Positions 1-64,000 of a stretch of 64,000 nt of DNA are shown here, one piece after another. The first letter of the stretch is position 1. The number at the start of each line of letters is the position of its first letter. Below the pieces are notes generated by a model that was given only the letters and a program-made list of their open reading frames with translations, had not been told where the DNA came from and ran no database searches. The stretch comes from an uncultured delta proteobacterium (GTDB lineage Bacteria > Myxococcota_A > Polyangia > Polyangiales > Houyiibacteriaceae). Location: NCBI GenBank assembly GCA_963699755.1, contig CAVOVB010000002.1, positions 1 through 64,000 on the forward strand. The letters are read 5' to 3'. The position numbers and the translations under genes were made by a program.

Positions 1-2
1 TT

Positions 3-674
3 CCACAATCGATAGTTCCAACAGCTATCTGCGATTATACCGGCGGAATGCATCTCTGTCAGGGGATTTTGGCCGCGTTGATTGGGCGAGAAAAAACGGG
101 CCTTGGTAGAAAAGTGGATGTATGTCTTTATGATTCGATGATTCATACGCAACTGCAGGAAGTGGCCTACTGGAGCAAATACAAACAAGTGCTGAACTGG
201 GCGGCAATGCCACTCGCTATTCACGCCGAGGCTAAGGATGGACCAATTGTAGTGATTGGTGCGTTTATGCCTAACCCATTACAGGCTATGTGCGCTGCAT
301 TGGAAATAGATGATCTAACCATACCTTACCCAGATATGGCTTCTCAGATCAAAAACAAAAAGCTTATACAAGATACACTGCGCAATGAAATTGCCAAATA
401 TACCATGGAAGAAGCATTGGCACGATTTGAAGGGCAGGATGTACTTTGTTCACAAGTCCGCAAATTAAGTGACGTAATGGAAGATCCGCAAACGAAGATT
501 AACAACATGGTAATCGATATCGATCACCCAATTCTTGGAAAATTGACGACCGTTGGTTGCCCTGTTCATATCAGTGACGCTCCTGTTACTACGAGAATAA
601 TGGCGCCACAGCTCGGTGAGCACACTGAAGAGATCCTTAGTGAGCTTGGTTTGGCCGGAGATGGCGGTAAGTAA
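3..674 (+). CDS. CoA-transferase family III (CaiB/BaiF), 5'-truncated by window edge
   Basis: Open from base 3; GILAALIGREKTGLGRKVDVCLYD and C-terminal APQLGEHTEEILSELG motifs; visibly more AT-rich than the rest of the window. Confidence 0.85.
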   Translation, partial: PQSIVPTAICDYTGGMHLCQGILAALIGREKTGLGRKVDVCLYDSMIHTQLQEVAYWSKYKQVLNWAAMPLAIHAEAKDGPIVVIGAFMPNPLQAMCAALEIDDLTIPYPDMASQIKNKKLIQDTLRNEIAKYTMEEALARFEGQDVLCSQVRKLSDVMEDPQTKINNMVIDIDHPILGKLTTVGCPVHISDAPVTTRIMAPQLGEHTEEILSELGLAGDGGK

Positions 675-854
675 GAGCGCCGGAGGAGTGCCCTGTTTGG
701 CATAAGTCACGGCGTAGTACTCGGGTCACGATTGATCGTCCAACGAGGATGAATGCAAGATATCTCCACGCAGACGAGGCTGGAGGAAAGCTGAGACGAG
801 ATTAAGCTAACAGTGAGCTGCGGTGCGTTGTCTTGACCGGCAGTGGCGGGCCCC

Positions 855-1649
855 TGTCTCTCCTCAAAACCTCGTGGAGTGTGCAATCATTGACGTTTCC
901 ATCCTCCGGGTCAGGCTCGCCACCCTGATGCGTCATCTCTTGTGCGCCCTACTCGCAACCGCCAGATCGAGCCTCCGGCCGCAGCGCGAGCTCGCTATCG
1001 AAAACCTCGCCTTGCGACAACAGCTGGCCATTCTGAAGCGCACAACCAAACGCCCCAGGCTGACCAACGCGGACCGCGCATTCTGGGTTGCGCTTTGCGG
1101 TCTGTGGTCGGACTGGCAACACGCCCTGCTCCCGTTCGTCGAGTGCATGCGATGGGAATCGAGCAGGTCCTCACCGCGCCGCGGTCGCCGTGGCAGAACC
1201 CGTACTGCGAGCGCGTGATCGGTACCATTCGGCGGGACTGCCTCGACCACGTCATCGTTCTTGGCGAGCAACACCTGCGGCGTATCCTTCGGAACTACCT
1301 CGAGTACTATCACGGATCCCGGACCCACCTCGCGCTCGACAAGGACGCCCCCGAACCCCGCCGGCGAGAGTCCGCCGATGAGGGGAAGATCATCGCCTTC
1401 CCGATGGTCGGCGGCCTGCATCATCGCTACACACGACGCGCAGCTTGAGCCAAAGCCTCGGTCCCACAACGAACCTCGGGCATGAGCTTGAGGTGCGCGC
1501 ACTGCGCGGGGCACAGGCAGATGCCGTGCCTGGCGCGCGGATGTTGAGCCGTTGGCAACGCAGGTGAGGGCTCAGGCTCCGTCCGCTTGGTCGCCTTCGC
1601 GGACACGGCGCCTATGATCCCCCGACGGATGATGTTCTGAGGAACGACA
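855..1649 (+). mobile_element. Internally deleted DDE (integrase-core) IS, copy 1; IS481-like TGT...ACA ends
   Basis: Left end TGTCTCTCCTCAAAAC and right end GTTCTGAGGAACGACA are imperfect inverted repeats; fragments LAIENLALRQQL and PWQNPYCERVIGTIRRDCLD...YYHGSRTHLAL in different frames. Confidence 0.8.
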
Positions 1650-1653
1650 CCGT

Positions 1654-3372
1654 CTAAGTTCCCTCGGCCTCGGAATAGGCGGCCCGGATCAAGGCGTAAT
1701 CATCATCGCGAAGTGTACTCAGCAGCTCGCTGACATCCTCTTCCGTGACACCTAGATCCTTCAGCAGCATCCTGCCCCGAACCAGCGTGCTCTCGATGTA
1801 GCCCGTACCCGCGTGCTTGATACCCTTGGCGATCAGCTCGTCCTGGTCGGCGAGCGTGCGCACGCGCACGTAGACGTCCAGCTGCGAGTAAAGCTGATGC
1901 AGGGTGCCGGCGAGTCCCTTGGCGGCCTCCGTCTCACGGGAGCTCACGAACACGGCGGCGGCCCGGCCGAGCCCGGCAGCCTCCTGCGTGCTCGGGTCGT
2001 ACATGTCGCCGAAGTAGACCTGGCGCCCAACGCGCTTGGCCTGCTGCACGACGGCGATGTCCCGCTCCACGGCGACGTGTGGCACGTTCGCCCGCTCTAG
2101 CATCAGGTCGATGAGCTGCCCCACCTCATCGTAGCCGACGATGACCACATGCCGGTCCAGGCCAGCGGAGAGGTCCGCGTCCGCCCGCGCGAGCGTCGGC
2201 CCCCCGAGGCGGTCCGCCACGGCGGCGCCTGCTTTGACCATCAGAGGGGTGGCGATCATGCTCACCGCGACCACCAGCATGGCGAAGGTGTGCCCATCGG
2301 TGCTCAGCAGTCCGCTCACGGCCGCCGCTCCCAGGAGCACGAACGCGAATTCGCCGACCTGGGAAAGGTAGAAGCCAGTACGGATCGCGGCGGGGCGGCT
2401 GATGCCGAAGGCGAGAGCGAGCCCGATGAGTACCGCACCCTTCAGAACCAACACGACAGGCACGTGGACGAGCAGAACGTTCCAGTCACTCAGCAGCGCG
2501 CCTACGTCAATGGACATGCCGACTGCGATGAAGAACAGGCCCATCAGCGTGTCCTTGAACGGCGTGACGGTCGCTTCGATCTGGTAGCGGAGGTCCGAGG
2601 CAGAGAGCAGCATCCCCAGGAGGAAAGCGCCTAGGGTCATGGAGACGCCGACTTGCTCCACGGACCACGCCGCGAAAAGTACGGTCAGAAATAGGAGCAG
2701 ACTGAAGGCGTCCATCTGCCGCCGGCTCGCGCAATGGCCGAGTGCGACCGGCAGCAGCCAACGCCCGACGACGAAAATGCCGGCGATCACGCCGATTAGC
2801 ATGGCCAGCGTCTGCGAAAAGGGTACCGCCGCCCCCTGATTCGTGGTGTGGGCGAGAATCGGAACCAAGGCGATGGCGGGCACGATCCACATGTCCTGCG
2901 CCATCAGCACGGCGAAGGTCGTCCGCCCGTGCTCGGTCGCCAGCTCGCCGCGCTCCCCCAGTGTGCCCATGACGATGGCCGTCGACGACATGGCAAAGGC
3001 GAAGCCGATGATGGTCGCGACCTCCCAGGATGCCTCCAGAGCCAAGATCAGATACGCGGCCAGGACAACCGCAGTCAGCAGCATCTGGGCCGAGCCCAAT
3101 CCGAAGATCAGGCGGCGCATCGACCACACCTTTTCGGGACGCATCTCGAGGCCTACGGTGAACATGAACAGCACTACGCCGAGCTCAGCGATGCTTTGCA
3201 TCTCATCGACCGCGTGGATGGGAACGGGGCCCGGCGTGTACGGTCCGATGAGAACGCCTGCAACGATGAAGCCTAGGATCGCCCCGAAGCCGAGTCGGAC
3301 GAACAGGATCACGCAGACCGCGGTCGCGGCGAGAATGACGACGATGGCGAGAAGGATTGCCGAGACGTCCAT
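1654..3372 (-). CDS. CPA2 cation:proton antiporter with TrkA-N (RCK) domain, Kef-like
   Basis: Many TM helices; AELGVVLFMFTVGLE, SSTAIV, LSQVGEFAFV; C-terminal HVVIVGY RCK domain. Confidence 0.9.
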   Translation of the reverse strand: MDVSAILLAIVVILAATAVCVILFVRLGFGAILGFIVAGVLIGPYTPGPVPIHAVDEMQSIAELGVVLFMFTVGLEMRPEKVWSMRRLIFGLGSAQMLLTAVVLAAYLILALEASWEVATIIGFAFAMSSTAIVMGTLGERGELATEHGRTTFAVLMAQDMWIVPAIALVPILAHTTNQGAAVPFSQTLAMLIGVIAGIFVVGRWLLPVALGHCASRRQMDAFSLLLFLTVLFAAWSVEQVGVSMTLGAFLLGMLLSASDLRYQIEATVTPFKDTLMGLFFIAVGMSIDVGALLSDWNVLLVHVPVVLVLKGAVLIGLALAFGISRPAAIRTGFYLSQVGEFAFVLLGAAAVSGLLSTDGHTFAMLVVAVSMIATPLMVKAGAAVADRLGGPTLARADADLSAGLDRHVVIVGYDEVGQLIDLMLERANVPHVAVERDIAVVQQAKRVGRQVYFGDMYDPSTQEAAGLGRAAAVFVSSRETEAAKGLAGTLHQLYSQLDVYVRVRTLADQDELIAKGIKHAGTGYIESTLVRGRMLLKDLGVTEEDVSELLSTLRDDDYALIRAAYSEAEGT

Positions 3373-3697
3373 GGTCACTGCGTGCGGGCGGAGGCGCTCG
3401 AGGCTTCGCCACTCGTTTCTGCGGTCAAACGTCGAGCCGGGGGAAGCATAGTGCAGGACGGAGTGATCCAGTAGGTGGCCGGGGCCGATTGAGGAGATTT
3501 ACATATCGAAAGGCGCGCGATTCCGAGCCCACCCGCCCTTCTGCTCGTCGAGCCAATCGCGAGCGAGATTCCGGCGTGTCCTGGACAATCGAACATTGAA
3601 TTTCCCGTTTTCCGCCTACGAACTGCTGGCCGCAGGCCAGTGAACGCTGGACCCGCTTTACATCGATCGACCCAAGACGATAATATCGTCCGTTGTC

Positions 3698-4690
3698 ATG
3701 CGACGTCCGAACTCTGCGAACTTCGACGACCCCAAGAGCCCGGCCTTCGTGGCCTGCCGAAGCGACCTTGCTTCGTACAAAGTGTTGGCCGAGCCGATGC
3801 TTCCCGTGGTCGAGGAGTCGCTGACGCAGGTCGCGGCCGGGCCACCCACAATCAACGTGGCTCTTGCCTCGCTCGAGCAACTTTGGCTCGGTCGAATTCG
3901 GATCCACGCGCCGTCTGTGGGAGTGACCATGCTCGATCCGTCCGTCTTTGCTTTCATCCTCACGGCCGCCACGGACGAATGCCGCATCAATGGCGAGCTC
4001 GCACAGGCATCGAGGGTCTACATGCCGGGAGCGCAGCACGGCTTCTACATCCGCGGCGGACGGCGCGAGAGCATCGGCGTCGCTGTCCCCCGGAGTCCGT
4101 TGGTCGAAACGGTGGCAGCGCTGCAAGGGGTCGACGCCGACGACGTCGTGCTCGATGCGCGCTCGTTCGAGGTCCGTCCCCGGGACACGGCCCATCTGCG
4201 CCGCGCCGTCGATCGGACCTTCGAGTCGACATCCGCGCGGACAAACGGGGACCTCTCGGAGGAGAGTGCTCGAACGACTTCGTCGGAGATCCTCGGATGG
4301 CTTCTCGATGGCCTCCTGCACAGTCAGGGGCCAACCCCGAAGCGAGGACGAGGGTCGGAGCGGATCGTTCGAAAGGCGGAGGAGCGGTTCTTCGATGCAG
4401 GCGGACACGGGATTTCGCTGGCCGACTTATGCACGGCCGCGAACGTGAGTCAGGCCTCGCTGTACCGCGCGTTTCGAGAGCTCTGCGGCGAGACGCCGCT
4501 TGGCTACTTCCGAAAGCGCAGGATGTCCAAGGCTCGTGGCATGCTACTCCACGCGAGTCGGGAACGAGGCGCGGTCAAACGCGCCGCTCTCTCCGCCGGT
4601 TTGACCGAGCTCGGACGATTCTCGGTCGAGTATCGGCAGCTGTTTGGCGAATCCCCATCGGCCACGCTGTCCGACGCAGCATTCGAATAG
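3698..4690 (+). CDS. AraC-family transcriptional regulator
   Basis: C-terminal SLADLC...SLYRAFRELCGETP...GRFSVEYRQLFGESPS double HTH. Confidence 0.85.
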   Translation: MRRPNSANFDDPKSPAFVACRSDLASYKVLAEPMLPVVEESLTQVAAGPPTINVALASLEQLWLGRIRIHAPSVGVTMLDPSVFAFILTAATDECRINGELAQASRVYMPGAQHGFYIRGGRRESIGVAVPRSPLVETVAALQGVDADDVVLDARSFEVRPRDTAHLRRAVDRTFESTSARTNGDLSEESARTTSSEILGWLLDGLLHSQGPTPKRGRGSERIVRKAEERFFDAGGHGISLADLCTAANVSQASLYRAFRELCGETPLGYFRKRRMSKARGMLLHASRERGAVKRAALSAGLTELGRFSVEYRQLFGESPSATLSDAAFE

Positions 4691-4712
4691 GCCCGGCCCG
4701 GGAGCGTGCGCC

Positions 4713-5630
4713 TCACACGATGGTGAGCCAGCCTTCGTCGGGGACGCGTACGCCGCGAACCGCGTCGCAGTAGGCGTCTTGAACACGCTCGGTGATCGGG
4801 CCGCGGGAGCCTTTGCCGACCTGGCGGTCGTCGAGCTCGCGCACGGGCGTCACCTCGGCGGCGGTGCCGACGACGAACACCTCGTCGGCGATGTAGAGCT
4901 CGTCTCGCGAGATCAGCCGCTCGTGCATCGTCAGCCCGAGGTTCTCCATGACGCGCATCACCGTGCTCCGCGTGATGCCACCCAAGATCGACACGCCCAT
5001 CGGCGGCGTCGCGACCTCGCCATCCCGCACGACGAAGATGTTCGCCGCCGATGTTTCGCTGACGTAGCCCTGCGTGTCCAGCATGATCGCCTCGTCGTAG
5101 CCGATCGCCTGAACCTCGCGTTTCGCGAGGATGGAGCTCACGTAGTGGCCGCTGATCTTGCCCTTGGACATGAGGGTGTTGACCGCCGCCCTCTGGAACG
5201 AGCTCACCTTCGCCCGAATCCCGCGCTTCAGCACCTCTTCACCAGGGTAAGCCCCCAAGCGCCACGCGACCACTGCCACATGCGTCGGGTTGCTACGCGC
5301 TCCGAGCAGTATCTCCCCCGAGCCCATGAAGGCGATCGGCCGTAGGTAGTAGTCATCGAGCCCGTTCTCGCGAACCGTCTCGAGGCAGGCCTCGACGATT
5401 TGCTCCTGCGAATACGGCATTGGAAGCATGCAGATATGGGCGGAGTCGAACAGGCGGCGCACGTGCTCGTCCAAACGAAAGATCGCGCTTCGTCCGTCGT
5501 GGAGCTTGTGGCAGCGGATCCCCTCGAAGGCGCCCAGCCCGTAGTGGAGCGTGTGCGTCGCTACGTGGACGCTCGCCTGCTCCCACGGAACGAGCCTCCC
5601 ATCGAACCAGATCTGATCCACCTCGTCCAC
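4713..5630 (-). CDS. ilvE: Branched-chain amino acid aminotransferase (class IV)
   Basis: HTLHYGLGAFEGIR, K-ISGHY, GYDEAIMLD..GYVSE, ILGGITR, GTAAEVTPV. Confidence 0.92.
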   Translation of the reverse strand: MDEVDQIWFDGRLVPWEQASVHVATHTLHYGLGAFEGIRCHKLHDGRSAIFRLDEHVRRLFDSAHICMLPMPYSQEQIVEACLETVRENGLDDYYLRPIAFMGSGEILLGARSNPTHVAVVAWRLGAYPGEEVLKRGIRAKVSSFQRAAVNTLMSKGKISGHYVSSILAKREVQAIGYDEAIMLDTQGYVSETSAANIFVVRDGEVATPPMGVSILGGITRSTVMRVMENLGLTMHERLISRDELYIADEVFVVGTAAEVTPVRELDDRQVGKGSRGPITERVQDAYCDAVRGVRVPDEGWLTIV

Positions 5631-5764
5631 CGTCGCCGCTCCTCACATCCTACGAATAGGCGGAGCATAGCCAAGACATCTGCGTGGCGCAGTCCTCCCG
5701 GGAGCCCAAAGGGCCATCCGGCAGCCTGCTGTGCCCAATTGAGAAGATCTGCATATCAAAAGCC

Positions 5765-6535
5765 TGTGCCTCCTCAAAACCTCGTCGAGGGCGCGATTGT
5801 TGACGTTTCCGCGCTTCGGGACAAGCTCGCCGCCCTTGATGATTCACTTGGTGTACGCCCTGCTCGCGACCGCCCGATCGAGCCTGAGGTCGCGACGCGA
5901 GCTCGCTCTCGAAAACCTCGCCTTACGACAGCAACTCGCGGTGCTGAAGCGCAGCAGCAAGCGCCCCAAACTGGCCAAGATGGACCGCGCATTCTGGGTT
6001 GCGCTTTCGCGTCTGTCGACAGCGTGGCAAGACATTTTGATCCTCGTGAAGCCCGAGACCGTGATCGGCATGGCATCACAAAGGCTTCGAGCTCTTGTCG
6101 TGCCCACAGCCACGTTTCGCATCCTGTATGTGTTTGTCGTGCTCGAGCATGAGCGCCGAAGTACGTCATCCGAGACCGGGACAAGATCTATGGCGCAGCC
6201 TTCGTTCGTCGAGCGCATGCGCTGGGAATCGAACAGATCCTCACCGCGCCGCGTTCCCCGTGGCAGAGTCCGTACTGCGAGCGCGTGATTGGGACCCTTC
6301 GGCGGGAATGCCTGGACCACGTCATCGTCCTCGGAGAGCAGCACCTGCGGCGCATCCTGCGGAAGGCATGAGGGTGAGGTGCGCGCACTGCGCGGGGCAC
6401 AGGCAGATGCCGTGCCTGGCGCGCGGATGCTGAGCCGTTGGCAACGCAGGTGAGGGCTCAGGCTCCGTCCGCTTGGTCGCCTTCGCGGACACGGCGCCTA
6501 TGATCCCCCGACGGATGATGTTCTGAGGAACGACA
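5765..6535 (+). mobile_element. Internally deleted DDE IS, copy 2
   Basis: TGTGCCTCCTCAAAAC ... GTTCTGAGGAACGACA; frameshifted fragments LALENLALRQQL, VKPETV, VPTATFRILYVFVVLEH. Confidence 0.8.
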
Positions 6536-6573
6536 ACAGTCGCCTTGGCGACGTCCCCTGCTATACTGCGCGC

Positions 6574-6810
6574 GTGAGTTCTTCATCCCCTGTTTCAGAG
6601 CCCGCCTCCTCAGCAACGACGGCCGAAGAACGAGCATTGGCGCGCAAGCTGGTGCGACAGTGGGAAGAAGCTCAGGCGATTGCTACCAAATACGCCCTCG
6701 ATGTGAATGGAGTCTTGAACGTGATTCGGGGTCTGGCTCTAAGCCCGGCCGAGCGCATTGAACTTGGTCTTAGAGCTGCGGGGCTTCGCGATGTTGCTCA
6801 CCCCGGGTGA
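6574..6810 (+). CDS. Small helical protein, putative antitoxin partner of downstream NTase
   Basis: 78 aa; LSPAERI motif; overlaps the NTase start; TATACT -10-like hexamer just upstream. Confidence 0.55.
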   Translation: MSSSSPVSEPASSATTAEERALARKLVRQWEEAQAIATKYALDVNGVLNVIRGLALSPAERIELGLRAAGLRDVAHPG

Positions 6811-7261
6811 ACGTCGCTTCTTGCTGGAGCTTCATCAGCGCGGAATCCGCTACTTGTTGATCGGGGCAAGCGCCGCGAACGCCCAAGGAGCCCGGATTGC
6901 GACAGTCGACATGGACCTGTGGTTTGAGGACGCCACGGACCCTCGCATCGCAGAGGCTGCCAAGGCTGCAGGCGGCGTTTGGGTATCAGGAGCATTTGGG
7001 ATGCGGCCACCGCAAATCGGAGGGCTGGCGGACGCAGATCGATTCGATGTCGTCACTCATGCCGATGGCCTGGACTCATTTGAACGAGAATTCAGTCGAG
7101 CCAAGAGCATTGAGATTGACGAGATTGCGCTCAAGGTTCTGCCATTGGAGCGCATCATCGTGAGTAAACGCGCAGCGGGCCGATCGCGCGACTTGGCACA
7201 GATTCCGGCGCTTGAAGAAGCCCTCGCGGTTCTCAAAGAGAAGCCATCGGAAGCTCAGTGA
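6791..7261 (+). CDS. Nucleotidyltransferase, MenT/AbiEii-like putative toxin
   Basis: YLLIGASA...ATVDMD, DVV, IIVSKRAAGRSRDLAQ. Confidence 0.8.
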   Translation: MLLTPGERRFLLELHQRGIRYLLIGASAANAQGARIATVDMDLWFEDATDPRIAEAAKAAGGVWVSGAFGMRPPQIGGLADADRFDVVTHADGLDSFEREFSRAKSIEIDEIALKVLPLERIIVSKRAAGRSRDLAQIPALEEALAVLKEKPSEAQ

Positions 7262-7337
7262 GCGTGTCGGGCGAGCAATCGTGCCCCGACAATCATTCTT
7301 CGTTCCGTTGCGCCGCCGCAAACAAGGCGTGCAACGC

Positions 7338-7523
7338 CCAGACGTCCGCAAGCTCTTGCGTCACATCCGGCACGGGGATTTGTGACATTGTCATAAGAAT
7401 GTCCGGTAACGCGTTTTCTTCGTGTTCTTTGGACGTGTTCTCATCGATACCTGTCCGCGAAACCGTTCGAGAATCGTCTGAACGAGGTGAACAGCCGGCG
7501 GTTCGATTCCCACCGCCTCCACC
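7338..7523 (+). repeat. att junction 1: type-A arm plus tmRNA-like 3' end (core 7500-7523)
   Basis: GGTTCGATTCCCACCGCCTCCACC; upstream ~160 bp homologous to 10430-10590. Confidence 0.85.
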
Positions 7524-7554
7524 TATTCCTCGCGGCTCGTGAACATCGCGGCGC

Positions 7555-8793
7555 TTAGCCATTCCGACGCCGCAAGCGCAACATCACTAGAGCTGCGATG
7601 AGCCAAGCGGCGCCGTCGGACGGACTCTCTCTCACCGAGCATCCTGAACCGCCCCGAGCCATGGACTCGGAATCGGGCGGGGCGATCGAACGGCCGCTCG
7701 CCGCGAGGTCGAAGAGGAGAATACCTCGGCCTTCGGCCACCACGTCCCCATCGATGGAAAGCTGGAAGGCAAGGTGCGTCCCGTCGGGGTTCACCGTCGG
7801 ATTCGACGCGTACCAGCCTCGATAGCGGTTGAAGCGCGTGAGCCGATCCCAGGCTTGGGAGCCGTCGAGCGGCAGGAGCCATATGTCCAACGGGCCTGGT
7901 AAGAACAGGCCGTCGAGATCGCGCTCGACGAGGACCCACGCGCCATTCGGGGCGACGCCCTCCGCCTCCTCGTAGAAGGGGCTCTGGGAGTAGTTCGTCA
8001 CCAGCCCAGTCGAGAGGTCGACGCCCATGACCTCACCGCCCGCGTACGCGTACGCGGTGAAGATCAGCTCCTCGGTACCTGCGCGGAAGTCCTGCGCCTC
8101 GAGCACTGCGAACGGAAAGACCGCCGTGCGGTCGATCACCAGCTCGATGTTCTCGAGGAGGACGCGCTCGTCTTCGTAGCGTAGCTCGCCGGTCCAGATC
8201 TCCGATATGCCGTCCCGGACCCGGCTGAGCAGATCAGGGTCGGTGTAGTCGATGTCAGAGCGGTTCCACGCAATGCGCGGCGACACGTCCGACGTCACGA
8301 TTCCCTCCCAGCACGGCATGCCGAGCGGTTGCGGAGGATCTTCGAATGGCGTGCGCAGGACAGACATGACGCCGGTGAAGCGACCCGCTTCGGGACGGTC
8401 GTCACTCGGGCTCGGACCCGAGGTCGGGCCGCAGAGCAGCAGGTCGCCCGTCGGCAGGTAGTGGGCTCGCGTGAAGCCCATGTGCTCGAACCCGTCCGTC
8501 AGTCTCCGCATCGTCCCCGTCGCGATGTCGAGCTCGACGACATCGCCGAGAGGCGCTCCATCGATGAAGAGGATCCGCTCGCCGTCGGGTGACCAGTCAG
8601 GCCGAGAGCCGAAGTCAGTCAGCAGGCTGATGTACGGCGGCAGGTCGTCGAGGGGGGAGCCGTCGAGCGTCCCTCGTTCAGGGTCGCCGGGAGCCTGACC
8701 GATCGCCGGTGCGGGGACACAGACGAACGCAGCGATGGTTGCGAGCACTATAGCCGAGCTCAACATGTGGCCAGAGCCTACCATAACTCTCAT
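7555..8793 (-). CDS. TolB-like beta-propeller surface protein with MYXO-CTERM-type tail
   Basis: Signal peptide; PDWSPDGERI and NPTVNPDG repeats; C-terminal GGSGCSV...hydrophobic...RLRRR; start uncertain. Confidence 0.75.
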   Translation of the reverse strand: MRVMVGSGHMLSSAIVLATIAAFVCVPAPAIGQAPGDPERGTLDGSPLDDLPPYISLLTDFGSRPDWSPDGERILFIDGAPLGDVVELDIATGTMRRLTDGFEHMGFTRAHYLPTGDLLLCGPTSGPSPSDDRPEAGRFTGVMSVLRTPFEDPPQPLGMPCWEGIVTSDVSPRIAWNRSDIDYTDPDLLSRVRDGISEIWTGELRYEDERVLLENIELVIDRTAVFPFAVLEAQDFRAGTEELIFTAYAYAGGEVMGVDLSTGLVTNYSQSPFYEEAEGVAPNGAWVLVERDLDGLFLPGPLDIWLLPLDGSQAWDRLTRFNRYRGWYASNPTVNPDGTHLAFQLSIDGDVVAEGRGILLFDLAASGRSIAPPDSESMARGGSGCSVRESPSDGAAWLIAALVMLRLRRRNG

Positions 8794-8891
8794 CGCGGTT
8801 CGTGACGTGCGCGAATACGACACGAAGCGGCGTTCGTTCTTGCTACGCTCTCGGGACTGCGCGAGAAACAGCCGTCCCGATGTTTGGTCCA

Positions 8892-10022
8892 ATGAGAAAG
8901 CTGATCCCGCTCACCTTGGTGTTTGCATTCGCGTACGCGGTGCTCGGTCCATTGGGCTGCGGCGACAGTTCGGAGCAGAGCGCGCCGGCGATCGAGCATC
9001 CGTTTCGTCCACCCACAGGGTCGATCTACCTTCTTGCAGGGCAGGACTCGGAGCAGCTTGGAGCGATGCCTAGGGCGGGCTTCGCCGACGGATACCTCGA
9101 TCGCGTACCTGTCAGGCCAAGTGGGATTTCGCTCTACGGTGGCTTCCCCGAGCCGAATGCCAGCGAGGGATTCGACTCGCTTGCGTGGGTGCAGACCGCG
9201 AACGATTACATCGCGCTCGAAACGCTCGATGACACGATCTTCCACTTCTCGATCAACTGGGTGAACGAAGGGCAGGCGATCGCGGGTACCGACGAGGTCG
9301 TCGCGGCCGAGCAAGCCGTCCTCGAGGGGAAGCACGACGCCTTCATCGACTGGCTCGCGGACTGGTGTTCGGCCCAGCGCCTCCCGATCCTTCTGCGTCT
9401 CGGATACGAGTTCAACCGACCTGTCCAGGTGCTCTTCACCGAGGAGCGCTACGCGCCCGCCTACCGATACATCGTCGATCGGATGCGCGCTCGAGACGTT
9501 CAAGGCGTCGCCTTCGTTTGGGCTTCGGCGAACCTCAGCTTCAACCCCGACGGCCCACCGGAGCTCTGGGATTTCGATGCCTGGTACCCGGGCGACGACT
9601 ACGCCGATTGGTTCGGCTTCTCGATGTGGTTTCCCGACGTCCCCGATACAGTCATGCTCGACGAGGCGCGCGCTCGCGACAAGCCCGTCCTGCTCGCGGA
9701 AACGACACCTCTCGAGTTCAACGTCGGCGAACGCAGCTACTACCCGCTCTTCACAACCGAGGGCCAGATGCTGGACGCGGACGCAATCTGGGAAGCCTGG
9801 TGGCAGCCCATGTTCGACTTCGTCGAGCAGAACGCCGACATCATCGGCGGATGGCACTACATCGCGAACGACTGGGCCCTTGATCCGCTCTGGGGATCGA
9901 ATCCCCTTTTCCAAAACAGCGATGCGCGGGTCTGGGCAGACGACAGAATCCTGGAGCGATGGACGGAAGAGGCCTCGCGCGCACTCTTCGTGAAGCCGGT
10001 TCCGGGTCGTTTCGCCAGATAG
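8892..10022 (+). CDS. GH26-like glycoside hydrolase lipoprotein
   Basis: Lipobox LGC; LRLGYEFN, WYPGDDYADWFG, KPVLLAET (clan GH-A glutamates). Confidence 0.75.
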   Translation: MRKLIPLTLVFAFAYAVLGPLGCGDSSEQSAPAIEHPFRPPTGSIYLLAGQDSEQLGAMPRAGFADGYLDRVPVRPSGISLYGGFPEPNASEGFDSLAWVQTANDYIALETLDDTIFHFSINWVNEGQAIAGTDEVVAAEQAVLEGKHDAFIDWLADWCSAQRLPILLRLGYEFNRPVQVLFTEERYAPAYRYIVDRMRARDVQGVAFVWASANLSFNPDGPPELWDFDAWYPGDDYADWFGFSMWFPDVPDTVMLDEARARDKPVLLAETTPLEFNVGERSYYPLFTTEGQMLDADAIWEAWWQPMFDFVEQNADIIGGWHYIANDWALDPLWGSNPLFQNSDARVWADDRILERWTEEASRALFVKPVPGRFAR

Positions 10023-10089
10023 AAGCGATGGCGGATAGAGGCCGTTTCTTCTCTTGTGCCCAGCGTGCGAAGCTGTCGATTTCGTGGCG

Positions 10090-10125
10090 AGCTTGCTCGA
10101 CGAGGTTGGAGCCGAGGATGTCTGA
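10090..10125 (+). pseudogene. C-terminal stub of deleted nucleotidyltransferase
   Basis: Encodes SLLDEVGAEDV* versus DLLNEVRSEDV* of 24749-25303; same GAGGATGTCTGA stop/start overlap. Confidence 0.65.
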
Positions 10126-10369
10126 GATGAGTCCTATGATCCAAGAGCGGTACCGCGATATTCTGATGAAGCTTCCACCTGAGCAGAGGCTACTGCAGAG
10201 CTGCAGGATGTTTGCCACCGCAAAGCGCCTCGCCGAGAGCTCTATCCGATCGAAGCGAGCCGATCGGATAGACGAAGAAACCCTTGGTCGCGAGCTATTC
10301 CTCCGTCTCTATCGAACGGAGGTCCGCGGTCCTCTTCGGAGGATGGTCCTCGAGGGGCGCAAGCCATAG
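10118..10369 (+). CDS. Small helical protein (MenA1-like putative antitoxin), paralog of 25296-25550
   Basis: LMKLPPEQRLLQSCRMFATAKRLAESSIR...RELFLRLY closely matches 25296-25550. Confidence 0.75.
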   Translation: MSEMSPMIQERYRDILMKLPPEQRLLQSCRMFATAKRLAESSIRSKRADRIDEETLGRELFLRLYRTEVRGPLRRMVLEGRKP

Positions 10370-10429
10370 CAGCTCGATCCACTAACGCTCACGGGCTCGA
10401 CGAATCGCGTCGATCACCGAGAACATCGC

Positions 10430-10709
10430 ACCGACCTCCACGAGCTCCCGATTCACATCCGGGATTTGTGACATTGTCATAAGAATGTCCGGCACCGCGT
10501 TTTGTTGGTGTTCTTTGGACGTGTGTTGCTCGAACCCTGTCCGCGAAACCGTTCGAGAATCTTCGGAATCGGGTGTATCCCCGGCTGTTCGATTCCCACC
10601 GCCTCCACTACTTAAGACGAGTGATTGCTTGTGGTTAGCCACTTCGCCGATCGCCAGTGACCACGTAGTGGCCATCGTCGGCTCGTTTCGGCACCAGTTC
10701 GTCGAGTTT
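10430..10709 (+). repeat. att junction 2: type-A arm, tmRNA-like core (10587-10610) and downstream arm
   Basis: GTTCGATTCCCACCGCCTCCACTA; upstream matches 7338-7499; downstream matches 22438-22540. Confidence 0.85.
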
Positions 10710-10828
10710 GTGAACGTTTGGCCGGAGCCGTGGACGGCCTTGGGTACCTCGCCCGAGTCCACCCTTCGCTACTGCAACTTCAATGGCCGCGCCGCCGTCG
10801 AGAACGAAGTCGTCTCCGGGCCCAGGCG

Positions 10829-11668
10829 CTAGGCCGCCAGCGTGTCGAAATGTCCGAATGGGTCTTCCATCCAATCTCGGAGAATTCGATGCATCTTGGC
10901 AGCGTGCCCTCCGTCGAGAATGCGATGGTCGAATGTCGCGCCAACGTCCATCACTCTTCGCACGGCCAGTTGACCGTCCTCGACGACCGCTCGTTCTTCA
11001 ATCGACCCAAGCGCGAGCAACAGAGGCACACGGCTATACGGAACCAGCGGCACTAGTGCATACGGAAGCCCCAAGGAGCCGACGTTTGTGATCATGACCG
11101 AGCCGAAGAGGTCCTTCGGCATCCCGGCCCAGCTCATGTCGAGATTCAGCGTGTAGCTCAGAAAGCTCGTGAGTCGGAGCATGGGGCCCACGCCCCAGGA
11201 AGGGATGCGCGACATGAGGTCGCGCGAGGCCTTCAAGGCCTTGTCGGTGCCTCGGCGAACACCGCTCACTTTGGCCGAGAATTCGTCCACGATCTGCTCG
11301 AGCGTCTTTTCGTTTGGTTTCTGGATGGTTGCGCCGCTCAGGTCGATTTCGCCCGTCTTTGGGTTCTCCATCACGACCTGAAAGAAGACGCCAATGCTGT
11401 CGCGGAGATAGATTTGATTGAAGCGAAGCAGTGCGTTCGCATCCGGAACCTCTTCGAGCACGGCACCGACGGCCTTGGCGACCATGTGACTCACGGTGAG
11501 ATGTTTCCCGGTCTGTTTCCGGAAAGCATCGACGTACCGCAGAGCCTCGTCCATTTTGAGGCTCAAAACTCCATACACGGTTGGGTCGTACGGGGTATTC
11601 CAAGTCCCGAGAGCGCTCTTGCGAAACGCGGATAGCGTCTTCTTCTTGTGGAGCGGAAGATTCGGCAT
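10829..11668 (-). CDS. Stand-alone 2-oxoacid dehydrogenase E2-type acyltransferase catalytic domain
   Basis: GSVMITNVGSLG and TFDHRILDG; no lipoyl domain. Confidence 0.85.
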   Translation of the reverse strand: MPNLPLHKKKTLSAFRKSALGTWNTPYDPTVYGVLSLKMDEALRYVDAFRKQTGKHLTVSHMVAKAVGAVLEEVPDANALLRFNQIYLRDSIGVFFQVVMENPKTGEIDLSGATIQKPNEKTLEQIVDEFSAKVSGVRRGTDKALKASRDLMSRIPSWGVGPMLRLTSFLSYTLNLDMSWAGMPKDLFGSVMITNVGSLGLPYALVPLVPYSRVPLLLALGSIEERAVVEDGQLAVRRVMDVGATFDHRILDGGHAAKMHRILRDWMEDPFGHFDTLAA

Positions 11669-11720
11669 GGCGGAAGCATACGCCATCCCGCATACGAGGA
11701 GGAGGATCGTTCACGAATCC

Positions 11721-12136
11721 TGTGCCTCCTCAGAACCCCGCCGATGGCGCAATCGTTGGTGTTTCCGTACTCGGGGTCAAGCTAGCCTACCCCGATGCTT
11801 CACTTGCTGTACGTCCTGCTCGCGACCGCCAGATCGAGCCTGAAGCCGCGAGCGCGAGTCCGCCGATGGGGAGAAGGTCATCGCCCTCCCGATGGTCGGC
11901 GGACTGCATCATCTCTATGCACGACGCGCAGCCTGAGCGAAAGCCTCGGTCCCACACGACGTCGAGCGTGAGCATGAGCTGCGCGCACTGCGCGAGGCTA
12001 AGGCGCATTCCGCGCTCAATTCGCGCTTGTCGAGCCATCGGCAACGCACGTAAGGGTCCGAGCTCCGTCCGCTGGGTCACCTTCGCGATCATCGCGGCTC
12101 ATATCTCGCAGGCGGACAACGTTCTGAGGAACGACA
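11721..12136 (+). mobile_element. MITE-sized (416 bp) derivative of the TGT...ACA IS, copy 3
   Basis: TGTGCCTCCTCAGAAC ... GTTCTGAGGAACGACA; only the start and end of the transposase are kept. Confidence 0.8.
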
Positions 12137-12233
12137 GCACCGACAGCGAGTTTCTTGGGATCGAACCTCGCAAGGACGGGAAAAGTTTAGTCGGCGTGTT
12201 CACGGCTCGTCGCGGTGACTCCGTGACCTAAGC

Positions 12234-12890
12234 GTGCCAGGGACAATGATGGTCGCGCGAGGGAAAAAGCCGACGGCTCGTGGTTGGTCGCACGCCATCG
12301 CGGCGGTGATTGCGCTCGTCTTCAGCATCGCGATGGCAATGAAGACGTCGGCGAATGTTGAGCACATGCTCAGCGTCGTCGTTTTTGGCGCCAGCATGGT
12401 TCTGCTTTTTTCGATGAGCGCAGTTTACCATTTAGGCCGTTACTCAGACGGGGTGCGCCTAACGCTTCGCGCCATCGACCACTCAAACATTTATCTTCTC
12501 ATCGCGGGGACGTACACGCCGATCATCGTGATCGGTCTTGAAGGATGGCACAAGACCGTAGGTCTTTGGTCAATCTGGATCCTCGCGGTCGCGGGCGTTG
12601 TCTTCTCGGTCTTCGTGCGAGAGTCACCGCGTTGGGTTCGATTCGGCCTTTACATCGCGATGGGTTGGTTCTCGCTCTTCATCATTCCAGCCCTGTACAA
12701 AACGAGCGGCTCAGAACCGGTCGCCCTCATGGTCTGCGGCGGCGTACTCTACTCCGTAGGCGCGATCGTCTACGCAACCAAAAAACCCGATCCCTGGCCC
12801 GACACATTCGGCTTCCACGAAATCTTCCACGCGTTTGTCATCGCAGGTTGCGCGTGTTTTGCAGTGACGATTTGGATCTGGCTCTCTTAG
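12234..12890 (+). CDS. Hemolysin III / PAQR family membrane protein
   Basis: SAVYH, DHSNIYLLIAGTYTP, YIAMGW, FGFHEIFHAFV. Confidence 0.9.
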   Translation: MPGTMMVARGKKPTARGWSHAIAAVIALVFSIAMAMKTSANVEHMLSVVVFGASMVLLFSMSAVYHLGRYSDGVRLTLRAIDHSNIYLLIAGTYTPIIVIGLEGWHKTVGLWSIWILAVAGVVFSVFVRESPRWVRFGLYIAMGWFSLFIIPALYKTSGSEPVALMVCGGVLYSVGAIVYATKKPDPWPDTFGFHEIFHAFVIAGCACFAVTIWIWLS

Positions 12891-12926
12891 CCCATTGGTA
12901 CCATTTCCGAAGCGCAAGTGCGCGGT

Positions 12927-12943
12927 TGTGCCTCCTCAGAACC
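12927..12943 (+). mobile_element. Orphan left end of the TGT...ACA IS family
   Basis: TGTGCCTCCTCAGAACC identical to the end at 11721. Confidence 0.6.
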
Positions 12944-13226
12944 CCATCTCATCTCTCTCGGACTCGAAACAGGGTCTTTGGATCGACCAACCCCTACCCC
13001 GTTGAAGTCAAACCACGCGCAGCACGCCCCAGGCGCGACGAACGTCCGCCAGCCACTCATCCGGGCGCTGCAAGCTTGGGACACGTGTCCCGACTTGATC
13101 CGCCAACTTGGATTCACTGGGGTTTAGCGGGGTGTCAGCATCGAGACCCTTCCGCTGACCTGCCCTGGGAATTTCGGACCACGCGAAACGTGACGGACTG
13201 CCTCTTCGGGACCGTCCGGAGAGTGC

Positions 13227-13490
13227 ATGAGGAAGAGTCGATTTAGTGAAGAGCAGAAGGTGAAGATGGTGCGGGAGACCGACCAGAGCTCGGTCGCGGA
13301 AGTCGCCAAGAAGCACGGCGTGAGCGTTGAGACGCTGTACCGGTGGCGCCGGGCGTACGGCGGCATGGAGCTCCCCGAGGTCAAGCGCCTGAGGCAGCTT
13401 GAGCAGGAAAACACCCGGCTCAAGAAGCTGTTGGCGGAGCGCGACCTCGAGGTCGAGGTGATGAAGGAGATTGCCGCGAAAAAATGGTGA
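13227..13490 (+). CDS. IS3 transposase OrfA
   Basis: [10 protein letters not shown]...TLYRWRR...[14 protein letters not shown]. Confidence 0.9.
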
Positions 13491-14311
13491 GCGTGTCGAC
13501 ACGCCGTCAACAGGTGGCGTACGCCCGAGCGCGGGGCGTTTCATGTCGGCGCGCATGCGTGCTTCTGAGCGTGGCTTGCTCATCGTTGCACTACGAGTCG
13601 AAGATGGCGGTCAAAGACGCGCCCGTGGTCGCACGCATGCACGTGCACTCGGCACGTTATGCGCGCTGGGGCTACCGGCGTGTCCGCATCCTGCTCGGCC
13701 GGGATGGCATCCGGATGAGCCCGGGACGAGCGCATCGACTGTGGAAGAAGGCGGGGCTTCAGGTCCCGAAGAAACGGCGCCGACGGCGTCTAGGGGCGAG
13801 CCACCCGAGACCTCATCCCCCGACCGGCCCGAATCAGGTCTGGGCCTACGACTTCGTCTTCGATGCGTGCGCCAATGGGCAGAAGCTCAAGTGCCTCACG
13901 GTGGTCGACGAGTGGACCCACGAAGCGCTTGCCATCGATGTCGCCGGGAGCATTCGCTCCGGTCGCGTCATCGAGGTGCTTGAAACGCTCATCGGTGAAC
14001 GAGGCGCGCCGGGCACCCTGCGCTCGGACAACGGCCCGGAGTTCGTCTCGCTGGCCGTGCTCGGCTGGCTCACGCGTGTCGGCATTCAGACCGCCTTCAT
14101 CGCACCGGGCAAACCCTGGCAGAACGGCACCAACGAGAGCTTCAACGGGAAGTTTCGCGACGAGTGCCTCAACATGGAGTGGTTTCGCAATCGCGCCGAA
14201 GCCCGCGTGCACATCGAGCAGTGGCGACGCGAGTACAACGAGGTCCGACCGCACTCGAGCATCGCCTACTTGACCCGGCGGCCGTCGTCCGCCAGAATCA
14301 GCAACCCCTAA
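13484..14311 (+). CDS. IS3 transposase OrfB (DDE)
   Basis: [44 protein letters not shown]; last residues look frameshifted. Confidence 0.9.
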
Positions 14312-14653
14312 ACCAGGTCACCACGGGGGCAGCTCTGCACTAATCCATGGTCCGAAGAAACGGGGCAGGTCGGTGCCTCGCGACTGGTCGAGCCTACGGC
14401 GAAGCTCTTCCAGCGCGGGAAGAGCCCTACGGATTCGATACTCGTCAATCAGAGCTAGCGCATCAAATCGCCTGCTCTCGTTGTCAGAAAGGACCCATCC
14501 GCCCAGAACGGCATCGAAAGTCTGCTGTTCCGCACCACGAACGACGTTCGAGACCTGGGCCGCGTTCGGAATCTCGTATCCCGCCGCGCGCAGGCCCGCG
14601 ACGTCGGCGAAATCGGCCGTCGCGCCAGAACGCAACGGTAAACGCAACGCTTC

Positions 14654-14836
14654 CTAGGTCCGCTTGGCTTGACTACGGCGATCGTGGGGCTTGATCTTCC
14701 GTGCGCGTTTAGCGGCTTTGGCAAATCGCTTGGCCTCTTCGAGCCACGCCAAACGCTGGGCGGGCGTGAGTTGAAGCCAGGCCATTCGTTGCTCCTCCTC
14801 GTGGAGCTTCCAGCCGCGCCTATCCGCCGTCGTCAT
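14654..14836 (-). CDS. Small helical protein, putative antitoxin
   Basis: WLQLTPAQRLAWLEEA; overlaps the stop of the upstream NTase; start uncertain. Confidence 0.65.
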   Translation of the reverse strand: MTTADRRGWKLHEEEQRMAWLQLTPAQRLAWLEEAKRFAKAAKRARKIKPHDRRSQAKRT

Positions 14837-15344
14837 CTTGTTCCAGCATAGCATGCGCGATTTGATCAAGCTTCTCTATGTCGTCGAGGTCTTTGGGCCG
14901 GCCGGTGGTTTGCTTGAGAGACCGCAGGTCGTCCATTCCCACGACGTGCACCGTCGTGCCGTCATCCAGGACCGCGTCGAGCCGGCGAGACCAGGCCTCT
15001 TCGAAGTCGAACGGCTCTTCGACGAAGAGGTCGACCTCGGTGCCAAGGTAGCTCGGGCTCCACAGTGAGAACACGGTCAGCCCTTTCTCTTCGCGCCACT
15101 TCCTACGTACTTCGTCCTTCGCGAAGTCCTCTGCAGGAACCGGAGCACGGGGCCGATAGTCGAGCCTTTGCAGGGCCGCGATGGCGCCAAGTGCATTCGT
15201 CGGCGTCAGATCAAGAACAAGATCGAGGTCTGCCGTGAACCGGAGGTGACCGTGAAGGACGACCGCGACGCCGCCAACCGCGAGGTAGCGAACGTCCGCC
15301 TCATCGAGGACTCGAAAGATCTCAGAGAATGGACCCGTCGACAC
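14820..15344 (-). CDS. Nucleotidyltransferase, MenT/AbiEii-like putative toxin
   Basis: YLAVGGVAVVLHGHLRFTADLD, EVDLF, LKQTTGRPKDLDD. Confidence 0.85.
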   Translation of the reverse strand: MSTGPFSEIFRVLDEADVRYLAVGGVAVVLHGHLRFTADLDLVLDLTPTNALGAIAALQRLDYRPRAPVPAEDFAKDEVRRKWREEKGLTVFSLWSPSYLGTEVDLFVEEPFDFEEAWSRRLDAVLDDGTTVHVVGMDDLRSLKQTTGRPKDLDDIEKLDQIAHAMLEQDDDGG

Positions 15345-15398
15345 GGACGGAACGTATCACGCGACAGACCGATCACGCGCAGTAGCGGGGCGAACCGG

Positions 15399-15570
15399 GG
15401 GACCACATGGTGATTGGAGCGCAGGGCAAGCTGGGGGATTAGAGGATACTGCGGCGCGCGTGGGTAAGAGATCGCGATGCGCGCCCTCAACGGCGATATG
15501 TGGGAAAACCGAGTATCCGCGCAGGGTTAGCGTATCGATGACAGCAGGGTTCGATTCCAACCGCCTCGAC
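15399..15570 (+). repeat. att junction 3: type-B arm plus degenerate tmRNA-like core (15547-15570)
   Basis: AAAACCGAGTATCCGCGCAGGGTTAGCGTATCGATGACAGCAGGGTTCGATTCCAACCGCCTCGAC; aligns with 25547-25720. Confidence 0.85.
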
Positions 15571-16055
15571 TGGTGGGCCTCGAGCTGCTCGCTTCCCACC
15601 CGCAAGGTGGCCCGAACGTGCGCCTCGGTATGGCCCGCCGGGACCCCGTGATCCAAGATTCGAGCTTCCCCGCGCACCGACTCGGGAATGAGGAAGAAGT
15701 CTCCGGGCGCTGCGCCCGTGCCCGCGGTGGGAGGCGACCCTGGCAGGAGCGCGGTGACGACCGGCACGAAAGTCAGTGCCAAGGTCGCGAGACCGAGCAC
15801 CACCGCCGCGCCGACTTCCCAAGTGTGGGGAGCCGATTCGGACAACGACTTCGCCGCGTAGAAGCAGCATGCTCCGAGGAATACGACTGCGACAAGCAAA
15901 GCAGCGACCCGCTCGGACATCAGGCCCAGCGCGTACGACCCCATGAGAAGGCCGAGGACGACGATCCCGCTCATCGGGAGGAAGGGGCCACGAAGGTACT
16001 CTGCGTACCACAGCGGCACACGGGAAGGTTTCGGAGGTCGACTTGGGTTCGCCAT
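15571..16055 (-). pseudogene. Membrane protein truncated where it runs into att junction 3
   Basis: Three TM segments, then the frame reads straight into the repeat. Confidence 0.5.
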
Positions 16056-16129
16056 CGGAGCCCAGACTAGCGCAGCCGTCGGACCCGGGCGAGCTTGCTT
16101 CGCCGCGGCTGTTGTCGTCCGGTACGACA

Positions 16130-16625
16130 TTGGCCGATTTCGCGGACCGCTCCCTCAGAACCGGTTACGCGGGGGCAGCTTGCTTCTCTACGTGCTGCTC
16201 ATGGGATCGCTGCTCATCCGGTATCGCAGTCTCGGGACGGTGTCGGTGAGCGCGATCAGCTCTCCAAGAGCCGAGACCTTCTATTGGGTGACGATCATGT
16301 TCTCTCAGACCCTCGGAACGGCGCTTGGCGATTGGACCGCGGAACGGCCGGCCTCGGTTATGCTGGCGCCGCGCTCGTCTTCGGGGCGCTGCTCGCGATC
16401 GTGGCCGCCGCGTACGCATGGACGACAATCTCACACACGGCGCTTTTTTGGGCAGCGTTCATCCCGACTCGCCCGCTCGGTGCGGTGGTCGGTGATTTCC
16501 TAGACAAACCTGCCGCGGATGGTGGGCTCGCGCTCAGTCGCTGCGCCGCATCAGGCGCTCTATTCGTATTCATCTTGGCCAGTATCCTGATATTCCAACA
16601 GCGCCCTGCCGCAAAGGCTCACTGA
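16130..16625 (+). pseudogene. COG4705-type membrane protein, 5'-truncated and frameshifted
   Basis: YWVTIMFSQTLGTALGDWTA and FWAAFIPTRPLGAVVGDFLDKP lie in different frames. Confidence 0.75.
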
Positions 16626-16784
16626 ATTGACTCGGGTCCGCCAAGTGTCGTTGGCCCTCGGAGTCGGCACCCAAGGCGCCGAGCATGATCTCCGTCGCGA
16701 ACCACCTCGGCTAGCTCGGCGAGCCTAGCATCGAAGCGACTAGGCGCGGACGCTGGAGCTGAGCCTACTCCTTCGTTCCTCACC

Positions 16785-17570
16785 TCAGCGACTGCCGCCG
16801 TGCAACTGTCGCTGTAAATCGCTTAGCGCCTGTTGACTCACCCGCAGAAAGCCCTCCCCCGGACGATCGAGATCGGTGATCAGCAAGATGACCGCCGCGA
16901 AAACCAGAATTAGTGCGAGCTGCGCGACGAAGTTTTGGCTCTCGCTCAATCCATGATTGAAGCCGACCATGAACAGCGTGATCAACGCCACGAAGAAGAT
17001 CGCGCTCCAGATGTTCACCGGAATGCGATTGAAGACAGCTACGATGCGCGATTCATGGAGATCGATCACGTCATTCAAGGCTTCGATGAACAGCGCGACC
17101 ATCACGGAATCGGGATGGGCGCGAGCCAATGCCTCGACTCGGCTCCACATCTCGGTGTGAATGGCTTCCGAGCGCGCACGAGCCTTAGGGATGTGGGTTG
17201 GATTGGCGGCCGCACCGAGCCGAATGTCGACGTATTCCCGAAGCCAGTTGCGGATGTCGGTCCGATCGGGTTCGTCCAGAATGCCCGCCCGTAGGTAGAG
17301 CGTGCCAACGGCGTTCCCTTCGGCCAGAACTAATTCCCGTCGGTTATCGAATCGATTCGAGGCGATGCCAATGATGAACACGAGCAGAAAGGCGAAGAGG
17401 CCGAGCGTCGCCCCCACCAGCGCCCCGATACTCTCGGACTTCTGGTATCCGCTTCGCTTCTGCCAGTATCGACCTAGGTAGAAGCCGGCCTCGACCGCCG
17501 CGAGCCCAACTCCGACGGTCAGCAGGTACACGGCCCAGATCGGCAACACATCCAAGGGGTGGGTAGGCAT
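16785..17570 (-). CDS. DUF4239-like membrane protein
   Basis: RFDNRRELVLAEGNAVGTLYLRA, ALNDVID, DLDRPGEG; 4 TM segments. Confidence 0.7.
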   Translation of the reverse strand: MPTHPLDVLPIWAVYLLTVGVGLAAVEAGFYLGRYWQKRSGYQKSESIGALVGATLGLFAFLLVFIIGIASNRFDNRRELVLAEGNAVGTLYLRAGILDEPDRTDIRNWLREYVDIRLGAAANPTHIPKARARSEAIHTEMWSRVEALARAHPDSVMVALFIEALNDVIDLHESRIVAVFNRIPVNIWSAIFFVALITLFMVGFNHGLSESQNFVAQLALILVFAAVILLITDLDRPGEGFLRVSQQALSDLQRQLHGGSR

Positions 17571-17951
17571 ATGACAATCGCTCCTGATGACGGGCGAGCC
17601 AGGCTCGCTCACTTTACGAGGCCGCGCGCTGACCACCTCGCCAGAAACGCCTAATGGCTCCGCGAGCTCGACCCTGCAAGGGATTTCATTCGGGTCGACC
17701 CAAGCGCGCAGGTGCGGCACTTCAGGAGCTGCTCACTCTGTTGTTCGTTCTTTTCGAAGTCTATGAGGGCCCAATCGCGGGGGACGCCCATCTCCTCAAA
17801 AAAATCGGCAGCTTCCAGCCATTCTGTGTCGCGTAAATCAGACAACAGAACTCGCAGCGGTCAGTCTTGCTCGACGCAGCTTCGAGGCCCACGCGACGGG
17901 CCAAGGTAGAAGCCATGGTCATTTCACTAGTTGTTTTTCGAAACCTATTAA

Positions 17952-19167
17952 TGCGGTGCCCCCAATCCTCGGTCCGGATCGAATGAAAAATTCGCCGTGC
18001 TCAGCCTTGGTTGATTCTCCTCTGAGCGCTCCCAGATTCAGGAGCCAAGCCGCCCCACGCGCTGTGTGGGCGCGGTTGATTGTAGTCGTCCTGCCATAGA
18101 CTAAGCGTTTGCTGGACATCGTCCAGCGACACGAACCAGTGTTGCGACAAGCACTCTCGCTGCAAGGTCCCGTTGAAGGCCTCGATGAGCGTTGTCGGTG
18201 GGTTTGCCCGGCCGACTGAAGTCCATTTCGACCCCGCAGTCGTACGCCCAGCGGTCCATGGCCTTTGAAGTGAGCTCGGTTCCATTGTCGACGCGGATGC
18301 GTTTTTGGTCGAGTGCCCCGCTCATGGATGGCGCGGCGCAGCCGTTGGGCGACTGGCTTGCCCCGAAAACTCCGTGCCGCCTCGAGCAGCAGACACTCCC
18401 GCGTGTATTCGTCCACGGCTGTCAGCACGCGGAAAGCTCGCCCATCGAAGAGCGCGTCATGAACGAAATCGAGCGCCCAGACCTCATTTGGGCCCGTGGC
18501 GGGTCGGCGCGGCTTGCGACGAACCGCGCTGCGGTGGCGACGCTTGCGCTGACGCCGCAAACTCAGGCCTTCGTCGTGATAGAGGCGGTAGACGAGCTTG
18601 TGGTTCACGTCCCAGCCTTCGCGCCGTAGCACCACTGCAGCTGCCGATACCCGGCTCGCACCCGAACCGCGGCGAGCTCTTTCATTCGCTTGCGTAGGGC
18701 TTGATGTTTGGGCCGGACGCGCTCGTAGCGGACCGCCGACCGCGCCGCTCGCTCAGCGAGTAAGCCTCTCGGACCCAGCCAACGAGCTTACGAGCGCGAC
18801 CCGGCCCTACCATTTTCTTTTGACGGGCTCGTGCAGGATGTCCTTGTCGAGCGCCAAGTCCGCAACGACTTGCTTCAATCGCCGATTCTCGTCGCGCAGT
18901 TGCTTCAGCTCCCGCAGCTCGCTCACCCCGAGGCCTGCGTGCTTGCACTTCCAGCGATACAACGTCGCCTGACTCACCCCGAGCTTGCGACATGTCTCGC
19001 CAGCGGGCGTCCCATCCTCGAGCCGTCGCGGCGCTCGGATGATTTGCTCGTCACTGAACTTACTCTTTCGCATCGGTCCCTCCTTCGGCCTTGGGCCGAG
19101 TCTATCGAGGGCCGAGCCCGGCCTCATTACGAGAATCGAAACGGACCGGTTTTCGGGGGACAGACCA
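17952..19167 (-). mobile_element. IS3-family element with frameshifted OrfB (inactive)
   Basis: OrfA MRKSKFSDEQI...; OrfB pieces WALDFVHD, RVDNGTE, IEAFNG...YNQPRPHS in three frames; ends TGGTCTGTCCCCCG.. / TGCGGTGCCCCC.. Confidence 0.85.
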
Positions 19168-19174
19168 GGGGGCT

Positions 19175-20428
19175 CTAGACGAAAACCTCGATCCGATTGT
19201 CGGACAGTCGATGCTCGACCTGATGCAGTTTCATGAGAGGCTTGGGCTTGCCTTTTGGTTTGGTCCCGACGAACTCGCCGTGGGTGTTGAAGTAGAAATG
19301 GTGAAATGGGCAGGCCAGGCAGTCGTCTTCGAGCTTGCCCCCGTGGCCGAGGTGGGCGCCCTGATGCGGACAGTGAGCCTCGAAGATGCGGAGCTCTCCG
19401 TTTGAAGCGCGGTACACGACCACTTCCTCACCGGCGACCGTGTACGTGTGCACTTTGCCAGCCTTGATCTCCTCGTCGCGGCCGAGGAGGATCCACCGCT
19501 TCTGTTCTTCCGCTTTGATGGGCTGCGGAGGTTGCTCGAAATCCTTCAAGTAGTACTGGCTCATCCACTCGCGGATCCGCACGATGTCCGCTTCGCCCGG
19601 CAGAAGCTTCGGGTCCTTGAGCGAGCGTTTATGACGCCAGATGCGGTAGTCCCCTTCGGTGTCATCCGCACCCGCCTTGACGATGGCGCGCGACAGTAGA
19701 TCGTGGAGGGAGATGAACGGGTTCAAACGAAACAGAGTGCGCAGCCACGATGGAAGTGTCGATTCGTCGATGCTCGCGGCGAGGTGCAGCTTGAGGTCGT
19801 CGTCTCCAATAGGCGTGAACGCGAGCACGAGCTGCGCTTGGAGCCCCCCATTGGTGCAGATCTGCCCGGCGCCGAATCCGGGGCCGTGGAACGCCAAGTC
19901 TTGGCGATAGTCGGACACGGGCAGAAGGCGGGAGAGCGTTCTCTTCAAGCCGCTTTCCGAACTGCCAGCATAAGACACCACGCCCCTCATGTTTAGGCGG
20001 AATACGCGGTCGGTATACGTGTGGTCGGAGATGCTCACCGAGTGCCATCGGTGCACTGTCTTGAAGTGGATCTCGTCTCCGTTGTTTTCGATTAGATCCA
20101 AGAGATTGGTGTCCTTAAACACGCGCGGGTTGCCGATGCAAAAGTCGCGGCCGAATGAGCGATCGAACAGAACGGGGAAAGGCCAGGCGGGCTCGTTCAG
20201 GTCGTCACCGAACCAAACGCAGACGAACCCGTACTGCAACGTGACCTGCATAGCGTGGACGCCTTCGTAGCGAACCACGTAACCCGGCTCCTCGGGCGAA
20301 GCTTCGACGGTCACGAACGAATCGAGAAATGGAACCCTTGGCGACTTCAAGGCTGGAAGATCGCGCACGGGGATCACGTTGAACCAGCTGTTGTGTTTCT
20401 GCGGACGAATATACTTGGGACTGCTCAT
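19175..20428 (-). CDS. Rieske oxygenase/desaturase (KshA/Neverland-like) with C-terminal Rieske domain
   Basis: ENNGDEIHFKTVH mononuclear-iron motif; CPHQGAHL...CPFH at the C-terminus. Confidence 0.75.
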   Translation of the reverse strand: MSSPKYIRPQKHNSWFNVIPVRDLPALKSPRVPFLDSFVTVEASPEEPGYVVRYEGVHAMQVTLQYGFVCVWFGDDLNEPAWPFPVLFDRSFGRDFCIGNPRVFKDTNLLDLIENNGDEIHFKTVHRWHSVSISDHTYTDRVFRLNMRGVVSYAGSSESGLKRTLSRLLPVSDYRQDLAFHGPGFGAGQICTNGGLQAQLVLAFTPIGDDDLKLHLAASIDESTLPSWLRTLFRLNPFISLHDLLSRAIVKAGADDTEGDYRIWRHKRSLKDPKLLPGEADIVRIREWMSQYYLKDFEQPPQPIKAEEQKRWILLGRDEEIKAGKVHTYTVAGEEVVVYRASNGELRIFEAHCPHQGAHLGHGGKLEDDCLACPFHHFYFNTHGEFVGTKPKGKPKPLMKLHQVEHRLSDNRIEVFV

Positions 20429-20450
20429 GATGCTCTCTGGGTGGCTCAGG

Positions 20451-21551
20451 TCAGGCCGCCAATACCACCTTCAAGTCGACCTTGAGGCCCTCGTAGAGGA
20501 TTTTGCCGAGCGAGCCCTCGGCGTACGGGAGCTCGTACTTCTCGCAGAGCGCCCTGACTCGGTCGCTCGCCTCGTCAAGCTTTCTGCTGGAGAGGAACGG
20601 AAAGAGATGATGCTCGATGTGTTTGTCGAAGCCACCGATGTAGGCACGATCCCAGGGGTAGTCGATGTTGCCCGCGTTCAGCACCGAGTTGATGTAGAAG
20701 TGAGCTCTGCTCGAAGGGTCGTACTCCTTGATGTGCAAGCTGACGCTGTCATCGCGGATGTGGGTGGACTTACCCAGGATGCCGCTGATGATTTCGGCAA
20801 AGAGAAATGAAAGGAGATTGCCGGCCAGCACCCTCGGCGCATTCAGGCCGGCCTCGAGCGGCAGTTCGACGAATTCCTTTCGCGCGAGCGCCTTGTCGTA
20901 CGCGAACAGGTCTTTCCACGCGTCGTCGTCAAACTCGCTGACCTTCTTGGCTTCGACGATGCCGATGAAGAATAGGGAGTGGAAGTTCTTGATGTGCGCA
21001 CTGATGAGGCCGCTGATTCGGTCGCCCTTCTCCGCGAAGAAATCGTTGCTCACCCGTTGGTTCGTCGGCGTGGCCTCGGGGTCCATCCCGAACACGCCTG
21101 GATGCTTGTGGTGAAAGCGGTTGTGTCCGATCTCCCAGTGCTTGTCCAAGATGAAGAGCGGCATGTACCAACCCTTGCGTCCCTGGAACTGCGGATCGGG
21201 ATGGGTGCTGTAGGACCCGTGCAGCACCTCGTGCCCGAGACAGAATTGCGCGAACCGCGATCGCCCCAACAAGAACGCTCCCTTCACGAAGGAGACGGGC
21301 CCGATCCGAGATCGCAAGAGCTTCCTGCCGCGGTTCTCGTCGGCTTTGAACTTCTCGTACAACGCGGAAGCGTATTGATTATCGAGCTCCCTCGACGTGG
21401 CCTCCTTGTGCTCTGAGACGAGGTCTCGGAGAAGCGCGTCGAAATCCTCTTGGATCTTCTTCTGCGTCTCCGCGTCCCATTTCTGCATGGGGTTCGGTCG
21501 CTTCACTCGCCGCTGGATGAACCCGGGATCGATGGCGGGCGCTGCTTGCAT
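20451..21551 (-). CDS. Fatty acid desaturase-family protein
   Basis: His boxes HEVLH, HNRFHH, HIEHH; GAGAGG RBS before ATG at 21551. Confidence 0.8.
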   Translation of the reverse strand: MQAAPAIDPGFIQRRVKRPNPMQKWDAETQKKIQEDFDALLRDLVSEHKEATSRELDNQYASALYEKFKADENRGRKLLRSRIGPVSFVKGAFLLGRSRFAQFCLGHEVLHGSYSTHPDPQFQGRKGWYMPLFILDKHWEIGHNRFHHKHPGVFGMDPEATPTNQRVSNDFFAEKGDRISGLISAHIKNFHSLFFIGIVEAKKVSEFDDDAWKDLFAYDKALARKEFVELPLEAGLNAPRVLAGNLLSFLFAEIISGILGKSTHIRDDSVSLHIKEYDPSSRAHFYINSVLNAGNIDYPWDRAYIGGFDKHIEHHLFPFLSSRKLDEASDRVRALCEKYELPYAEGSLGKILYEGLKVDLKVVLAA

Positions 21552-21565
21552 GTGGCCGTCCTCTC

Positions 21566-21624
21566 GAATATGAAAACGATTCGTATTTTGAACGGCTATC
21601 ATAAACTGAAAAAAATTCATATTC
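21566..21624. promoter_or_regulatory. AT-rich divergent promoter with two putative TetR operators
   Basis: GAATATGAA-N5-TTCGTATTT and AAACTGAA-N5-TTCATATTC imperfect palindromes. Confidence 0.55.
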
Positions 21625-21643
21625 TAAAATGGTGAGCGATTCC

Positions 21644-22282
21644 ATGGAGCAGGCCGTCAGGCCCGCGCGCAACGCCTGTCGGAAGCCCCAGCAGGAGCGC
21701 GCGAAGGCTAAGTACGACGCGATCTTGCAGGCGGCGATCCGCGTTCTCGTGGAGGAAGGATACTCGGACTCCTCCACGGTGAAGATCGCGCGGGCCGCCG
21801 GTGTGAGCGTCGGTACCGTGTACGCCTACTTCAGCGACAAGGACGAGATCTTCTCGACCTATGTCGACACCCGGATCGGCGAGATCTTGGAGGCCATCGC
21901 GTCCAACGTGTCGATGTCGAGCTACGCCACGGTCGAGGAGGGGATTCGCGACGTGGTCGGCACGGCCGTGACCTTCACGATGAACAACAAAAAGACCCTG
22001 AGCGCGATGGTCGGAAGGATCCCCGGCGTCTACGACGGGATGATGCTCCAAGGCATCATGCCCCTACTCTATCCCGTGGCCGAGCGGTTCTATCGAGCGC
22101 ACGGCCTCGTGCGGAACGAGACGGAAGCTCGCCGGCTCACCTATGTATTGTCGAGTGCCGTCACTGGATTCTTCATTCGACTGCTTACCGACCCCGACCA
22201 GCCGCTCGACGAGGAAGACATCGCCGACGAGCTCGTGGCGCTGATGATGGGTTACATCGTCCGGTACCGCGACAGCAGATGA
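21644..22282 (+). CDS. TetR-family regulator
   Basis: ILQAAIRVL..EGY...IARAAGVSVGTVYAYFSDKDEI. Confidence 0.9.
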   Translation: MEQAVRPARNACRKPQQERAKAKYDAILQAAIRVLVEEGYSDSSTVKIARAAGVSVGTVYAYFSDKDEIFSTYVDTRIGEILEAIASNVSMSSYATVEEGIRDVVGTAVTFTMNNKKTLSAMVGRIPGVYDGMMLQGIMPLLYPVAERFYRAHGLVRNETEARRLTYVLSSAVTGFFIRLLTDPDQPLDEEDIADELVALMMGYIVRYRDSR

Positions 22283-22344
22283 ACTCGCGACGGCGGGGTG
22301 CAGCTCCAACGCGCCGATACACCCCGGCTTCCGAAGTTAGGTTC

Positions 22345-22540
22345 CGTGCGTTTGATAGCGATGCGCAGCAAAACCGAGTGTCCGCGTAGGGTTAGCGTAT
22401 CGCTGACAGCAGGGTTCGATTCCCACCGCCTCCACCAATCAAGACAAGTGATTGCTATGGGTCAGCAATTCCGCCGATCGCGAGGGACCAAATAGTGACC
22501 ATCGGCGGCTGGTCTCGGCGCGGGTTCGTCGAGTGTGGCG
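22345..22540 (+). repeat. att junction 4: type-B arm, tmRNA-like core (22412-22437) and downstream arm
   Basis: GGGTTCGATTCCCACCGCCTCCACCA ending in CCA; flanks match the other junctions. Confidence 0.9.
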
Positions 22541-22590
22541 ACGGCCTGATTGATCCGGCACTCGCTCAAATGGGCGTAGTAGATCATCGT
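22462..22590 (-). pseudogene. C-terminal remnant of a tyrosine integrase
   Basis: My translation: TMIYYAHLSECRINQAVATLDEPAPRPAADGHYLVPRDRRNC*; resembles the T-x-x-Y-A-H catalytic Tyr box. Confidence 0.65.
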
Positions 22591-22727
22591 CGCCTCCCTG
22601 TCGGGAGGTCGACATCAACGCCCTTCTAGGTTCGCGTCCCTCCTAATCTCTGCCGGTCGCCAACTCGACAGCCCTCTATTGATTGCCCTGGCTCACCGTT
22701 CGCCTGCTCAGACAGGCGCGCTGACGC

Positions 22728-23303
22728 CTAGCGCGTCCAGGCTTCGAGTAACGCGTCGAGGCCGGCGAGCGCCCACTGCTCGGGTCCTCCGGGGACGGAT
22801 GCGGGGCTCGAGCGCATCCCCGCCAGCTCTCCGAAGCCCCGCACCATCGCCCACGCGATCATGCAGCGCTGGCGGATCACTTGGATGTCGGGCTCGCCGG
22901 GGCACGCCGCCGCGATCGCCTCTCGCAGAGATGCGAAGCGCTCCGCGGCCAACGTTTGGAGCTCGGCACTCGCCGCCTTCGGCACAGCGCCGTGGGCGAG
23001 GACGTACAGACCGGGATGCTCGGCGCGCAATCGCAGGTGCGCGCGGGCCAACGCGTACAGGCGAGCCTTCGGGTCGCCGGCTGACTCGTCGTGCACCCAC
23101 TGCGCTTCGCGGCGCAGACCCTCGGCGGCCAACGCGGCCTCGAGCGCTTCCTTGTTTGCGAAGCACAGATACGGCGCCTGACGGCTAACCCCAGCCCGGG
23201 CCGCGAGCGCTCGCAGGGTCAGCGCACCCACTCCGGACTCGTCCACAAGACGAGCCGCCTCGGCAAGCAGACGTTCGCGAAGGTCCTCGGAGCTCGGTGG
23301 CAC
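22728..23303 (-). CDS. TetR-family regulator
   Basis: LTLRALAARAGVSRQAPYLCFANKEAL. Confidence 0.85.
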   Translation of the reverse strand: MPPSSEDLRERLLAEAARLVDESGVGALTLRALAARAGVSRQAPYLCFANKEALEAALAAEGLRREAQWVHDESAGDPKARLYALARAHLRLRAEHPGLYVLAHGAVPKAASAELQTLAAERFASLREAIAAACPGEPDIQVIRQRCMIAWAMVRGFGELAGMRSSPASVPGGPEQWALAGLDALLEAWTR

Positions 23304-23360
23304 TTGACTTAGTCAACCATAACCCATATCGTCCAAATTCTCCACTTGACTTAGTCAACC
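23301..23360. promoter_or_regulatory. Two identical palindromic operators
   Basis: CACTTGACTTAGTCAACC at 23301-23318 and 23343-23360, each containing TTGACT-T-AGTCAA, between divergent tetR and hydrolase genes. Confidence 0.75.
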
Positions 23361-23377
23361 CACCGCGAGAAGCCATC

Positions 23378-24259
23378 ATGACCAGCCTCGTACCGCTCAT
23401 CCACCTGATCCCCACCCGCCTCGGCCCTCTGCACGTGCGCGACAGCGACAGCGACGGCGACGGCCCGGCCCTGCTGCTGTGGCACAGCCTATTCGTCGAC
23501 GGGCGCTCGTTCGACGCACTGCTGCCGTTGCTTCCGAAGGGCTACCGCCTGCTGTGCGTGGACGGACCGTGCCACGGCCGTAGCCCGGGACCCCAGCACC
23601 GGTTCGACCTCGACGATTGCGCGGACGCGGCGGTGCAACTGCTCGACGCCCTGGCGATCGATCGCGTGCACTGGATCGGAAACGCGTGGGGCGGGCACGT
23701 CGGCGCCGTGCTCGCGTCTCGGCCCGACTCACCGGTGGCCTCGCTCGTGGCGATGTGCTCGCCGATGCAGGCGCTGACCGGACGGCTCAAGTACGTCACG
23801 CTGGTGCTGCTGTATGCACTCATCGGGGTACGCGGCCCGGTGCTGCGGGGACTGCTCGATGCTCTCTTGCACCCCGACCGCCGTGCCGACGATCCGGCGT
23901 TGGAGCGCTACGTCGTTGACGTCGTCTCGTCAGACGACCGCCGACCGATGCTTCGCGCAATGCGGTCGGTGATGCTCGGCCGCAAGTCCCTGATCGACCG
24001 ACTGCCCGACGTGCGGTGCCCGACCCTTTTTGTGACCGCCGAAGATCCGATGTGGACGCCTCATGTCGTGCGCGCGCAAGCGGAAAAACTCCCCAACGGA
24101 CACATGCGCGTGATGACCGGTGTGCGCCACCTGCCGCCGCTCGAAGACCCGACCGCAACGGCCGAGATCCTCGCTGAATGGCTGGCGGATCTGTCGCTAC
24201 GGGGCGTGGGCGAACGTCCGGTGGGTCTCGCCGCTCCGGAGCTCGTCGAGGGCAGATAG
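23378..24259 (+). CDS. Alpha/beta-fold hydrolase with atypical nucleophile elbow
   Basis: DGPCHGRS, HWIGNAWGG, CPTLFV, RHLPPLEDP. Confidence 0.85.
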   Translation: MTSLVPLIHLIPTRLGPLHVRDSDSDGDGPALLLWHSLFVDGRSFDALLPLLPKGYRLLCVDGPCHGRSPGPQHRFDLDDCADAAVQLLDALAIDRVHWIGNAWGGHVGAVLASRPDSPVASLVAMCSPMQALTGRLKYVTLVLLYALIGVRGPVLRGLLDALLHPDRRADDPALERYVVDVVSSDDRRPMLRAMRSVMLGRKSLIDRLPDVRCPTLFVTAEDPMWTPHVVRAQAEKLPNGHMRVMTGVRHLPPLEDPTATAEILAEWLADLSLRGVGERPVGLAAPELVEGR

Positions 24260-24266
24260 GCGAAGC

Positions 24267-24470
24267 TCATGCCTCGTAGCGTTGAAGAAGCTCGTCTGCC
24301 CGCCCGCGCGCTCGCGCGCGGCGCGCGGACCGCCGTATCATGGGCGCCAACAGGCGCAGCGGTCCCGCCAGGATCGACGGATCCCATTCGGTGAGTAGCG
24401 CCAGATCTTCGAGACGCTTCGGCAGGCCGTTCGCTCGGACCTGACCGTCGCGCGCCAGGCCGAAGAGCAA
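24267..24470 (-). pseudogene. C-terminal fragment, probably of a cupin-domain protein
   Basis: LFGLARDGQVRANGLP..LEDLALL resembles cupin-protein C-termini from memory; no N-terminus. Confidence 0.4.
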
Positions 24471-24691
24471 TCGTCATTCCGGAGGAGGTCCGTAAGGAGC
24501 TCGGCCTAGAACCCGGTGCTCAGTTCGTCGTCATGGGTGAGGGCGACGTCGTGATCCTGAAGAAGATCGAGGCTCCCGACAGGCAAGAGTTCCTCGCGCT
24601 GGCCCGCAAGGTTCGAACTCAGGCTCGGAAGGCCGGAGTCAAGCGCTCTGACTTGAAGAAAGCAATCCGCGCCTCCCGTCGTCGCGGATGA
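24470..24691 (+). pseudogene. AbrB/MazE/SpoVT-type antitoxin lacking its first residues
   Basis: IVIPEEVRKELGLEPGAQFVVMGEGDVVILKKI...RRRG*; not in the ORF track; stop overlaps an ATGA start stub. Confidence 0.75.
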
Positions 24692-24748
24692 GAGCGGCGA
24701 TCCTACCCGGAGCGCCGAAGCGCTCGGTGCATATGCTACGGTCACCGC

Positions 24749-25303
24749 GTGGACGAGCTGTTCGAATTCCTGGTGCTCATCGCGGAACGTCTCGACCGCG
24801 CTAACATTCCATACATGCTCAGCGGCTCGGTCGCATTGAGCACGTACGCACAGCCCCGGATGACTCGAGACATTGATTTCGTGATTGAAATCGACGAAGC
24901 GCAAGTCGACAAGTTCGTCGAGCTTTTCGAAGCGGACTGCTACATCGATCGCGAATCGGTGCTCGAAGCGGCGCGGGCCCCGGGCATGTTCAACATCATT
25001 CACGAGGCCTGGATTATCAAGGCCGACTTCGTCGTCAGAAAGGATGAGCCGTATCGAAAGACGGAGTTCGACCGACGGCGCACGGTATCCATTGGTGGCA
25101 AGGCGTTTTCGATTGTCACGGCAGAGGACCTGCTTCTCTCGAAGCTGCTTTGGGCCAAGACAAGCCGATCTGACCTGCAACTCGGCGACGTCAGAAACCT
25201 GATCCTCTCGGAAAAAGATCTCGATTGGCCTTACATCGAGCGCTGGGCGGAGAAGCTGGGCGTGGTAGATTTGTTGAACGAGGTGCGAAGCGAGGATGTC
25301 TGA
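24749..25303 (+). CDS. Nucleotidyltransferase, MenT-like putative toxin
   Basis: YMLSGSVALSTYAQPRMTRDID, KADF, TAEDLLLSKL...QLGD. Confidence 0.85.
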   Translation: MDELFEFLVLIAERLDRANIPYMLSGSVALSTYAQPRMTRDIDFVIEIDEAQVDKFVELFEADCYIDRESVLEAARAPGMFNIIHEAWIIKADFVVRKDEPYRKTEFDRRRTVSIGGKAFSIVTAEDLLLSKLLWAKTSRSDLQLGDVRNLILSEKDLDWPYIERWAEKLGVVDLLNEVRSEDV

Positions 25304-25550
25304 CACGGCGCCGGTGATCGAGAAGCTGTACCACGAAATGCTAATGCGCCTCACGCCGGAGCAAAGGTTTCTTCAGACCTGCAGGATGTTTACCACCGCG
25401 AAGCGACTCGCCGAAAGCTCCATCCGAGGCGCTTCGGCTGGACCCCTGGACGACGAAATGCTCCGCCGAGAGTTATTCCTTCGTCTTTATGGAAGAGAAG
25501 TCCGTGGTCCTCTCCGCGAAATGGTCCTCGCGGGACACAAGTCCGAGTGA
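25296..25550 (+). CDS. Small helical protein (MenA1-like putative antitoxin)
   Basis: 8-bp overlap with the NTase; LMRLTPEQRF...RRELFLRLYG. Confidence 0.75.
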   Translation: MSDTAPVIEKLYHEMLMRLTPEQRFLQTCRMFTTAKRLAESSIRGASAGPLDDEMLRRELFLRLYGREVRGPLREMVLAGHKSE

Positions 25551-25750
25551 CCAAATAATGACCAGAGCCCAGGACCGTCAGGGGGATTCCAGGGTACGGC
25601 AGGGTACCGAGGTAAGAGGCCGAGTTGCGCGCCTTTCACAGCGATACGCGGGAAAACCGAGTGTCCACGCAGGGTTAGCGTATCGCTGACAGCAGGGTTC
25701 GATTCCCACCGCCTCCACCAAACGAGCGCAGTGATTGCTGCGGGTTAGCG
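25547..25750 (+). repeat. att junction 5: full type-B arm, tmRNA-like core (25695-25720) and short downstream arm
   Basis: GTGACCAAATAATGACCA ... GGGTTCGATTCCCACCGCCTCCACCA ... AGTGATTGCTGCGGGTTAGC. Confidence 0.9.
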
Positions 25751-25759
25751 CTCCACATT

Positions 25760-26285
25760 GCCAACCCCGAATAGGGTGCCGATCCCCGCGGTCGCTGCCA
25801 TGGCCAGCGCACCCCAAAAAAGTGACCCGCGCCACAGCTTTCCCGACTGGAGCGCCTCCCGCGCGGGCCGAAACCCCACCTAGCACAGCAAGGAACCCCA
25901 ACGATGTGATCGAGACGACTACCGTGATCAGTGCTTCCGGGCACATGAACGCAGTCACGAGCGGCAACGCGGCGCCCACGGAAAACGTCGCGGCGGACGC
26001 GAGAGCCGCCTGAACCGGGCGGGCGCTCATCGCTGCGGAGATGCCTAGCTCATCTCGGGCGTGCGCGCCCAACGCATCGTGTGCCATCAGTTGTTGGGCG
26101 ACCTGTCGCGCCAGCGATTTATCCAATCCAGCGACACCGGCGACCATGATGCTTTCGTGGTTGGCGTCCGCCGCAGCTACCCCGACGAGCAAGCTTGCGG
26201 TGGAGACGATCCCGTCGTTCGCGCCCAGTACCGCGGCCCGAAGCCAGCCAATGCGTTCCGTACGATGTCGTTCCTTGTGTTCGTC
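25760..26285 (-). pseudogene. VIT1/CCC1-family transporter with internal deletion and 3' frameshift
   Basis: WLRAAVLGANDGIVS; jumps from AGVAGL to DKSLARQVA, missing the usual SMAAGEY segment. Confidence 0.8.
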
Positions 26286-26808
26286 AGTCGTCACTGTCGT
26301 CGTCTGCGTCCTTATCCAACGGGATGATGTCTCCTGGCAAGACAGCTTCAGTTCCGACATAGGCCTGCGCCGCTCCGTGCTCGTAGACCAGTCGACCACC
26401 GGCTTCCCCCGCTCTGTATCCCAGCCCGAAGACCAGCAACGTGCCGAGGACGGCGGCTGCGGCGGCCGCGGTGCGCAAAGGGCCTTGAGGAAGCACCAGG
26501 GGTAAGAGCATCAGAGCAAGCACGATCGCGCTCGCCCAAACAAAAGCCTCTGCGGCTTCTTCGTGTGATTCGATGTAGCGTTCCGGCACAATCTCCTCGA
26601 CACGCTCCTCCTCGGCTTCGCCCGTGTTCATGGCGATGAGCCCCGACCCGGCCAGGGCAGCCTGGAGCAGGAGGACGAGCACCCAAAAACGGCGGTCCAC
26701 CCATCCCCGCCACCATGCCAAGGCGACGCCCCCAGTCACCAGCGGCATCAAGATCGCAAGCGCGATCGGTAGATGAACGACTTTCGGATGAAACAACAGT
26801 TGATCCAT
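26284..26808 (-). CDS. DUF2231-like membrane protein
   Basis: HPKVVHLPIAL, TGEAEEE, HEEAAE, GGRLVYEHG. Confidence 0.7.
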   Translation of the reverse strand: MDQLLFHPKVVHLPIALAILMPLVTGGVALAWWRGWVDRRFWVLVLLLQAALAGSGLIAMNTGEAEEERVEEIVPERYIESHEEAAEAFVWASAIVLALMLLPLVLPQGPLRTAAAAAAVLGTLLVFGLGYRAGEAGGRLVYEHGAAQAYVGTEAVLPGDIIPLDKDADDDSDD

Positions 26809-27016
26809 GGCAGTGACCTCCGGGCTGAACCTGGCCCTCGGCAAGGGGAGGCGCCATCGTGCGGATGTCATACGTGATGGATCTCGATGGTTCGGGGTAC
26901 CGCATTCGACACTTGTGGGGTACCTGCAGAGTGCTGCAAAGGGGGCTTGCGGCGGCGACGCGCCCAAGTAGGTTCGTCGCGTGTATCTTCTTGCATGTTC
27001 GATCGGATGAAAACAG

Positions 27017-27598
27017 TTGAGAGGTTCTGACTTCATACCGGAGCGGAGGCTTCTCGCCGGCGTGCTCGTGGCCTTCCTCGTAGTGGCAGTGCTTGCCGCC
27101 ATGGATATTTGTTCCGATCTCGAGGAAGGGACGACCTTTTCGCACGTCCTCTCCGAAACTGGTGTCCTCTTGGTAGGGTTGACTGGGTCGGTCTTCATAG
27201 CGCGTCGGCTCGTCCTCGCCCTCCGACGCGCTCGAGCCGTCGAGCGAGAAGCCGTCGATCTCAAAGAGCAGCTCGCAGTGACCCGAGGGGAGGCTCTCCG
27301 CTGGCGAAGCGAAGCTCGGGATCTGATGAACGGGCTTGCGGCAGCGATCGACCAGCAGTTTGATCGCTGGACGTTGTCGCCGGCCGAAAAGGAGACCGCG
27401 TTGCTTCTCCTGAAAGGGCTCAGTCACAAGGAGGTCGCCAGTATTCGGTCCGTCAGTGACGCGACCGCTCGCCAGCAGGCCAGGGCCGTCTACAAGAAGG
27501 CCGGGCTTTCCGGAAGGCACGACCTGGCTGCGTTCTTCCTCGAAGATCTCATGTTGCCGGCGAAAGCAGGTGACAACGGAGCTCCAGACGGAGCCTGA
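27017..27598 (+). CDS. Membrane-anchored LuxR-type HTH regulator
   Basis: Two TM helices, coiled coil, LSPAEKETALLLLKGLSHKEVA...TARQQARAVYKK. Confidence 0.85.
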   Translation: MRGSDFIPERRLLAGVLVAFLVVAVLAAMDICSDLEEGTTFSHVLSETGVLLVGLTGSVFIARRLVLALRRARAVEREAVDLKEQLAVTRGEALRWRSEARDLMNGLAAAIDQQFDRWTLSPAEKETALLLLKGLSHKEVASIRSVSDATARQQARAVYKKAGLSGRHDLAAFFLEDLMLPAKAGDNGAPDGA

Positions 27599-27635
27599 GA
27601 GGTCGTCGGTCGCGTTGCTCGACTAAAGCGCTGCC

Positions 27636-28229
27636 TCAGGTCGAGGCGTGTACTCGTCTTCGTCCTTCCCCCAAGGACACGCCGATCCCAAGACCGAGCA
27701 CCGGGCCCTTGATGCCGACGCCGCCGACTGTACCGGGCGCAATGACGTACCCCGCGCGTAGGTCGAGGCCCAACCAGAACTCCCCGCGCAGCCGCCAGTA
27801 CAAGAGCGCGCGCAGGTATGCGCTCGAGATGAACTCGTTTCGCAGGCCCATACGACCCCAGCCGAGGTCGAACATCGCGCCCGCTCCAAACCAGCGGTCC
27901 CAGTCCCCAGTGGCCCACAGAGCACCGATGGCTCCCCCCGCGGTCCGCATTTTGAGATCCTCGGGGGTTCCATCCTTGCGCCCAAAGGGGGCAAAGAATT
28001 CACCGGCCAAGTGAACGCATCTATCGGAGGGCTTGTAGAGTGACCCCAACGCGAACCCGGTGAGCGCGGCATCCGCGTTTGGATACACGCGCGTGCTGGA
28101 CCAGAGATCGGCGAAGAGCTTCGGCGCTTCTCCCTTGGAGGCGGTCTACGCCACCGCGCCCTTCGGGGCGGAGAGCAATGCCACCGCAAGGGCTGTGATT
28201 ATCATCCCGAAGATTCGTCGCGTACGCAT
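27636..28229 (-). pseudogene. Disrupted exported beta-barrel-like protein
   Basis: Signal peptide followed by TAG, then alternating beta-strand pattern in another frame. Confidence 0.45.
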
Positions 28230-28456
28230 CGCTGCCCCTCCCAGGCCGAAGCCAAGTGACCGGTACCTCACCGCGGAGAGACCTCGGGTGGACAGCAGTC
28301 GCCACCGGCTTCTCCTCCTTCCGGTCGACTGGCCCTCGGCCGAGGCGTATGGATACGAGCGGAAAGGCAATGCGGTCCTGGTGGGCTGCTCTTGCCGCCA
28401 CGCGTGGCTTCTCATCCGGAGCAGCGGATCGGTCGGAACCCCAAGAGGAATTCATC

Positions 28457-29380
28457 ATGAAGCACTTCAACATCGGCTATGCGTGGCTGTTGCCAGGAGC
28501 TCTCGCGCTTCTGCCCCACATCGTCGCAGCCCAAGAGGAGGCGAGCGCGGACGCGTCCACAGAGAGTCAAATCGTTTCAACCCCAGCGGACCCGCAGGTT
28601 GCCGAGGAAGCCAATGAAACCGAATGGACCTACCCCAAGAGCTATTCGGTGCGCCCGCTTACGATGGAGCAGGGGATGGTCCGCGCAAACGGGATTTTCA
28701 CCGTCTGGGATGACGGTGTCGACACGGTCTTCGGGATGACACTCGGCGGCTCCATCGGGGTGCTCGATGACTTGGAGTTGGGCATCAACAACTATCGTAT
28801 CGGTTCGTCGCTTCAACAGAGGTACGAAGGGCTGATCCCCGTCGTCTTTGCGCCATCGGCGGGCTTCGGAAACATGCCGCTGTACGGACGCTATCGCTTC
28901 GTGCACCGCGAGAAGCTCGACTTCGCGGGTGACCTGATCTTCGTTTTGCCGATCGACACGGCGTTCGCGCTCGAAGTGGCCTTGCCGTTCCGTATCACGC
29001 CCAACGACAGGCTTTCCGTCGACACCGGGCTCGAAGTGCGCGGGACGTTTGGCTCGGCCAAGCGCGCCGACATTCGAATTCCGGCGATCGTCAACTACAA
29101 TTTCTCTGACCGGGCGTTCATCAGCGGGGAAACCGGCGTGCAGTTCGTGAACCTGGGCAAAGGCTTCAATACCGCGCCGGCGGACACCCAGGGCGTTGCG
29201 ATCCCCATCGGATTCCGCGCCGGTGGCACTTGGAAGAAAGTAGACAAGCACCTCATCGATTTGTTTGCCGGCTTTGCATTTCCACAGTTGTTCGAACTCG
29301 GTACTAGTCGCAGCGCCGTCGACTTCGGCATCTGGGACATCTTCGTCGGCGTGGCGTTCTACACGCGTCCGCTCTTCTAG
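28457..29380 (+). CDS. Exported, probable outer-membrane beta-barrel protein
   Basis: Signal peptide, RPLT motif, amphipathic strands, terminal Phe. Confidence 0.65.
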   Translation: MKHFNIGYAWLLPGALALLPHIVAAQEEASADASTESQIVSTPADPQVAEEANETEWTYPKSYSVRPLTMEQGMVRANGIFTVWDDGVDTVFGMTLGGSIGVLDDLELGINNYRIGSSLQQRYEGLIPVVFAPSAGFGNMPLYGRYRFVHREKLDFAGDLIFVLPIDTAFALEVALPFRITPNDRLSVDTGLEVRGTFGSAKRADIRIPAIVNYNFSDRAFISGETGVQFVNLGKGFNTAPADTQGVAIPIGFRAGGTWKKVDKHLIDLFAGFAFPQLFELGTSRSAVDFGIWDIFVGVAFYTRPLF

Positions 29381-29589
29381 TATTTCAATCAAGATCCGAT
29401 TGACCAGGCGGGACAACGGCAGCCCCGCATTGGTGGATTCGGCCCCTGCGACCCTACACCAGCGGCATGGGAATCACACCGAACCCGCTCGGTGAGGCAG
29501 CACATGCTTTGGTCAGGAACACGCCCGATACGCACACAAATGAGCCGCATCCGTGCCTTCGGGACACTGATCCTATAATAGACGGGCAC

Positions 29590-30246
29590 ATGCCCGTTTC
29601 AGACACCATGGGCTGGCTCGATCAGGAAGCAGCCGGACAGCCCATCGAGGAGGAGTCCGTCTTTGACGATGAAGCGCTCGTCGAATCGCTCAGGTCGGGA
29701 GATCCCGACGCGCCGGCTCGCTTCTTCGACGCGTACGGTCGCTATGTCGAGCGACTGCTGGTTCGGGTGCTTGGCCCCGACCCCGACGTCGAGGACCTCC
29801 TGCACGATGTCTTCGCCGAGGCCCTGGGCACCATCGATCGGCTTCGGGATCCAGCTCGCCTCAAAGGGTGGCTCACGCGTATGACGGTCTTCATCGCTCG
29901 CGGCATGCTCAGACGGCGTCGGCGCCAGGGTTGGCTCTCGTTCTTGCCTGAGGAAGAGCTTCCTCCAAATCCGTCATCTTCCACGCCGCCCGAAACCCGT
30001 GATCTATTGGTACGTGTGTTTGCCGTGCTGCACCGGCTTCGACCCAATCATCGGATCGCGTTCTCCCTGCGATACATCGAGGGCATGACGCTTCCCGAGG
30101 CCGCCGAGGCGAGCGGGGTGTCGTTGGCGACCTTCAAGCGATGGCTGAAAGCTTCGGATCTCGCATTCATGAACGGCGCGCAGCGCACCGACCAAGCGCT
30201 GTACGAAGAGCTCTTGAACACGCCGCGCTGGGGGGGCTCGTCATGA
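29590..30246 (+). CDS. ECF sigma-70 factor
   Basis: DVEDLLHDVF, LKGWL, RIAFSLRYIEGMTLPEAAE..GVSLATFKRWL. Confidence 0.9.
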   Translation: MPVSDTMGWLDQEAAGQPIEEESVFDDEALVESLRSGDPDAPARFFDAYGRYVERLLVRVLGPDPDVEDLLHDVFAEALGTIDRLRDPARLKGWLTRMTVFIARGMLRRRRRQGWLSFLPEEELPPNPSSSTPPETRDLLVRVFAVLHRLRPNHRIAFSLRYIEGMTLPEAAEASGVSLATFKRWLKASDLAFMNGAQRTDQALYEELLNTPRWGGSS

Positions 30247-31649
30247 GGAAGCGCCTTGAAGAGCTCGGCGCCGAAGTCGCGCGCGTGCAGGACCAAACCT
30301 TGGCCGACGGCACGAGGCGCGCCGCGGTTCGTCGGCGGCTCTTGTCCGCCAAGAGCCGGTCGGCCCCCCCGCGTTCTTCCCGCTTGGCGCCCGCGCTCGC
30401 CTGGGCCGGGGCGATGGCCGCGATCGCGCTCGCCCTCGTCTTACTGTGGCCTTCCGTGCCCGAGCCGATCGCCTACCGCGTGGAGGGCGAAGCGGAATCG
30501 AGGCTCCTCGACCGCGAGATCGCCGCGTCCGCCGACGGAGCGAGGTCGATTGCCTTCACAGACGGTTCCGCCGTCCGGCTGAGCCCATCGGCCCGCGCCC
30601 GCGTCCGTCAGCTGAGCGCTGAGGGTGCCACTGTGGCGCTGGACCGAGGTGAAGCGACGATATCGGTCCGCCACCGCAAGGCGACTAGGTGGTCCGTAGA
30701 GGCCGGGCCGTTCCTGGTGCGCGTCACCGGTACGCGCTTCCGCGTCGGATGGCAGCCAGAAACCGAATCGTTCGAGCTCGACGTCTATGAAGGGGACGTG
30801 CGTGTGCGCGGGCCCGAGCTGCCTGAGCGAATCGTTCGTAGCGGAGAAGAGGTGCGCGAGAGGCTCACGGCGACCGTCGAGCCCGAGCCCGAAACGCCGC
30901 GAATCGAAGAGTCGATCGAGGAGCCGATGACAGATCCGGAACCCGCAGCTCGAAAGCAGACGATGCCGGCCACGCCCGCGGGCGCGTCGAGCTACGAGCC
31001 GCCGGTTCGCGCGTCTTCACCGCGCAGCTCCACCCGGCCCGAAGCAGTGCCGCTCGAGCTGAACCTTCCGCCGAAAGAACCCGGCACAAAGGTTGACCCA
31101 GATGCTGCGCCGACACCGTCCGAGACAGAGGCGCCAGATTCGACGCGACGCGAAGAAGAGCCCAAGGTGTCCGCGGAGCCTCCGAGTGCCGAGCCGCCCT
31201 CGTGGAGAACCTTGCTCGACCGACGCGACTATCGCGCTCTCTTGACCGAGCTCAGCCCCGACCAAGTCGAGCAGGCCGTCTGGCAAGCCGACGCGACCCA
31301 GTTGATCGATCTCGGCGCCGCGGCACGTGCGCTCGGTGATGCACGGGCCGGCTCGATCTACAGCGTGGCCCGGTCACGTTTTCCGGGAACGGACGCCGCC
31401 GCGGATGCTGCGTTTCTGCTCGGGCGGATCCAATTCCACTCGGGCGCCTACCGCTCCTCGGCGACTTGGTTCGCGGCCTATTTGCGCGAACGTCCCGACG
31501 GTCGCCTTGCGCGCGAAGCTGCGGGCCGGTTGGTCGAGGCCTACCATCGAAGTGAAGATCGAGAACGCGCACGCGCGGCCGCCGAGCAGTACCTCCGTCG
31601 CTACCCAAACGGTCCACACGCGGCGCTCTCCCGATCGGTGCTGCAGTGA
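30243..31649 (+). CDS. FecR-domain anti-sigma factor with Pro-rich linker and TPR-like C-terminus
   Basis: TM helix; FTDGSAVRL, VRVTGTRF; YLRRYPNGPH; ATGA overlap with the sigma gene. Confidence 0.85.
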   Translation: MRKRLEELGAEVARVQDQTLADGTRRAAVRRRLLSAKSRSAPPRSSRLAPALAWAGAMAAIALALVLLWPSVPEPIAYRVEGEAESRLLDREIAASADGARSIAFTDGSAVRLSPSARARVRQLSAEGATVALDRGEATISVRHRKATRWSVEAGPFLVRVTGTRFRVGWQPETESFELDVYEGDVRVRGPELPERIVRSGEEVRERLTATVEPEPETPRIEESIEEPMTDPEPAARKQTMPATPAGASSYEPPVRASSPRSSTRPEAVPLELNLPPKEPGTKVDPDAAPTPSETEAPDSTRREEEPKVSAEPPSAEPPSWRTLLDRRDYRALLTELSPDQVEQAVWQADATQLIDLGAAARALGDARAGSIYSVARSRFPGTDAAADAAFLLGRIQFHSGAYRSSATWFAAYLRERPDGRLAREAAGRLVEAYHRSEDRERARAAAEQYLRRYPNGPHAALSRSVLQ

Positions 31650-32575
31650 AAGACGCCGCGACCCTCTTCGTAGCCGTCCTTGTCTCGGTGAGCCCGTCCG
31701 CGAAAGCGCAGACGCGGATCGCATCCGATGCGGGGGTGGAGCCGCTCTGTGAGAGCGCCCGGGCCGAGCTCGAACAGATCGGCATTACGACGGCGACTCT
31801 GTCGGTCGGCGGCAGCACCCGTAGGACACGAAGACGCGCCTTCTCCGATACGACGGTCCAAGCGCTAATCGTGTGTCGGCCGAGGCCCGCGCGCATCGAG
31901 GTATTCTACCCAGACGGCTCCCGTCTCGGTCAGCCGGCGTTCGGCGTACAGGTATCTGACGAGGATCCGAGCGCGCCTCTCTACCTGAGCGAGCGCATCC
32001 GTGCGGAGCGCTTCGTGGCCGACGTGCCAAAACCGGTCCCGTTCAGCCCCGCCGTCTGGTGGCTTGGTTTCGGAGGCGACATATTGCTTTCGCCAGGCGG
32101 AGTGGCGCCCCTGGCTTTGATCGCGCTCGACGTCGGCTACCGGTTCCATCGTTACTGGTCGGTTCAAGCATTCGCATCCATTCAGCCGTACATGAGACGC
32201 CTCGCCACCGACGCGACGGAGACACGCCTACGCCTCGACCAGTTCGGTGCTGCCATCGCCTATCACCCCGTAGTGACCGAGCGGCTCGACCTCGCGCTTG
32301 CGGCCCGCGTGGCCGCCGCTCGGCTCGGCGCCAACGGAACGAGCACGGCTCCTACCAACGACCTCGAAAGCCAGCGCGATCAGGTGTGGCTCGCATTCCC
32401 GGCGGGGCGCGTCTCGTTGCGGGTCGGGCTCACAGAACGGATTTGGCTCCGAATGCAGGGAGAGGTCGGGGCGATCGTGCCGAAAGCCGTCGTGGCGGCC
32501 GGCGCGGGGCGGCTCGCGTCGCTAGGTGTGTTTGCAGCCCAGGCCGGGCTTGCTCTGGAGGTGCACTTCCGATGA
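31646..32575 (+). CDS. Exported protein with beta-barrel-like C-terminus
   Basis: Signal peptide, coupled to upstream gene, ends LEVHFR. Confidence 0.6.
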   Translation: MKDAATLFVAVLVSVSPSAKAQTRIASDAGVEPLCESARAELEQIGITTATLSVGGSTRRTRRRAFSDTTVQALIVCRPRPARIEVFYPDGSRLGQPAFGVQVSDEDPSAPLYLSERIRAERFVADVPKPVPFSPAVWWLGFGGDILLSPGGVAPLALIALDVGYRFHRYWSVQAFASIQPYMRRLATDATETRLRLDQFGAAIAYHPVVTERLDLALAARVAAARLGANGTSTAPTNDLESQRDQVWLAFPAGRVSLRVGLTERIWLRMQGEVGAIVPKAVVAAGAGRLASLGVFAAQAGLALEVHFR

Positions 32576-32787
32576 CCTGGCGTTGGATTGGTGTCGTCTT
32601 GGGCACACTGTGGATGGTGGGCTGCGGGGAAGCGACGGTTCGCCCTTTTGTCGACAAGTCCGATGCCGGTGTCGACGCGAGCGTCGATGCCGGCGAGGAA
32701 GATAGCGGCGGGGAAGATGGCGACGAGGAAGGCGACTTCGACGGTGGCGAGGAAGATGGCGGCGAGGACGACGGGGGTGAGGAATAG
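32572..32787 (+). CDS. Small acidic lipoprotein
   Basis: Lipobox VGC, D/E/G-rich tail, ATGA overlap. Confidence 0.55.
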   Translation: MTWRWIGVVLGTLWMVGCGEATVRPFVDKSDAGVDASVDAGEEDSGGEDGDEEGDFDGGEEDGGEDDGGEE

Positions 32788-32876
32788 AACACGAAGGGAG
32801 CGAGTCCGAGCTCTCCCTTCGTAGCCGCGGGACCCCGTAACGAGCGGACTCGGGTCCCTATCCGGGTTTCAGCGGT

Positions 32877-33881
32877 TCAGTTGTCGAGCGCGCCTTCGTC
32901 GATCCACTGAGAGAGGATCACGACGAAGCCCGCGTCGTCGGGGCCGTTGAAGTGATTTCGATTGAGCTGAGGGATGAGCGCAGCCGAGGGATCGGACGAA
33001 TCACCGGGGACCACCAACGGGAAGCCGTCCCCACCCGCCAGGATGTTGGCGTAGCTGTCGAGGTTGACACCTGCGGGGCCACTGCCACCGCTGTGGCACT
33101 GCACGCAGTTCGCCTGGCCCGCTTCGAAGTACGGTTGAATCTCTGCGGCGAACGATACGCCCATCATGGTGCCGCCGGTGCCCGCCGTGCCACCAGTTCC
33201 GCCGCTGCCGGCCATGCCGCCGCTGCCGGCCATGCCGCCGGTTCCCGCCGTGCCGCCGCTGCCGCCCGTGCCGCCCATGCCGCCCGTGCCGCCCGTGCCG
33301 CCCGTGCCGCCCGTGCCGCCCGTGCCGCCTTGATCGCAGTCGCTGTCCTCGTAGTCGTCGTCATCATCATAGTCGCCGTCATCGTGATCGCGGTCGCGGT
33401 CGCGATCGCGGTCGCCATGATGATCGTCGTCGTCATCGTGGCGATCACAGCGATCCTCGTCGCTGTCGCTGTCGCCATCACCGTCGTCGTCTTCATCGCC
33501 ATCGCTGTTGCCATCGGCATCGCTGTCGCCGTAATCGTCCTCGTCATCGTCGTACCGATGCACGCAGTCGAAGCAGGCCTGACGGAGATCTTCACAGAAG
33601 ACCAGATCATCGGTCTTGGTCGAGCAGCGATCATAGAGCGCATCGCAGTGGTCGGAGATCTCGTCGTGGTGGACACCATTGCCGGGGACCGCGTTCATGC
33701 ACTGCATGGCGCCGGCCTTGCACTCCTCGGACGACTTCTCACACGAAGCCAAGTCGTTCTGACAGCGATCGATGCGCTCCTGCACCGTCGCCGCGCTGCC
33801 GCCAACGCCTTCGGAGCCACAGGCAACGAGCAAGCTCATGACGCCGAGCACCGGCAGCCAAATGATGAATCTTGTGGGCAT
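32877..33881 (-). CDS. Lipoprotein with Cys-rich helices, Asp/His tract, GGT linker and C-terminal c-type cytochrome domain
   Basis: Lipobox VAC; CVQCH; VVPGDSS...WIDEGALDN. Confidence 0.75.
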   Translation of the reverse strand: MPTRFIIWLPVLGVMSLLVACGSEGVGGSAATVQERIDRCQNDLASCEKSSEECKAGAMQCMNAVPGNGVHHDEISDHCDALYDRCSTKTDDLVFCEDLRQACFDCVHRYDDDEDDYGDSDADGNSDGDEDDDGDGDSDSDEDRCDRHDDDDDHHGDRDRDRDRDHDDGDYDDDDDYEDSDCDQGGTGGTGGTGGTGGTGGMGGTGGSGGTAGTGGMAGSGGMAGSGGTGGTAGTGGTMMGVSFAAEIQPYFEAGQANCVQCHSGGSGPAGVNLDSYANILAGGDGFPLVVPGDSSDPSAALIPQLNRNHFNGPDDAGFVVILSQWIDEGALDN

Positions 33882-34317
33882 GCTATTTTCCTCCTGCGAA
33901 GCCGGCAGCCTGATTGCGCCGCGGTCCACCCTTCTCCAGTGTTCGGTGCGTCCGAGATCGGCTCGCATCTCTACAACTGCGTACAAAAGGGCGATTTTGG
34001 GCACAGCGGACGACGATTCTCTACCGCCCTCGCTCAGGTCCGCGGCCGCGGGCTTCCGCGAACGAGTGTCCTTGAGACCGGGGATCGGGGGCTCTGCCGG
34101 TGAGGCTCGCTTGCACTCAACACGGTTGTCGCGGTCGAGACGGGCGGCCTGCTGGCCGAAGCGGTGGCCTACATCGGCAAAGGGATGACCATTCCGCGCA
34201 AGGTGAGCGCCGATGTTATCACCGTGTTCGCGCTCTCGTTTGCATTCTTCTGGGGCGCGCCTGGAGTTGGCGCGCGTCGATGGACGGTCAAGCGCTTACA
34301 CCAGCCCGAACTTGTCA

Positions 34318-34710
34318 GTGACCAAATAGTCAACGCGCCGACACCGAAGCGCTTCGCACATGGACCAATCGAATTGCGCTCCGGCGAGGCAAGCGCATCG
34401 CAGCGGTCGCGTTGGCGCGAAAGCTCGCGGGCATCTTGTTTGCGATGTGGCGCGATGGCACCGGCTGTCGAGCGCGAACAGAAGGATGACGACCATCTCG
34501 CCACGACGAGTCAACAACGACAAACTTTGAACTTGACCGGGGACACCGCTTCACAGAAGGGACCAAAGCGCAGGGCGAACAGGGCGACTGCAGGGTACGA
34601 GAGTAAGAGGTCGGACTGCATGTCTTCCAAAGCGATACGCAGCAAACCGAGTGTCCACGTAGGGTTAGCGTATCGCTGACAGCAGGGTTCGATTCCCACC
34701 GCCTCCACCA
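34318..34710 (+). repeat. att junction 6: type-B arm (interrupted at 34330-34559) plus tmRNA-like core (34685-34710)
   Basis: Core identical to junctions 4 and 5; arm aligns to 25547-25694 once the insert is removed. Confidence 0.9.
34330..34559 (+). mobile_element. IS110/IS1111-family remnant (transposase C-terminus and right end)
   Basis: 34340-34489 translates ...RRGKRIAAVALARKLAGILFAMWRDGT...; TTGACC near the right end. Confidence 0.75.
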
Positions 34711-35171
34711 AAGCTCGAGCGGCCGGCATCATTCGCTGGGCTCCTCTCGATCTTCTTAGCCGGTCTGATGACTAGACCCCCGGCACGCTGCGCAGCAAGA
34801 GGATGGCGCAGGCGATTACGAGGAATGACACCAAGATGAGCGCCATCTCCAGCAGAGCCATGCGAAACTGTTCACGCTTCATCTGGATATATTGGAGCGC
34901 CTCCGTGGTGAAGAGCAGGCATCGAAGCTTCTCGAATGGATTCGACGAAAGGACGAGGTGTTCAACGAGGAGCTTCGGGATTGTCTGTTTAGCGAGAGGA
35001 GTATTGCGAGCCTCGAGGAGGAGCGCCACGATTGCTCTCGCGATCGCCGTTGCTAGACGGTCTCCGCCAGGTGTCAGCTCTGTGACCTCCAGCGCCAAGG
35101 GCGCGCTGAAGAGATGAAGAGATGACGGTACTCGGTTGGATCGTCGTTGGATCTCAGAGCGGTCCCGTAGC

Positions 35172-35822
35172 CTAAGGGAGAGTCGTCGGCGTGAGCTTCC
35201 ATCGCGTCTCCAAGCTGCTTCCCTCTCCGAGACGCGCTTGGAGAGCGGAGCGCACCCGCTCCAAGATTTCGGGGTCGCGATGGAGCAAGTACGTGATGTC
35301 GGCGCCGGTGAGCATTGCACCGAGCTCGAAGGCGAGTTGCTCGGGTGGGTCCTCCGGACGGAGCTGGCCGAGCTCTGCAGCGCGGGTCGCGCTCTGCCTG
35401 AGCAGTGAAGCCCACTGCTTCTGATCCATGGCCACGCGATCGCGGATCGGCCCGGGGCGACCGCCGACTTCGGACGCCACCGAAGCAAAGAAGCATCCGC
35501 TCGGCCACTCCCGAAAGGCGATGTGATCCAAGTAGCCCTCGCAAAGCGCGCGCAGTCTCGGCGCACCTTCGGGAGCAGCAAGCGCAGGCATCACCACCTC
35601 GCGCGTGAAGACCTCTCGCGCTTTGTCGATGATCGCGAACTGCAGGTCTTCTTTGGAGCCGAAGAGCCCAAAGAGCCCGCTCTTGCTCAGCCCTGCGGCC
35701 TTGGCGAGGCGTGATAGCGAGAGCCGCTCGAGCCCTTCGATCGCTGCCAGTCGTATCGCCGCCTCGAGGACGCGGTCCCGCGACTTCTCACCATCGATTC
35801 GTATGCGTTTGGATGAGGTCAT
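35172..35822 (-). CDS. TetR-family regulator
   Basis: LSLSRLAKAAGLSKSGLFGLFGSKEDLQ; GCFF motif. Confidence 0.9.
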   Translation of the reverse strand: MTSSKRIRIDGEKSRDRVLEAAIRLAAIEGLERLSLSRLAKAAGLSKSGLFGLFGSKEDLQFAIIDKAREVFTREVVMPALAAPEGAPRLRALCEGYLDHIAFREWPSGCFFASVASEVGGRPGPIRDRVAMDQKQWASLLRQSATRAAELGQLRPEDPPEQLAFELGAMLTGADITYLLHRDPEILERVRSALQARLGEGSSLETRWKLTPTTLP

Positions 35823-35830
35823 GTTCCTTC

Positions 35831-35883
35831 TTGACTCTTAGCACGCACGGTCGTACGGTCTAGTTAATGCGCACGATCGTGCG
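35831..35883 (+). promoter_or_regulatory. Sigma70-like promoter overlapped by palindromic operators
   Basis: TTGACT-N17-TACGGT; CGCACGGTCGTACG (35844-35857) and perfect CGCACGATCGTGCG (35870-35883). Confidence 0.65.
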
Positions 35884-35903
35884 ATCTAAAAAGGAGCAGA
35901 CCC

Positions 35904-36440
35904 ATGAAGAACCCCAATTCCCTTGTCGCCCGCCGCCAAGAGCCCCTCGGCCCGCTGTATCGAGAGGATCCGGCCAAGGCGCTCTCTTATAAGGAGGTGC
36001 GCACGCTCTACACGGGCACGACCGATGCCATCCATGGCAGGGTCGCTCCGACTGGATTCCCAGCCATCTCCTGGGATTACGGGATCGATGACAAGGTGGG
36101 AGGCTTCGACGACCTCCCCAATCCAGGACATCTGCTCTGCGCGGCGCTTGCGGCCTGCATGGACAGCACGGTGCGAATGATTGCCGATCGACTCGGCGCG
36201 CGCATCGAACGGCTCGAAGTCGAGGTCAACGGCGACGCGGACGTCCGAGGTTGTCTCGCGATGAGCCGTTCGGTCCGGCCGGGGTTTCGTCAGATGCAGT
36301 GCCGTCTCGCATTGGAGCTCGATCCCGGGGTGGACCCCCAGGTCGGCGCGATGCTCATCCAACAGGCGGAGAAGCTTTGCGTAACACTCGACACCCTTCG
36401 CAAAGGCACCCCGATCGCGGTGAGCTTCGAGACACCATGA
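35904..36440 (+). CDS. OsmC-family protein
   Basis: PNPGHLLCAALAAC...AEKLCVTLDTL. Confidence 0.85.
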   Translation: MKNPNSLVARRQEPLGPLYREDPAKALSYKEVRTLYTGTTDAIHGRVAPTGFPAISWDYGIDDKVGGFDDLPNPGHLLCAALAACMDSTVRMIADRLGARIERLEVEVNGDADVRGCLAMSRSVRPGFRQMQCRLALELDPGVDPQVGAMLIQQAEKLCVTLDTLRKGTPIAVSFETP

Positions 36441-36865
36441 CCATGTCTATTCCCGTCTGGGTGCTGCTCGCGTTCGCGATTTGGTCGATGCTAGTTCTGA
36501 TTTTCACCATCGGCACCTACCGCTGGGGTCTGATCTTCGCCGGCCGGGCCCAAGTCCACGAGTTCCGCGCCGATCAGATCGAAGGTTCAGATCGGTACCG
36601 CCGAGCGATGCGCGCCCACCTGAACTGCCTCGAAAATCTGCCAATCTATGGCGCGATCGTTCTGGTCATCGTCGTCAGCGGCGCACAGAGCGCTGCATTG
36701 GACGGGTTGGCGCTCACGCTGATCGGGGCCCGAATCGCGCAGACCTTGATTCACGTTTCGAGGGAGCAGACCAGCCCTCTCGCCTATCTGCGCTTTGGCT
36801 TTTTCTTCGTTCAGCTGATCTGCATGTTCTCGATGACGGCTCTCGTCGTACAGCAAGCCATCTAG
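36437..36865 (+). CDS. MAPEG-family membrane protein
   Basis: RAMRAHLNCLENLP, ARIAQTLIH. Confidence 0.85.
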   Translation: MTMSIPVWVLLAFAIWSMLVLIFTIGTYRWGLIFAGRAQVHEFRADQIEGSDRYRRAMRAHLNCLENLPIYGAIVLVIVVSGAQSAALDGLALTLIGARIAQTLIHVSREQTSPLAYLRFGFFFVQLICMFSMTALVVQQAI

Positions 36866-37562
36866 TCGGGCCGGCTTCGGCTACGCTTGTTCTTCTGCCT
36901 TGCGCAAATTGATACCTCGGGCTGATGCCGCAGGAGCGCAGCAGCCGCCAAACGCAACGCCGCGGGTAAATCAGCGAGGCGGGGAACCGGCGAATGCGTG
37001 CACTCTTGGTGGGGACACGCTGCATAACCCAGTACGATCAAGGAGACCTGAGACCCACGTTTAGCCGCGATGAGTCCAGATTGTCGTGGCCGAGCGCATT
37101 ACAGAAGCGCATTACAGAAGCGACTAGAGCACAAGGCAAACAGCGGGATTCCAGGCTACCTCGGGGTACCTGAGCAAGAGCGTGCGTTGCATGCCATCGA
37201 GACGATTTCATCATTCCCGATCGTCGAACCCTCGCCCACTCACAACCCGGCGAGGCCTTGTAGCCTTTGGAACACTCGACGATCGGGCGGGACGGGCGCT
37301 GCCCGATACGGTGCGACCTCGACTGCTCGAGCTAGTCGCCGGCTCCGGAAGGCCCCACTAGTCCCCGCTCCCGGAGGGCGAGGCAGATTACGGAATCGTC
37401 AACGAGGGTTGCGCCACGCTTGTTCATGTAGAAAAATGTAACCGTAACGGAAAAATTCGAGCGCCTTGGTTCTTGCGAGGCAAGCAATAGCCCGCCACTT
37501 GGGACGTCGCTGTGAGAGCCCCGGGTGAACCCAATCGCTTTTTTTGGACAAGACAAAGCCCA

Positions 37563-38294
37563 ATGAAAATGTATCGCATAGCTCTGATTCTTCTCACGTT
37601 TAGCTCGGGATGCGTCTTGGAAGCGCACTCGCTGGATGTCGGCGGTGGCGGTCTGAGTGAGGACTCCGGTGTCGAAGACGCTAGCGTGGGTATCCCTGTC
37701 GATCAGATCGCCGGCAACGGTAGCAGCACGGAGGAGGTGGGCCTCGAATGCACCCCCGCGACGGAAACCAGCGAGTGCGGGGGCAACAGTTGCGATCCGA
37801 ACACGATGCAATGTAGCGCGTTCGTGCGAGACAGCCGCCTCACCTGTGAGAGCTGTGTAAGCGATAGCGACTGCAAGGACTCCGATCATCGTTGCGTCGA
37901 GATGAGGTACATGAGCTCACCCTTCCCGGATGCCCACACGGGTTTTTGTCTAGAGATCGCCAAGCCGGTCTCCGAGGGAGCGACATCCGGATACGACTGC
38001 GCACCCCCGTACGTAACGGTGCTCACCGATCGCAGAAGTCTTTCCGGCGGCGAGCTCGGGAGCTATTGCGGCATCGAGGAGAGCCTCACTACCTGCCCCG
38101 CGGTGAATGCATACCGAGAAGCGTGGCCATGCGCGGGGCGCGGCGACGTCGCATGCCCGACTGGAGGGTTCTGCGACTGGGTCAGGACCGACACCGACGG
38201 GTGGAGGGAGCTCTGCACCTATGCCTGCGACGACGCTTCGGAGTGTGACGGACCCGGTCAGGAAACTTGCGGGAAGGGCTACTGCGGCTGGTGA
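37563..38294 (+). CDS. Cys-rich lipoprotein
   Basis: Lipobox SGC; many Cys repeats. Confidence 0.7.
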   Translation: MKMYRIALILLTFSSGCVLEAHSLDVGGGGLSEDSGVEDASVGIPVDQIAGNGSSTEEVGLECTPATETSECGGNSCDPNTMQCSAFVRDSRLTCESCVSDSDCKDSDHRCVEMRYMSSPFPDAHTGFCLEIAKPVSEGATSGYDCAPPYVTVLTDRRSLSGGELGSYCGIEESLTTCPAVNAYREAWPCAGRGDVACPTGGFCDWVRTDTDGWRELCTYACDDASECDGPGQETCGKGYCGW

Positions 38295-38617
38295 GCATGC
38301 AGGCCGCCGCGCGCAAGAGCTCGGTCGCGGCTCCATCGGTTCATGAATTACTACTCGCTTGAAAAAGTGCGATAGCGATGCACTCATCCTTACGTTCGAT
38401 CGAATTACGATCGGGTTGGGTACCGTGCCAGGCTGCGTATCCCGACGCATGAACGAAAAGCCGGCAGCGATCTCCGTTCGAGACGTCTTCAATTGTCTCA
38501 CTTTTTCGAACCGTCGATCTATGTATCGTGGTGTAATCGCCGTCCTCCGCAGAGCCTGATCGCGGAGTTTCATCCGAGCGCTCCCCGAGGAGAGCTCGAC
38601 CCGACAGGGAGGCGGCT

Positions 38618-40888
38618 ATGTTGGATTTTGGTAAACCTCTTTCGCGAGCGCGATGCGCTTGCATGAGTTTCGGAGTCACGCTGTCCATGGGACTGCTGTT
38701 TGTGTTGCAACCCGCGCCGGCGGTCGCGCAGCACGGTGGCAACCCACAGCTGATGCCCACTTCGTCATTGGATCCGACCAGCATCGACAAGTATGTCGAC
38801 CCGCTCGTGATTCCACCGGTGATCCCGAGGACCAGCAAGATCAGCGTCAAGGGCGGCAAGAACATCGACTACTACGAGATCGCCGTACGGCAATTCCAAC
38901 AGCAGATCTTACCGACGGGAATGCCGTCGACCACGGTCTGGAGCTACGGCGCCGTCGGAGCTCCAGCGAGCTTCAACTATCCAGCTTTCACCATCGAAGC
39001 CAAATGGCAGAAGCCAGTCCGCGTGAAGTGGGTCAATGAGCTGGTTCAGGATCCGATCGACTGCTTCTACACGCCTGGTGGCCCCGTCAACGCAAGCTCC
39101 TGCAACTATCTCCCCCACTTACTGCCAGTCGACCAGACCTTGCATTGGGCAAATCCCGCAGCGGCAACGCTTTGCAAGAACGGACAATCGGGCACCGACT
39201 GCCGAACCAACGATCCTCAGAGCTACACCGGCCCGGTGCCGATGATCGTGCACGTGCATGGCGCCGAAACCTACGAGTGGTCGGACGGTTACCCCGAGGC
39301 ATGGTACCTCCCGGCCGCGAACAATCTGAATGGCGAGTTTGCGCTCGGTGGTTCCTTCTTCAACGTGTTCAATATCGGAGCCAACAGCTTCTTCGCCAAT
39401 GATGGAAAGAAGGCGCCGAATGCCGCCTGGGGAAATGGCAGCGCGACCTTCCAATATCCGAACGATCAGGAGGCGACCACGCTCTGGTACCACGATCACA
39501 CGCTCGGGATGACCCGCCTCAACGTCTACGCGGGGCCCGCCGGCTTTTACATCCTGCGCGGCGGTCCCGGCGACGCGGTCATCGGCAGCCTGCCAGGGCC
39601 CGCGCCCGCGCTCGGCGACCCACCGGGCCTCGATTACTACGAGATCCCGATCGTCATTCAGGATCGATCCTTCAACGCGGACGGGTCGCTCTTCTATCCG
39701 GACAACCGAGCATTCTTCGAGGGCCTCTACCCTTATCCAACACCGCCCTACCTCGACATTCCTTTCATTCCGGATCTTGCCGTCGACGGTGGCCAAAGCG
39801 ACGTGTCGCCCATCTGGAACCCCGAATTCTTTGGAAACACCCTCGTCACCAACGGCAAAACCTGGCCGTACCTGAGCACCGAGCCGCGCCGATACCGCTT
39901 CCGCTTCCTCAACGGCAGCCAGTCGCGGTTCCTCATCCTGCGGCTCATCACCGCCACCAATCCGGACGACCCGACAACCTGGGTCCAGGTGCCAGGTGCG
40001 TTTTGGCAGGTCGGCGCCGAGCAGGGCTTCTTGCCCACCCCCGTGCAACTCGACGAGCTTTTGATGGGTCCTGCTGAACGCGCCGACACCATCATGGACT
40101 TCAGCGCGATCACGGTGCCTGCTGGATCTGGCCTGTACCTGGTCAACGTCGCGCCGGACGATCCTTTTGGCGGCGGTGTTCTCGGGGTTGATTTCGATGC
40201 CGCGGATCCAACGACGACCGGGCAAGTCATGGAGTTCCGGACGGTGCCGCTCAAGGGCGTCGATGCGAGCACGCCACCGGCTCAGCTCGTTCTGCCAGCG
40301 CCACCGGTCTTACCTGCAGCAACCCAGGCGACCCGCACGATTACGCTCAACGAGGAAGAGTCGGCGACGGTCTGTGTCGTCGAAGACATGGACGGGAACC
40401 TGGTCGAGATCGACTGCGCGAATCCTGCAGCCGAGGCTTTCGGCCCGACCGAGGCCTTACTCGGCCAGCTAAACGCCGACGGCACGTCGACCCCGCTCGC
40501 CTGGTCCGATGCAACGTCGGAAAACGTCGCACTTGGTAACACGGAGGTCTGGGAGATCTATAACTTCACCGCGGATGCCCATCCTATCCACATCCATCTG
40601 GTGCAGTTCCAAGTCGTTGACCGTCAAGGACTCGCCACGGATGACGAAGGGATGGCAACTCAGCCGGCGCAGTTGGAGGGTGTCCCCCGGGGCCCCGAGG
40701 TCTGGGAAACCGGCTACAAAGACACGGTGATCGCCTATCCCGGCGAAGTCACCCGCGTGAAGGCTAGCTTCCCACTCGACGGCTTGTTCGTGTGGCACTG
40801 CCACATCCTCGAACACGAGGATAACGAGATGATGAGGCCATATTGCGTAGGCGACACTCCCGCCTGCCAGCAGCACAACGGCAACTAG
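38618..40888 (+). CDS. Multicopper oxidase (CotA/bilirubin-oxidase-like)
   Basis: HVHG, WYHDH, HPIHIH, HCHILEHEDNEM; start uncertain. Confidence 0.92.
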   Translation: MLDFGKPLSRARCACMSFGVTLSMGLLFVLQPAPAVAQHGGNPQLMPTSSLDPTSIDKYVDPLVIPPVIPRTSKISVKGGKNIDYYEIAVRQFQQQILPTGMPSTTVWSYGAVGAPASFNYPAFTIEAKWQKPVRVKWVNELVQDPIDCFYTPGGPVNASSCNYLPHLLPVDQTLHWANPAAATLCKNGQSGTDCRTNDPQSYTGPVPMIVHVHGAETYEWSDGYPEAWYLPAANNLNGEFALGGSFFNVFNIGANSFFANDGKKAPNAAWGNGSATFQYPNDQEATTLWYHDHTLGMTRLNVYAGPAGFYILRGGPGDAVIGSLPGPAPALGDPPGLDYYEIPIVIQDRSFNADGSLFYPDNRAFFEGLYPYPTPPYLDIPFIPDLAVDGGQSDVSPIWNPEFFGNTLVTNGKTWPYLSTEPRRYRFRFLNGSQSRFLILRLITATNPDDPTTWVQVPGAFWQVGAEQGFLPTPVQLDELLMGPAERADTIMDFSAITVPAGSGLYLVNVAPDDPFGGGVLGVDFDAADPTTTGQVMEFRTVPLKGVDASTPPAQLVLPAPPVLPAATQATRTITLNEEESATVCVVEDMDGNLVEIDCANPAAEAFGPTEALLGQLNADGTSTPLAWSDATSENVALGNTEVWEIYNFTADAHPIHIHLVQFQVVDRQGLATDDEGMATQPAQLEGVPRGPEVWETGYKDTVIAYPGEVTRVKASFPLDGLFVWHCHILEHEDNEMMRPYCVGDTPACQQHNGN

Positions 40889-41085
40889 CGAAGGACCTCT
40901 GCTTGCCTATGGTGGCCCGCCCCTCGGGTGCGGGCTACCACAGGGAGGTCGTTTGTGGAGAGCGCTGACCGGTGAGGAAATCTCCACGGCGCTCGGCGCG
41001 ACGCAGCCGTCTCCTTATCCGCTTCAAGAAGCTCGATTTGGGGTCAGCTCCATCGATACCGCAAGATGTACTGATGGGGGTTGCG

Positions 41086-41415
41086 ATGAAAGCATGGAGA
41101 ATGTTCGGGCTTGCGCTGCTGATGCTCAGCGGCTGCGGTGATTCGAAGACAGGAGACGCTCGGACGGCGGGGCAGGTTTGTGACGAAATCTGCGGCTGGC
41201 CGGACGCGTGTTTCGTGCAGCTGGGTGTTCCTGTGCAGGGGGCGGAGTGCGTGCAGAGCTGCGAGGCGCAGGCGGACTTCGTCGGCCTCGACTGCCTGAG
41301 AGCCATCTCGGATACGGTCAATTGTCTTGGCACCTGCGACCTCGAGTCACTGACCGATCAGCAGATACTCAACTGTCAGAGCGTGGCGCTCACCATCGAC
41401 TCGGCTTGCGAGTAG
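41086..41415 (+). CDS. Small Cys-rich lipoprotein
   Basis: Lipobox LSGC; CxxxC pairs. Confidence 0.65.
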   Translation: MKAWRMFGLALLMLSGCGDSKTGDARTAGQVCDEICGWPDACFVQLGVPVQGAECVQSCEAQADFVGLDCLRAISDTVNCLGTCDLESLTDQQILNCQSVALTIDSACE

Positions 41416-41461
41416 CCGATACCTTGCGTTCGCGCTCGCTCCGAGCGATGGAGCGACGTGC

Positions 41462-42850
41462 CTATGGCAGGAAGAAAACGCCCCTGAGATCTTCCGTGCG
41501 CGAGAGCGGGCGTTCATTCCCATCGAACGACGTTACCCGAAACTGATAGTAGGTCCCGGATGCAAGGGGTGGACCTCCATACGGTACCTCGGGATCGCTT
41601 CCGGTCGACTTGGGGATGTTCGCGTCGCTCCAGATCATCTCTCCAAACGTGTCGAACACCTCGATCTGGTAGCGCTCTTCGCCACTATCACCGACCCACG
41701 AAAAGACTGGCGTTCCGGTGAGCTCTTCGGCGCCCTCGGCGCCCGGGGATAGGACGTCGAGGGACCCGGTGACTTTGAAGCCCGGCGCAACGACCGACTG
41801 ACCGGCGCTCACTTCGACCCGAACGATCTCGGTGTTGCCTTGACCGAAGTCCGGGTCGCGCACGAGGCGGTCGTTCTCGAACGCTCCGAGCACCTTGTAG
41901 CTGCCGGCGGGCACGCCTTCCATGATCCAGCTTCCGCTATCGACGAGATCATCGCCTTTGGGCGCGCGAAGCCCGGGTGGCGTCTCGCCGCGAGCCAGGA
42001 CTTCGTCAAAAGTCGACTCGACCACCAGGATGTACGAGGTTCCTTTGCCTGCGCCTCGGTTCACGATCTGCACGCTGCCGGTGACGGTTCCCGTGGCATC
42101 ACGTGAAAGAGCCAGGTCGACTCGTGCTTCCTCGCCTCCGCTGACCGATGCCTCTTGCGCAACGTAGTTCAAACCTTGGGCGTAGCCGAGCACCGAGAAG
42201 TTGCCGTCGGGAAGATTGAAGATCCGGTAGACCCCATTCCGGTCGGCAATCGCGCTGAAACCCTGCGGGCTCTGACCAGAGGTCTCTGCCACGACCAGCA
42301 CGCCAGTCGCGTTGCTCGGCACCTCGACCCTACCAAAAATCTCGTTGCTCCCCGCCCCCGCAGGAAGCGCGATCAGGCCAATGTCAGTTGCGGCAGTCTG
42401 CACGACGAGCAACCCGTCTTCACCGATCGGGTTCGATACATCGATTGGCAGCGCTTGCCGAATGCCGCCCGGGAAGGTCTGGAAGCCGGCAGCGTCCGCG
42501 CGGAGCGTTACATCGCCGCCCCTTGGATTGCCGTCGGCGTCGCGCTGGCGGGCAACTTGGATCTGATAGTCTCCACTTGCATCCGTCACCGCTACCGTGC
42601 CCGCCGGCGCGCGGTTCGCGTCCAATGCCACAACGGTCGCACCTTCGATGCCATTGTCGTTGGCTCGATCGGACACGTTGCCGCGAAGGATGACCGGCTC
42701 GAAGCATTCGGGTTCGCCACCGACAACTTCCTCGCAAACGAGGCCCTCTTCACACCCGGTCTGCGCGACGGGATCGCAAGAGTTGCTGCCGCTGGAGCAG
42801 CCGCTCACTAGGAGCGGCAAGACCGCTACGGCATTGATCATCCGATTCAT
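41462..42850 (-). CDS. Lipoprotein with carboxypeptidase-regulatory-like beta-sandwich repeats
   Basis: Lipobox SGC; GIEGATV, TDASGDY, ADRNGVYRIFNLPDG. Confidence 0.7.
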   Translation of the reverse strand: MNRMINAVAVLPLLVSGCSSGSNSCDPVAQTGCEEGLVCEEVVGGEPECFEPVILRGNVSDRANDNGIEGATVVALDANRAPAGTVAVTDASGDYQIQVARQRDADGNPRGGDVTLRADAAGFQTFPGGIRQALPIDVSNPIGEDGLLVVQTAATDIGLIALPAGAGSNEIFGRVEVPSNATGVLVVAETSGQSPQGFSAIADRNGVYRIFNLPDGNFSVLGYAQGLNYVAQEASVSGGEEARVDLALSRDATGTVTGSVQIVNRGAGKGTSYILVVESTFDEVLARGETPPGLRAPKGDDLVDSGSWIMEGVPAGSYKVLGAFENDRLVRDPDFGQGNTEIVRVEVSAGQSVVAPGFKVTGSLDVLSPGAEGAEELTGTPVFSWVGDSGEERYQIEVFDTFGEMIWSDANIPKSTGSDPEVPYGGPPLASGTYYQFRVTSFDGNERPLSRTEDLRGVFFLP

Positions 42851-42863
42851 GGTTTCCCCCAAT

Positions 42864-44006
42864 TCAGTTGTCGCCTGCGCCCTGGCAGATCCAGGTCGCG
42901 ATAGTCTTGATCAGGTCTTCGGCCAGGGGTGGATCCCCCTTTGGCATCTGGGTCCCCGTGCACAGCTCGCTTCCCGTGAGCTTTCCGATCAGGAGGCTCC
43001 CCTCCGGATGACCTGGCACTACGACGGGACCGCAGTTGGTCGTTGCATTCAGCAGGCTGGCGAAGGCGTTACCAGGCGTCAGATCGAGGTCGCTGCCTCG
43101 GCCGCCTGCGCCTCCGACACGACCGGGCCCTGCGACCCCATCGTGACAGCCGATCGAGGCGCAGCTCGCGCTGAAGATCGGTTGGACGTCGCTCACAAAC
43201 GACACGGTCTCAGTGCCGCATTGACAGGTTCCCGCGACACAAGACGTGCCCGGGCCACAGCCGGCCCCGCAGGCTCCACAGTTGCGCGGATCGGTCATGA
43301 TATCGACGCACGCTCCCGAGCATTCGACGAGATCGCCGCAATCCGCCGAGCACTCTCCCTCGAGACAAAACGAGGCGCCACAGCCCGCCTCGCAGGCTCC
43401 GCAATTGTCGGGATCGCTCGCGAGGTCGGCGCATCCCGAGCTGCACGCGGCAAGACCTCCCGGGCACGCACAAGCACCATCGATACAAGAGGCCGCGGAT
43501 GAACATGCCCGACCGCAGGTGCCGCAATGTTGAGCGTCGGTTTGAAGATCGATACACGCGGTCCCGCCACAAGTCTCGCAGACACTCGAGGGATCGAGCT
43601 GGTCGATCCAAGCGGCGATGCAGTCCACGGTTTCACCCGTGAGGATTCCGCCGATGGGCATTTTCGCGCCGCAGTCCGTCGTCCCCCGGAGCTTCATCAC
43701 GAGGAGTGAACCCTCAGCGTCGCCGGCGATGACTCGGGTTTCTCCTCCACAGAGAGCCGACTCGCGACCAAAGAGCTCGAGCTCGAGCGCGTCCGTCTCG
43801 AGGTCGAGTCCCCCGGCGCGGTCGCCGGAGCCATGACAGCCGGCGTCGATGCAACCTGGCCGAAAGACCTGGCTGGATAGCTGCTCGAGAGCGGTTGGAC
43901 ACGGGGGACCGGGACGCACCCTTGGTCCGGCCGAGCTCCCGTCGTCGCTGCACGCCGCCAGCACGAGCCCGCACGCGATCGCCATTGCCCTTCGCATCGT
44001 CCCCAT
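42864..44006 (-). CDS. Cys-rich lipoprotein with two cytochrome-c-like domains (CX4CH)
   Basis: CIDAGCH and CASIGCH, each followed by SLL..KL.G...MP..G...WI; central DPxNCGACG repeats. Confidence 0.7.
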   Translation of the reverse strand: MGTMRRAMAIACGLVLAACSDDGSSAGPRVRPGPPCPTALEQLSSQVFRPGCIDAGCHGSGDRAGGLDLETDALELELFGRESALCGGETRVIAGDAEGSLLVMKLRGTTDCGAKMPIGGILTGETVDCIAAWIDQLDPSSVCETCGGTACIDLQTDAQHCGTCGRACSSAASCIDGACACPGGLAACSSGCADLASDPDNCGACEAGCGASFCLEGECSADCGDLVECSGACVDIMTDPRNCGACGAGCGPGTSCVAGTCQCGTETVSFVSDVQPIFSASCASIGCHDGVAGPGRVGGAGGRGSDLDLTPGNAFASLLNATTNCGPVVVPGHPEGSLLIGKLTGSELCTGTQMPKGDPPLAEDLIKTIATWICQGAGDN

Positions 44007-44190
44007 TCCCTGCTTGAATGATGCCAGCTAGAGAGATCGCCTAGCAAATCGGCTCGGCACGGTGAATTCCGGCGCTATGGCTTGGCTGGCCCCTTCGCTC
44101 GGCAGGGACCTAGAGGCCCAGATCGCGCGGACCAGCAAGAACGAGGCGTACCTGTTGCCTCAAGCCTTCCCGGTCAGCTAAGATGAGAAA

Positions 44191-45174
44191 ATGCAATATC
44201 AACATATTTTTGCATTTTCACTGGTTGCGCTTCTTGCGCTCTCTGGCGGTGCATGCGGCAACGACCCGTCTGGCGCGAACCGTGGCGGCGCTGGGACCGG
44301 GGGAACCGGCACCGGGGGAACCGGCACCAGCGGTACCGGCGGCAGAGGGGGCAATGCCGGGTCGGCGGGGGTTGGCGGAATGGCCGGCACTGGAGGGACC
44401 GCGGGGACCGCGGGCGGTTGTTTGCCAGTCCTTTGTCCGGACGGCAACTCCTACGGATGTGGCGACTGCATGGACAACGACGGCGATGGCCTCATCGACG
44501 ATAAAGACCCCGAGTGCCTTGGGCCGTGCGACAACACCGAAGGGCCGATCCTGCTGACAGGTACCCCGGGCGAAACCGGCAATCAGTGCGGTGCAGACTG
44601 CTACTTCGACCGGGGCAATGGGTCGGGATCCGGCGAGTGCAAATGGGATCGACGCTGCGATCCGCTCGAGCCCAAAGATGGCTGTGCGCACGACCCCGAT
44701 CTCATCGGTGCTGAGAATTATTGCCCCGACGTGCAGCCCGAGCCTTGCGAGCAAGACTGCGGGGCGCTCACGCCGAACGGCTGTGACTGCTTTGGATGCT
44801 GCACGTTCCCCGCACTCAATGGTGGGTACGTCTTCCTCGGCTCCTATGTCGGGAACGACGGCACCTGCACCTTGAATGACCTCGAAGACCCGGCGCTCTG
44901 CCGACCGTGCACGCCGGCAGGCAGCTGCTTGAACACATGCGAGCGCTGCGAGATCTGTCTCGGCAAACCGACCATCCCTGCTGACTGCTTCCCTGGCGCC
45001 GGCGGAAGCGGTGGCATGGGGGGCGGTGGCATGGGGGGCGGCGGCATGGGTGGAGACGGCGGCAGTCTACGCTGCCCGATCGGAAAGCAGGCTTGTGGTC
45101 TGCCTGGCGATCCAGCTTGTCCTTCGGGGGCCTTCTGCCTGACTGGGTGCTGCACCGAGATCGTGGTGCAGTAG
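44191..45174 (+). CDS. Cys-rich, Gly-rich lipoprotein
   Basis: Lipobox GAC; DCMDNDGDGLID motif; GGM/GGT linkers. Confidence 0.7.
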   Translation: MQYQHIFAFSLVALLALSGGACGNDPSGANRGGAGTGGTGTGGTGTSGTGGRGGNAGSAGVGGMAGTGGTAGTAGGCLPVLCPDGNSYGCGDCMDNDGDGLIDDKDPECLGPCDNTEGPILLTGTPGETGNQCGADCYFDRGNGSGSGECKWDRRCDPLEPKDGCAHDPDLIGAENYCPDVQPEPCEQDCGALTPNGCDCFGCCTFPALNGGYVFLGSYVGNDGTCTLNDLEDPALCRPCTPAGSCLNTCERCEICLGKPTIPADCFPGAGGSGGMGGGGMGGGGMGGDGGSLRCPIGKQACGLPGDPACPSGAFCLTGCCTEIVVQ

Positions 45175-45354
45175 CGCGGCTCACGTGCTGTGATCCAGAG
45201 TCAAGACCTGCCCGTGCATGACGCCAGCGTTCTGTGTGAGCACTCGCACATTTTCCGATGCAGGAAATGCGGCGTGGGCGGAATGTGTATTCTTTCGTAG
45301 TTTGTGAGGCACATCGCTTGGCACCCGGCGTCTGCCGTGGGAATTCTTCTAGCT

Positions 45355-46269
45355 ATGAAGTATCGAAACCTGTTCATTCTCTCGGCCGGCATAGTCTTCG
45401 TACTCAGCCTCGGTTGTTCTGAGGGCGTCACCGTCGACCCGTCGACGCAAAAACTCTCTCCCGCATGCATCGAAAACGCAGACGATATCGAAGGCCAGGG
45501 CTGGCTTTGCCCGGACGACTTGGCGGTAGAATGCGAGAACGGCGGCGCGGATCCGGAGCTCATCTATATGGTGCCATCGGGTGATCTTCCTGAAAGCTGT
45601 GACGACATCCAGCTATCGCTCAACAACGAGGGGCCCTTTGAGTTGGGGACGCACGAAATCGTCGTCACCGCAGAAGCCTCGGGGGTCGACGCAGGGACCG
45701 TGGAGGTCCTCTGCGAAGCGACGCTGACGGTGGAGGACACCGTGCCTCCCGAGGCCAAGCACGAGATCATCGAGCTCTGGCCACCAAATCACAAGCTCCA
45801 CACGATCTCGGGCGAAGACTGTGTGAAGGACGTATGCGACGACAGTGTGACAGTGACGTTCCTCTCAGCCTCGAGCGACGAAGCGGTCAACGACAAGGGT
45901 GACGGCAATACCGAGCCCGACATCATCCTCGACTGCGATCGCGTGCAACTGCGCTCCGAGCGACAGGGCGGAGGCAACGGTCGCATCTACACGCTCGGTT
46001 GGAAAGCGGTCGACGATGCCGGCAACGAAACCGAGGGCGAGTGCGTCGTCGCAGTCCCGCATGACCAGAGCGGCCGCGAGGCGGTCGATGACGGAACCGC
46101 GTACGAGATGATGCTCGATGCAAACGCGTGCGACAGCGGCACCGGTGGCACCGGTGGCATGGGTGGCACCGGTGGCATGGGTGGCACCGGTGGCATGGGT
46201 GGCACCGGTGGCATGGGTGGCACCGGTGGCATGGGTGGTACCGGTGGCATGGACGACACGGCGGTTTGA
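45355..46269 (+). CDS. Lipoprotein with LWPPNHK beta-domain and GGTGGM tail
   Basis: Lipobox LGC; LWPPNHKL, LRSERQGGGNGRIYT, VAVPHDQ. Confidence 0.75.
   Translation: MKYRNLFILSAGIVFVLSLGCSEGVTVDPSTQKLSPACIENADDIEGQGWLCPDDLAVECENGGADPELIYMVPSGDLPESCDDIQLSLNNEGPFELGTHEIVVTAEASGVDAGTVEVLCEATLTVEDTVPPEAKHEIIELWPPNHKLHTISGEDCVKDVCDDSVTVTFLSASSDEAVNDKGDGNTEPDIILDCDRVQLRSERQGGGNGRIYTLGWKAVDDAGNETEGECVVAVPHDQSGREAVDDGTAYEMMLDANACDSGTGGTGGMGGTGGMGGTGGMGGTGGMGGTGGMGGTGGMDDTAV
46138..46251 (+). repeat. Coding 18-bp tandem repeat (GGCACCGGTGGCATGGGT)
   Basis: About six near-perfect units encoding GTGGMG. Confidence 0.9.
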
Positions 46270-46273
46270 AGCA

Positions 46274-46298
46274 GGTTCGATTGCGGCCGCCTCCACAA
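46274..46298 (+). repeat. Degenerate tmRNA/tRNA-like 3' end, possible outermost att site
   Basis: GGTTCGATTGCGGCCGCCTCCACAA: 4 mismatches to the 25-nt core, intergenic, same strand. Confidence 0.5.
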
Positions 46299-46648
46299 TT
46301 TCGGCACTGCCGGCTGGGAAAGTACAGAGTTCGACCTCTAGGTCCAACGGCCGATCGACTTCATTGATCCCCGGTCACGGCGCATCGATGGTGTCTTGGG
46401 CGACGGGCACGACCCTCCGGTACTTGCTTCGATTTCCTTGGAGACCTCGAGCAACGCGAAGCACGAAGGCCCTGGGACGGAGCGCATCTGCCACCACGAA
46501 CATCGCGCCCACCTTCACGAGGCCGGATTGCGGGGACAGGTCGTCCCGGTGCTTCACCGATGGGAACTTCGTGTAACATCGAAACAACTCGGTGGAGCGC
46601 TCATCGCGCCGGCGGGGCCCGAAATCGCCATGGTCTTGGAGCTCGATG

Positions 46649-47251
46649 TCATTTCTCCGGACGGGTTGCCACGAGGCGGACGACGCTGGCGAGGCCCGTG
46701 TGGTATCGGCCTTCCCGGATCTCGGCCTCTTCCTTTTCCAGCTGTAGGATGACCAAATCCGAGAAGTCTTCGCGCAGGTCCTCGAGGGTGTAGAGCAGCT
46801 GCTCGTTAGGCGGGCCGCCCGTACCGTAGCCGAGCTGCTCTTTGCTGTAGGCTTCGAGGATTAGTCGGCCGCCTGGCGCGAGCGCCGTCGCGAGCTTTCG
46901 ATGAAACGATCGGCGAATGTTCTCCGGCAAGTGAGCGAAGATGAGGGCAACTGCGTCGTACGTTCCGGGTTCGATTTGTGCGCTTTCGTAGTCCGCAACC
47001 TCGTAGTTGATCCCCACGCCGTGCCGAGCAGCGAGTCGTAGCGCTTTTTCGCGGCCGGAGGCGCTGAAGTCGAACGCATCGACCGTCCAGCCCTGCCGTG
47101 CTGCATACACTGCATTGCGCCCCTCACCCTCCCCTGGAAGAAGAAGACGCCCAGGCCGCATCCGATCGAGGCAACTCCTGAAGAACACGTTCGGCTCTTC
47201 GCCGTAGGCGTACTCTACCTGCCCGTACCGTTCGTCCCACATCTCCTTCAT
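46649..47251 (-). CDS. Class I SAM-dependent methyltransferase
   Basis: MWDERY...YGEEPN, PGEGEGRNAVYAA, LAPGGRLILE. Confidence 0.9.
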   Translation of the reverse strand: MKEMWDERYGQVEYAYGEEPNVFFRSCLDRMRPGRLLLPGEGEGRNAVYAARQGWTVDAFDFSASGREKALRLAARHGVGINYEVADYESAQIEPGTYDAVALIFAHLPENIRRSFHRKLATALAPGGRLILEAYSKEQLGYGTGGPPNEQLLYTLEDLREDFSDLVILQLEKEEAEIREGRYHTGLASVVRLVATRPEK

Positions 47252-47722
47252 GTCGGCCTCCGCGCGAACGACTCTGAGCTGCTTACGACTATCGCGCTAG
47301 CCAGCCGAGGACGTGCGATAGCCCGGACAGCAAGTTCAGTCGGATCGCGTCAGCATTTTGGGGCTTCAGCTCGGTGGCAGATACCGATCTCCGACTTCGC
47401 GTGGCATTTCAATCTCCGTCATTGCATGAGCATCTGGACCGACGCGTATTTCTCCGGACGGACTCCGATGCGTCGGGCGTATCGTATACCAACTCCAGCC
47501 GGTCGGGTGTCTCTTCGCCCCTTAGGCACGGGGAGCTTCGAAGGACGAGCTGCGATACCCCTTTTGGCGCCCACCAAGAGGCGCTTGATCGTTGCGCTGG
47601 GCCGACCAGAATGGCCCCCATTCCGCCGCGAGGGATCCACAAGCCCCAAAATCCTATGGGAGGGGCCGGACGCCTGCTGAAATCAAAGCAGTGAACCGCC
47701 CGAGTTGCACGAAGGGAGTACG

Positions 47723-50095
47723 ATGAAGAAGGCAATGAGAATGAAGACGACGACTCTTCTTTTGACCTCGCTGGCGATGTCAATGGCGAGCCTGAGCGCC
47801 GCGCAAGCAACGGCCCAGGATGCACAGGTCGACCGCACCGAGCTCCCCGTCAAGGGTCCGTGGTACCCGCCTATCACGACGCTCGATGCGCGCGACGCCA
47901 AGGCACCCCCCGTCTTCGAAGTGAAGCCACCCAAGGGCGCGCCGAACGTGGTCGTCATCCTGCTCGACGATCTCGGGTTTGGTGGCACGAGCGCGTTTGG
48001 CGGCGTGATTGAAACGCCCCACATCGACAAGCTCGCCAGTCAGGGTCTGATGTACAACCAGTTTCACACGACGGCGCTGTGTTCGCCGACCCGGCAGGCG
48101 CTCAAGACGGGTCGCAACCATCACTCGGCAAACCAAGCGAAGATCACGGAAGTCGCGACCTCCTTCCCCGGCGCGACGGGGATGTTGCCGAACGACGTTG
48201 CGAGCATCGGAGAAATCTTGCGGCTCAACGGCTACAGCACGGGCGCCTTTGGCAAATGGCACGAGACGGCGGTGTGGGAGATCAGCCCGTCTGGGCCGTT
48301 CGCCCGCTGGCCGAACTTACAGGGCTTCGACGAGTTTTACGGGTTCCTCGGCGGCGAAACCAACCAGTGGGCACCGGCCGTGTACCACAACCTCAATCGC
48401 GTAGAGACCCCCGACGACCCCGACTACCACTTCATGAACGACATGGCGACACAGGCGATCAACTGGATTCGCTTCCAGCAATCGCTCACGCCGGAAAAGC
48501 CCTTCTTCGTCTACTTCGCCCCTGGTGCCGTGCACGCGCCGCACCACGTGCCGAAGTCGTACATCGAAAAGCAAAAAGGTCGCTTCGATGAGGGTTGGGA
48601 TGTGATCCGCAAGCGGATCTTCGAACGGCAACGGAAGCTCGGCATCATCCCGCGGGACACCAAGCTCGCAAAGAAGCCAGAAGACATCAAGGACTGGAAG
48701 CGCCTCTCGAAGAACGAAAAGAAGCTCTTCGCGCGCCAGGCTGAGGTCTTCGCCGCGTACTTGGAGATGACCGACCACGAGACGGGTCGCGTGATCCAGG
48801 CGATCGAGGACCTGGGCGAGCTCGACAACACACTCATCATCTACATCGCAGGCGACAACGGGACGAGCGCCGAAGGTGGGATGACTGGGCTCTACAACGA
48901 GCTGACCTACTTTAACGACGAACCCAAGGGGTCGGACGTCGACTTCATGCTGAGGCACTACGACAACTGGGGTGACCCCACGACCTATCCGCACATGGCC
49001 GCCGGCTGGGCAGTCGCCTTCGACTCACCCTTCACTTGGATGAAGCAGGTGGCCTCCAATTACGGCGGCACCCGCAACGCGATGATCACTCACTGGCCGG
49101 CTCGCATCAAAGGTAAGGGCGAGCTGCGCTCGCAATGGCATCACGTCATCGACGTCGTCCCGACCATTCTCGAGGCCGCGGGGCTGCCCGAGCCACGGAT
49201 CGTCAACGGTACGCCGCAGCGACCGATCGAGGGTGTGAGCATGGTCTACAGCTGGGACGAGGCACGCGCGCCCAGCCGCCACCAGATCCAGTACTTCGAG
49301 ATGTTCGGCAACCGCGGTGTTTACTTCGACGGCTGGTTCGCCGGGACCGTGCACGTCACGCCCTGGGGCAAAGTGGAGAACCGCTTCCCCGAGGACAAGT
49401 GGGAGCTCTACCACGTGGAGAAAGACTTCAGCATGTCCAGGGACCTCGCGAAGAAGCATCCGGACATCCTTACCCAGCTACAGCGGGTTTTTCTGGCTGA
49501 GGCAGTCAAGTACAAGGTGTTGCCCCTCGACGACCGGCGCCAAGAGCTGTTCAATCCTAAGCTTGCCGGTCGGCCGGACCTGATGTTCGGACGCAAGAGC
49601 CTGACCCTCTACGAAGGGATGAACGGCCTGCTCGAGAACGACTTCATCAACGTCAAAGGTACATCGTTCGAAATCGTCGCCGAGCTCGAAACCGGTGATC
49701 AGGCCGTCGACGGTGTGATCGTGGCCCAAGGAGGTCGGTTCGGCGGCTGGAGCCTGTATCTCAAGGAAGGCAAACCGATCTTCATGTACAACTACCTCGG
49801 CATCGATCGATACACCGCCACCGCAAGTGCGACGCTGCCGAAGGGGAAGTCCACGGTGAAGATGGACTTTGCCTACGATGGTGGCAAACCGGGCGCCGGC
49901 GGCACCGCGACCCTCTACGTCAACGGCAAGTCCGTCGGGTCCACGAAGGTCGAGCAGACAGAGTTCGCGGTGTTCTCCGCTGATGAAACGGCCGGCGTGG
50001 GAGTCGATGCGGAAACACCGGTGTCCGACGATTACGACCGGGCCAGCAGCGACTTCACTGGCAAGATCCACAAGGTGACCATCACCCTGAAGTGA
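47723..50095 (+). CDS. Secreted Cys-type (formylglycine) arylsulfatase
   Basis: PNVVVILLDDLG, LCSPTRQALKTG, GKWH, GDNG. Confidence 0.93.
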   Translation: MKKAMRMKTTTLLLTSLAMSMASLSAAQATAQDAQVDRTELPVKGPWYPPITTLDARDAKAPPVFEVKPPKGAPNVVVILLDDLGFGGTSAFGGVIETPHIDKLASQGLMYNQFHTTALCSPTRQALKTGRNHHSANQAKITEVATSFPGATGMLPNDVASIGEILRLNGYSTGAFGKWHETAVWEISPSGPFARWPNLQGFDEFYGFLGGETNQWAPAVYHNLNRVETPDDPDYHFMNDMATQAINWIRFQQSLTPEKPFFVYFAPGAVHAPHHVPKSYIEKQKGRFDEGWDVIRKRIFERQRKLGIIPRDTKLAKKPEDIKDWKRLSKNEKKLFARQAEVFAAYLEMTDHETGRVIQAIEDLGELDNTLIIYIAGDNGTSAEGGMTGLYNELTYFNDEPKGSDVDFMLRHYDNWGDPTTYPHMAAGWAVAFDSPFTWMKQVASNYGGTRNAMITHWPARIKGKGELRSQWHHVIDVVPTILEAAGLPEPRIVNGTPQRPIEGVSMVYSWDEARAPSRHQIQYFEMFGNRGVYFDGWFAGTVHVTPWGKVENRFPEDKWELYHVEKDFSMSRDLAKKHPDILTQLQRVFLAEAVKYKVLPLDDRRQELFNPKLAGRPDLMFGRKSLTLYEGMNGLLENDFINVKGTSFEIVAELETGDQAVDGVIVAQGGRFGGWSLYLKEGKPIFMYNYLGIDRYTATASATLPKGKSTVKMDFAYDGGKPGAGGTATLYVNGKSVGSTKVEQTEFAVFSADETAGVGVDAETPVSDDYDRASSDFTGKIHKVTITLK

Positions 50096-50159
50096 GGAGA
50101 AAGACCCCCGACGACGTCTACATCGGGAGAGATTCCAACGACGCAATGAGGAATAGACG

Positions 50160-51707
50160 ATGCCCGATGATACCAATAGCCCCCTCGCCTCCAGGCCAGC
50201 GCTTCACGCGCCCCGCGCCGGTGAGCGATACGATGTCTTGGTCCTAGGTGCCGGCTGGGGCGGGCTCGCCGCCGCCTCGATACTCGCGAAAGCGGGGCGC
50301 CGGGTTGCGGTGCTCGAAGCGCGCGATCGCGCAGGTGGTTGCGGCCAATCCTTCAGCCTCGAGGACTTCTCGTTCTGCGCCGAAATGCAGTACCTGATGG
50401 GCTGCGGACCGGGCGGGACGGTCCAGCGGTGGCTGCAATCGCTCGGGCTCGACTCGGTGGTGACGTTCAATGCGCTTGATCGCGAGGGCTACGATCGCAT
50501 CGACCTCCCCGACTCCCAGTTCCGAATTCCGAACGACCTGCACCGGTTCGAGGCGGATCTCGTCGAGGCGTTTCCCGCGGATCGCGAGGCGATTGCCGAG
50601 CTGTTCGCCATCCTGTGGCGCATCGAAAAGGAAATTGGCCCGAGCGGCATCGACCTGAAGCAGTTCGAGCGGAAGCCGTTCCAGTTCAAGGACACGGTGC
50701 TATACGGTCCTTGGCCGGTGGATCGCTTGTTCGATCATCTGGGCCTGTCGCGGCGCGCGCGCGCGGTGATTGCCGGCCAATGCGGAGATATCGGCTTGGC
50801 GCCACGCGAGGAGCCGTTGCTCTGCTTACAAGCGCTCCTATTCGGCTACGGCGAGTCGGCGCACTTTCCCAAGCGCGGCATGGGCTTCTTCGTCGACCGC
50901 GTGGTCGAGTACATCACGACCCACGGAGGCACGATCGCCTACGACACCCCCGTGACCCGGCTGGTACGCGATGGCGATCGCATCGGCTGGGTCGAAACGC
51001 CGCGTGGGCTGTTCAGCGCAGACCTAGTCGTGTCCAACATCGATCCGGCACGAACGTTCCGCCTCATCGATGGGGCCTCGGTTCCGCGCTACCAGCAATC
51101 GGCGTCGTGCTTCACGATCTTCCTCGGCCTCGACATCGATCTCGCCACCCGCGGCTTCGGCCGTTTCAACGTATGGAGCTACCCGGAGGAGGACCTCGAC
51201 GCCGCGATCGAACGCACCACCCTCGGGCATCGCTACGACGATCCATTCTTCTTCCTCTCGACACCGTCCCTCTACGCCGACCCGGGAGCTCTCGCGCCGC
51301 TAGGAAGCACCACCGTGCAGATCAACGTCGCAAGCGACTTCGATTGGTTCGCGACGGCCGCCCAAGAGGGGCGTCACGAGCGACAGAAGTCGCGGATTGC
51401 CGAGGAGATTGTGGCCGCCGTCGAACGGCGCCTCCTGCCCGGTCTGCGCGAACACCGAGTCGTGCAAGAGGCATGGAGCCCGATTGACCTCTCTGCGCGT
51501 GTGGGTTTGGAGCGCGGTGGCATGTACGGGGCGCGCCTCGACCTCACGAACCGCCTCCTCCGCCACGTTTCGCAACGTACGCCATTCGAGAACCTGAGCC
51601 TCACGGGCGCGACCGCCGGCGGACCTGGACTTCAAGGCGTGGTGAGATCCAGCCTACGGCTCTGCGAACGACTTCTCGATGAGCCCAGTCCCCTCCCCAC
51701 TCGCTGA
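50160..51707 (+). CDS. Phytoene desaturase/retinol saturase-like FAD oxidoreductase
   Basis: GAGWGG..LEARDRAGG; TPFENLSLTG..GPGLQGV. Confidence 0.85.
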   Translation: MPDDTNSPLASRPALHAPRAGERYDVLVLGAGWGGLAAASILAKAGRRVAVLEARDRAGGCGQSFSLEDFSFCAEMQYLMGCGPGGTVQRWLQSLGLDSVVTFNALDREGYDRIDLPDSQFRIPNDLHRFEADLVEAFPADREAIAELFAILWRIEKEIGPSGIDLKQFERKPFQFKDTVLYGPWPVDRLFDHLGLSRRARAVIAGQCGDIGLAPREEPLLCLQALLFGYGESAHFPKRGMGFFVDRVVEYITTHGGTIAYDTPVTRLVRDGDRIGWVETPRGLFSADLVVSNIDPARTFRLIDGASVPRYQQSASCFTIFLGLDIDLATRGFGRFNVWSYPEEDLDAAIERTTLGHRYDDPFFFLSTPSLYADPGALAPLGSTTVQINVASDFDWFATAAQEGRHERQKSRIAEEIVAAVERRLLPGLREHRVVQEAWSPIDLSARVGLERGGMYGARLDLTNRLLRHVSQRTPFENLSLTGATAGGPGLQGVVRSSLRLCERLLDEPSPLPTR

Positions 51708-51933
51708 TCGGATTTCAGTCACCTGGGGGCGGCTCAGATGAGGAACAAGCTGATCTGGCTCGGAACTCCCGGCATCCCTCGGCCGGGCAAGTTTGGCTTC
51801 TCGGCTCGAGCTAGGCCTGATCTTCATCGGATCTTCTCAGCGGAGCCCTTGTGGACGACTGCCACCGCCACTAGTGTTCGCTACTCGCCTCGCCTATGCT
51901 GAGCCACGAGGTCGCCATTGATTGAGAGACATC

Positions 51934-53214
51934 GTGACGGACACTGACCGGGATTCCGACGTTGCAAGTGTCTTGATCTCCAGTCCGTCGGCGGATGGAC
52001 GCAAGAGGAAGCGCTTGTATCTTTGGGTCGCGCTGGCGGTGATCATAGTCACCGGCGTGGGTATTTGGGCCGCACCGGTTCGTCCCGATCGAAAGCAGAT
52101 CAGAACGCAAGAGGTCGAGCGCGGCAGCCTGGTCGTGACGGTTACGGCGACTGGAAATCTCGAGCCAACCAATCAGGTCGAGGTCGGAGTGGAGGTTTCC
52201 GGCACCATCGCGACCGTGGAGGTCGATTACAACGATCGTGTAGCGCGCGCGCAAGTCCTGGCGAGACTCGATCCCACGAAATTCAAGGCACAGGCGGTAA
52301 GGTCGCGTGCGGCGCTTCAGTCGGCCAAAGCTAGGATTCTGCAGGCACAGGCTACCGTGGACGAAAGCCGCGCGCAGCTCGGCAGACTCACCCGGCTCAG
52401 GGAGGCCAGCAAAGGGACCGACCCTTCACAACTCGACATCGATGCAGCGGATGCCGCGCTCAAACGTGCTCTCGCCGATCGGGCAAGCGCGAAGGCCGAC
52501 GTTGCCGAAGCAAACGCAAACCTCGAATCGAGCGAGATCGACCTCGCCAAGACCGTGATTCATTCGCCCATCGACGGACTGGTCCTGGTGCGGGCCGTGG
52601 AGCCCGGACAGACGGTGGCCGCTTCTCTTCAGACACCAGTGCTATTCGTGCTCGCCGAGGATCTGACCAAGATGGAGCTTCATGTGAGCGTGGACGAAGC
52701 AGACGTGGGTCGAGTGCGGTCCGGGCAGAAGGCGACCTTCATGGTCGACGCCTATCCAGACCGCACCTTCTCCGCGGAGATCACCGACATTCACTTTGGT
52801 GCGCAAGAGGTCGAGGGTGTCATCACCTACGAAGCGGTGTTGAACGTCGACAACGAAGACTTGTCACTGCGGCCGGGCATGACCGCGACCGCGACGATCG
52901 TCGTGGAAGAGGTGAGAGATGCAGTGCTGATCCCCAATGCCGCGCTACGCTTCAGTCCATCTTTTCGGGACGATGCTGGGTCCAGTGGCGGCGGTCTCCT
53001 CGGTCGGCTGTTTCCTCGTCCGATTCGTTCCCGACCGAAGAACCGTCACGAGCAAGGCACTGAGAAGAGGCAACAACGGGTTTGGATCGCACGGGATGGC
53101 GAACCTGCCGCCGTGCCGATCACTACCGGAGCCACCGACGGAATCATGACCGAGTTGTTGCAAGGGGACTTGGAGCCCGGGACGCCCCTGATCGTCGAGA
53201 TGACCGTGGAATGA
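51934..53214 (+). CDS. MacA-like periplasmic adaptor
   Basis: TATGNLEP..VEVG, SPIDGLV, GQTVAASLQTP, LRPGMTA. Confidence 0.9.
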   Translation: MTDTDRDSDVASVLISSPSADGRKRKRLYLWVALAVIIVTGVGIWAAPVRPDRKQIRTQEVERGSLVVTVTATGNLEPTNQVEVGVEVSGTIATVEVDYNDRVARAQVLARLDPTKFKAQAVRSRAALQSAKARILQAQATVDESRAQLGRLTRLREASKGTDPSQLDIDAADAALKRALADRASAKADVAEANANLESSEIDLAKTVIHSPIDGLVLVRAVEPGQTVAASLQTPVLFVLAEDLTKMELHVSVDEADVGRVRSGQKATFMVDAYPDRTFSAEITDIHFGAQEVEGVITYEAVLNVDNEDLSLRPGMTATATIVVEEVRDAVLIPNAALRFSPSFRDDAGSSGGGLLGRLFPRPIRSRPKNRHEQGTEKRQQRVWIARDGEPAAVPITTGATDGIMTELLQGDLEPGTPLIVEMTVE

Positions 53215-53221
53215 CTTCGTC

Positions 53222-53941
53222 GTGCCCGTGCAGGAACATAATCAGCCACCGCTCATTCAACTCGAGGGTGTCACCAAAGTGTATGGGACCGGCGATGCAA
53301 CCACGTACGCGCTGCGTGGCATCGACGTCCGAATCGATCCGGGGGAGTTCGTTGCGGTCATGGGTTCGAGCGGCTCGGGAAAGTCCACGTGCCTCAACAT
53401 TCTCGGCTGTCTGGATACCCCCACAGAGGGGTCGTATCTTTTTCGCGGAGTCGAGGTCGGCAAGCTGGGTCGCAACCAGCGTGCGCTCTTGCGCCGCCGC
53501 TACTTTGGTTTCGTGTTTCAGGGCTACAATCTCTTGAGCCGGACTTCTGCGCTCGAAAATGTCGAGCTTCCGCTGGTCTACCGCGGCGTTGCCCGGGCCG
53601 AGCGTCGAAGGCTGGCGGGGAAAGCGTTGGCCGCAGTCGGCCTCGAAGGGCGGGAAACGCACAGCCCCTCGGAGCTCTCGGGAGGACAACAACAGCGTGT
53701 TGCGATCGCCCGAGCGCTGGTCACCGAACCCGATGTGCTGCTTGCCGACGAGCCGACGGGGAACCTCGATACGGCTCGAAGCCTGGAGATCATGGATCTC
53801 ATGACCGCGCTCAACCGTGACCGAGGTATCACCGTCGTCATCGTCACCCATGAAAGCGCGATGGCGGCTTACGCAGACCGGATCATCAATTTCGTCGACG
53901 GCGGGGTGGAGTCGGTCGTGCATCATGGCGAGGTAGCCTGA
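53222..53941 (+). CDS. MacB/LolD-type ABC ATPase
   Basis: [26 protein letters not shown]. Confidence 0.95.
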
Positions 53942-55146
53942 TGGTGTACAATGCGTTTCGCCTCGCGCTGCACGAGATTCGGCGCAACGTGATGCGTTCG
54001 TTGCTGACCATCTTGGGTGTCGTGATCGGGGTCGCGGCAGTCATCACCATGGTGACAATTGGCGGAGGCGCAACAGTTCAGGTCACCGAACAAATCGCGA
54101 GCCTGGGCACCAACCTGCTGATCGTCACGCCCGGCCAACGAATGGGCATGGGCCAGCGAGCGGCCGCTCCGCCTTTCCAGATGGACGATGTAGAGGCGAT
54201 CGGCAGAGAGATCGGCACGGTAGCCGACATCGCCCCCATCTCGTCCCAACCCGTGACGGCAGTGTTCGGCAACGCGAACTGGAGCACGACGGTCATGGGG
54301 ACCGACAATCGATACTTGAGGGTCGGTAACTGGGCCCTCGAAGCCGGTCGGGAGTTCACCGAAAGCGAGCTTCGCGCTGGCAGCGCAGTCTGCATCTTGG
54401 GGGCCACCGTGCGGCGGGAGCTCTTCGGCAATCAGGATCCTCTGGGCAGCAAGATTCGTCTCGGCAAGCTCGCCTGTCTGGTGATAGGAACGCTGCTCAG
54501 CAAGGGTCAGTCTACGATTGGGAGGGATCGCGATGATGCCGTGCTCATCCCCTTGCGAACCGTTCAAAGGAGGCTCGCCGGAAATCAAGATGTTGGTCTC
54601 ATCCAGGTATCCATTGCAAAAGGGGCCTCAACGGAAAGGGCGCAGGAAGACATCAGCGAGCTGATGCGCAGGCGCCGTCACATCTCGGCATCGGAGGACG
54701 ACGACTTCACCGTCATGGACCTCAAGGAAATCACCAAGATGCTCGCGGGGACGACGCAGGTGCTCACCGCGCTCTTGGGAGCCGTGGCGGCGGTGAGTCT
54801 CCTCGTCGGAGGGATCGGGATCATGAACATCATGCTCGTGTCCGTCACGGAGCGCACCCGAGAAATCGGCATCCGGCTTGCGGTTGGGGCCCTCGAGCGC
54901 GAGGTGCTGACGCAGTTCTTGGTCGAGGCTGTCGTCCTTTCATCTTTTGGCGGTGGCGTTGGGGTGGTCCTGGCGCTCATCGCGTCGGTCATCGCAGCGA
55001 AAGCTTTGAGGGTGCCTTTTGTGTTCAACCCTGGGATCGTGATCGTGGGTTTCCTTTTCTCCGTCGGAGTCGGCATCGTGTTTGGATACTTTCCCGCTCG
55101 AAAGGCGGCCCGGATGGACCCGATCGAGGCACTGCGCCACGAGTGA
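53941..55146 (+). CDS. MacB/FtsX-type ABC permease
   Basis: RSLLTILGVVIG, GGIGIMNIMLVSVTERTREIG, DPIEALRHE. Confidence 0.95.
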   Translation: MVYNAFRLALHEIRRNVMRSLLTILGVVIGVAAVITMVTIGGGATVQVTEQIASLGTNLLIVTPGQRMGMGQRAAAPPFQMDDVEAIGREIGTVADIAPISSQPVTAVFGNANWSTTVMGTDNRYLRVGNWALEAGREFTESELRAGSAVCILGATVRRELFGNQDPLGSKIRLGKLACLVIGTLLSKGQSTIGRDRDDAVLIPLRTVQRRLAGNQDVGLIQVSIAKGASTERAQEDISELMRRRRHISASEDDDFTVMDLKEITKMLAGTTQVLTALLGAVAAVSLLVGGIGIMNIMLVSVTERTREIGIRLAVGALEREVLTQFLVEAVVLSSFGGGVGVVLALIASVIAAKALRVPFVFNPGIVIVGFLFSVGVGIVFGYFPARKAARMDPIEALRHE

Positions 55147-55212
55147 ACGTGGCCGCCATTCCAAGTCGCGGCAGCTTCGCATAAGCTCCTGGGTCTCTGA
55201 AGGAGTACCCAG

Positions 55213-57210
55213 ATGCATCACCTCATCGCGATTTCGATCCTGCTCGCTGTCACGGTAAGTGGCTGTGCTAGGAAGCAGGCAGCGCCGGCAGTCGGCGGGG
55301 AAGACCTGCCGCCGGACGTTGCGGGGAATACCTCTCCCAGCGCGACGACCGCCGCGCTCAATGCGGCCGCAAGGGAGAGGCTGCCGCTATCGGAGCAACA
55401 AGACTTCGAGGACGCGCGGAGGGGTTTGATTGCGAGCGATCCGAACCTTCGTATCTCCGACGGCGAGGGGAAACAGATCTGGAGCATGCCTGCGTACGGT
55501 TTCATCGAGGGCGACGCACCCGCCAGCGTGAATCCGAGCCTGTGGAGGCAAGCCAAGTTGAACGACATCCATGGGCTGTTTGAGGTGACCAAGGGGGTCT
55601 ACCAGGTTCGGGGCTACGACCTCGCCAACATGTCGCTCATCGAAGGGAAGACGGGTTGGATCGTCGTCGACCCGCTCACCGCCAAGGAGAGTGCCGCCAA
55701 GGCGATGACCTTCGTGCGGGAGCACCTTGGCATCAAGCCCGTGTCTGCCGTCATCTACACCCACAGCCACATCGACCACTTCGGCGGGGTACTGGGCGTG
55801 GTCTCCCCAGAGGAGGTCAAGGAGCGCAACGTGCCGATCATCGCGCCCCAGTTCTTTCTGGAAGAGGCGACGAGCGAGAACGTCATCGCTGGTGCAGCGA
55901 TGGCGAGGCGGTCGATGTTCATGATGGGGTCGCGCCTGCCGAAGGGCGAGCGAGGCCACGTCGACACAGGCCTCGGCAAGGGAGTCGTATACGGGTCGTT
56001 CGGGCTCATTCCCCCGAGCGCGATCGTCACCGAGACAGGGACGGAAATGACCATCGATGGCATGAGATTCATTTTTCAGAATGCGCCTGGCTCGGAGGCT
56101 CCGTCCGAGATGACGTTCTACTTGCCCGACTTGAAGACGTTTTGCGGCGCCGAAGTAGTTTCCCACACCATGCACAACCTCTACACGCTCCGCGGCGCGA
56201 AGGTCCGCGACGCCATCAAGTGGAGCGGCTATATCGACGAAGTCATCGAGTTGTTCCCAGATGTCGAAGTTTATTTCGGCAGCCACCATTGGCCGATCTG
56301 GGGCCATGACCGGATCACCGACTTCTTGGAGAAACAACGCGATCTCTACAAGTACATCAACGACCAGACGCTACGGCTCGCGCTCCATGGCAGAACGCCG
56401 CGCGAAATCGCTGAAGAGCTCGAGTTGCCCGAGTCGCTTCGCACCTCGTTCGCAAACCGGGGCTATTACGGCACGCTGAATCACAACGTGAAGGCCGTCT
56501 ATCAACGCTACTTCGGTTGGTACGACGGCAATCCTGCCAACCTCGATCGGCTTCCGCCCGCCGAGGCTGGGGCAAAGTACGTCGAGCTCGCAGGCGGTGC
56601 GACAAACCTTCTGGAGAAGGCACGGGCAGCCTATGACAAAGGCGAGTACCGATGGGTCGCGGAGGTCGTCAACCACCTCGCCTTCGCCGATCCCGACAAC
56701 CAAGAAGCGCGCGAGTTACTCGCGAGCGCCTACGACCAACTCGGATATCAAGCCGAGTCGGGGCCCTGGCGTGACGAATACCTGACCGGCGCCTTCGAGC
56801 TGCGGCACGGTGGGCCTAGTGAGGGCATAGACCCCGCTTCGTACATGGACATGATCAAATACGCGCCCCTAGAGAGCTTTCTCTCCGCCATGGCTGTTCG
56901 TCTCAATGCTCCCAAGGCCGAGGGCAAAGACATGGTCGTCAATCTCATTTTGACCGATCGTGACGAGAGCTATGTGCTGGAGCTCAAGAACTCAGTCTTG
57001 CGCTACTACAAGCGAGACCCCGATCCCGATGCGAACGTCTCACTGAAGGTGACACACGGCCTGTTCCTCAACATGCTGACGGGGAAGGCAGGCCTCAGGG
57101 ACACCTTGTTTTCCGACGACTTGGACATCGACGGAAGCCGGCTCGACCTGGTTTCCTTCTTTCGCCTGATAGACAAGACCCCGGGAACCTTCAATATCGT
57201 CACACCGTAG
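55213..57210 (+). CDS. Alkyl sulfatase (SdsA1-type MBL fold with SCP2 domain), lipoprotein
   Basis: THSHIDHFGG, HNLYTLRGAKVRD, HHWP, RGYYG; lipobox SGC. Confidence 0.92.
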   Translation: MHHLIAISILLAVTVSGCARKQAAPAVGGEDLPPDVAGNTSPSATTAALNAAARERLPLSEQQDFEDARRGLIASDPNLRISDGEGKQIWSMPAYGFIEGDAPASVNPSLWRQAKLNDIHGLFEVTKGVYQVRGYDLANMSLIEGKTGWIVVDPLTAKESAAKAMTFVREHLGIKPVSAVIYTHSHIDHFGGVLGVVSPEEVKERNVPIIAPQFFLEEATSENVIAGAAMARRSMFMMGSRLPKGERGHVDTGLGKGVVYGSFGLIPPSAIVTETGTEMTIDGMRFIFQNAPGSEAPSEMTFYLPDLKTFCGAEVVSHTMHNLYTLRGAKVRDAIKWSGYIDEVIELFPDVEVYFGSHHWPIWGHDRITDFLEKQRDLYKYINDQTLRLALHGRTPREIAEELELPESLRTSFANRGYYGTLNHNVKAVYQRYFGWYDGNPANLDRLPPAEAGAKYVELAGGATNLLEKARAAYDKGEYRWVAEVVNHLAFADPDNQEARELLASAYDQLGYQAESGPWRDEYLTGAFELRHGGPSEGIDPASYMDMIKYAPLESFLSAMAVRLNAPKAEGKDMVVNLILTDRDESYVLELKNSVLRYYKRDPDPDANVSLKVTHGLFLNMLTGKAGLRDTLFSDDLDIDGSRLDLVSFFRLIDKTPGTFNIVTP

Positions 57211-57280
57211 TGCACGCCAGCATTGTGGCGTCTCTCGCTGGCTCACGGGCACGGTCCGCCCGATTGCGGCAGTCGCCTGG

Positions 57281-58288
57281 CTAGCTCGCCATGTCCAGAA
57301 CTGCGCGGAAGCGGATCGTGTTCTCCATGACTTTGGCGAACGCTTCATTCGCGGCTTCGAGAGGGAAGCGTTCGATCTGCGGCCGCACCCCCGCAAACGC
57401 GGCGAAGCTCATCGTGTCCTCACTGTCGACCGCAGTGCCACTCGGCCAGCCGTGGATCATCTTTCCTGAGAGCATGGCAAAGGCGTTGACCGAGATCGGA
57501 TCCGGCGCTGCCGCAACGAGCATGAGCGTGCCGCGGCCGTGAAGGCCATTGAGGATGCCCTCGATGGCTTTGCCGTTTGGGGCCGTGGCCAGAATCAGAT
57601 TGGCCCCGCCGAGCTTCTGCAGCTCCGCGACCTCGTCCTCCGATTTCGAATCGATGTACTCGTGAGCGCCCAAGTCGCGCGCGAGCTGCTCTTTGTCCTT
57701 GCCGCGCGAGACGGCGACAGTGCGGAAGCCCATTCGATTCGAAAACTGAATCGCGAGATGACCGAGCCCGCCAACGCCTTGCACGGCAACGAGGTCACCC
57801 GGACGAGCGCCGCTGTTGCGCAGCGCGTTGTAGGTCGTGATCCCTGCGCAGAGGAGGGGGGCGGCTTCGGCCGGACTGAGCTCATCGGGCACCCGAGCGG
57901 CGGCCTCCCATGGACAGACCATGTACTCCTGGTAGCCGCCATCGTAGCTGATGCCGGCGATTTTCGCGCTGACGCAGTTGATGAAGTCGCCGCGCCGACA
58001 GGGGTTGCACTTGAAGCAGTGCCCGCCGTGCCAACCCACTCCAACGCGATGACCGACTGCAAAGCCGTCCACGCCTTCGCCGAGCGAGTCCACGACACCT
58101 GCCACCTCGTGCCCCGGCGCGCGTGGAAGCTCGAGACCCGGAAACTGTCCGAACTTCACGAACGCATCGCTGTGGCAGATGCCACATGCTTCGACCCTGA
58201 TACGAATCTCGCCCGGCCCAGGCTCTGGGATTTCACGCTCGTCCAGGATGAATGGCCCGCCGGCCTCTCGTACGATCATTGCCCTCAT
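57281..58288 (-). CDS. Zinc-dependent alcohol dehydrogenase
   Basis: CHSD, GHE, C..C..C.......C, GVGGLG. Confidence 0.93.
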   Translation of the reverse strand: MRAMIVREAGGPFILDEREIPEPGPGEIRIRVEACGICHSDAFVKFGQFPGLELPRAPGHEVAGVVDSLGEGVDGFAVGHRVGVGWHGGHCFKCNPCRRGDFINCVSAKIAGISYDGGYQEYMVCPWEAAARVPDELSPAEAAPLLCAGITTYNALRNSGARPGDLVAVQGVGGLGHLAIQFSNRMGFRTVAVSRGKDKEQLARDLGAHEYIDSKSEDEVAELQKLGGANLILATAPNGKAIEGILNGLHGRGTLMLVAAAPDPISVNAFAMLSGKMIHGWPSGTAVDSEDTMSFAAFAGVRPQIERFPLEAANEAFAKVMENTIRFRAVLDMAS

Positions 58289-58441
58289 GATGCCGCCTCC
58301 TGGCACTGCGTATACGACGCGGGAAACGCTTTGCAATTGGCAACGGGGACGCCCCTCGCCGACGGCAGGTTTCTTTCGTGAGCTCACGAATAGGATTCCC
58401 TTTTTCGCTGACAGCCTTACGTTTGCGTGCCGGAGCCCCAG

Positions 58442-59515
58442 ATGACTCAGTGCATGATCGCCAGTCGAAACAATCTGAGCCGTGTCGTCCTAGTCTTTGC
58501 GATGGCGCTGGTCTCGCCGGCTACTGCTTCCCCGTTGGAGGATGCCCTTGGCCCGGCCCCCCGGGAGGGTGACGGTCGGTTCATGAACTTCGCAGGGCCA
58601 ATGCCCGAGGTAAGCACCTCGGTCACACTCCCCTTCTTCGTCCGACGCATCGCGAGCTCTTTTTCAGAGCTCCCGAGTGTGCTCGATCGGGTCGCCAACG
58701 ATGGTGCCTGGCTTCGCGAGAATGCGAAGCACAGCGAGCCCACGGTCACATGGGTTGGTCACGCGACGCTCCTGGTTCAGATGGGCCACCTCACCTTCCT
58801 CACAGACCCGATCTGGTCGGATCGGGCAAGTCCGTTCTCCTTCGCGGGGCCGCAACGGATCGTGGAGCCAGGGGTCGCGATCGATGATCTTCCGCCGATC
58901 GACTTCGTGGTGATTTCGCACAATCACTACGACCACCTCGACCTTACGACCCTAGTGGCATTGGCAGAGCGGGATCCGAACACGCGATTTTTCGTTCCAC
59001 TCGAGAACGGCGACCTCCTTCGCGAGAACGGGATCGAAAATGTCGAAGAGCTCGACTGGGGCCAGCATGCCGAGCACGAAGGGGTACGCGTCTACTGCCT
59101 GCCCGCGCAGCACTGGAGCAAGCGAGGCATTGGCGACGACCGCGAGGCGCTCTGGTCGTCCTGGGCGGTGGTCGGTGCGGAGCGACGGTTCTTCTTCGCT
59201 GGGGATACCGGCTACTTCGACGGGTTCGCCCGCATCGCCAAGGCGCTCGGCCCGTTCGACCTCGCAGCCGTTCCGATCGGCGCCTATGAGCCGACTGAGA
59301 TGATGAAGGCTTCACACATGAATCCCGAAGAGGCAGTTCAAGCGGCCATCGACCTTCGGGCTCGCGCAGCCGTCGGGATGCACTATGGAACGTTCAAGCT
59401 CTCCGATGAGCCGCTGGACGAGCCGCCCACGCGCTTCAACAAAGCGGCGTCCGAGGGGGCTCTCGGAGACGAAGCCGCGTGGTTGCTCCGGATCGGCGAA
59501 ACCCGCGCCTTCTGA
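58442..59515 (+). CDS. MBL-fold hydrolase (NAPE-PLD/RomA-like)
   Basis: WVGHAT, LTDPIWS, SHNHYDHLD, PAQHWS, GDTGY. Confidence 0.88.
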   Translation: MTQCMIASRNNLSRVVLVFAMALVSPATASPLEDALGPAPREGDGRFMNFAGPMPEVSTSVTLPFFVRRIASSFSELPSVLDRVANDGAWLRENAKHSEPTVTWVGHATLLVQMGHLTFLTDPIWSDRASPFSFAGPQRIVEPGVAIDDLPPIDFVVISHNHYDHLDLTTLVALAERDPNTRFFVPLENGDLLRENGIENVEELDWGQHAEHEGVRVYCLPAQHWSKRGIGDDREALWSSWAVVGAERRFFFAGDTGYFDGFARIAKALGPFDLAAVPIGAYEPTEMMKASHMNPEEAVQAAIDLRARAAVGMHYGTFKLSDEPLDEPPTRFNKAASEGALGDEAAWLLRIGETRAF

Positions 59516-59532
59516 AGCGGCTGAATCGAACA

Positions 59533-60446
59533 TCAGGCCGGCGCGGGCCCCAGGGCGCCGCCGCCCGAGATCATCCGGCGAAGGATCGCAGATGGAGCAA
59601 TTCGATGCTGCTCGAAGGCGCGCATGACCCTCAGGTTTACGTCGGTCTCGAAGGCCTTTTCGTATTGTGTGTCGAGCACATAGGCCTCGAGCCAGAGCCG
59701 CACCGCGACGTATTTGTCTTGGATGACTTGGTTGACGAGCACGACGACGGGTTTGGGAAGATGGACGAAACGGCTCGTGAGCCCTGCCTCGGTCACGATG
59801 TCACGCGCCTTGGTGACGTCTTGGTCGAGCCCGATGTAGAAGTCCATGACTACCTGCATGTCGAGGGCGCCGTAGTTTCCGCATGACGTCATGTCGGTCA
59901 GGAATTTGTTGTTGGGGATGGTCACCGTGTTGTCATCCAATGTCTGGAGCCGCACCGATCGAAGCCCGATCGCGGTGATGTCTCCGTACTCTCCACCAAA
60001 CGCCACCCGGTCCCCAACCTGGAACGGCTGGTCGATCATGATCATGATGCCTGCGATGAATGAAGCGACCAGGTCGCGAACGGCGAAGCCCACGGCGACC
60101 GCCGCTGTGCCACCGAGCAAGGTGAGCACCTTCGCGTCCAGGTGGATGCTCAGCGCTACGATGGTACCGATGTAGACGAAGAACTGGACGATCGTGCCGA
60201 CCTTCTGGAAGAGCATCCGACGAGCCGTGAACTGGTCTCCTAGGTTTTCGATGAAGTTGTTGAAGAAACGAAGGCCGATCCAGATCCCGATGATGGTGAA
60301 GACCGAAGTGACAACTCCGCCCCAGCGAATCGCTTGGCTGATCTGCGAAATCGCTTCCTCGTCGCTCGGCTCCTGCGCTACAGCCAGCGCAGGGCTGAGC
60401 CACTGGCCAAAGAGCACTGCGGATAGAACGATTTGTGTGCTTTCAT
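59533..60446 (-). CDS. MscS-family mechanosensitive channel, probably 5'-frameshifted
   Basis: PFQVGDRV..GEYGDITAIGLRS, IPNNKF; likely ATG at 60446 is out of frame with the main ORF. Confidence 0.75.
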
Positions 60447-60456
60447 GTCGAAGACC

Positions 60457-62543
60457 TCAGAGCAGCAACAGGTGCTTTCTGCGAAGGATGCTGATGATCG
60501 CGCTATACCAATGAAGGTCGATCTCGAAAAGATGCCCGTTCCCGTCGATGTAGCCGTGGACGCGTGTTGCACGTAGGGCGTCTGCAACTTCCGCCGGGCT
60601 CAGGTCCGTGCAGCTCACCAGATCTTCCTCGACCGCCAGGTCCAACTGAACGACCGTGCGTAAGACGAAGTAGAAGGTCGCGGGCAGATCCTCGAGCTGG
60701 CCCGCGGTCGGTCCCGAGAAGAGCCGCACGTAGATCGTCTGACCGTCAGGGCGTCGATACAAGGAATCTCTCCAGGACTGTAGCGCGACCTCTGGATTGC
60801 CTTCTGAATAGTCCCGGAGAATGCGGTAGAAGTCCCGCTTCGTACGCTTTTCCTCGGAGACCGGGGAGGTCCGCACCTGGCGCGGGACCACTAGGCGCTC
60901 GAAGCTCGGCACGACTCCTGCGGCCGCGGTGCGCAGCTCAATCAGCGAGGCTGATTTGACTTTCTTGCCAAGAGCGCACGCATCGCGTGCACGCTCTCAG
61001 ACATGTAGGAAGTGAGAAGCTCGGGAGGCGCCTGCGGATCGGATGCGAGGGCCTCGTACAGCTCCGGAGGGATGGGCGCGGTCCCGTGCTCCGCAGGTGT
61101 GGCGGTCGTTTTTTTCGACGCCGCGTCGAAACAAGTACGCGAAGATCCGCCCGAGGGGCGCAAGGTCGCTCACCCGACGAAAGATGAAGCCGGGAACACC
61201 TTCGATCAGAAGATAAACGCCGCCGACCGCTGCCGCGGGGTAGACGAGCAGCCCATGGTCGTGCCGCGCTACTCACTGCAGCACGCGAGAAGCATCACGA
61301 CCTTTCATGCGCTCGAAGATCGTGTCCTTCCACCAGACGACTAGCACCAGAAACACGGATACTGCGAGAAACCAAGACGTGCTGATGACCCAGGCGTAGA
61401 TTGCGCCCTTGCCGACGGTGGCGACCGTCAGCGACAGAATCAACCCGATCGCCACGACGCCCATGCCGACCAAGCGCAGCGAGCGAAAGCGCAATCTGGA
61501 CGACGATCCACTCGAGAAACCCTGACGACTGGCTGTCGCGTCGATCCACTCGACGACGAACGCACCTGCCAAGAGCCACACAACGAGCACCGGAAGCATG
61601 AGCTGAAATGAGATGAAGACCGCTGGTCCAGGCGCAGATTGGAGCTGGCGATACTGCCGAGCTGCTTCCCGCGGCACCGCGAGCAAGTGGTAGCGGACCT
61701 CGAGGATGATCTGGTCGAGCTCGCGTTTCACCTGCGCGACCCCTTCGGGTTGAAAGCCCTCGAGGCTGTCGCGCCGGGACTCGCCGAGCATCTCGAAAAG
61801 GGAAGTCGGGCCTTGTTCATGATGACGATCGCATCGCGAAGGGCTTTGTCTCGATCCCACCTAAGCTCAGCCTCGCGCGCCTGGAGCTCGCGCGCAGATC
61901 TGGTGAGTGAAGCTCGGAGCGCGCGTGTGGCGCCGTCATCGATGTCGGCGGGAAGCTGATCGGGATCGGCATTGGAAGGCAGGGTGACAGCAGTCGGCTC
62001 GGATCTCAGGGCATCGAGGGCTACGCTCAGATCGCGGCGGGCGTCAACGAGATCCTTCGTGAGCCCCTGGTAGAGGTCGTCGGCTTTGTTTGCTCTCGCC
62101 TCTCCGGCCGGCATGCCGCTCTGCAACTCTCTACCCCTTCGGTTCCATGCGAGCGCGGACTCGGTCGTCGTCTCGACCTCTATCCGACTGCTCGCGAGGT
62201 CTGCTTTGAATCGGGCTTGCGCCTCCTTGACGCTCAAGACTTGAGCACGCCGATCCGCGATCAGTCGCAGTGACTCGGTCTTGGCCTGCCGCAAGTCGGC
62301 GAGCGCTGCCTCACGTTCCAATGCGGCGTCCTTGGCCGCTTGCTCGGCTCCACTGATCTGTACCGCCAGCGCTTCGGAGGGTTCAGCGCTGCCTCGCGCA
62401 TGCTTTGACAAGAGGCGGTCACGGTCCGAGTCGTCGAGCTCTTGCGGGACGGCTGGTGCTTGGGCTTCGGCAGAGGCCGCCGAGCAGCAAGCCACCAGCG
62501 TCAGCCTGAGCCAGAGCCGGTCGCTGGAACTGGTCATTGGCAT
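60457..62543 (-). pseudogene. Fragmented large coiled-coil/membrane protein upstream of MscS
   Basis: Signal peptide, coiled coil, TM and C-terminal pieces spread over at least four minus-strand ORFs. Confidence 0.6.
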
Positions 62544-62713
62544 CCGATCAGGCGCGAGTATAGGCGCCGCCGGACCTTGAAGTGGCGAAGATTTCGAGCC
62601 CCGATCCAACGGCGTCTCGAGATGAAATCTGCGTCGGCAGGGGCCAGGTTGCCTTTCGTAGACCGGGCATGCGCTCGAAACCGAAGAGCGGAAAGCGATG
62701 AGACGAACTTGAC

Positions 62714-63934
62714 ATGGCCAAGACGGCGACGTCAGATGAGTATGCGGAACACAAGGAGAGTCCCATCGCCAAAAAGGCACATCGAAAGCGGAAACGCGCG
62801 GCTTTGCGCAGACGGAGGCCGCAGACCCTCGGCTTGGCCCCCGGGAGCATCACCCCCGTGCCGGGTATGCCACCTGCGATCATTCGCGTCATTTCCTACG
62901 ACGCGAATCTGGTCGAGGAGGATTCGATCGAGCACGTTTCCGATCTGCAAGCGATTCACGACAGCAAGTTAGGCGTCAGTTGGATCAACATCGATGGCAT
63001 CGGCGACCCGGACACCCTGTCTGAGCTCGGCAAGCTGTTTGGTCTTCACGTGCTTGCGTTGGAAGACGTGGTGAACCTTCATCAGAGGCCGAAATTCGAG
63101 GACTACGGCGACACCGACTTCATCGTGCTGCGTATGCCATCACTGAGTCCACACCTCGACCTCGAGCAATTGAGCATGTTCGTCTGCGATGGATTCGTGA
63201 TCACCATTCAGGAGAGGTCTGGGGACTGCTTCGATGGCCTGCGCGACCGGATCAGGAATGGGAAGGGGAGAATCCGACAGCGTGGGAGCGCCTATTTAGC
63301 GTACACCGTGCTCGATGCAGTCGTCGAGACCTTCTACCCCGTGGTCGAGAGCTATACCGACCAGCTGGAAGAAATCGAAAGCAGAGTGCTAGCGAACGAA
63401 ACCGAAAATATCGTCGCCGCGATTCACGCCGTTCGTCACGATTTGCGAGCCCTGCGTCGCGCGGTCGTTCCAACCCGTGAGGTCCTGAGCGCCATGGCCC
63501 GGGCCGACGCCAGTGACCCACAAGGGGATACCCATATCTTCCTCCGAGACTGTCATGATCACACGGTACAGCTGATGGAGGCCCTCGACACGAATCGAGA
63601 GCTCGCCTCGAGTCTCATGGACCTGCATCTCTCTAACATGAGCATGCGAATGAATGAAGTGATGAAGGTCTTGACCATCATCGCAACGATTTTCATGCCG
63701 CTTGGCTTCATCGCGGGGCTCTATGGAATGAACTTCGACGGTCACCTCTCGCCCTGGAACATGCCGGAGCTCCGATGGCGCTACGGCTATTTCTTCGCAC
63801 TCGGCGCGATGGGGCTCACCGCAATCGGGCTCGTATGGTTCTTTCGGTCCAAGGGCTGGCTTGGGGAAGTCGACCATGGGTCCAACCAAGAGAGCGAGGC
63901 TGAGCGAGATCCCCCCGACGCTGGCCCCACGTAG
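62714..63934 (+). CDS. corA: Magnesium/cobalt transporter CorA
   Basis: HQRPKFE, MNEVMKVLTII, GLYGMNF, MPEL. Confidence 0.95.
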   Translation: MAKTATSDEYAEHKESPIAKKAHRKRKRAALRRRRPQTLGLAPGSITPVPGMPPAIIRVISYDANLVEEDSIEHVSDLQAIHDSKLGVSWINIDGIGDPDTLSELGKLFGLHVLALEDVVNLHQRPKFEDYGDTDFIVLRMPSLSPHLDLEQLSMFVCDGFVITIQERSGDCFDGLRDRIRNGKGRIRQRGSAYLAYTVLDAVVETFYPVVESYTDQLEEIESRVLANETENIVAAIHAVRHDLRALRRAVVPTREVLSAMARADASDPQGDTHIFLRDCHDHTVQLMEALDTNRELASSLMDLHLSNMSMRMNEVMKVLTIIATIFMPLGFIAGLYGMNFDGHLSPWNMPELRWRYGYFFALGAMGLTAIGLVWFFRSKGWLGEVDHGSNQESEAERDPPDAGPT

Positions 63935-64000
63935 CACGAGATTGGCAATGGCTCGCCCCCAGCCCCGGTTCGTCGTTCGCCTTGCTCGATAGAACCCGGT

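Follow-up and report, generated by a model that had tools for sequence, protein, structure and literature searches.

What places nucleotidyltransferase (NTase) genes, each overlapping a small partner gene, beside fragments of the tmRNA gene (ssrA)? The window, meaning the whole stretch of DNA analyzed (64,000 nucleotides), contains six copies of the 25-mer of the tmRNA 3′ end (cores), at 7500, 10586, 15548, 22413, 25696, and 34686. The tmRNA gene itself, which ends in CTA, lies on contig C8; contamination of the source assembly amounts to 9%, ssrA and the window are known from separate contigs, and contigs from four DNA sequencing runs contained no piece spanning the stretch. On the plus strand, the cores are accompanied by att arms of type A (7332..7524, core 7500-7524; 10421..10610, core 10586-10610, then an integrase-side arm remnant) or type B (15395..15572, degenerate core 15548-15572; 22341..22596, core 22413-22437 followed by a 42-codon remnant of the 3′ end of a C8-type integrase; 25551..25720, core 25696-25720; 34587..34710, core 34686-34710), and a degenerate seventh core was found at 46274-46298 (+). 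These ssrA 3′-end direct repeats bound units, some with an integrase next to their left end and others with none. Rfam searches of the window returned nothing relevant.

As the initial annotation had described, open reading frames and translations revealed three NTases with overlapping small proteins and their motifs. The first pair consists of S1 (6574..6810, +; 78 aa, LSPAER), a candidate antitoxin gene 5′ of and overlapping N1 (6791..7261, +; 156 aa, G25ASA, T38VDMD, K126), a DUF2204-like NTase with a TM1012/MenT1-type fold. The second, on the minus strand, pairs N2 (14820..15344; 174 aa, G24GVA, T37ADLD, K144), a DUF6036 NTase above the Pfam cut-off, with the overlapping candidate antitoxin S2 at its 3′ side (14654..14836; 60 aa, LTPAQR). 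In the third, the MenT1-like N3 (24749..25303, +; 184 aa, G26SVA, T39RDID, K132) precedes S3 (25296..25550, +; 84 aa, LTPEQR), a candidate antitoxin related to Rv0078B (MenA1). The fourth module indeed retains a small gene, S4 (10118..10369, +; 83 aa, LPPEQR), an orphan S3-type candidate antitoxin with 65% identity to S3, behind an NTase stub; the stub (10087..10125, +), previously put at 11 codons, corresponds to some 13 codons at the 3′ end of an N3-type gene, since DNA alignment with N3/S3 showed likeness from near 10087. The three intact pairs and S4 with its stub thus stand beside four of the six att junctions, with gaps of 238, 216, 203, and 145 bp to the 7500, 10586, 15548, and 25696 cores, in agreement with the proposed limit of about 250 bp; the junctions at 22413 and 34686 have no NTase module. 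When 500-bp stretches were drawn at random from the same genome (20,000 draws), 2.0% had a core or any tRNA end no more than 700 bp away. Gene order differs among the modules, S1 lying upstream of its NTase and S2 to S4 downstream, and N1, S4, and N3/S3 are oriented towards their cores, while transcription of N2/S2 runs away from its own. NCBIfam and PADLOC scans of eight window proteins yielded nothing of note, and promoter and terminator counts in 6300-26000 were at chance level.

The pairs had been proposed to be MenAT-like, and this was best borne out for N3/S3. The predicted N3 structure (pLDDT 94) gave MenT1 as the top Foldseek match (E 2e-9, TM 0.77) and as the first hit in the VIA search (Z 17.9, rmsd 3.1, 177 aligned; next family 13.5), and MenT1 was also the best PDB sequence for the N3 family profile (E 2.6e-7). 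PF18993 (Rv0078B) was matched by 38 of 74 S3-family members at E ≤ 0.1 (best 2e-7), two tested ones being above the cut-off; S3 and S4 themselves matched no Pfam family, and a search of the PDB sequences with the S3 profile missed MenA1. In 73 of 78 distant N3 loci an S3-like gene overlaps the NTase stop. The closest known system is MenAT1 of Mycobacterium tuberculosis (Rv0078B-Rv0078A; PDB 8an4, 8an5, and 8rr5; PMC10435456, PMC11375011), with which N3/S3 shares the predicted MenT1 fold, an R-x-T-R-D-x-D motif, a PF18993-matching partner family, overlapping genes, and a partner with no evident DNA-binding domain. The window modules differ from it in sitting at ssrA junctions, in an identity of only 16 to 19%, in S1 and S2 not being detectably MenA1, and in the downstream position of the antitoxin gene in N3/S3 and N2/S2; the antitoxin is upstream for 15 of 21 MenA1 homologues according to PMC10435456. 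Judged by the N3 fold and the partner family, N3/S3 is clearly MenAT1-like, and it very probably constitutes a toxin-antitoxin (TA) pair. A type IV AbiE identity was rejected: according to PMC10435456, antitoxins of that type (AbiEi, MenA3, MenA4) are two-domain winged-helix proteins of about 200 to 300 aa, whereas the window partners have 60 to 84 aa and match no HTH family. The same source reports MenT1 as not toxic in Escherichia coli, so that a toxicity test of the window NTases in that host could mislead.

For N2, profile comparison, which involves no fold, returned MenT1 as the best PDB sequence (E 4.8e-6), suggesting that N2/S2 is probably MenAT1-like and a likely TA pair. The likeness of N1/S1 to MenAT1 is weaker, since the N1 fold resembled TM1012 (Z 12.2) more than MenT1 (Z 10.8, rmsd 4.2, 138 aligned), which ranked 10th in Foldseek. 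Within T-x-D-x-D, all three NTase family alignments (85, 95, and 54 rows) keep the threonine and the first aspartate without exception; these residues match the MenT1 phosphoacceptor T39 and D41, and the second aspartate and the distal lysine are at least 90% conserved. Motif alignment to MenT1 was obtained for N3 and N2, and the distal lysine would correspond to MenT1 K137. Among the partners, none of 16 S2-family and none of 4 S1-family sequences matched PF18993, a Pfam scan of S1 gave no match of note, and the S1 and S2 profiles aligned with S3 over the short L-(S/T)-P-x-x-R-L motif only (probability 42% and 32%). In the Protein Atlas, S1 and S2 fell into unnamed clusters at 0.80-0.84, which serve as leads only.

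N1, and perhaps N2, could alternatively be a nontoxic small-molecule nucleotidyltransferase of the LnuA, ANT(2″), or TM1012 type, with the small gene as a regulator or leader. TM1012 (PDB 2ewr), LnuA (4fo1), and ANT(2″)-Ia (5cfu) have the same compact fold and are placed level with or ahead of MenT1 as matches to N1, TM1012 being the best structural one; MenT1 is not recovered by the N1 profile. TM1012 has no threonine at the T-x-D-x-D position, whereas N1 carries the invariant threonine as MenT1 does. To our knowledge, no coupled small helical partner is known for these three enzymes; S1 homologues lie upstream of N1 relatives in three of five distant loci, and in one relative S1 persists beside an N1 of which only 19 codons remain. 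The threonine, the coupling, and this loss speak against the nontoxic reading, which is very unlikely, and we consider it reasonably likely that N1/S1 is a TA pair. Away from contig ends, we counted 32 intact pairs, 4 loci with the small gene intact and the NTase broken, none with the reverse, and 2 with both decayed. This 4:0 asymmetry is weak support for a TA pair because the NTase gene offers the bigger target; broken toxins and lone antitoxins are present as well, which means that escape from addiction does occur.

We then asked how far the association with cores extends in the genus. The core was matched in 51 of 55 genus genomes, and the reversed control in none. We compared 35 pieces selected by their cores (25 genomes); six of these pieces were picked after NTase matches had been seen in them, and the TA queries were drawn from the same arrays. 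In this set, 9 of 16 NTase modules lay within 300 bp of a core (null mean, 2.7; none of 2,000 shuffles reached 9), as did 25 of 32 other TA modules (null, 5.7) and 59 of 343 other genes. The other TA modules at cores were HigAB and VapBC-, RelE/ParE-, and RES-type pairs, and altogether core adjacency was seen for some ten unrelated families of TA pairs and with four types of arm; Pfam coverage of the relatives' clusters extended to 243 of 292 small representatives, the 171 large ones not being included as such. Distances were often identical among kin genomes (the S3 end lies 151 bp from the core in all six having the core in the piece), so that there are fewer independent associations than the raw counts, perhaps about six or seven. 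Outside the genus, none of 78 distant N3 loci had a stand-alone core-like fragment next to the module (an intact tRNA gene occurred in 5, in 4 of them within about 410 bp), and none was found in the 21 distant N1/N2 loci covered, out of 24. Thus, the predicted enrichment of NTase homologues at att cores is supported within the genus and was not found beyond it. Likewise, the modules are fixed at one end of the units in the window, as had been thought, but not in relatives, where 12 cores have the module upstream and 14 downstream.

Because the other TA families hug cores equally, core adjacency belongs to TA modules in general and is not particular to tRNA-end enzymes. NTase matches in genus pieces were near a core or tRNA end in 39 of 111 cases and near none in 72 (27 with short flanks), and 8 of 30 HigB loci (30 of 37 matches) and 5 of 30 ParE loci (30 of 74 matches) were also near one; an NTase-specific preference for tRNA loci was accordingly rejected. 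Nor was support obtained for the special link once suggested, of a toxin acting on tRNA ends with tmRNA fragments ending in CCA: of the module-adjacent cores, only one of four (25696) ends in CCA, and in relatives CCA occurs at 9 of 26 NTase-side cores versus 21 of 52 cores without TA. A decoy role, in which tmRNA-end copies co-transcribed with the module would occupy the NTase as false substrates or serve as its RNA antitoxins, is thus unsupported and extremely improbable. The direction of N1, S4, and N3/S3 would suit it, and fold prediction behind S3 indicates that a T-arm hairpin can form and that five of seven acceptor positions pair with arm B; however, there is no true acceptor 5′ strand upstream, the module lies upstream on the same strand in only 8 of 26 NTase-side cores, and TA pairs without an NTase show the same adjacency.

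What, then, keeps TA pairs at the junctions? In relatives, we observed a series that starts with elements having integrase and TA pair and leads down to 1-kb cassettes with the TA pair alone, the deletion ends being nested. At one end of the series, a relative's contig (G013:C92) has the order core-integrase-S1/N1-arm A-core, with 86.6% identity to window positions 6538-7522; another genome (G063) has integrase-xis-ParE pair-arm A, and G008 carries the same ParE pair and arm without the integrase. Core-to-TA gaps are nested (25-85 bp for HigA, 87-256 for MazE, and 131 or 215 for N3), and the longer ones retain parts of the integrase-side arm. Units of 0.3 to 2 kb contain a TA pair in 14 of 19 cases, and larger units in 18 of 47. 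The window pairs are likely MenAT1-type TA modules on stacked small integrative elements inserting at the tmRNA gene 3′ end. Tyrosine-integrase elements would integrate successively at ssrA, each leaving a core copy and its own att arm, and deletions would then strip the integrase and other cargo until erosion stops at the addictive pair, whose loss would free the toxin; the other side of the trimmed unit would be bounded by a core or att arm. By analogy with MenT1 (PMC10435456, PMC11375011), charging of tRNAs would be blocked by pyrimidines that the NTase adds to their 3′ ends, and binding of the small helical protein would induce the NTase to phosphorylate its own T-x-D-x-D threonine. The series with nested deletion ends points to erosion halted at the pair, and we slightly favor addiction as the explanation for the position of TA pairs beside junctions; as a precedent, HipAB is described as stabilizing an island after excision (PMC8978831).

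The same pattern might simply have been inherited from a few ancestral elements with a TA pair beside the att arm, without selection by addiction. Geometry fixed within families (N1 244-248 bp, S3 151 bp, N4 about 30 bp) and the nonindependence of kin genomes are consistent with such hitch-hiking, but the pattern recurs in some ten TA families unrelated to each other and with four kinds of arm, nested deletion ends converge on the pair, and short units are mostly TA, making this alternative unlikely. Phage defense, through abortive infection or tailing of phage tRNAs, might also retain the pairs, with the ssrA array as a defense store. MenT toxins are AbiEii homologues with a suggested role in phage defense (PMC10435456), and N3 gave faint AbiEii matches; yet PADLOC gave no match of note, the other array cargo is mostly metabolic, transport, or regulatory, and defense itself does not explain closeness to cores, all of which renders the idea improbable.

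Erosion halted by addiction was also weighed against an active integron-like platform, in which integrases acting in trans would excise and reinsert 1-kb cassettes and TA cassettes would brake excision as in Vibrio chromosomal integrons. In its favor, G011 and G023 share a 1,023-bp HigAB-arm C unit whose left junction is almost the same in both and whose neighbors differ; a contig from run X1 links the 7500 core, together with its cargo, to arm B; a long integrase is kept in only 8 of 76 units (only long matches were counted, integrase matches across cores being partly gene-caller read-through of the core); and TA cassettes in sedentary chromosomal integrons provide a precedent (PMC13108822). 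Against it, the length of left junctions is variable and integrase-side remnants persist in them, as expected of deletions and not of captured cassettes with fixed ends, 70 of 137 cores have no recognizable integrase-side arm, which excision may need, and the contigs from the four DNA sequencing runs included no circle. We therefore regard such a platform as quite unlikely. Rather doubtful, too, is a more comprehensive proposal: that the ssrA array is a live integron-like array whose 1-kb TA cassettes, derived from eroded elements and moved by integrases in trans, guard it against collapse, and whose commonest toxins are a MenT1-like tRNA-tailing radiation silenced by at least three unrelated mini-antitoxins sharing one L-(S/T)-P-x-x-R-L helix and one phosphoacceptor threonine.

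Compared with known arrays, the locus resembles the tandem ssrA islands and cis-mobilizable elements of Dehalococcoides, which, according to PMC3146451, are likewise stacked and bounded by ssrA repeats of about 20 bp, with the integration module absent in 15 of 31 islands, as in many units here. That source describes a serine recombinase and dehalogenase cargo, whereas several tyrosine-type integrases with their own arms occur here, units go down to 0.8-1.3 kb, and TA pairs are the commonest junction cargo. The sedentary integrons share with this array many self-contained TA modules in a recombination array (PMC13108822), and a stabilizing role is likely common to them, to HipAB on CGI48 (PMC8978831), and to the pairs here. 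Integrons use IntI, attI, and folded attC, in contrast to the double-stranded tmRNA-end att sites with conserved integrase arms found here, and the present units look eroded, not captured. A literature search conducted without full texts found no report of TA-rich ssrA arrays in Myxococcota.

The array thus offers a natural series, spread over dozens of genomes, that begins with elements carrying an integrase and ends with bare TA cassettes. At this single locus it becomes possible to test a long-debated idea, namely that TA pairs on chromosomes persist because they block their own deletion. A likely function is also suggested for DUF6036/DUF2204 nucleotidyltransferases; no paper pairing "DUF6036" with "nucleotidyltransferase" was found among those searched, nor were Myxococc, Polyang, or DUF6036 in the readable supplements of PMC10435456. 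The three small partner families give ground for asking if antitoxin-induced self-phosphorylation reaches beyond the mycobacterial example.

Two remnants in the window had been overlooked by the earlier reader. One, behind the degenerate seventh core, is a decayed N2-type fragment at 46324-46413 (72% over 90 nt, E 3e-9; within 46274..46413, +). The other, at 24470..24691 (+), is a 5′-truncated MazE/AbrB-type antitoxin gene with its PIN partner absent, 92% identical to an intact gene of the relative G066 that matches PF04014.

Six copies of the final 25 bases of the tmRNA gene (ssrA), here termed cores, and a degenerate seventh were located on the plus strand of the window, the initial 64 kb of contig C2 in a 5.35-Mb assembly of 11 contigs; the tmRNA gene itself is single copy and lies on a separate contig, C8. 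The source names attached to the nearest homologs indicate Myxococcales/Polyangiales. Open reading frames bore out the four modules proposed to adjoin these cores, together with their motifs: nucleotidyltransferase (NTase) genes N1 (6791-7261), N2 (14820-15344) and N3 (24749-25303), each with a small partner gene (S1, S2 and S3, candidate antitoxins), and the orphan S3-type gene S4 (10118-10369). The module-to-core gaps were 238, 216, 203 and 145 bp, and a random stretch of this genome lay no more than 700 bp from a tRNA end or core in 2.0% of draws. The stub ahead of S4 does derive from the 3′ end of an N3-type gene, its length being ca. 13 codons rather than the 11 first reported, and in a relative (G044) a near-identical S4-type gene is paired with an NTase that is intact. 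Behind the seventh core is a decayed N2 copy, and ahead of N3 a truncated MazE-type gene. The islands also contain decayed insertion-sequence copies (853-1650, 5760-6535, 11716-12135, 13227-14311 and 17919-19073) and other cargo, namely, a GH26 hydrolase (7555-10022), a Rieske oxygenase with desaturase and TetR (19175-22282), an ECF sigma factor with FecR (28457-33881) and TetR/OsmC/MAPEG genes (35172-36865), and some of the cargo of this set was found again beside relatives' cores. A fragment of att-arm type B (family D16) lies at 37122-37195 without a core.

The closest known system to these pairs is MenAT1 of Mycobacterium tuberculosis, whose toxin, MenT1, is described as a CTP-preferring enzyme that tails most tRNAs and, in the experiments reported there, as nontoxic to Escherichia coli (PMC10435456). 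The assignment of all three NTases as MenAT-like was supported for N3 by fold and profile, is probable for N2 by profile and is less certain for N1. For the N3 model (pLDDT 94), MenT1 was the best match both in Foldseek (E 2e-9, TM 0.77) and by VIA (Z 17.9; next family, 13.5), and it was the best PDB sequence for the N3 and N2 profiles, N2 being compared by profile alone. For the N1 model (pLDDT 92), TM1012 was the nearer match (Z 12.2, against 10.8 for MenT1), and MenT1 was not found when PDB sequences were searched with the N1 profile. The three families are homologous to one another (probabilities 97% and 92%). The MenT1 active site is reported to comprise the phosphoacceptor T39, magnesium-binding D41-x-D43 and phosphate-contacting K137 (PMC11375011); residues matching T39 and the first Asp are invariant across all three family alignments, while TM1012 has no Thr at the T39 position. 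In Pfam, N2 matched DUF6036 above the cut-off, and N1 and N3 gave weak DUF2204, NTP_transf_5 and AbiEii matches; a literature search, in which PMC10435456 was the only paper covered with its supplements, did not find DUF6036 together with "nucleotidyltransferase".

The genus also holds NTase types N5 and N6 and a fourth pair, N4, with DUF6036/AbiEii matches and an 85-aa partner that matches no Pfam family. N4 (G058:C262, L144:2080-2887; also G022, G041, G052, G057, G068, G006, G042 and G011) ends ca. 30 bp behind cores whose upstream arms differ.

The small proteins had likewise been proposed to resemble the antitoxin MenA1, and this was supported for the S3 family, 38 of whose 74 members matched PF18993, the Rv0078B/MenA1-related antitoxin family; the S1 and S2 families gave no PF18993 match. 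On rescanning, two of four distant S3-family members passed the curated PF18993 cut-off; S3 and S4 themselves did not match. An S3-like gene overlapped the NTase stop codon at 73/78 loci from many phyla, an S2-like gene lay 3′ of N2 relatives at 15/16 loci, and an S1-like gene lay 5′ of N1 relatives at 3/5. The S1 and S2 profiles align with S3 over no more than a brief L-(S/T)-P-x-x-R-L segment, and the two families may represent distant relatives or separate solutions. Away from contig ends, 32 pairs were intact, 4 kept the small gene beside a broken NTase, none showed the reverse, and 2 had decayed in both genes; this asymmetry (4 versus 0), although seen in few cases, is in the direction expected for a toxin and its antitoxin. 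N3/S3 is a predicted MenAT1-like pair, and N2/S2 and N1/S1 are candidate pairs with new partners.

A match to the core was present in 51 of the 55 genus genomes, in many of them 4 to 16 times, and the reversed core had no match in the same genomes. Among 111 NTase matches in the fetched genus pieces, 28 were no more than 600 bp from a core; a further 11 were close to some other tRNA end, 45 were close to neither, and 27 had short flanks. Enrichment was assessed in 35 pieces from 25 genomes, picked by their cores (six of them once their NTase matches were already known) and excluding the window. Nine of 16 NTase modules lay within 300 bp of a core, a count reached in 0/2000 shuffles, against 2.7 expected within arrays, and 59/343 other genes did so; because kin share junctions, this association represents a handful of independent events. 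Enrichment of homologs beside ssrA fragments is supported within the genus, but no such link was found at 78 distant N3 loci or at 21 distant N1 and N2 loci. Away from ssrA, NTase homologs often lie near tRNA genes (11/83 in the genus), and at 4/78 distant loci (L040, L042, L043 and L081) the NTase is within ca. 410 bp of a tRNA gene, on its 5′ side. The N1/S1 pair also occurs on an island elsewhere, at G063:C1:255000-272000 (L235), where it lies ca. 1 kb from a duplicated 3′ terminus of a different tRNA-like sequence.

The association with cores is not specific to NTases. Clustering of array genes identified HigB/HigA, MazE-type/PIN, YafQ/HTH, addiction-module/ParE-like, RHH-like/ParE and RES/Xre pairs (the RHH and one ParE label are ours), together with the NTase pairs, as the commonest core neighbors. 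Non-NTase toxin-antitoxin (TA) modules lay within 300 bp of a core in 25/32 cases (5.7 expected), 37/102 cores had a TA neighbor, and a TA pair was present in 14/19 core-to-core units of 0.3 to 2 kb versus 18/47 longer units. Genome-wide, 8/30 HigB and 5/30 ParE loci examined were near a core or tRNA end. The telling feature is the broader pattern of a genus-wide ssrA array with TA modules of many kinds along its junctions. It is clearest in a 22-kb array (G042:C172; L120, L121), where eight cores accompany eight TA modules or remnants, of which five are NTase-type.

The initial annotation also raised the idea that CCA-ending tmRNA fragments act as decoys for a tRNA-end-modifying NTase. A partial tRNA-like 3′ end is foldable behind S3; however, only one of the four adjacent cores (25696) ends in CCA, the tmRNA gene itself ending in CTA, and across the genus this ending was no commoner at NTase-side cores (9/26) than at cores without TA (21/52). 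Modules were fixed at one end in the window, but in relatives they lay upstream (12) as well as downstream (14) of cores. Because placement is on either side, CCA is not enriched and other TA kinds adjoin cores likewise, we give the decoy idea little weight.

The likely origin of the arrangement is repeated integration at ssrA, with later deletions ending at a TA pair. Each core has one of about four conserved arms on its 5′ side; its 3′ side carries one of three integrase-side arms or else abuts cargo. A whole element in G013 reads core-integrase-S1/N1-arm A-core, with 86.6% identity to window 6538-7522; G063 has integrase-xis-ParE pair-arm A, and G008 the same ParE pair and arm without integrase. 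N3/S3 and N2/S2 are the sole content of 0.9- to 1.2-kb units in G011, G043, G045 and G052, and core-to-TA-gene gaps form nested lengths, the longer ones retaining pieces of the integrase-side arm. Elements would integrate in tandem, and later deletions would strip the integrase and halt at the TA pair, since its loss would free the toxin. Tandem ssrA islands, some integrase-less, are described in Dehalococcoides (PMC3146451); in other systems, TA pairs stabilize islands (PMC8978831) and TA cassettes brake excision in chromosomal integrons (PMC13108822). None of the papers listed by a literature search covering few subscription papers is on TA-rich ssrA arrays in this phylum.

On the minus strand behind ssrA, the first island (G000:C8:1-5750, this genome) carries an intact 368-aa integrase gene, an excisionase-like gene and genes we read as MobC-like and relaxase-like; it is likely an integrative mobilizable element and might act in trans on the array. 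At G000:C1:436772-441184, a type-A arm with core lies distant from ssrA, with an N1 3′-end remnant 4.3 kb off, and probably marks an element inserted at a secondary location. Some units may still be mobile: one 1,023-bp HigAB unit has different neighbors in two genomes, and in a contig of run X1 arm B is linked with the 7500 core and its cargo. In G012 (C400 and C481), cores recur every 114 bp, and no genes were called in between.

Follow-up and report, generated by a model that had tools for sequence, protein, structure and literature searches.

Our analysis indicates that the DNA examined here, a 64-kb stretch of contig C2 of genome G000 (the window), likely belongs to an accretion island at the gene for tmRNA, ssrA, of which it would be the distal part. 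In the scheme we propose, small integrative mobilizable elements (IMEs) of at least five integrase types would recombine in the T-loop of ssrA, each bringing a tyrosine integrase facing ssrA, an excisionase, mobilisation genes, and cargo, often with a toxin-antitoxin pair near its right end. A new arrival would restore ssrA and displace earlier residents outwards, from which we infer the order of arrival, and would leave a copy of the core where one element's right arm meets the left arm of the element that follows. Residents would then shed their integrase and mobilisation genes via deletion and IS insertion, with att-bounded cargo as the remnant, i.e., a cis-mobilizable element (CIME); segments without both cognate arms would be fixed relics.

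The ssrA core and its junctions

Six co-oriented copies of the 22-base 3' end of ssrA lie in the window (Table 1), where the original prediction had placed them (starts 0-2 bases off); the segments between them, given there as ~3.1, 4.9, 6.8, 3.3, and 9.0 kb, measure 3086, 4962, 6865, 3283, and 8990 bp. The predicted 24-bp repeat matches the window at 22414, 25697, and 34687 with 0 mismatches, at 7501 and 10587 with 1, and at 15549 with 4 in 24, against a mean of 0.00 chance matches in 100 shuffles of the sequence; the shared core is nevertheless 22 bp, as ssrA then reads TA, not CA. This core is identical to the end of ssrA on C8, a separate contig of G000, which bears out the assignment of the repeats to a tmRNA 3' end. 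Also as predicted, the window holds neither ssrA nor an intact integrase: ARAGORN and Rfam returned neither tRNA nor tmRNA from it, a Pfam scan of 56 window ORFs no tyrosine integrase, and tblastn with five integrase types nothing beyond short IntB tips at J2 and J4. A relaxase, MobC, or mob-region match was likewise absent from the window, whose segments, having no functional integrase or transfer genes, correspond in content to CIMEs.

The upstream arms are of type A at J1 and J2 and of type B at J3 to J6, as had been claimed. A common downstream arm had been assigned to J2, J4, and J5; the first two do share a type-B left arm, but J5 carries the beginning of a type-A one. The ssrA-adjacent arm on C8 matches the downstream arms of J2 (88% over 124 bp) and J4 (85% over 193 bp). 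Against an integron-like array served by one integrase, three of the five segments have no recognisable left arm, the core and arm of J3 are mutated, the right arm of J4 is truncated, and the arm repeat of J6 is split by an IS110 relic. J4-J5 is the sole window segment with near-intact ends, keeping attL and attR with 1 mismatch per arm repeat and perfect cores, and the rest are without a left arm or IS-damaged: the ends of J2-J3 are degraded, those of J5-J6 are partial, and J1-J2 and J3-J4 have no typed left arm. J2-J3 is a composite, which scored as a B-B match in our first segment set yet conceals a D arm. Three relics listed in Table 1 (hidden, partial, and degenerate) had been overlooked.

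Table 1. Junctions, relics, and cargo of the window
Feature	Position	Strand	Description
Left part of array	855..6535	+	Cargo between two IS relics (855-1649, 5765-6535) that have short terminal inverted repeats; homology to the ssrA-proximal element of G008 and G062
Nucleotidyltransferase-like gene	6758..7261	+	Adjoins right arm A; weak DUF2204 match; gene and arm common to G001, G008, G013 at 87-97%
J1	7345..7522	+	Type-A right arm and 22-bp ssrA core (7501-7522); typed left arm absent after core
Segment 1 cargo	7523..10436	mixed	Next three rows
Beta-propeller/MYXO-CTERM protein	7555-8892	-	Segment 1
GH26-like protein	8802-10022	+	Segment 1
Relic of nucleotidyltransferase partner gene	10118-10363	+	Segment 1
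J2	10437..10710	+	Type-A right arm, core (10587-10608), type-B left arm (arm repeat with 3 mismatches in 17; overlaps last codons of IntB-type gene)
Segment 2 cargo	10829..12890	mixed	Next three rows
2-oxoacid dehydrogenase acyltransferase domain	10829-11686	-	Segment 2
IS relic	11721-12136		Segment 2
HlyIII-family membrane protein	12234-12890	+	Segment 2
Hidden relic junction	13059..13155	+	Type-D right arm, 98% to G011, broken off before its core by IS3-family element
IS3-family element	13156..14371	+	HTH_Tnp_1 and rve ORFs
DUF6036 nucleotidyltransferase (J3)	14820-15344	-	With small partner 14654-14869; toxin-antitoxin-like pair (14654..15344)
J3	15401..15570	+	Type-B right arm (arm repeat with 5 mismatches in 17) and mutated core (15549-15570; 2 mismatches in 22); typed left arm absent after core
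Segment 3 cargo	16785..22282	.	Bestrophin-like protein, IS3 relic, Rieske/KshA-like oxygenase, fatty-acid desaturase, TetR regulator
J4	22341..22604	+	Truncated type-B right arm (without arm repeat), core (22414-22435), type-B left arm (1 mismatch in 17); last ~42 codons of IntB-type gene, minus strand, 22468-22596, 74% aa
Segment 4 cargo	22728..25550	mixed	Next five rows
TetR	22728-23303	-	Segment 4
Alpha/beta hydrolase	23297-24259	+	Segment 4
AbrB/MazE-type gene	24470-24691	+	Segment 4; 5'-truncated
Nucleotidyltransferase	24749-25303	+	Segment 4
84-aa partner of nucleotidyltransferase	25296-25550	+	Segment 4
J5	25547..25753	+	Complete type-B right arm (arm repeat with 1 mismatch), core (25697-25718), first 57 bp of type-A left arm (93%), without arm repeat
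Segment 5 cargo	26284..34004	.	DUF2231 membrane protein, LuxR-like regulator, ECF sigma factor, FecR-like protein, PSCyt1-domain protein; partly paralogous to C1:1.93 Mb
J6	34318..34708	+	Type-B right arm and core (34687-34708); arm repeat interrupted by IS110 relic (34333-34559)
Partial type-B right arm	37119..37195	+	Core absent; IS110 relic precedes
Degenerate D-like junction	46256..46296	+	3 mismatches in 22; 83% over 41 nt to type-D arm end

An ssrA with a tyrosine integrase nearby had been expected to the left of the window; such a pair exists, but on C8 and not on this contig. There, ssrA lies at C8:5752-6112 (minus strand), 5.7 kb from the contig end, and an autonomous element stands right behind it, with an intact IntB (368 aa, tyrosine integrase, PF00589 at 2.9e-30) whose gene ends within the ssrA-adjacent arm, an HTH_17 protein (excisionase), NikA/MobC, and a MobP relaxase over the NF041893 cut-off that is frameshifted near codon 415; the right end of the element is beyond the contig break. 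With an integrase and relaxase of its own and with the mating-pore genes PF02534 and PF03135 unmatched in G000, it fits an IME. Relatives put the left part of the window in the same ssrA array; G008, G014, and G062 support a location of the window downstream of ssrA and would link it to C8 indirectly, as C8 is a contig apart from C2 and the contamination of G000 is rated at 9%. That rating could also point to an array produced by assembly or binning, as could the 94-99.8% identity of island pieces to G008, the core locus of which is just 71% identical, and the fact that no contig of four public contig sets spans the stretch. Such an artefact is highly improbable, given that the same arm types occur in arrays of many independent assemblies, that the copies diverge in substitutions, truncations, and IS insertions, and that G062 and G042 share the island blocks of G008 at 97-99%.

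Integrase types and arm matching across the genus

At least five integrase types are found behind ssrA across the genus, each ending inside its own left arm and having its own arm repeats; integrases A, C, D, and E are mutually 37-54% identical, and B is 25-29% identical to these. Between 3 and 14 cores were counted in 30 of the 54 genus genomes, and additional arms of G000 lie on C1, C3, and C7. The comparison of relatives proposed originally bore out different neighbours, i.e., content and order differ, and the breakpoints fall at the core. The arm types at the two ends agree in 20 of the 28 typed segments of the first set (57 examined; permutation mean 8.8, 0/20,000), and across only 8 of 35 junctions (mean 12.2); in a second set, 3 of 6 typed segments were matched (14 examined). 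Overall, 23 of 34 typed segments have matched ends and 11 mismatched ones, with 37 of 71 segments lacking a typed end; these counts are not independent, the loci having been picked by similarity to the window and the genomes being kin. Because segment ends match by type, we regard the segments as real elements.

These data bear directly on the integron-like capture array that had been put forward, and on a true integron-like system, in which a single resident integrase would capture promoterless single-gene cassettes at a fixed site. Sedentary chromosomal integrons do hold arrays of accessory modules with interspersed toxin-antitoxin pairs, and the array resembles them in its co-oriented repeats between unrelated cargo, its recurrent toxin-antitoxin pairs, and the intact integrase at its head. 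It differs in having no IntI, attC palindromes, or single resident integrase: IntB scores 84.9 bits against the integron-integrase model TIGR02249 (cut-off 265), the head element varies by genome (IntB, IntA, IntD, IntE, or none), and the sites, as judged from their repeats, consist of a core in the T-loop and of direct arm repeats at a distance from it. Several genes make up the cargo, which lies on both strands and includes regulators and IS scars, and integrases also occur at internal junctions in relatives. The integron-like reading is thus already largely refuted, and we give it next to no credence.

One line of evidence for accretion followed by decay is the series of integrase remnants. 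Complete integrases are kept at internal junctions of G016, G064, G050, and G043, and others are truncated at staggered points, with IntB homology stopping 175, 191, 202, ~680, and ~984 bp from the core in different elements; the segments would therefore be deletion relics of IMEs, not purpose-built cassettes. Together with the IntB tips in the window, this series supports a CIME origin by deletion from an ICE or IME. Counting against simple accretion and decay, besides the mismatched and untyped ends and the arms on C1, C3, and C7 noted above, right arms are well kept (32 of the 41 of type B are listed with their repeat at its fixed distance, most of these with 0-2 mismatches), and integrase-less elements stand directly at ssrA in G006, G008, and G044. 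Fewer than 90 integrase codons remain in 16 of the 20 matched segments of the first set, which might suggest more loss than slow random decay would produce. The decay of old islands, named originally as the alternative, combined with continued site-specific shuffling, fits better than the favoured prediction.

Spread between species has been recent: G011 and G020 carry the IntB gene at 98% identity, with a core locus that matches that of G000 at 79% and 85%. No clear empty ssrA site was seen among the relatives; in G013, G018, and G022, ssrA is followed by untyped sequence. A distal boundary of the island did not emerge; C2:64001-104000 has no arm or core, and C2:90300-94300 is conserved in 36 of 54 relatives at a variable position relative to ssrA.

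Small toxin-antitoxin cassettes and possible movement in trans

Relatives also carry integrase-less cassettes of 1-1.8 kb whose sole content is a toxin-antitoxin pair. The original prediction of minimal elements is borne out by these as far as very small size and lack of an integrase go. A search of titles and abstract openings outside subscription journals returned no report of att cassettes containing only toxin-antitoxin genes. Such elements may be kept by selection and moved in trans by cognate integrases, independently of their neighbours, as a gene-capture platform; this is possible though doubtful as a general account, and it can hold alongside accretion and decay for a subset of segments. 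In its favour, a C-C cassette of 1,021-1,023 bp with HigB/HigA and no integrase is found end-to-end in G011, G023, and G046 at 90-92% with differing flanks (in G023, just 4 upstream bases are there to compare), and the G011 and G023 core loci are 77.8% identical. An A-A cassette of 1,080 bp is 99.1% identical between G008 and G042 over 925 bp starting at the core, although the upstream arm is of type A in one genome and of type B in the other; these two genomes share neighbouring island blocks as well, at 97-98%, so that co-transfer of a larger block would explain the match. Over its right 1.0-1.25 kb, J4-J5 matches two B-B elements at 90-91% identity, one of 1,184 bp (G048) and one of 1,546 bp (G044, directly at ssrA), and one contig from a public sediment sample joins a different type-B arm via the core to segment 1.

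Against movement in trans, the C8 region between the replication-like ORFs and mobC is matched by no window segment, PF02534 and PF03135 have no match in G000 as stated above, a near-intact end pair is present in only one window segment, and no core-to-core circle junction was found in the four public contig sets (3 samples at most, from 2 studies). Among candidate joints, skips from 22435 to 25699 and from 10612 to 25699 rest on 30 and 22 letters and were rejected as excision joints; a 25695-to-7500 joint was rejected as a circle, since its B arm has 23 differences in 148 and thus belongs to another strain's neighbour. Under accretion and decay, elements with both cognate arms, e.g., J4-J5, would probably be excisable by the cognate integrase, alone or with an upstream element, and mobilisation in trans is plausible only for J4-J5 and the small toxin-antitoxin cassettes of relatives.

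Toxin-antitoxin genes lie near 26 of 73 right arms, with 30 of 49 loci in 11% of bases, an enrichment that is circular and descriptive only, the queries having been drawn from near-arm genes. A G008 gene, presumably ParE-like, has no match in Pfam, and its partner matches PF09720. The nucleotidyltransferase pairs weakly match PDB 8an4 (E 0.18-0.23), which we take to represent a MenA1-MenT1 (Rv0078B/Rv0078A)-type pair; the likeness, a nucleotidyltransferase with a small helical partner, is a weak lead here, and whereas that pair has a PF18993 antitoxin, the partners here gave no PF18993 match at E<=0.1. A PF18993-bearing cluster (0.89; PF18993 in 17% of its members) is likewise a lead only. A more ambitious and rather unlikely reading is that of a guild at ssrA, in which five tyrosine-integrase types would be accompanied by miniature parasites of 1-1.8 kb, each consisting solely of a toxin-antitoxin pair (HigBA, Xre-RES, AbrB-PIN, or nucleotidyltransferase) between cognate att arms. 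These would be excised in trans by the matching integrase and spread between species, addiction would stabilise the array, and the miniatures would serve as a chassis for cargo, with J4-J5 a cargo-loaded example. If true, the miniatures would relate to integrative elements as MITEs do to transposons.

Known islands and significance

Tandem accretion of IMEs and CIMEs in streptococci was reportedly described by Pavlovic et al. 2004, and PMC7563491, we presume, is Lao et al. 2020. Streptococcal elements integrate, decay to att-bounded elements without recombination or transfer genes, and undergo new accretion, with CIMEs of 1.2-13 kb, gene-less microCIMEs, the most decayed farthest from the target gene, and unrelated integrases sharing one site (Guedon et al. 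2017, PMC5704250; PMC7563491). The decay-then-accretion cycle and the unrelated integrases on one site are alike here; the composites in those accounts have two or three elements, in contrast to six clear and three relic junctions here and up to 14 cores in relatives.

Accretion with decay is thus an already known mechanism, and the array is the CIME pattern of the Dehalococcoides ssrA islands. These lie in tandem downstream of ssrA with a ~20-bp repeat of its 3' end as borders, their integration genes adjoining attL on the reverse strand; 15 of 31 islands have no such module and were proposed to be cis-mobilizable (McMurdie et al. 2011, PMC3146451). Dehalococcoides uses a serine recombinase (DsiB) module by that account, whereas the tyrosine integrases here are of at least five types, each with arm repeats of its own, and the arrays involve MobP relaxase modules and cassettes down to a toxin-antitoxin pair. 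Prochlorococcus tycheposons also integrate successively at tRNA/tmRNA ends, displace older elements outward, and leave partial gene copies and fragmented integrases behind (bioRxiv 10.1101/2020.12.28.424599); as described there, they carry replication modules and no relaxase, unlike the autonomous elements here with MobC and MobP relaxase.

Ultimately, the large and variable island of this uncultured, Polyangiales-type genus is built by repeated insertion at one essential gene, then decay, with near-identical blocks exchanged between species that are only 71-85% alike in their core genes. What the array adds is a natural test set, i.e., five integrase types with distinct arm repeats, one core, and a graded decay series, in which the very small toxin-antitoxin cassettes permit a direct test of trans movement of integrase-less elements versus hitchhiking.

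The core repeat and its ssrA target

A motif search of the window recovered the six core copies of the original prediction, five with 0–1 mismatches to the 24-mer and one with four (junctions J1–J6 in the table), against a mean of 0.00 matches in the shuffled window. The core had also been taken for a tmRNA 3′ end, and it is identical to the last 22 bases of ssrA, the sole tmRNA gene of the genome under study (G000; 11 contigs, rated 100% complete and 9% contaminated, a figure with which the duplication of part of contig C3 on C9 is consistent). In all junction types, shared identity starts at the T-loop, which, given how tRNA-targeting integrases behave, fits the T-loop as crossover site. An ssrA gene had been expected to the left of the window with a tyrosine integrase nearby; the integrase does lie behind ssrA, but the pair is on another contig, C8, 5.7 kb from its end, and ARAGORN and Rfam gave no tRNA, tmRNA or any Rfam match in the 64-kb window.

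C8 and contig C2, whose first 64 kb are the window, are unjoined. Among related genomes (other G numbers), (i) G008 carries on a single contig ssrA through blocks 91–99% identical to window 1–7523, its matching element terminating at the same type-A junction, (ii) G014 has its matches to the C8 end (95%) and to window 7501–8881 (94%) oriented alike, with 4.8 kb between them, and (iii) the G062 array contains window 1–857 and 3571–5178. Judged from these relatives, the window likely belongs downstream of the C8 ssrA.

The ssrA-adjacent C8 element is an integrative mobilizable element. IntB, a 368-aa tyrosine integrase directly behind and facing ssrA, with R, K, HxxR, H and Y motifs in its translation, is followed by an HTH_17 protein and two small ORFs, then by a NikA/MobC protein and a MobP relaxase that is frameshifted near codon 415; a family search of G000 found no coupling protein or VirB4 match.

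Coordinates of core junctions, ssrA and further features (C, G000 contig; L, fetched locus; otherwise window)
Feature	Location	Details
J1	7501	0–1 mismatches
J2	10587	0–1 mismatches
J3	15549	4 mismatches
J4	22414	0–1 mismatches
J5	25697	0–1 mismatches
J6	34687	0–1 mismatches
Relic junctions	37119; 46256
ssrA	C8:5752-6112	minus strand
J2 left end	10710-10817	200–270 bp common with left ends in G002, G008, G013, G023, beyond the IntB match (77–87%)
Internally deleted copies of one IS	855-1649; 5765-6535; 11721-12136; 12927	short terminal inverted repeats, rve_3 remnant
HlyIII-family module	12117-12926	cargo boundaries are IS ends, without core there
IS110 relics	34333-34559; 37016-37097	adjoin type-B arm repeat twice, same IS end at the repeat's second half
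CoA-transferase family III fragment	1-700	50% G+C (genome 62%); 98% identical to G008, 91% to G062
Gly-Thr-Gly-Gly-Met-type 9-bp coding repeats	33170-33550; 44300-46280	acidic low-complexity tails, secreted-looking proteins
Paralogous blocks	29536-33906; 58466-63952	66–86% to blocks at C1:1.91-1.93 Mb
C7 junction	L090:7403-8976 (C7)	type-B right arm, degenerate core, type-C left arm, then unrelated internally shortened tyrosine integrase
C7 end	C7:1-3160	99.8% identical to far end of G008 array
Stray type-A right arm	L002 (C1:441164-441247)	partial core; about 23 kb from tRNA-Lys integrase
Type-A left arm	C3:16139-16190	without core
IntE-like integrase	C1:135253-136377	45% identical to IntE; ends beside tRNA-Ser(TGA)
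Gene-less micro-element, G050	L153:8452-8580	two cores 108 bp apart, duplicated C arms
Comparable core spacing, G012		114 bp

Cognate ends and decay of the segments

The fetched arrays display four right-arm types (A–D) and five left-arm types (A–E), every left arm overlapping the end of its own integrase gene: IntA (G023, G042), IntB (G000, G011, G016, G020), IntC (G013, G064), IntD (G012, G056) or IntE (G003). A short direct repeat is common to both arms of one type. Twenty of the 28 core-to-core segments typed at both ends (of 57) were matched, against a permutation mean of 8.8 (0/20,000), a p-value that overstates the matching because loci were picked by window similarity and the genomes are kin; a second set gave three matches among six typed segments of 14. 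Right and left arms inside one junction, the control, matched in 8/35 cases (mean 12.2). Since segment ends match by type and junction arms do not, the segments are elements with cognate ends. The integron-like gene-capture array originally proposed is not supported: IntB falls short of the cut-off of the integron-integrase model, and the arms are specific to five integrase types. As an IntE-like integrase lies at tRNA-Ser(TGA), the A/C/D/E clade also targets a tRNA. The C7 junction may be another ssrA-island piece or contamination.

A full integrase persists in three of the 20 matched segments, 348 codons in one and fewer than 90 in 16; internal junctions also occur with complete integrases in the fetched arrays. 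IntB homology stops 175, 191 (J4), 202, about 680 or about 984 bp from the core depending on the element, the mark of independent deletions. The J2 left end, by its shared sequence, represents one old deletion lineage present in different arrays. Among window segments, only J4-J5 has near-intact B ends on both sides: J1-J2 and J3-J4 are without a typed left arm, J5-J6 has an A left arm reduced to 57 bp, and a D right arm hidden in J2-J3 is truncated by an IS3 element. Core and arm repeat are both mutated at J3, the J4 right arm is without the arm repeat, and that of J6 is interrupted by an IS110 relic. The relic junctions show that the array once extended further right.

Window cargo comprises metabolic, regulatory and surface genes with no common theme (Pfam scan of ORFs). 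Ahead of four of the six window right arms stand nucleotidyltransferase genes, their small partners or the relic of such a partner, the pairs only weakly resembling MenA1-MenT1; relatives have HigBA, Xre-RES, AbrB-PIN and YafQ/HTH pairs in this place. It is reasonable to infer that toxin-antitoxin genes may act by addiction, guarding the right end against deletion. Because cargo boundaries sometimes fall at IS ends and not at cores, gene delivery is also the work of IS elements. In relatives, matches to the cargo often end at the internally deleted IS copies. A target preference of IS110 for the type-B arm repeat is possible; the full IS110 copies of C7 and C1 are flanked by different sequence.

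Movement between genomes and known systems

The core is present in 49 of 54 genus genomes, 30 of which hold 3–14 copies. G011 and G020 share their IntB gene with G000 at 98% identity, against 79% and 85% over a 4-kb core locus, and island blocks are 94–99.8% identical between G000 and G008 (core locus 71%). The predicted breakpoints at cores were borne out in relatives, where integrase-less cassettes reappear beside other neighbours: a 1.02-kb C-C HigBA cassette aligns over its full length among G011, G023 and G046 (90–92%), G008 and G042 have a 1.08-kb A-A cassette in common at 99.1% identity behind different upstream arms, and B-B cassettes of 1.2 kb (G048) and 1.5 kb (G044) match the J4-J5 right end at 90–91%. 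One public sample's contigs place another B arm before segment 1 (J1-J2), joined at the core. These arrangements show that recombination at the core continued after integrase loss. Such recurrence with changed neighbours could also mean that a subset of integrase-less segments was mobilised in trans, which we consider rather unlikely: co-transfer and neighbour exchange could account for it too, G008 and G042 have further island blocks in common, no excision circle appeared in the contigs of four public sets, and nothing in the window segments matches the C8 mob region.

A literature search, with most subscription journals outside its coverage, found nothing on the genus or on toxin-antitoxin-only att cassettes. 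Dehalococcoides has 31 tandem ssrA islands, 15 without an integration module, for which cis-mobilizable elements are proposed (McMurdie et al. 2011, PMC3146451); a three-step model runs through integration, decay and accretion (Guedon et al. 2017, PMC5704250); CIMEs, i.e., att-bounded relics without recombination or transfer genes, measure 1.2–13 kb, the most decayed lying farthest from the target (PMC7563491); and a tycheposon preprint describes the same push-out pattern as here (bioRxiv 10.1101/2020.12.28.424599). The window array is quite probably a real ssrA accretion island built of decayed integrative elements, a known kind of system.
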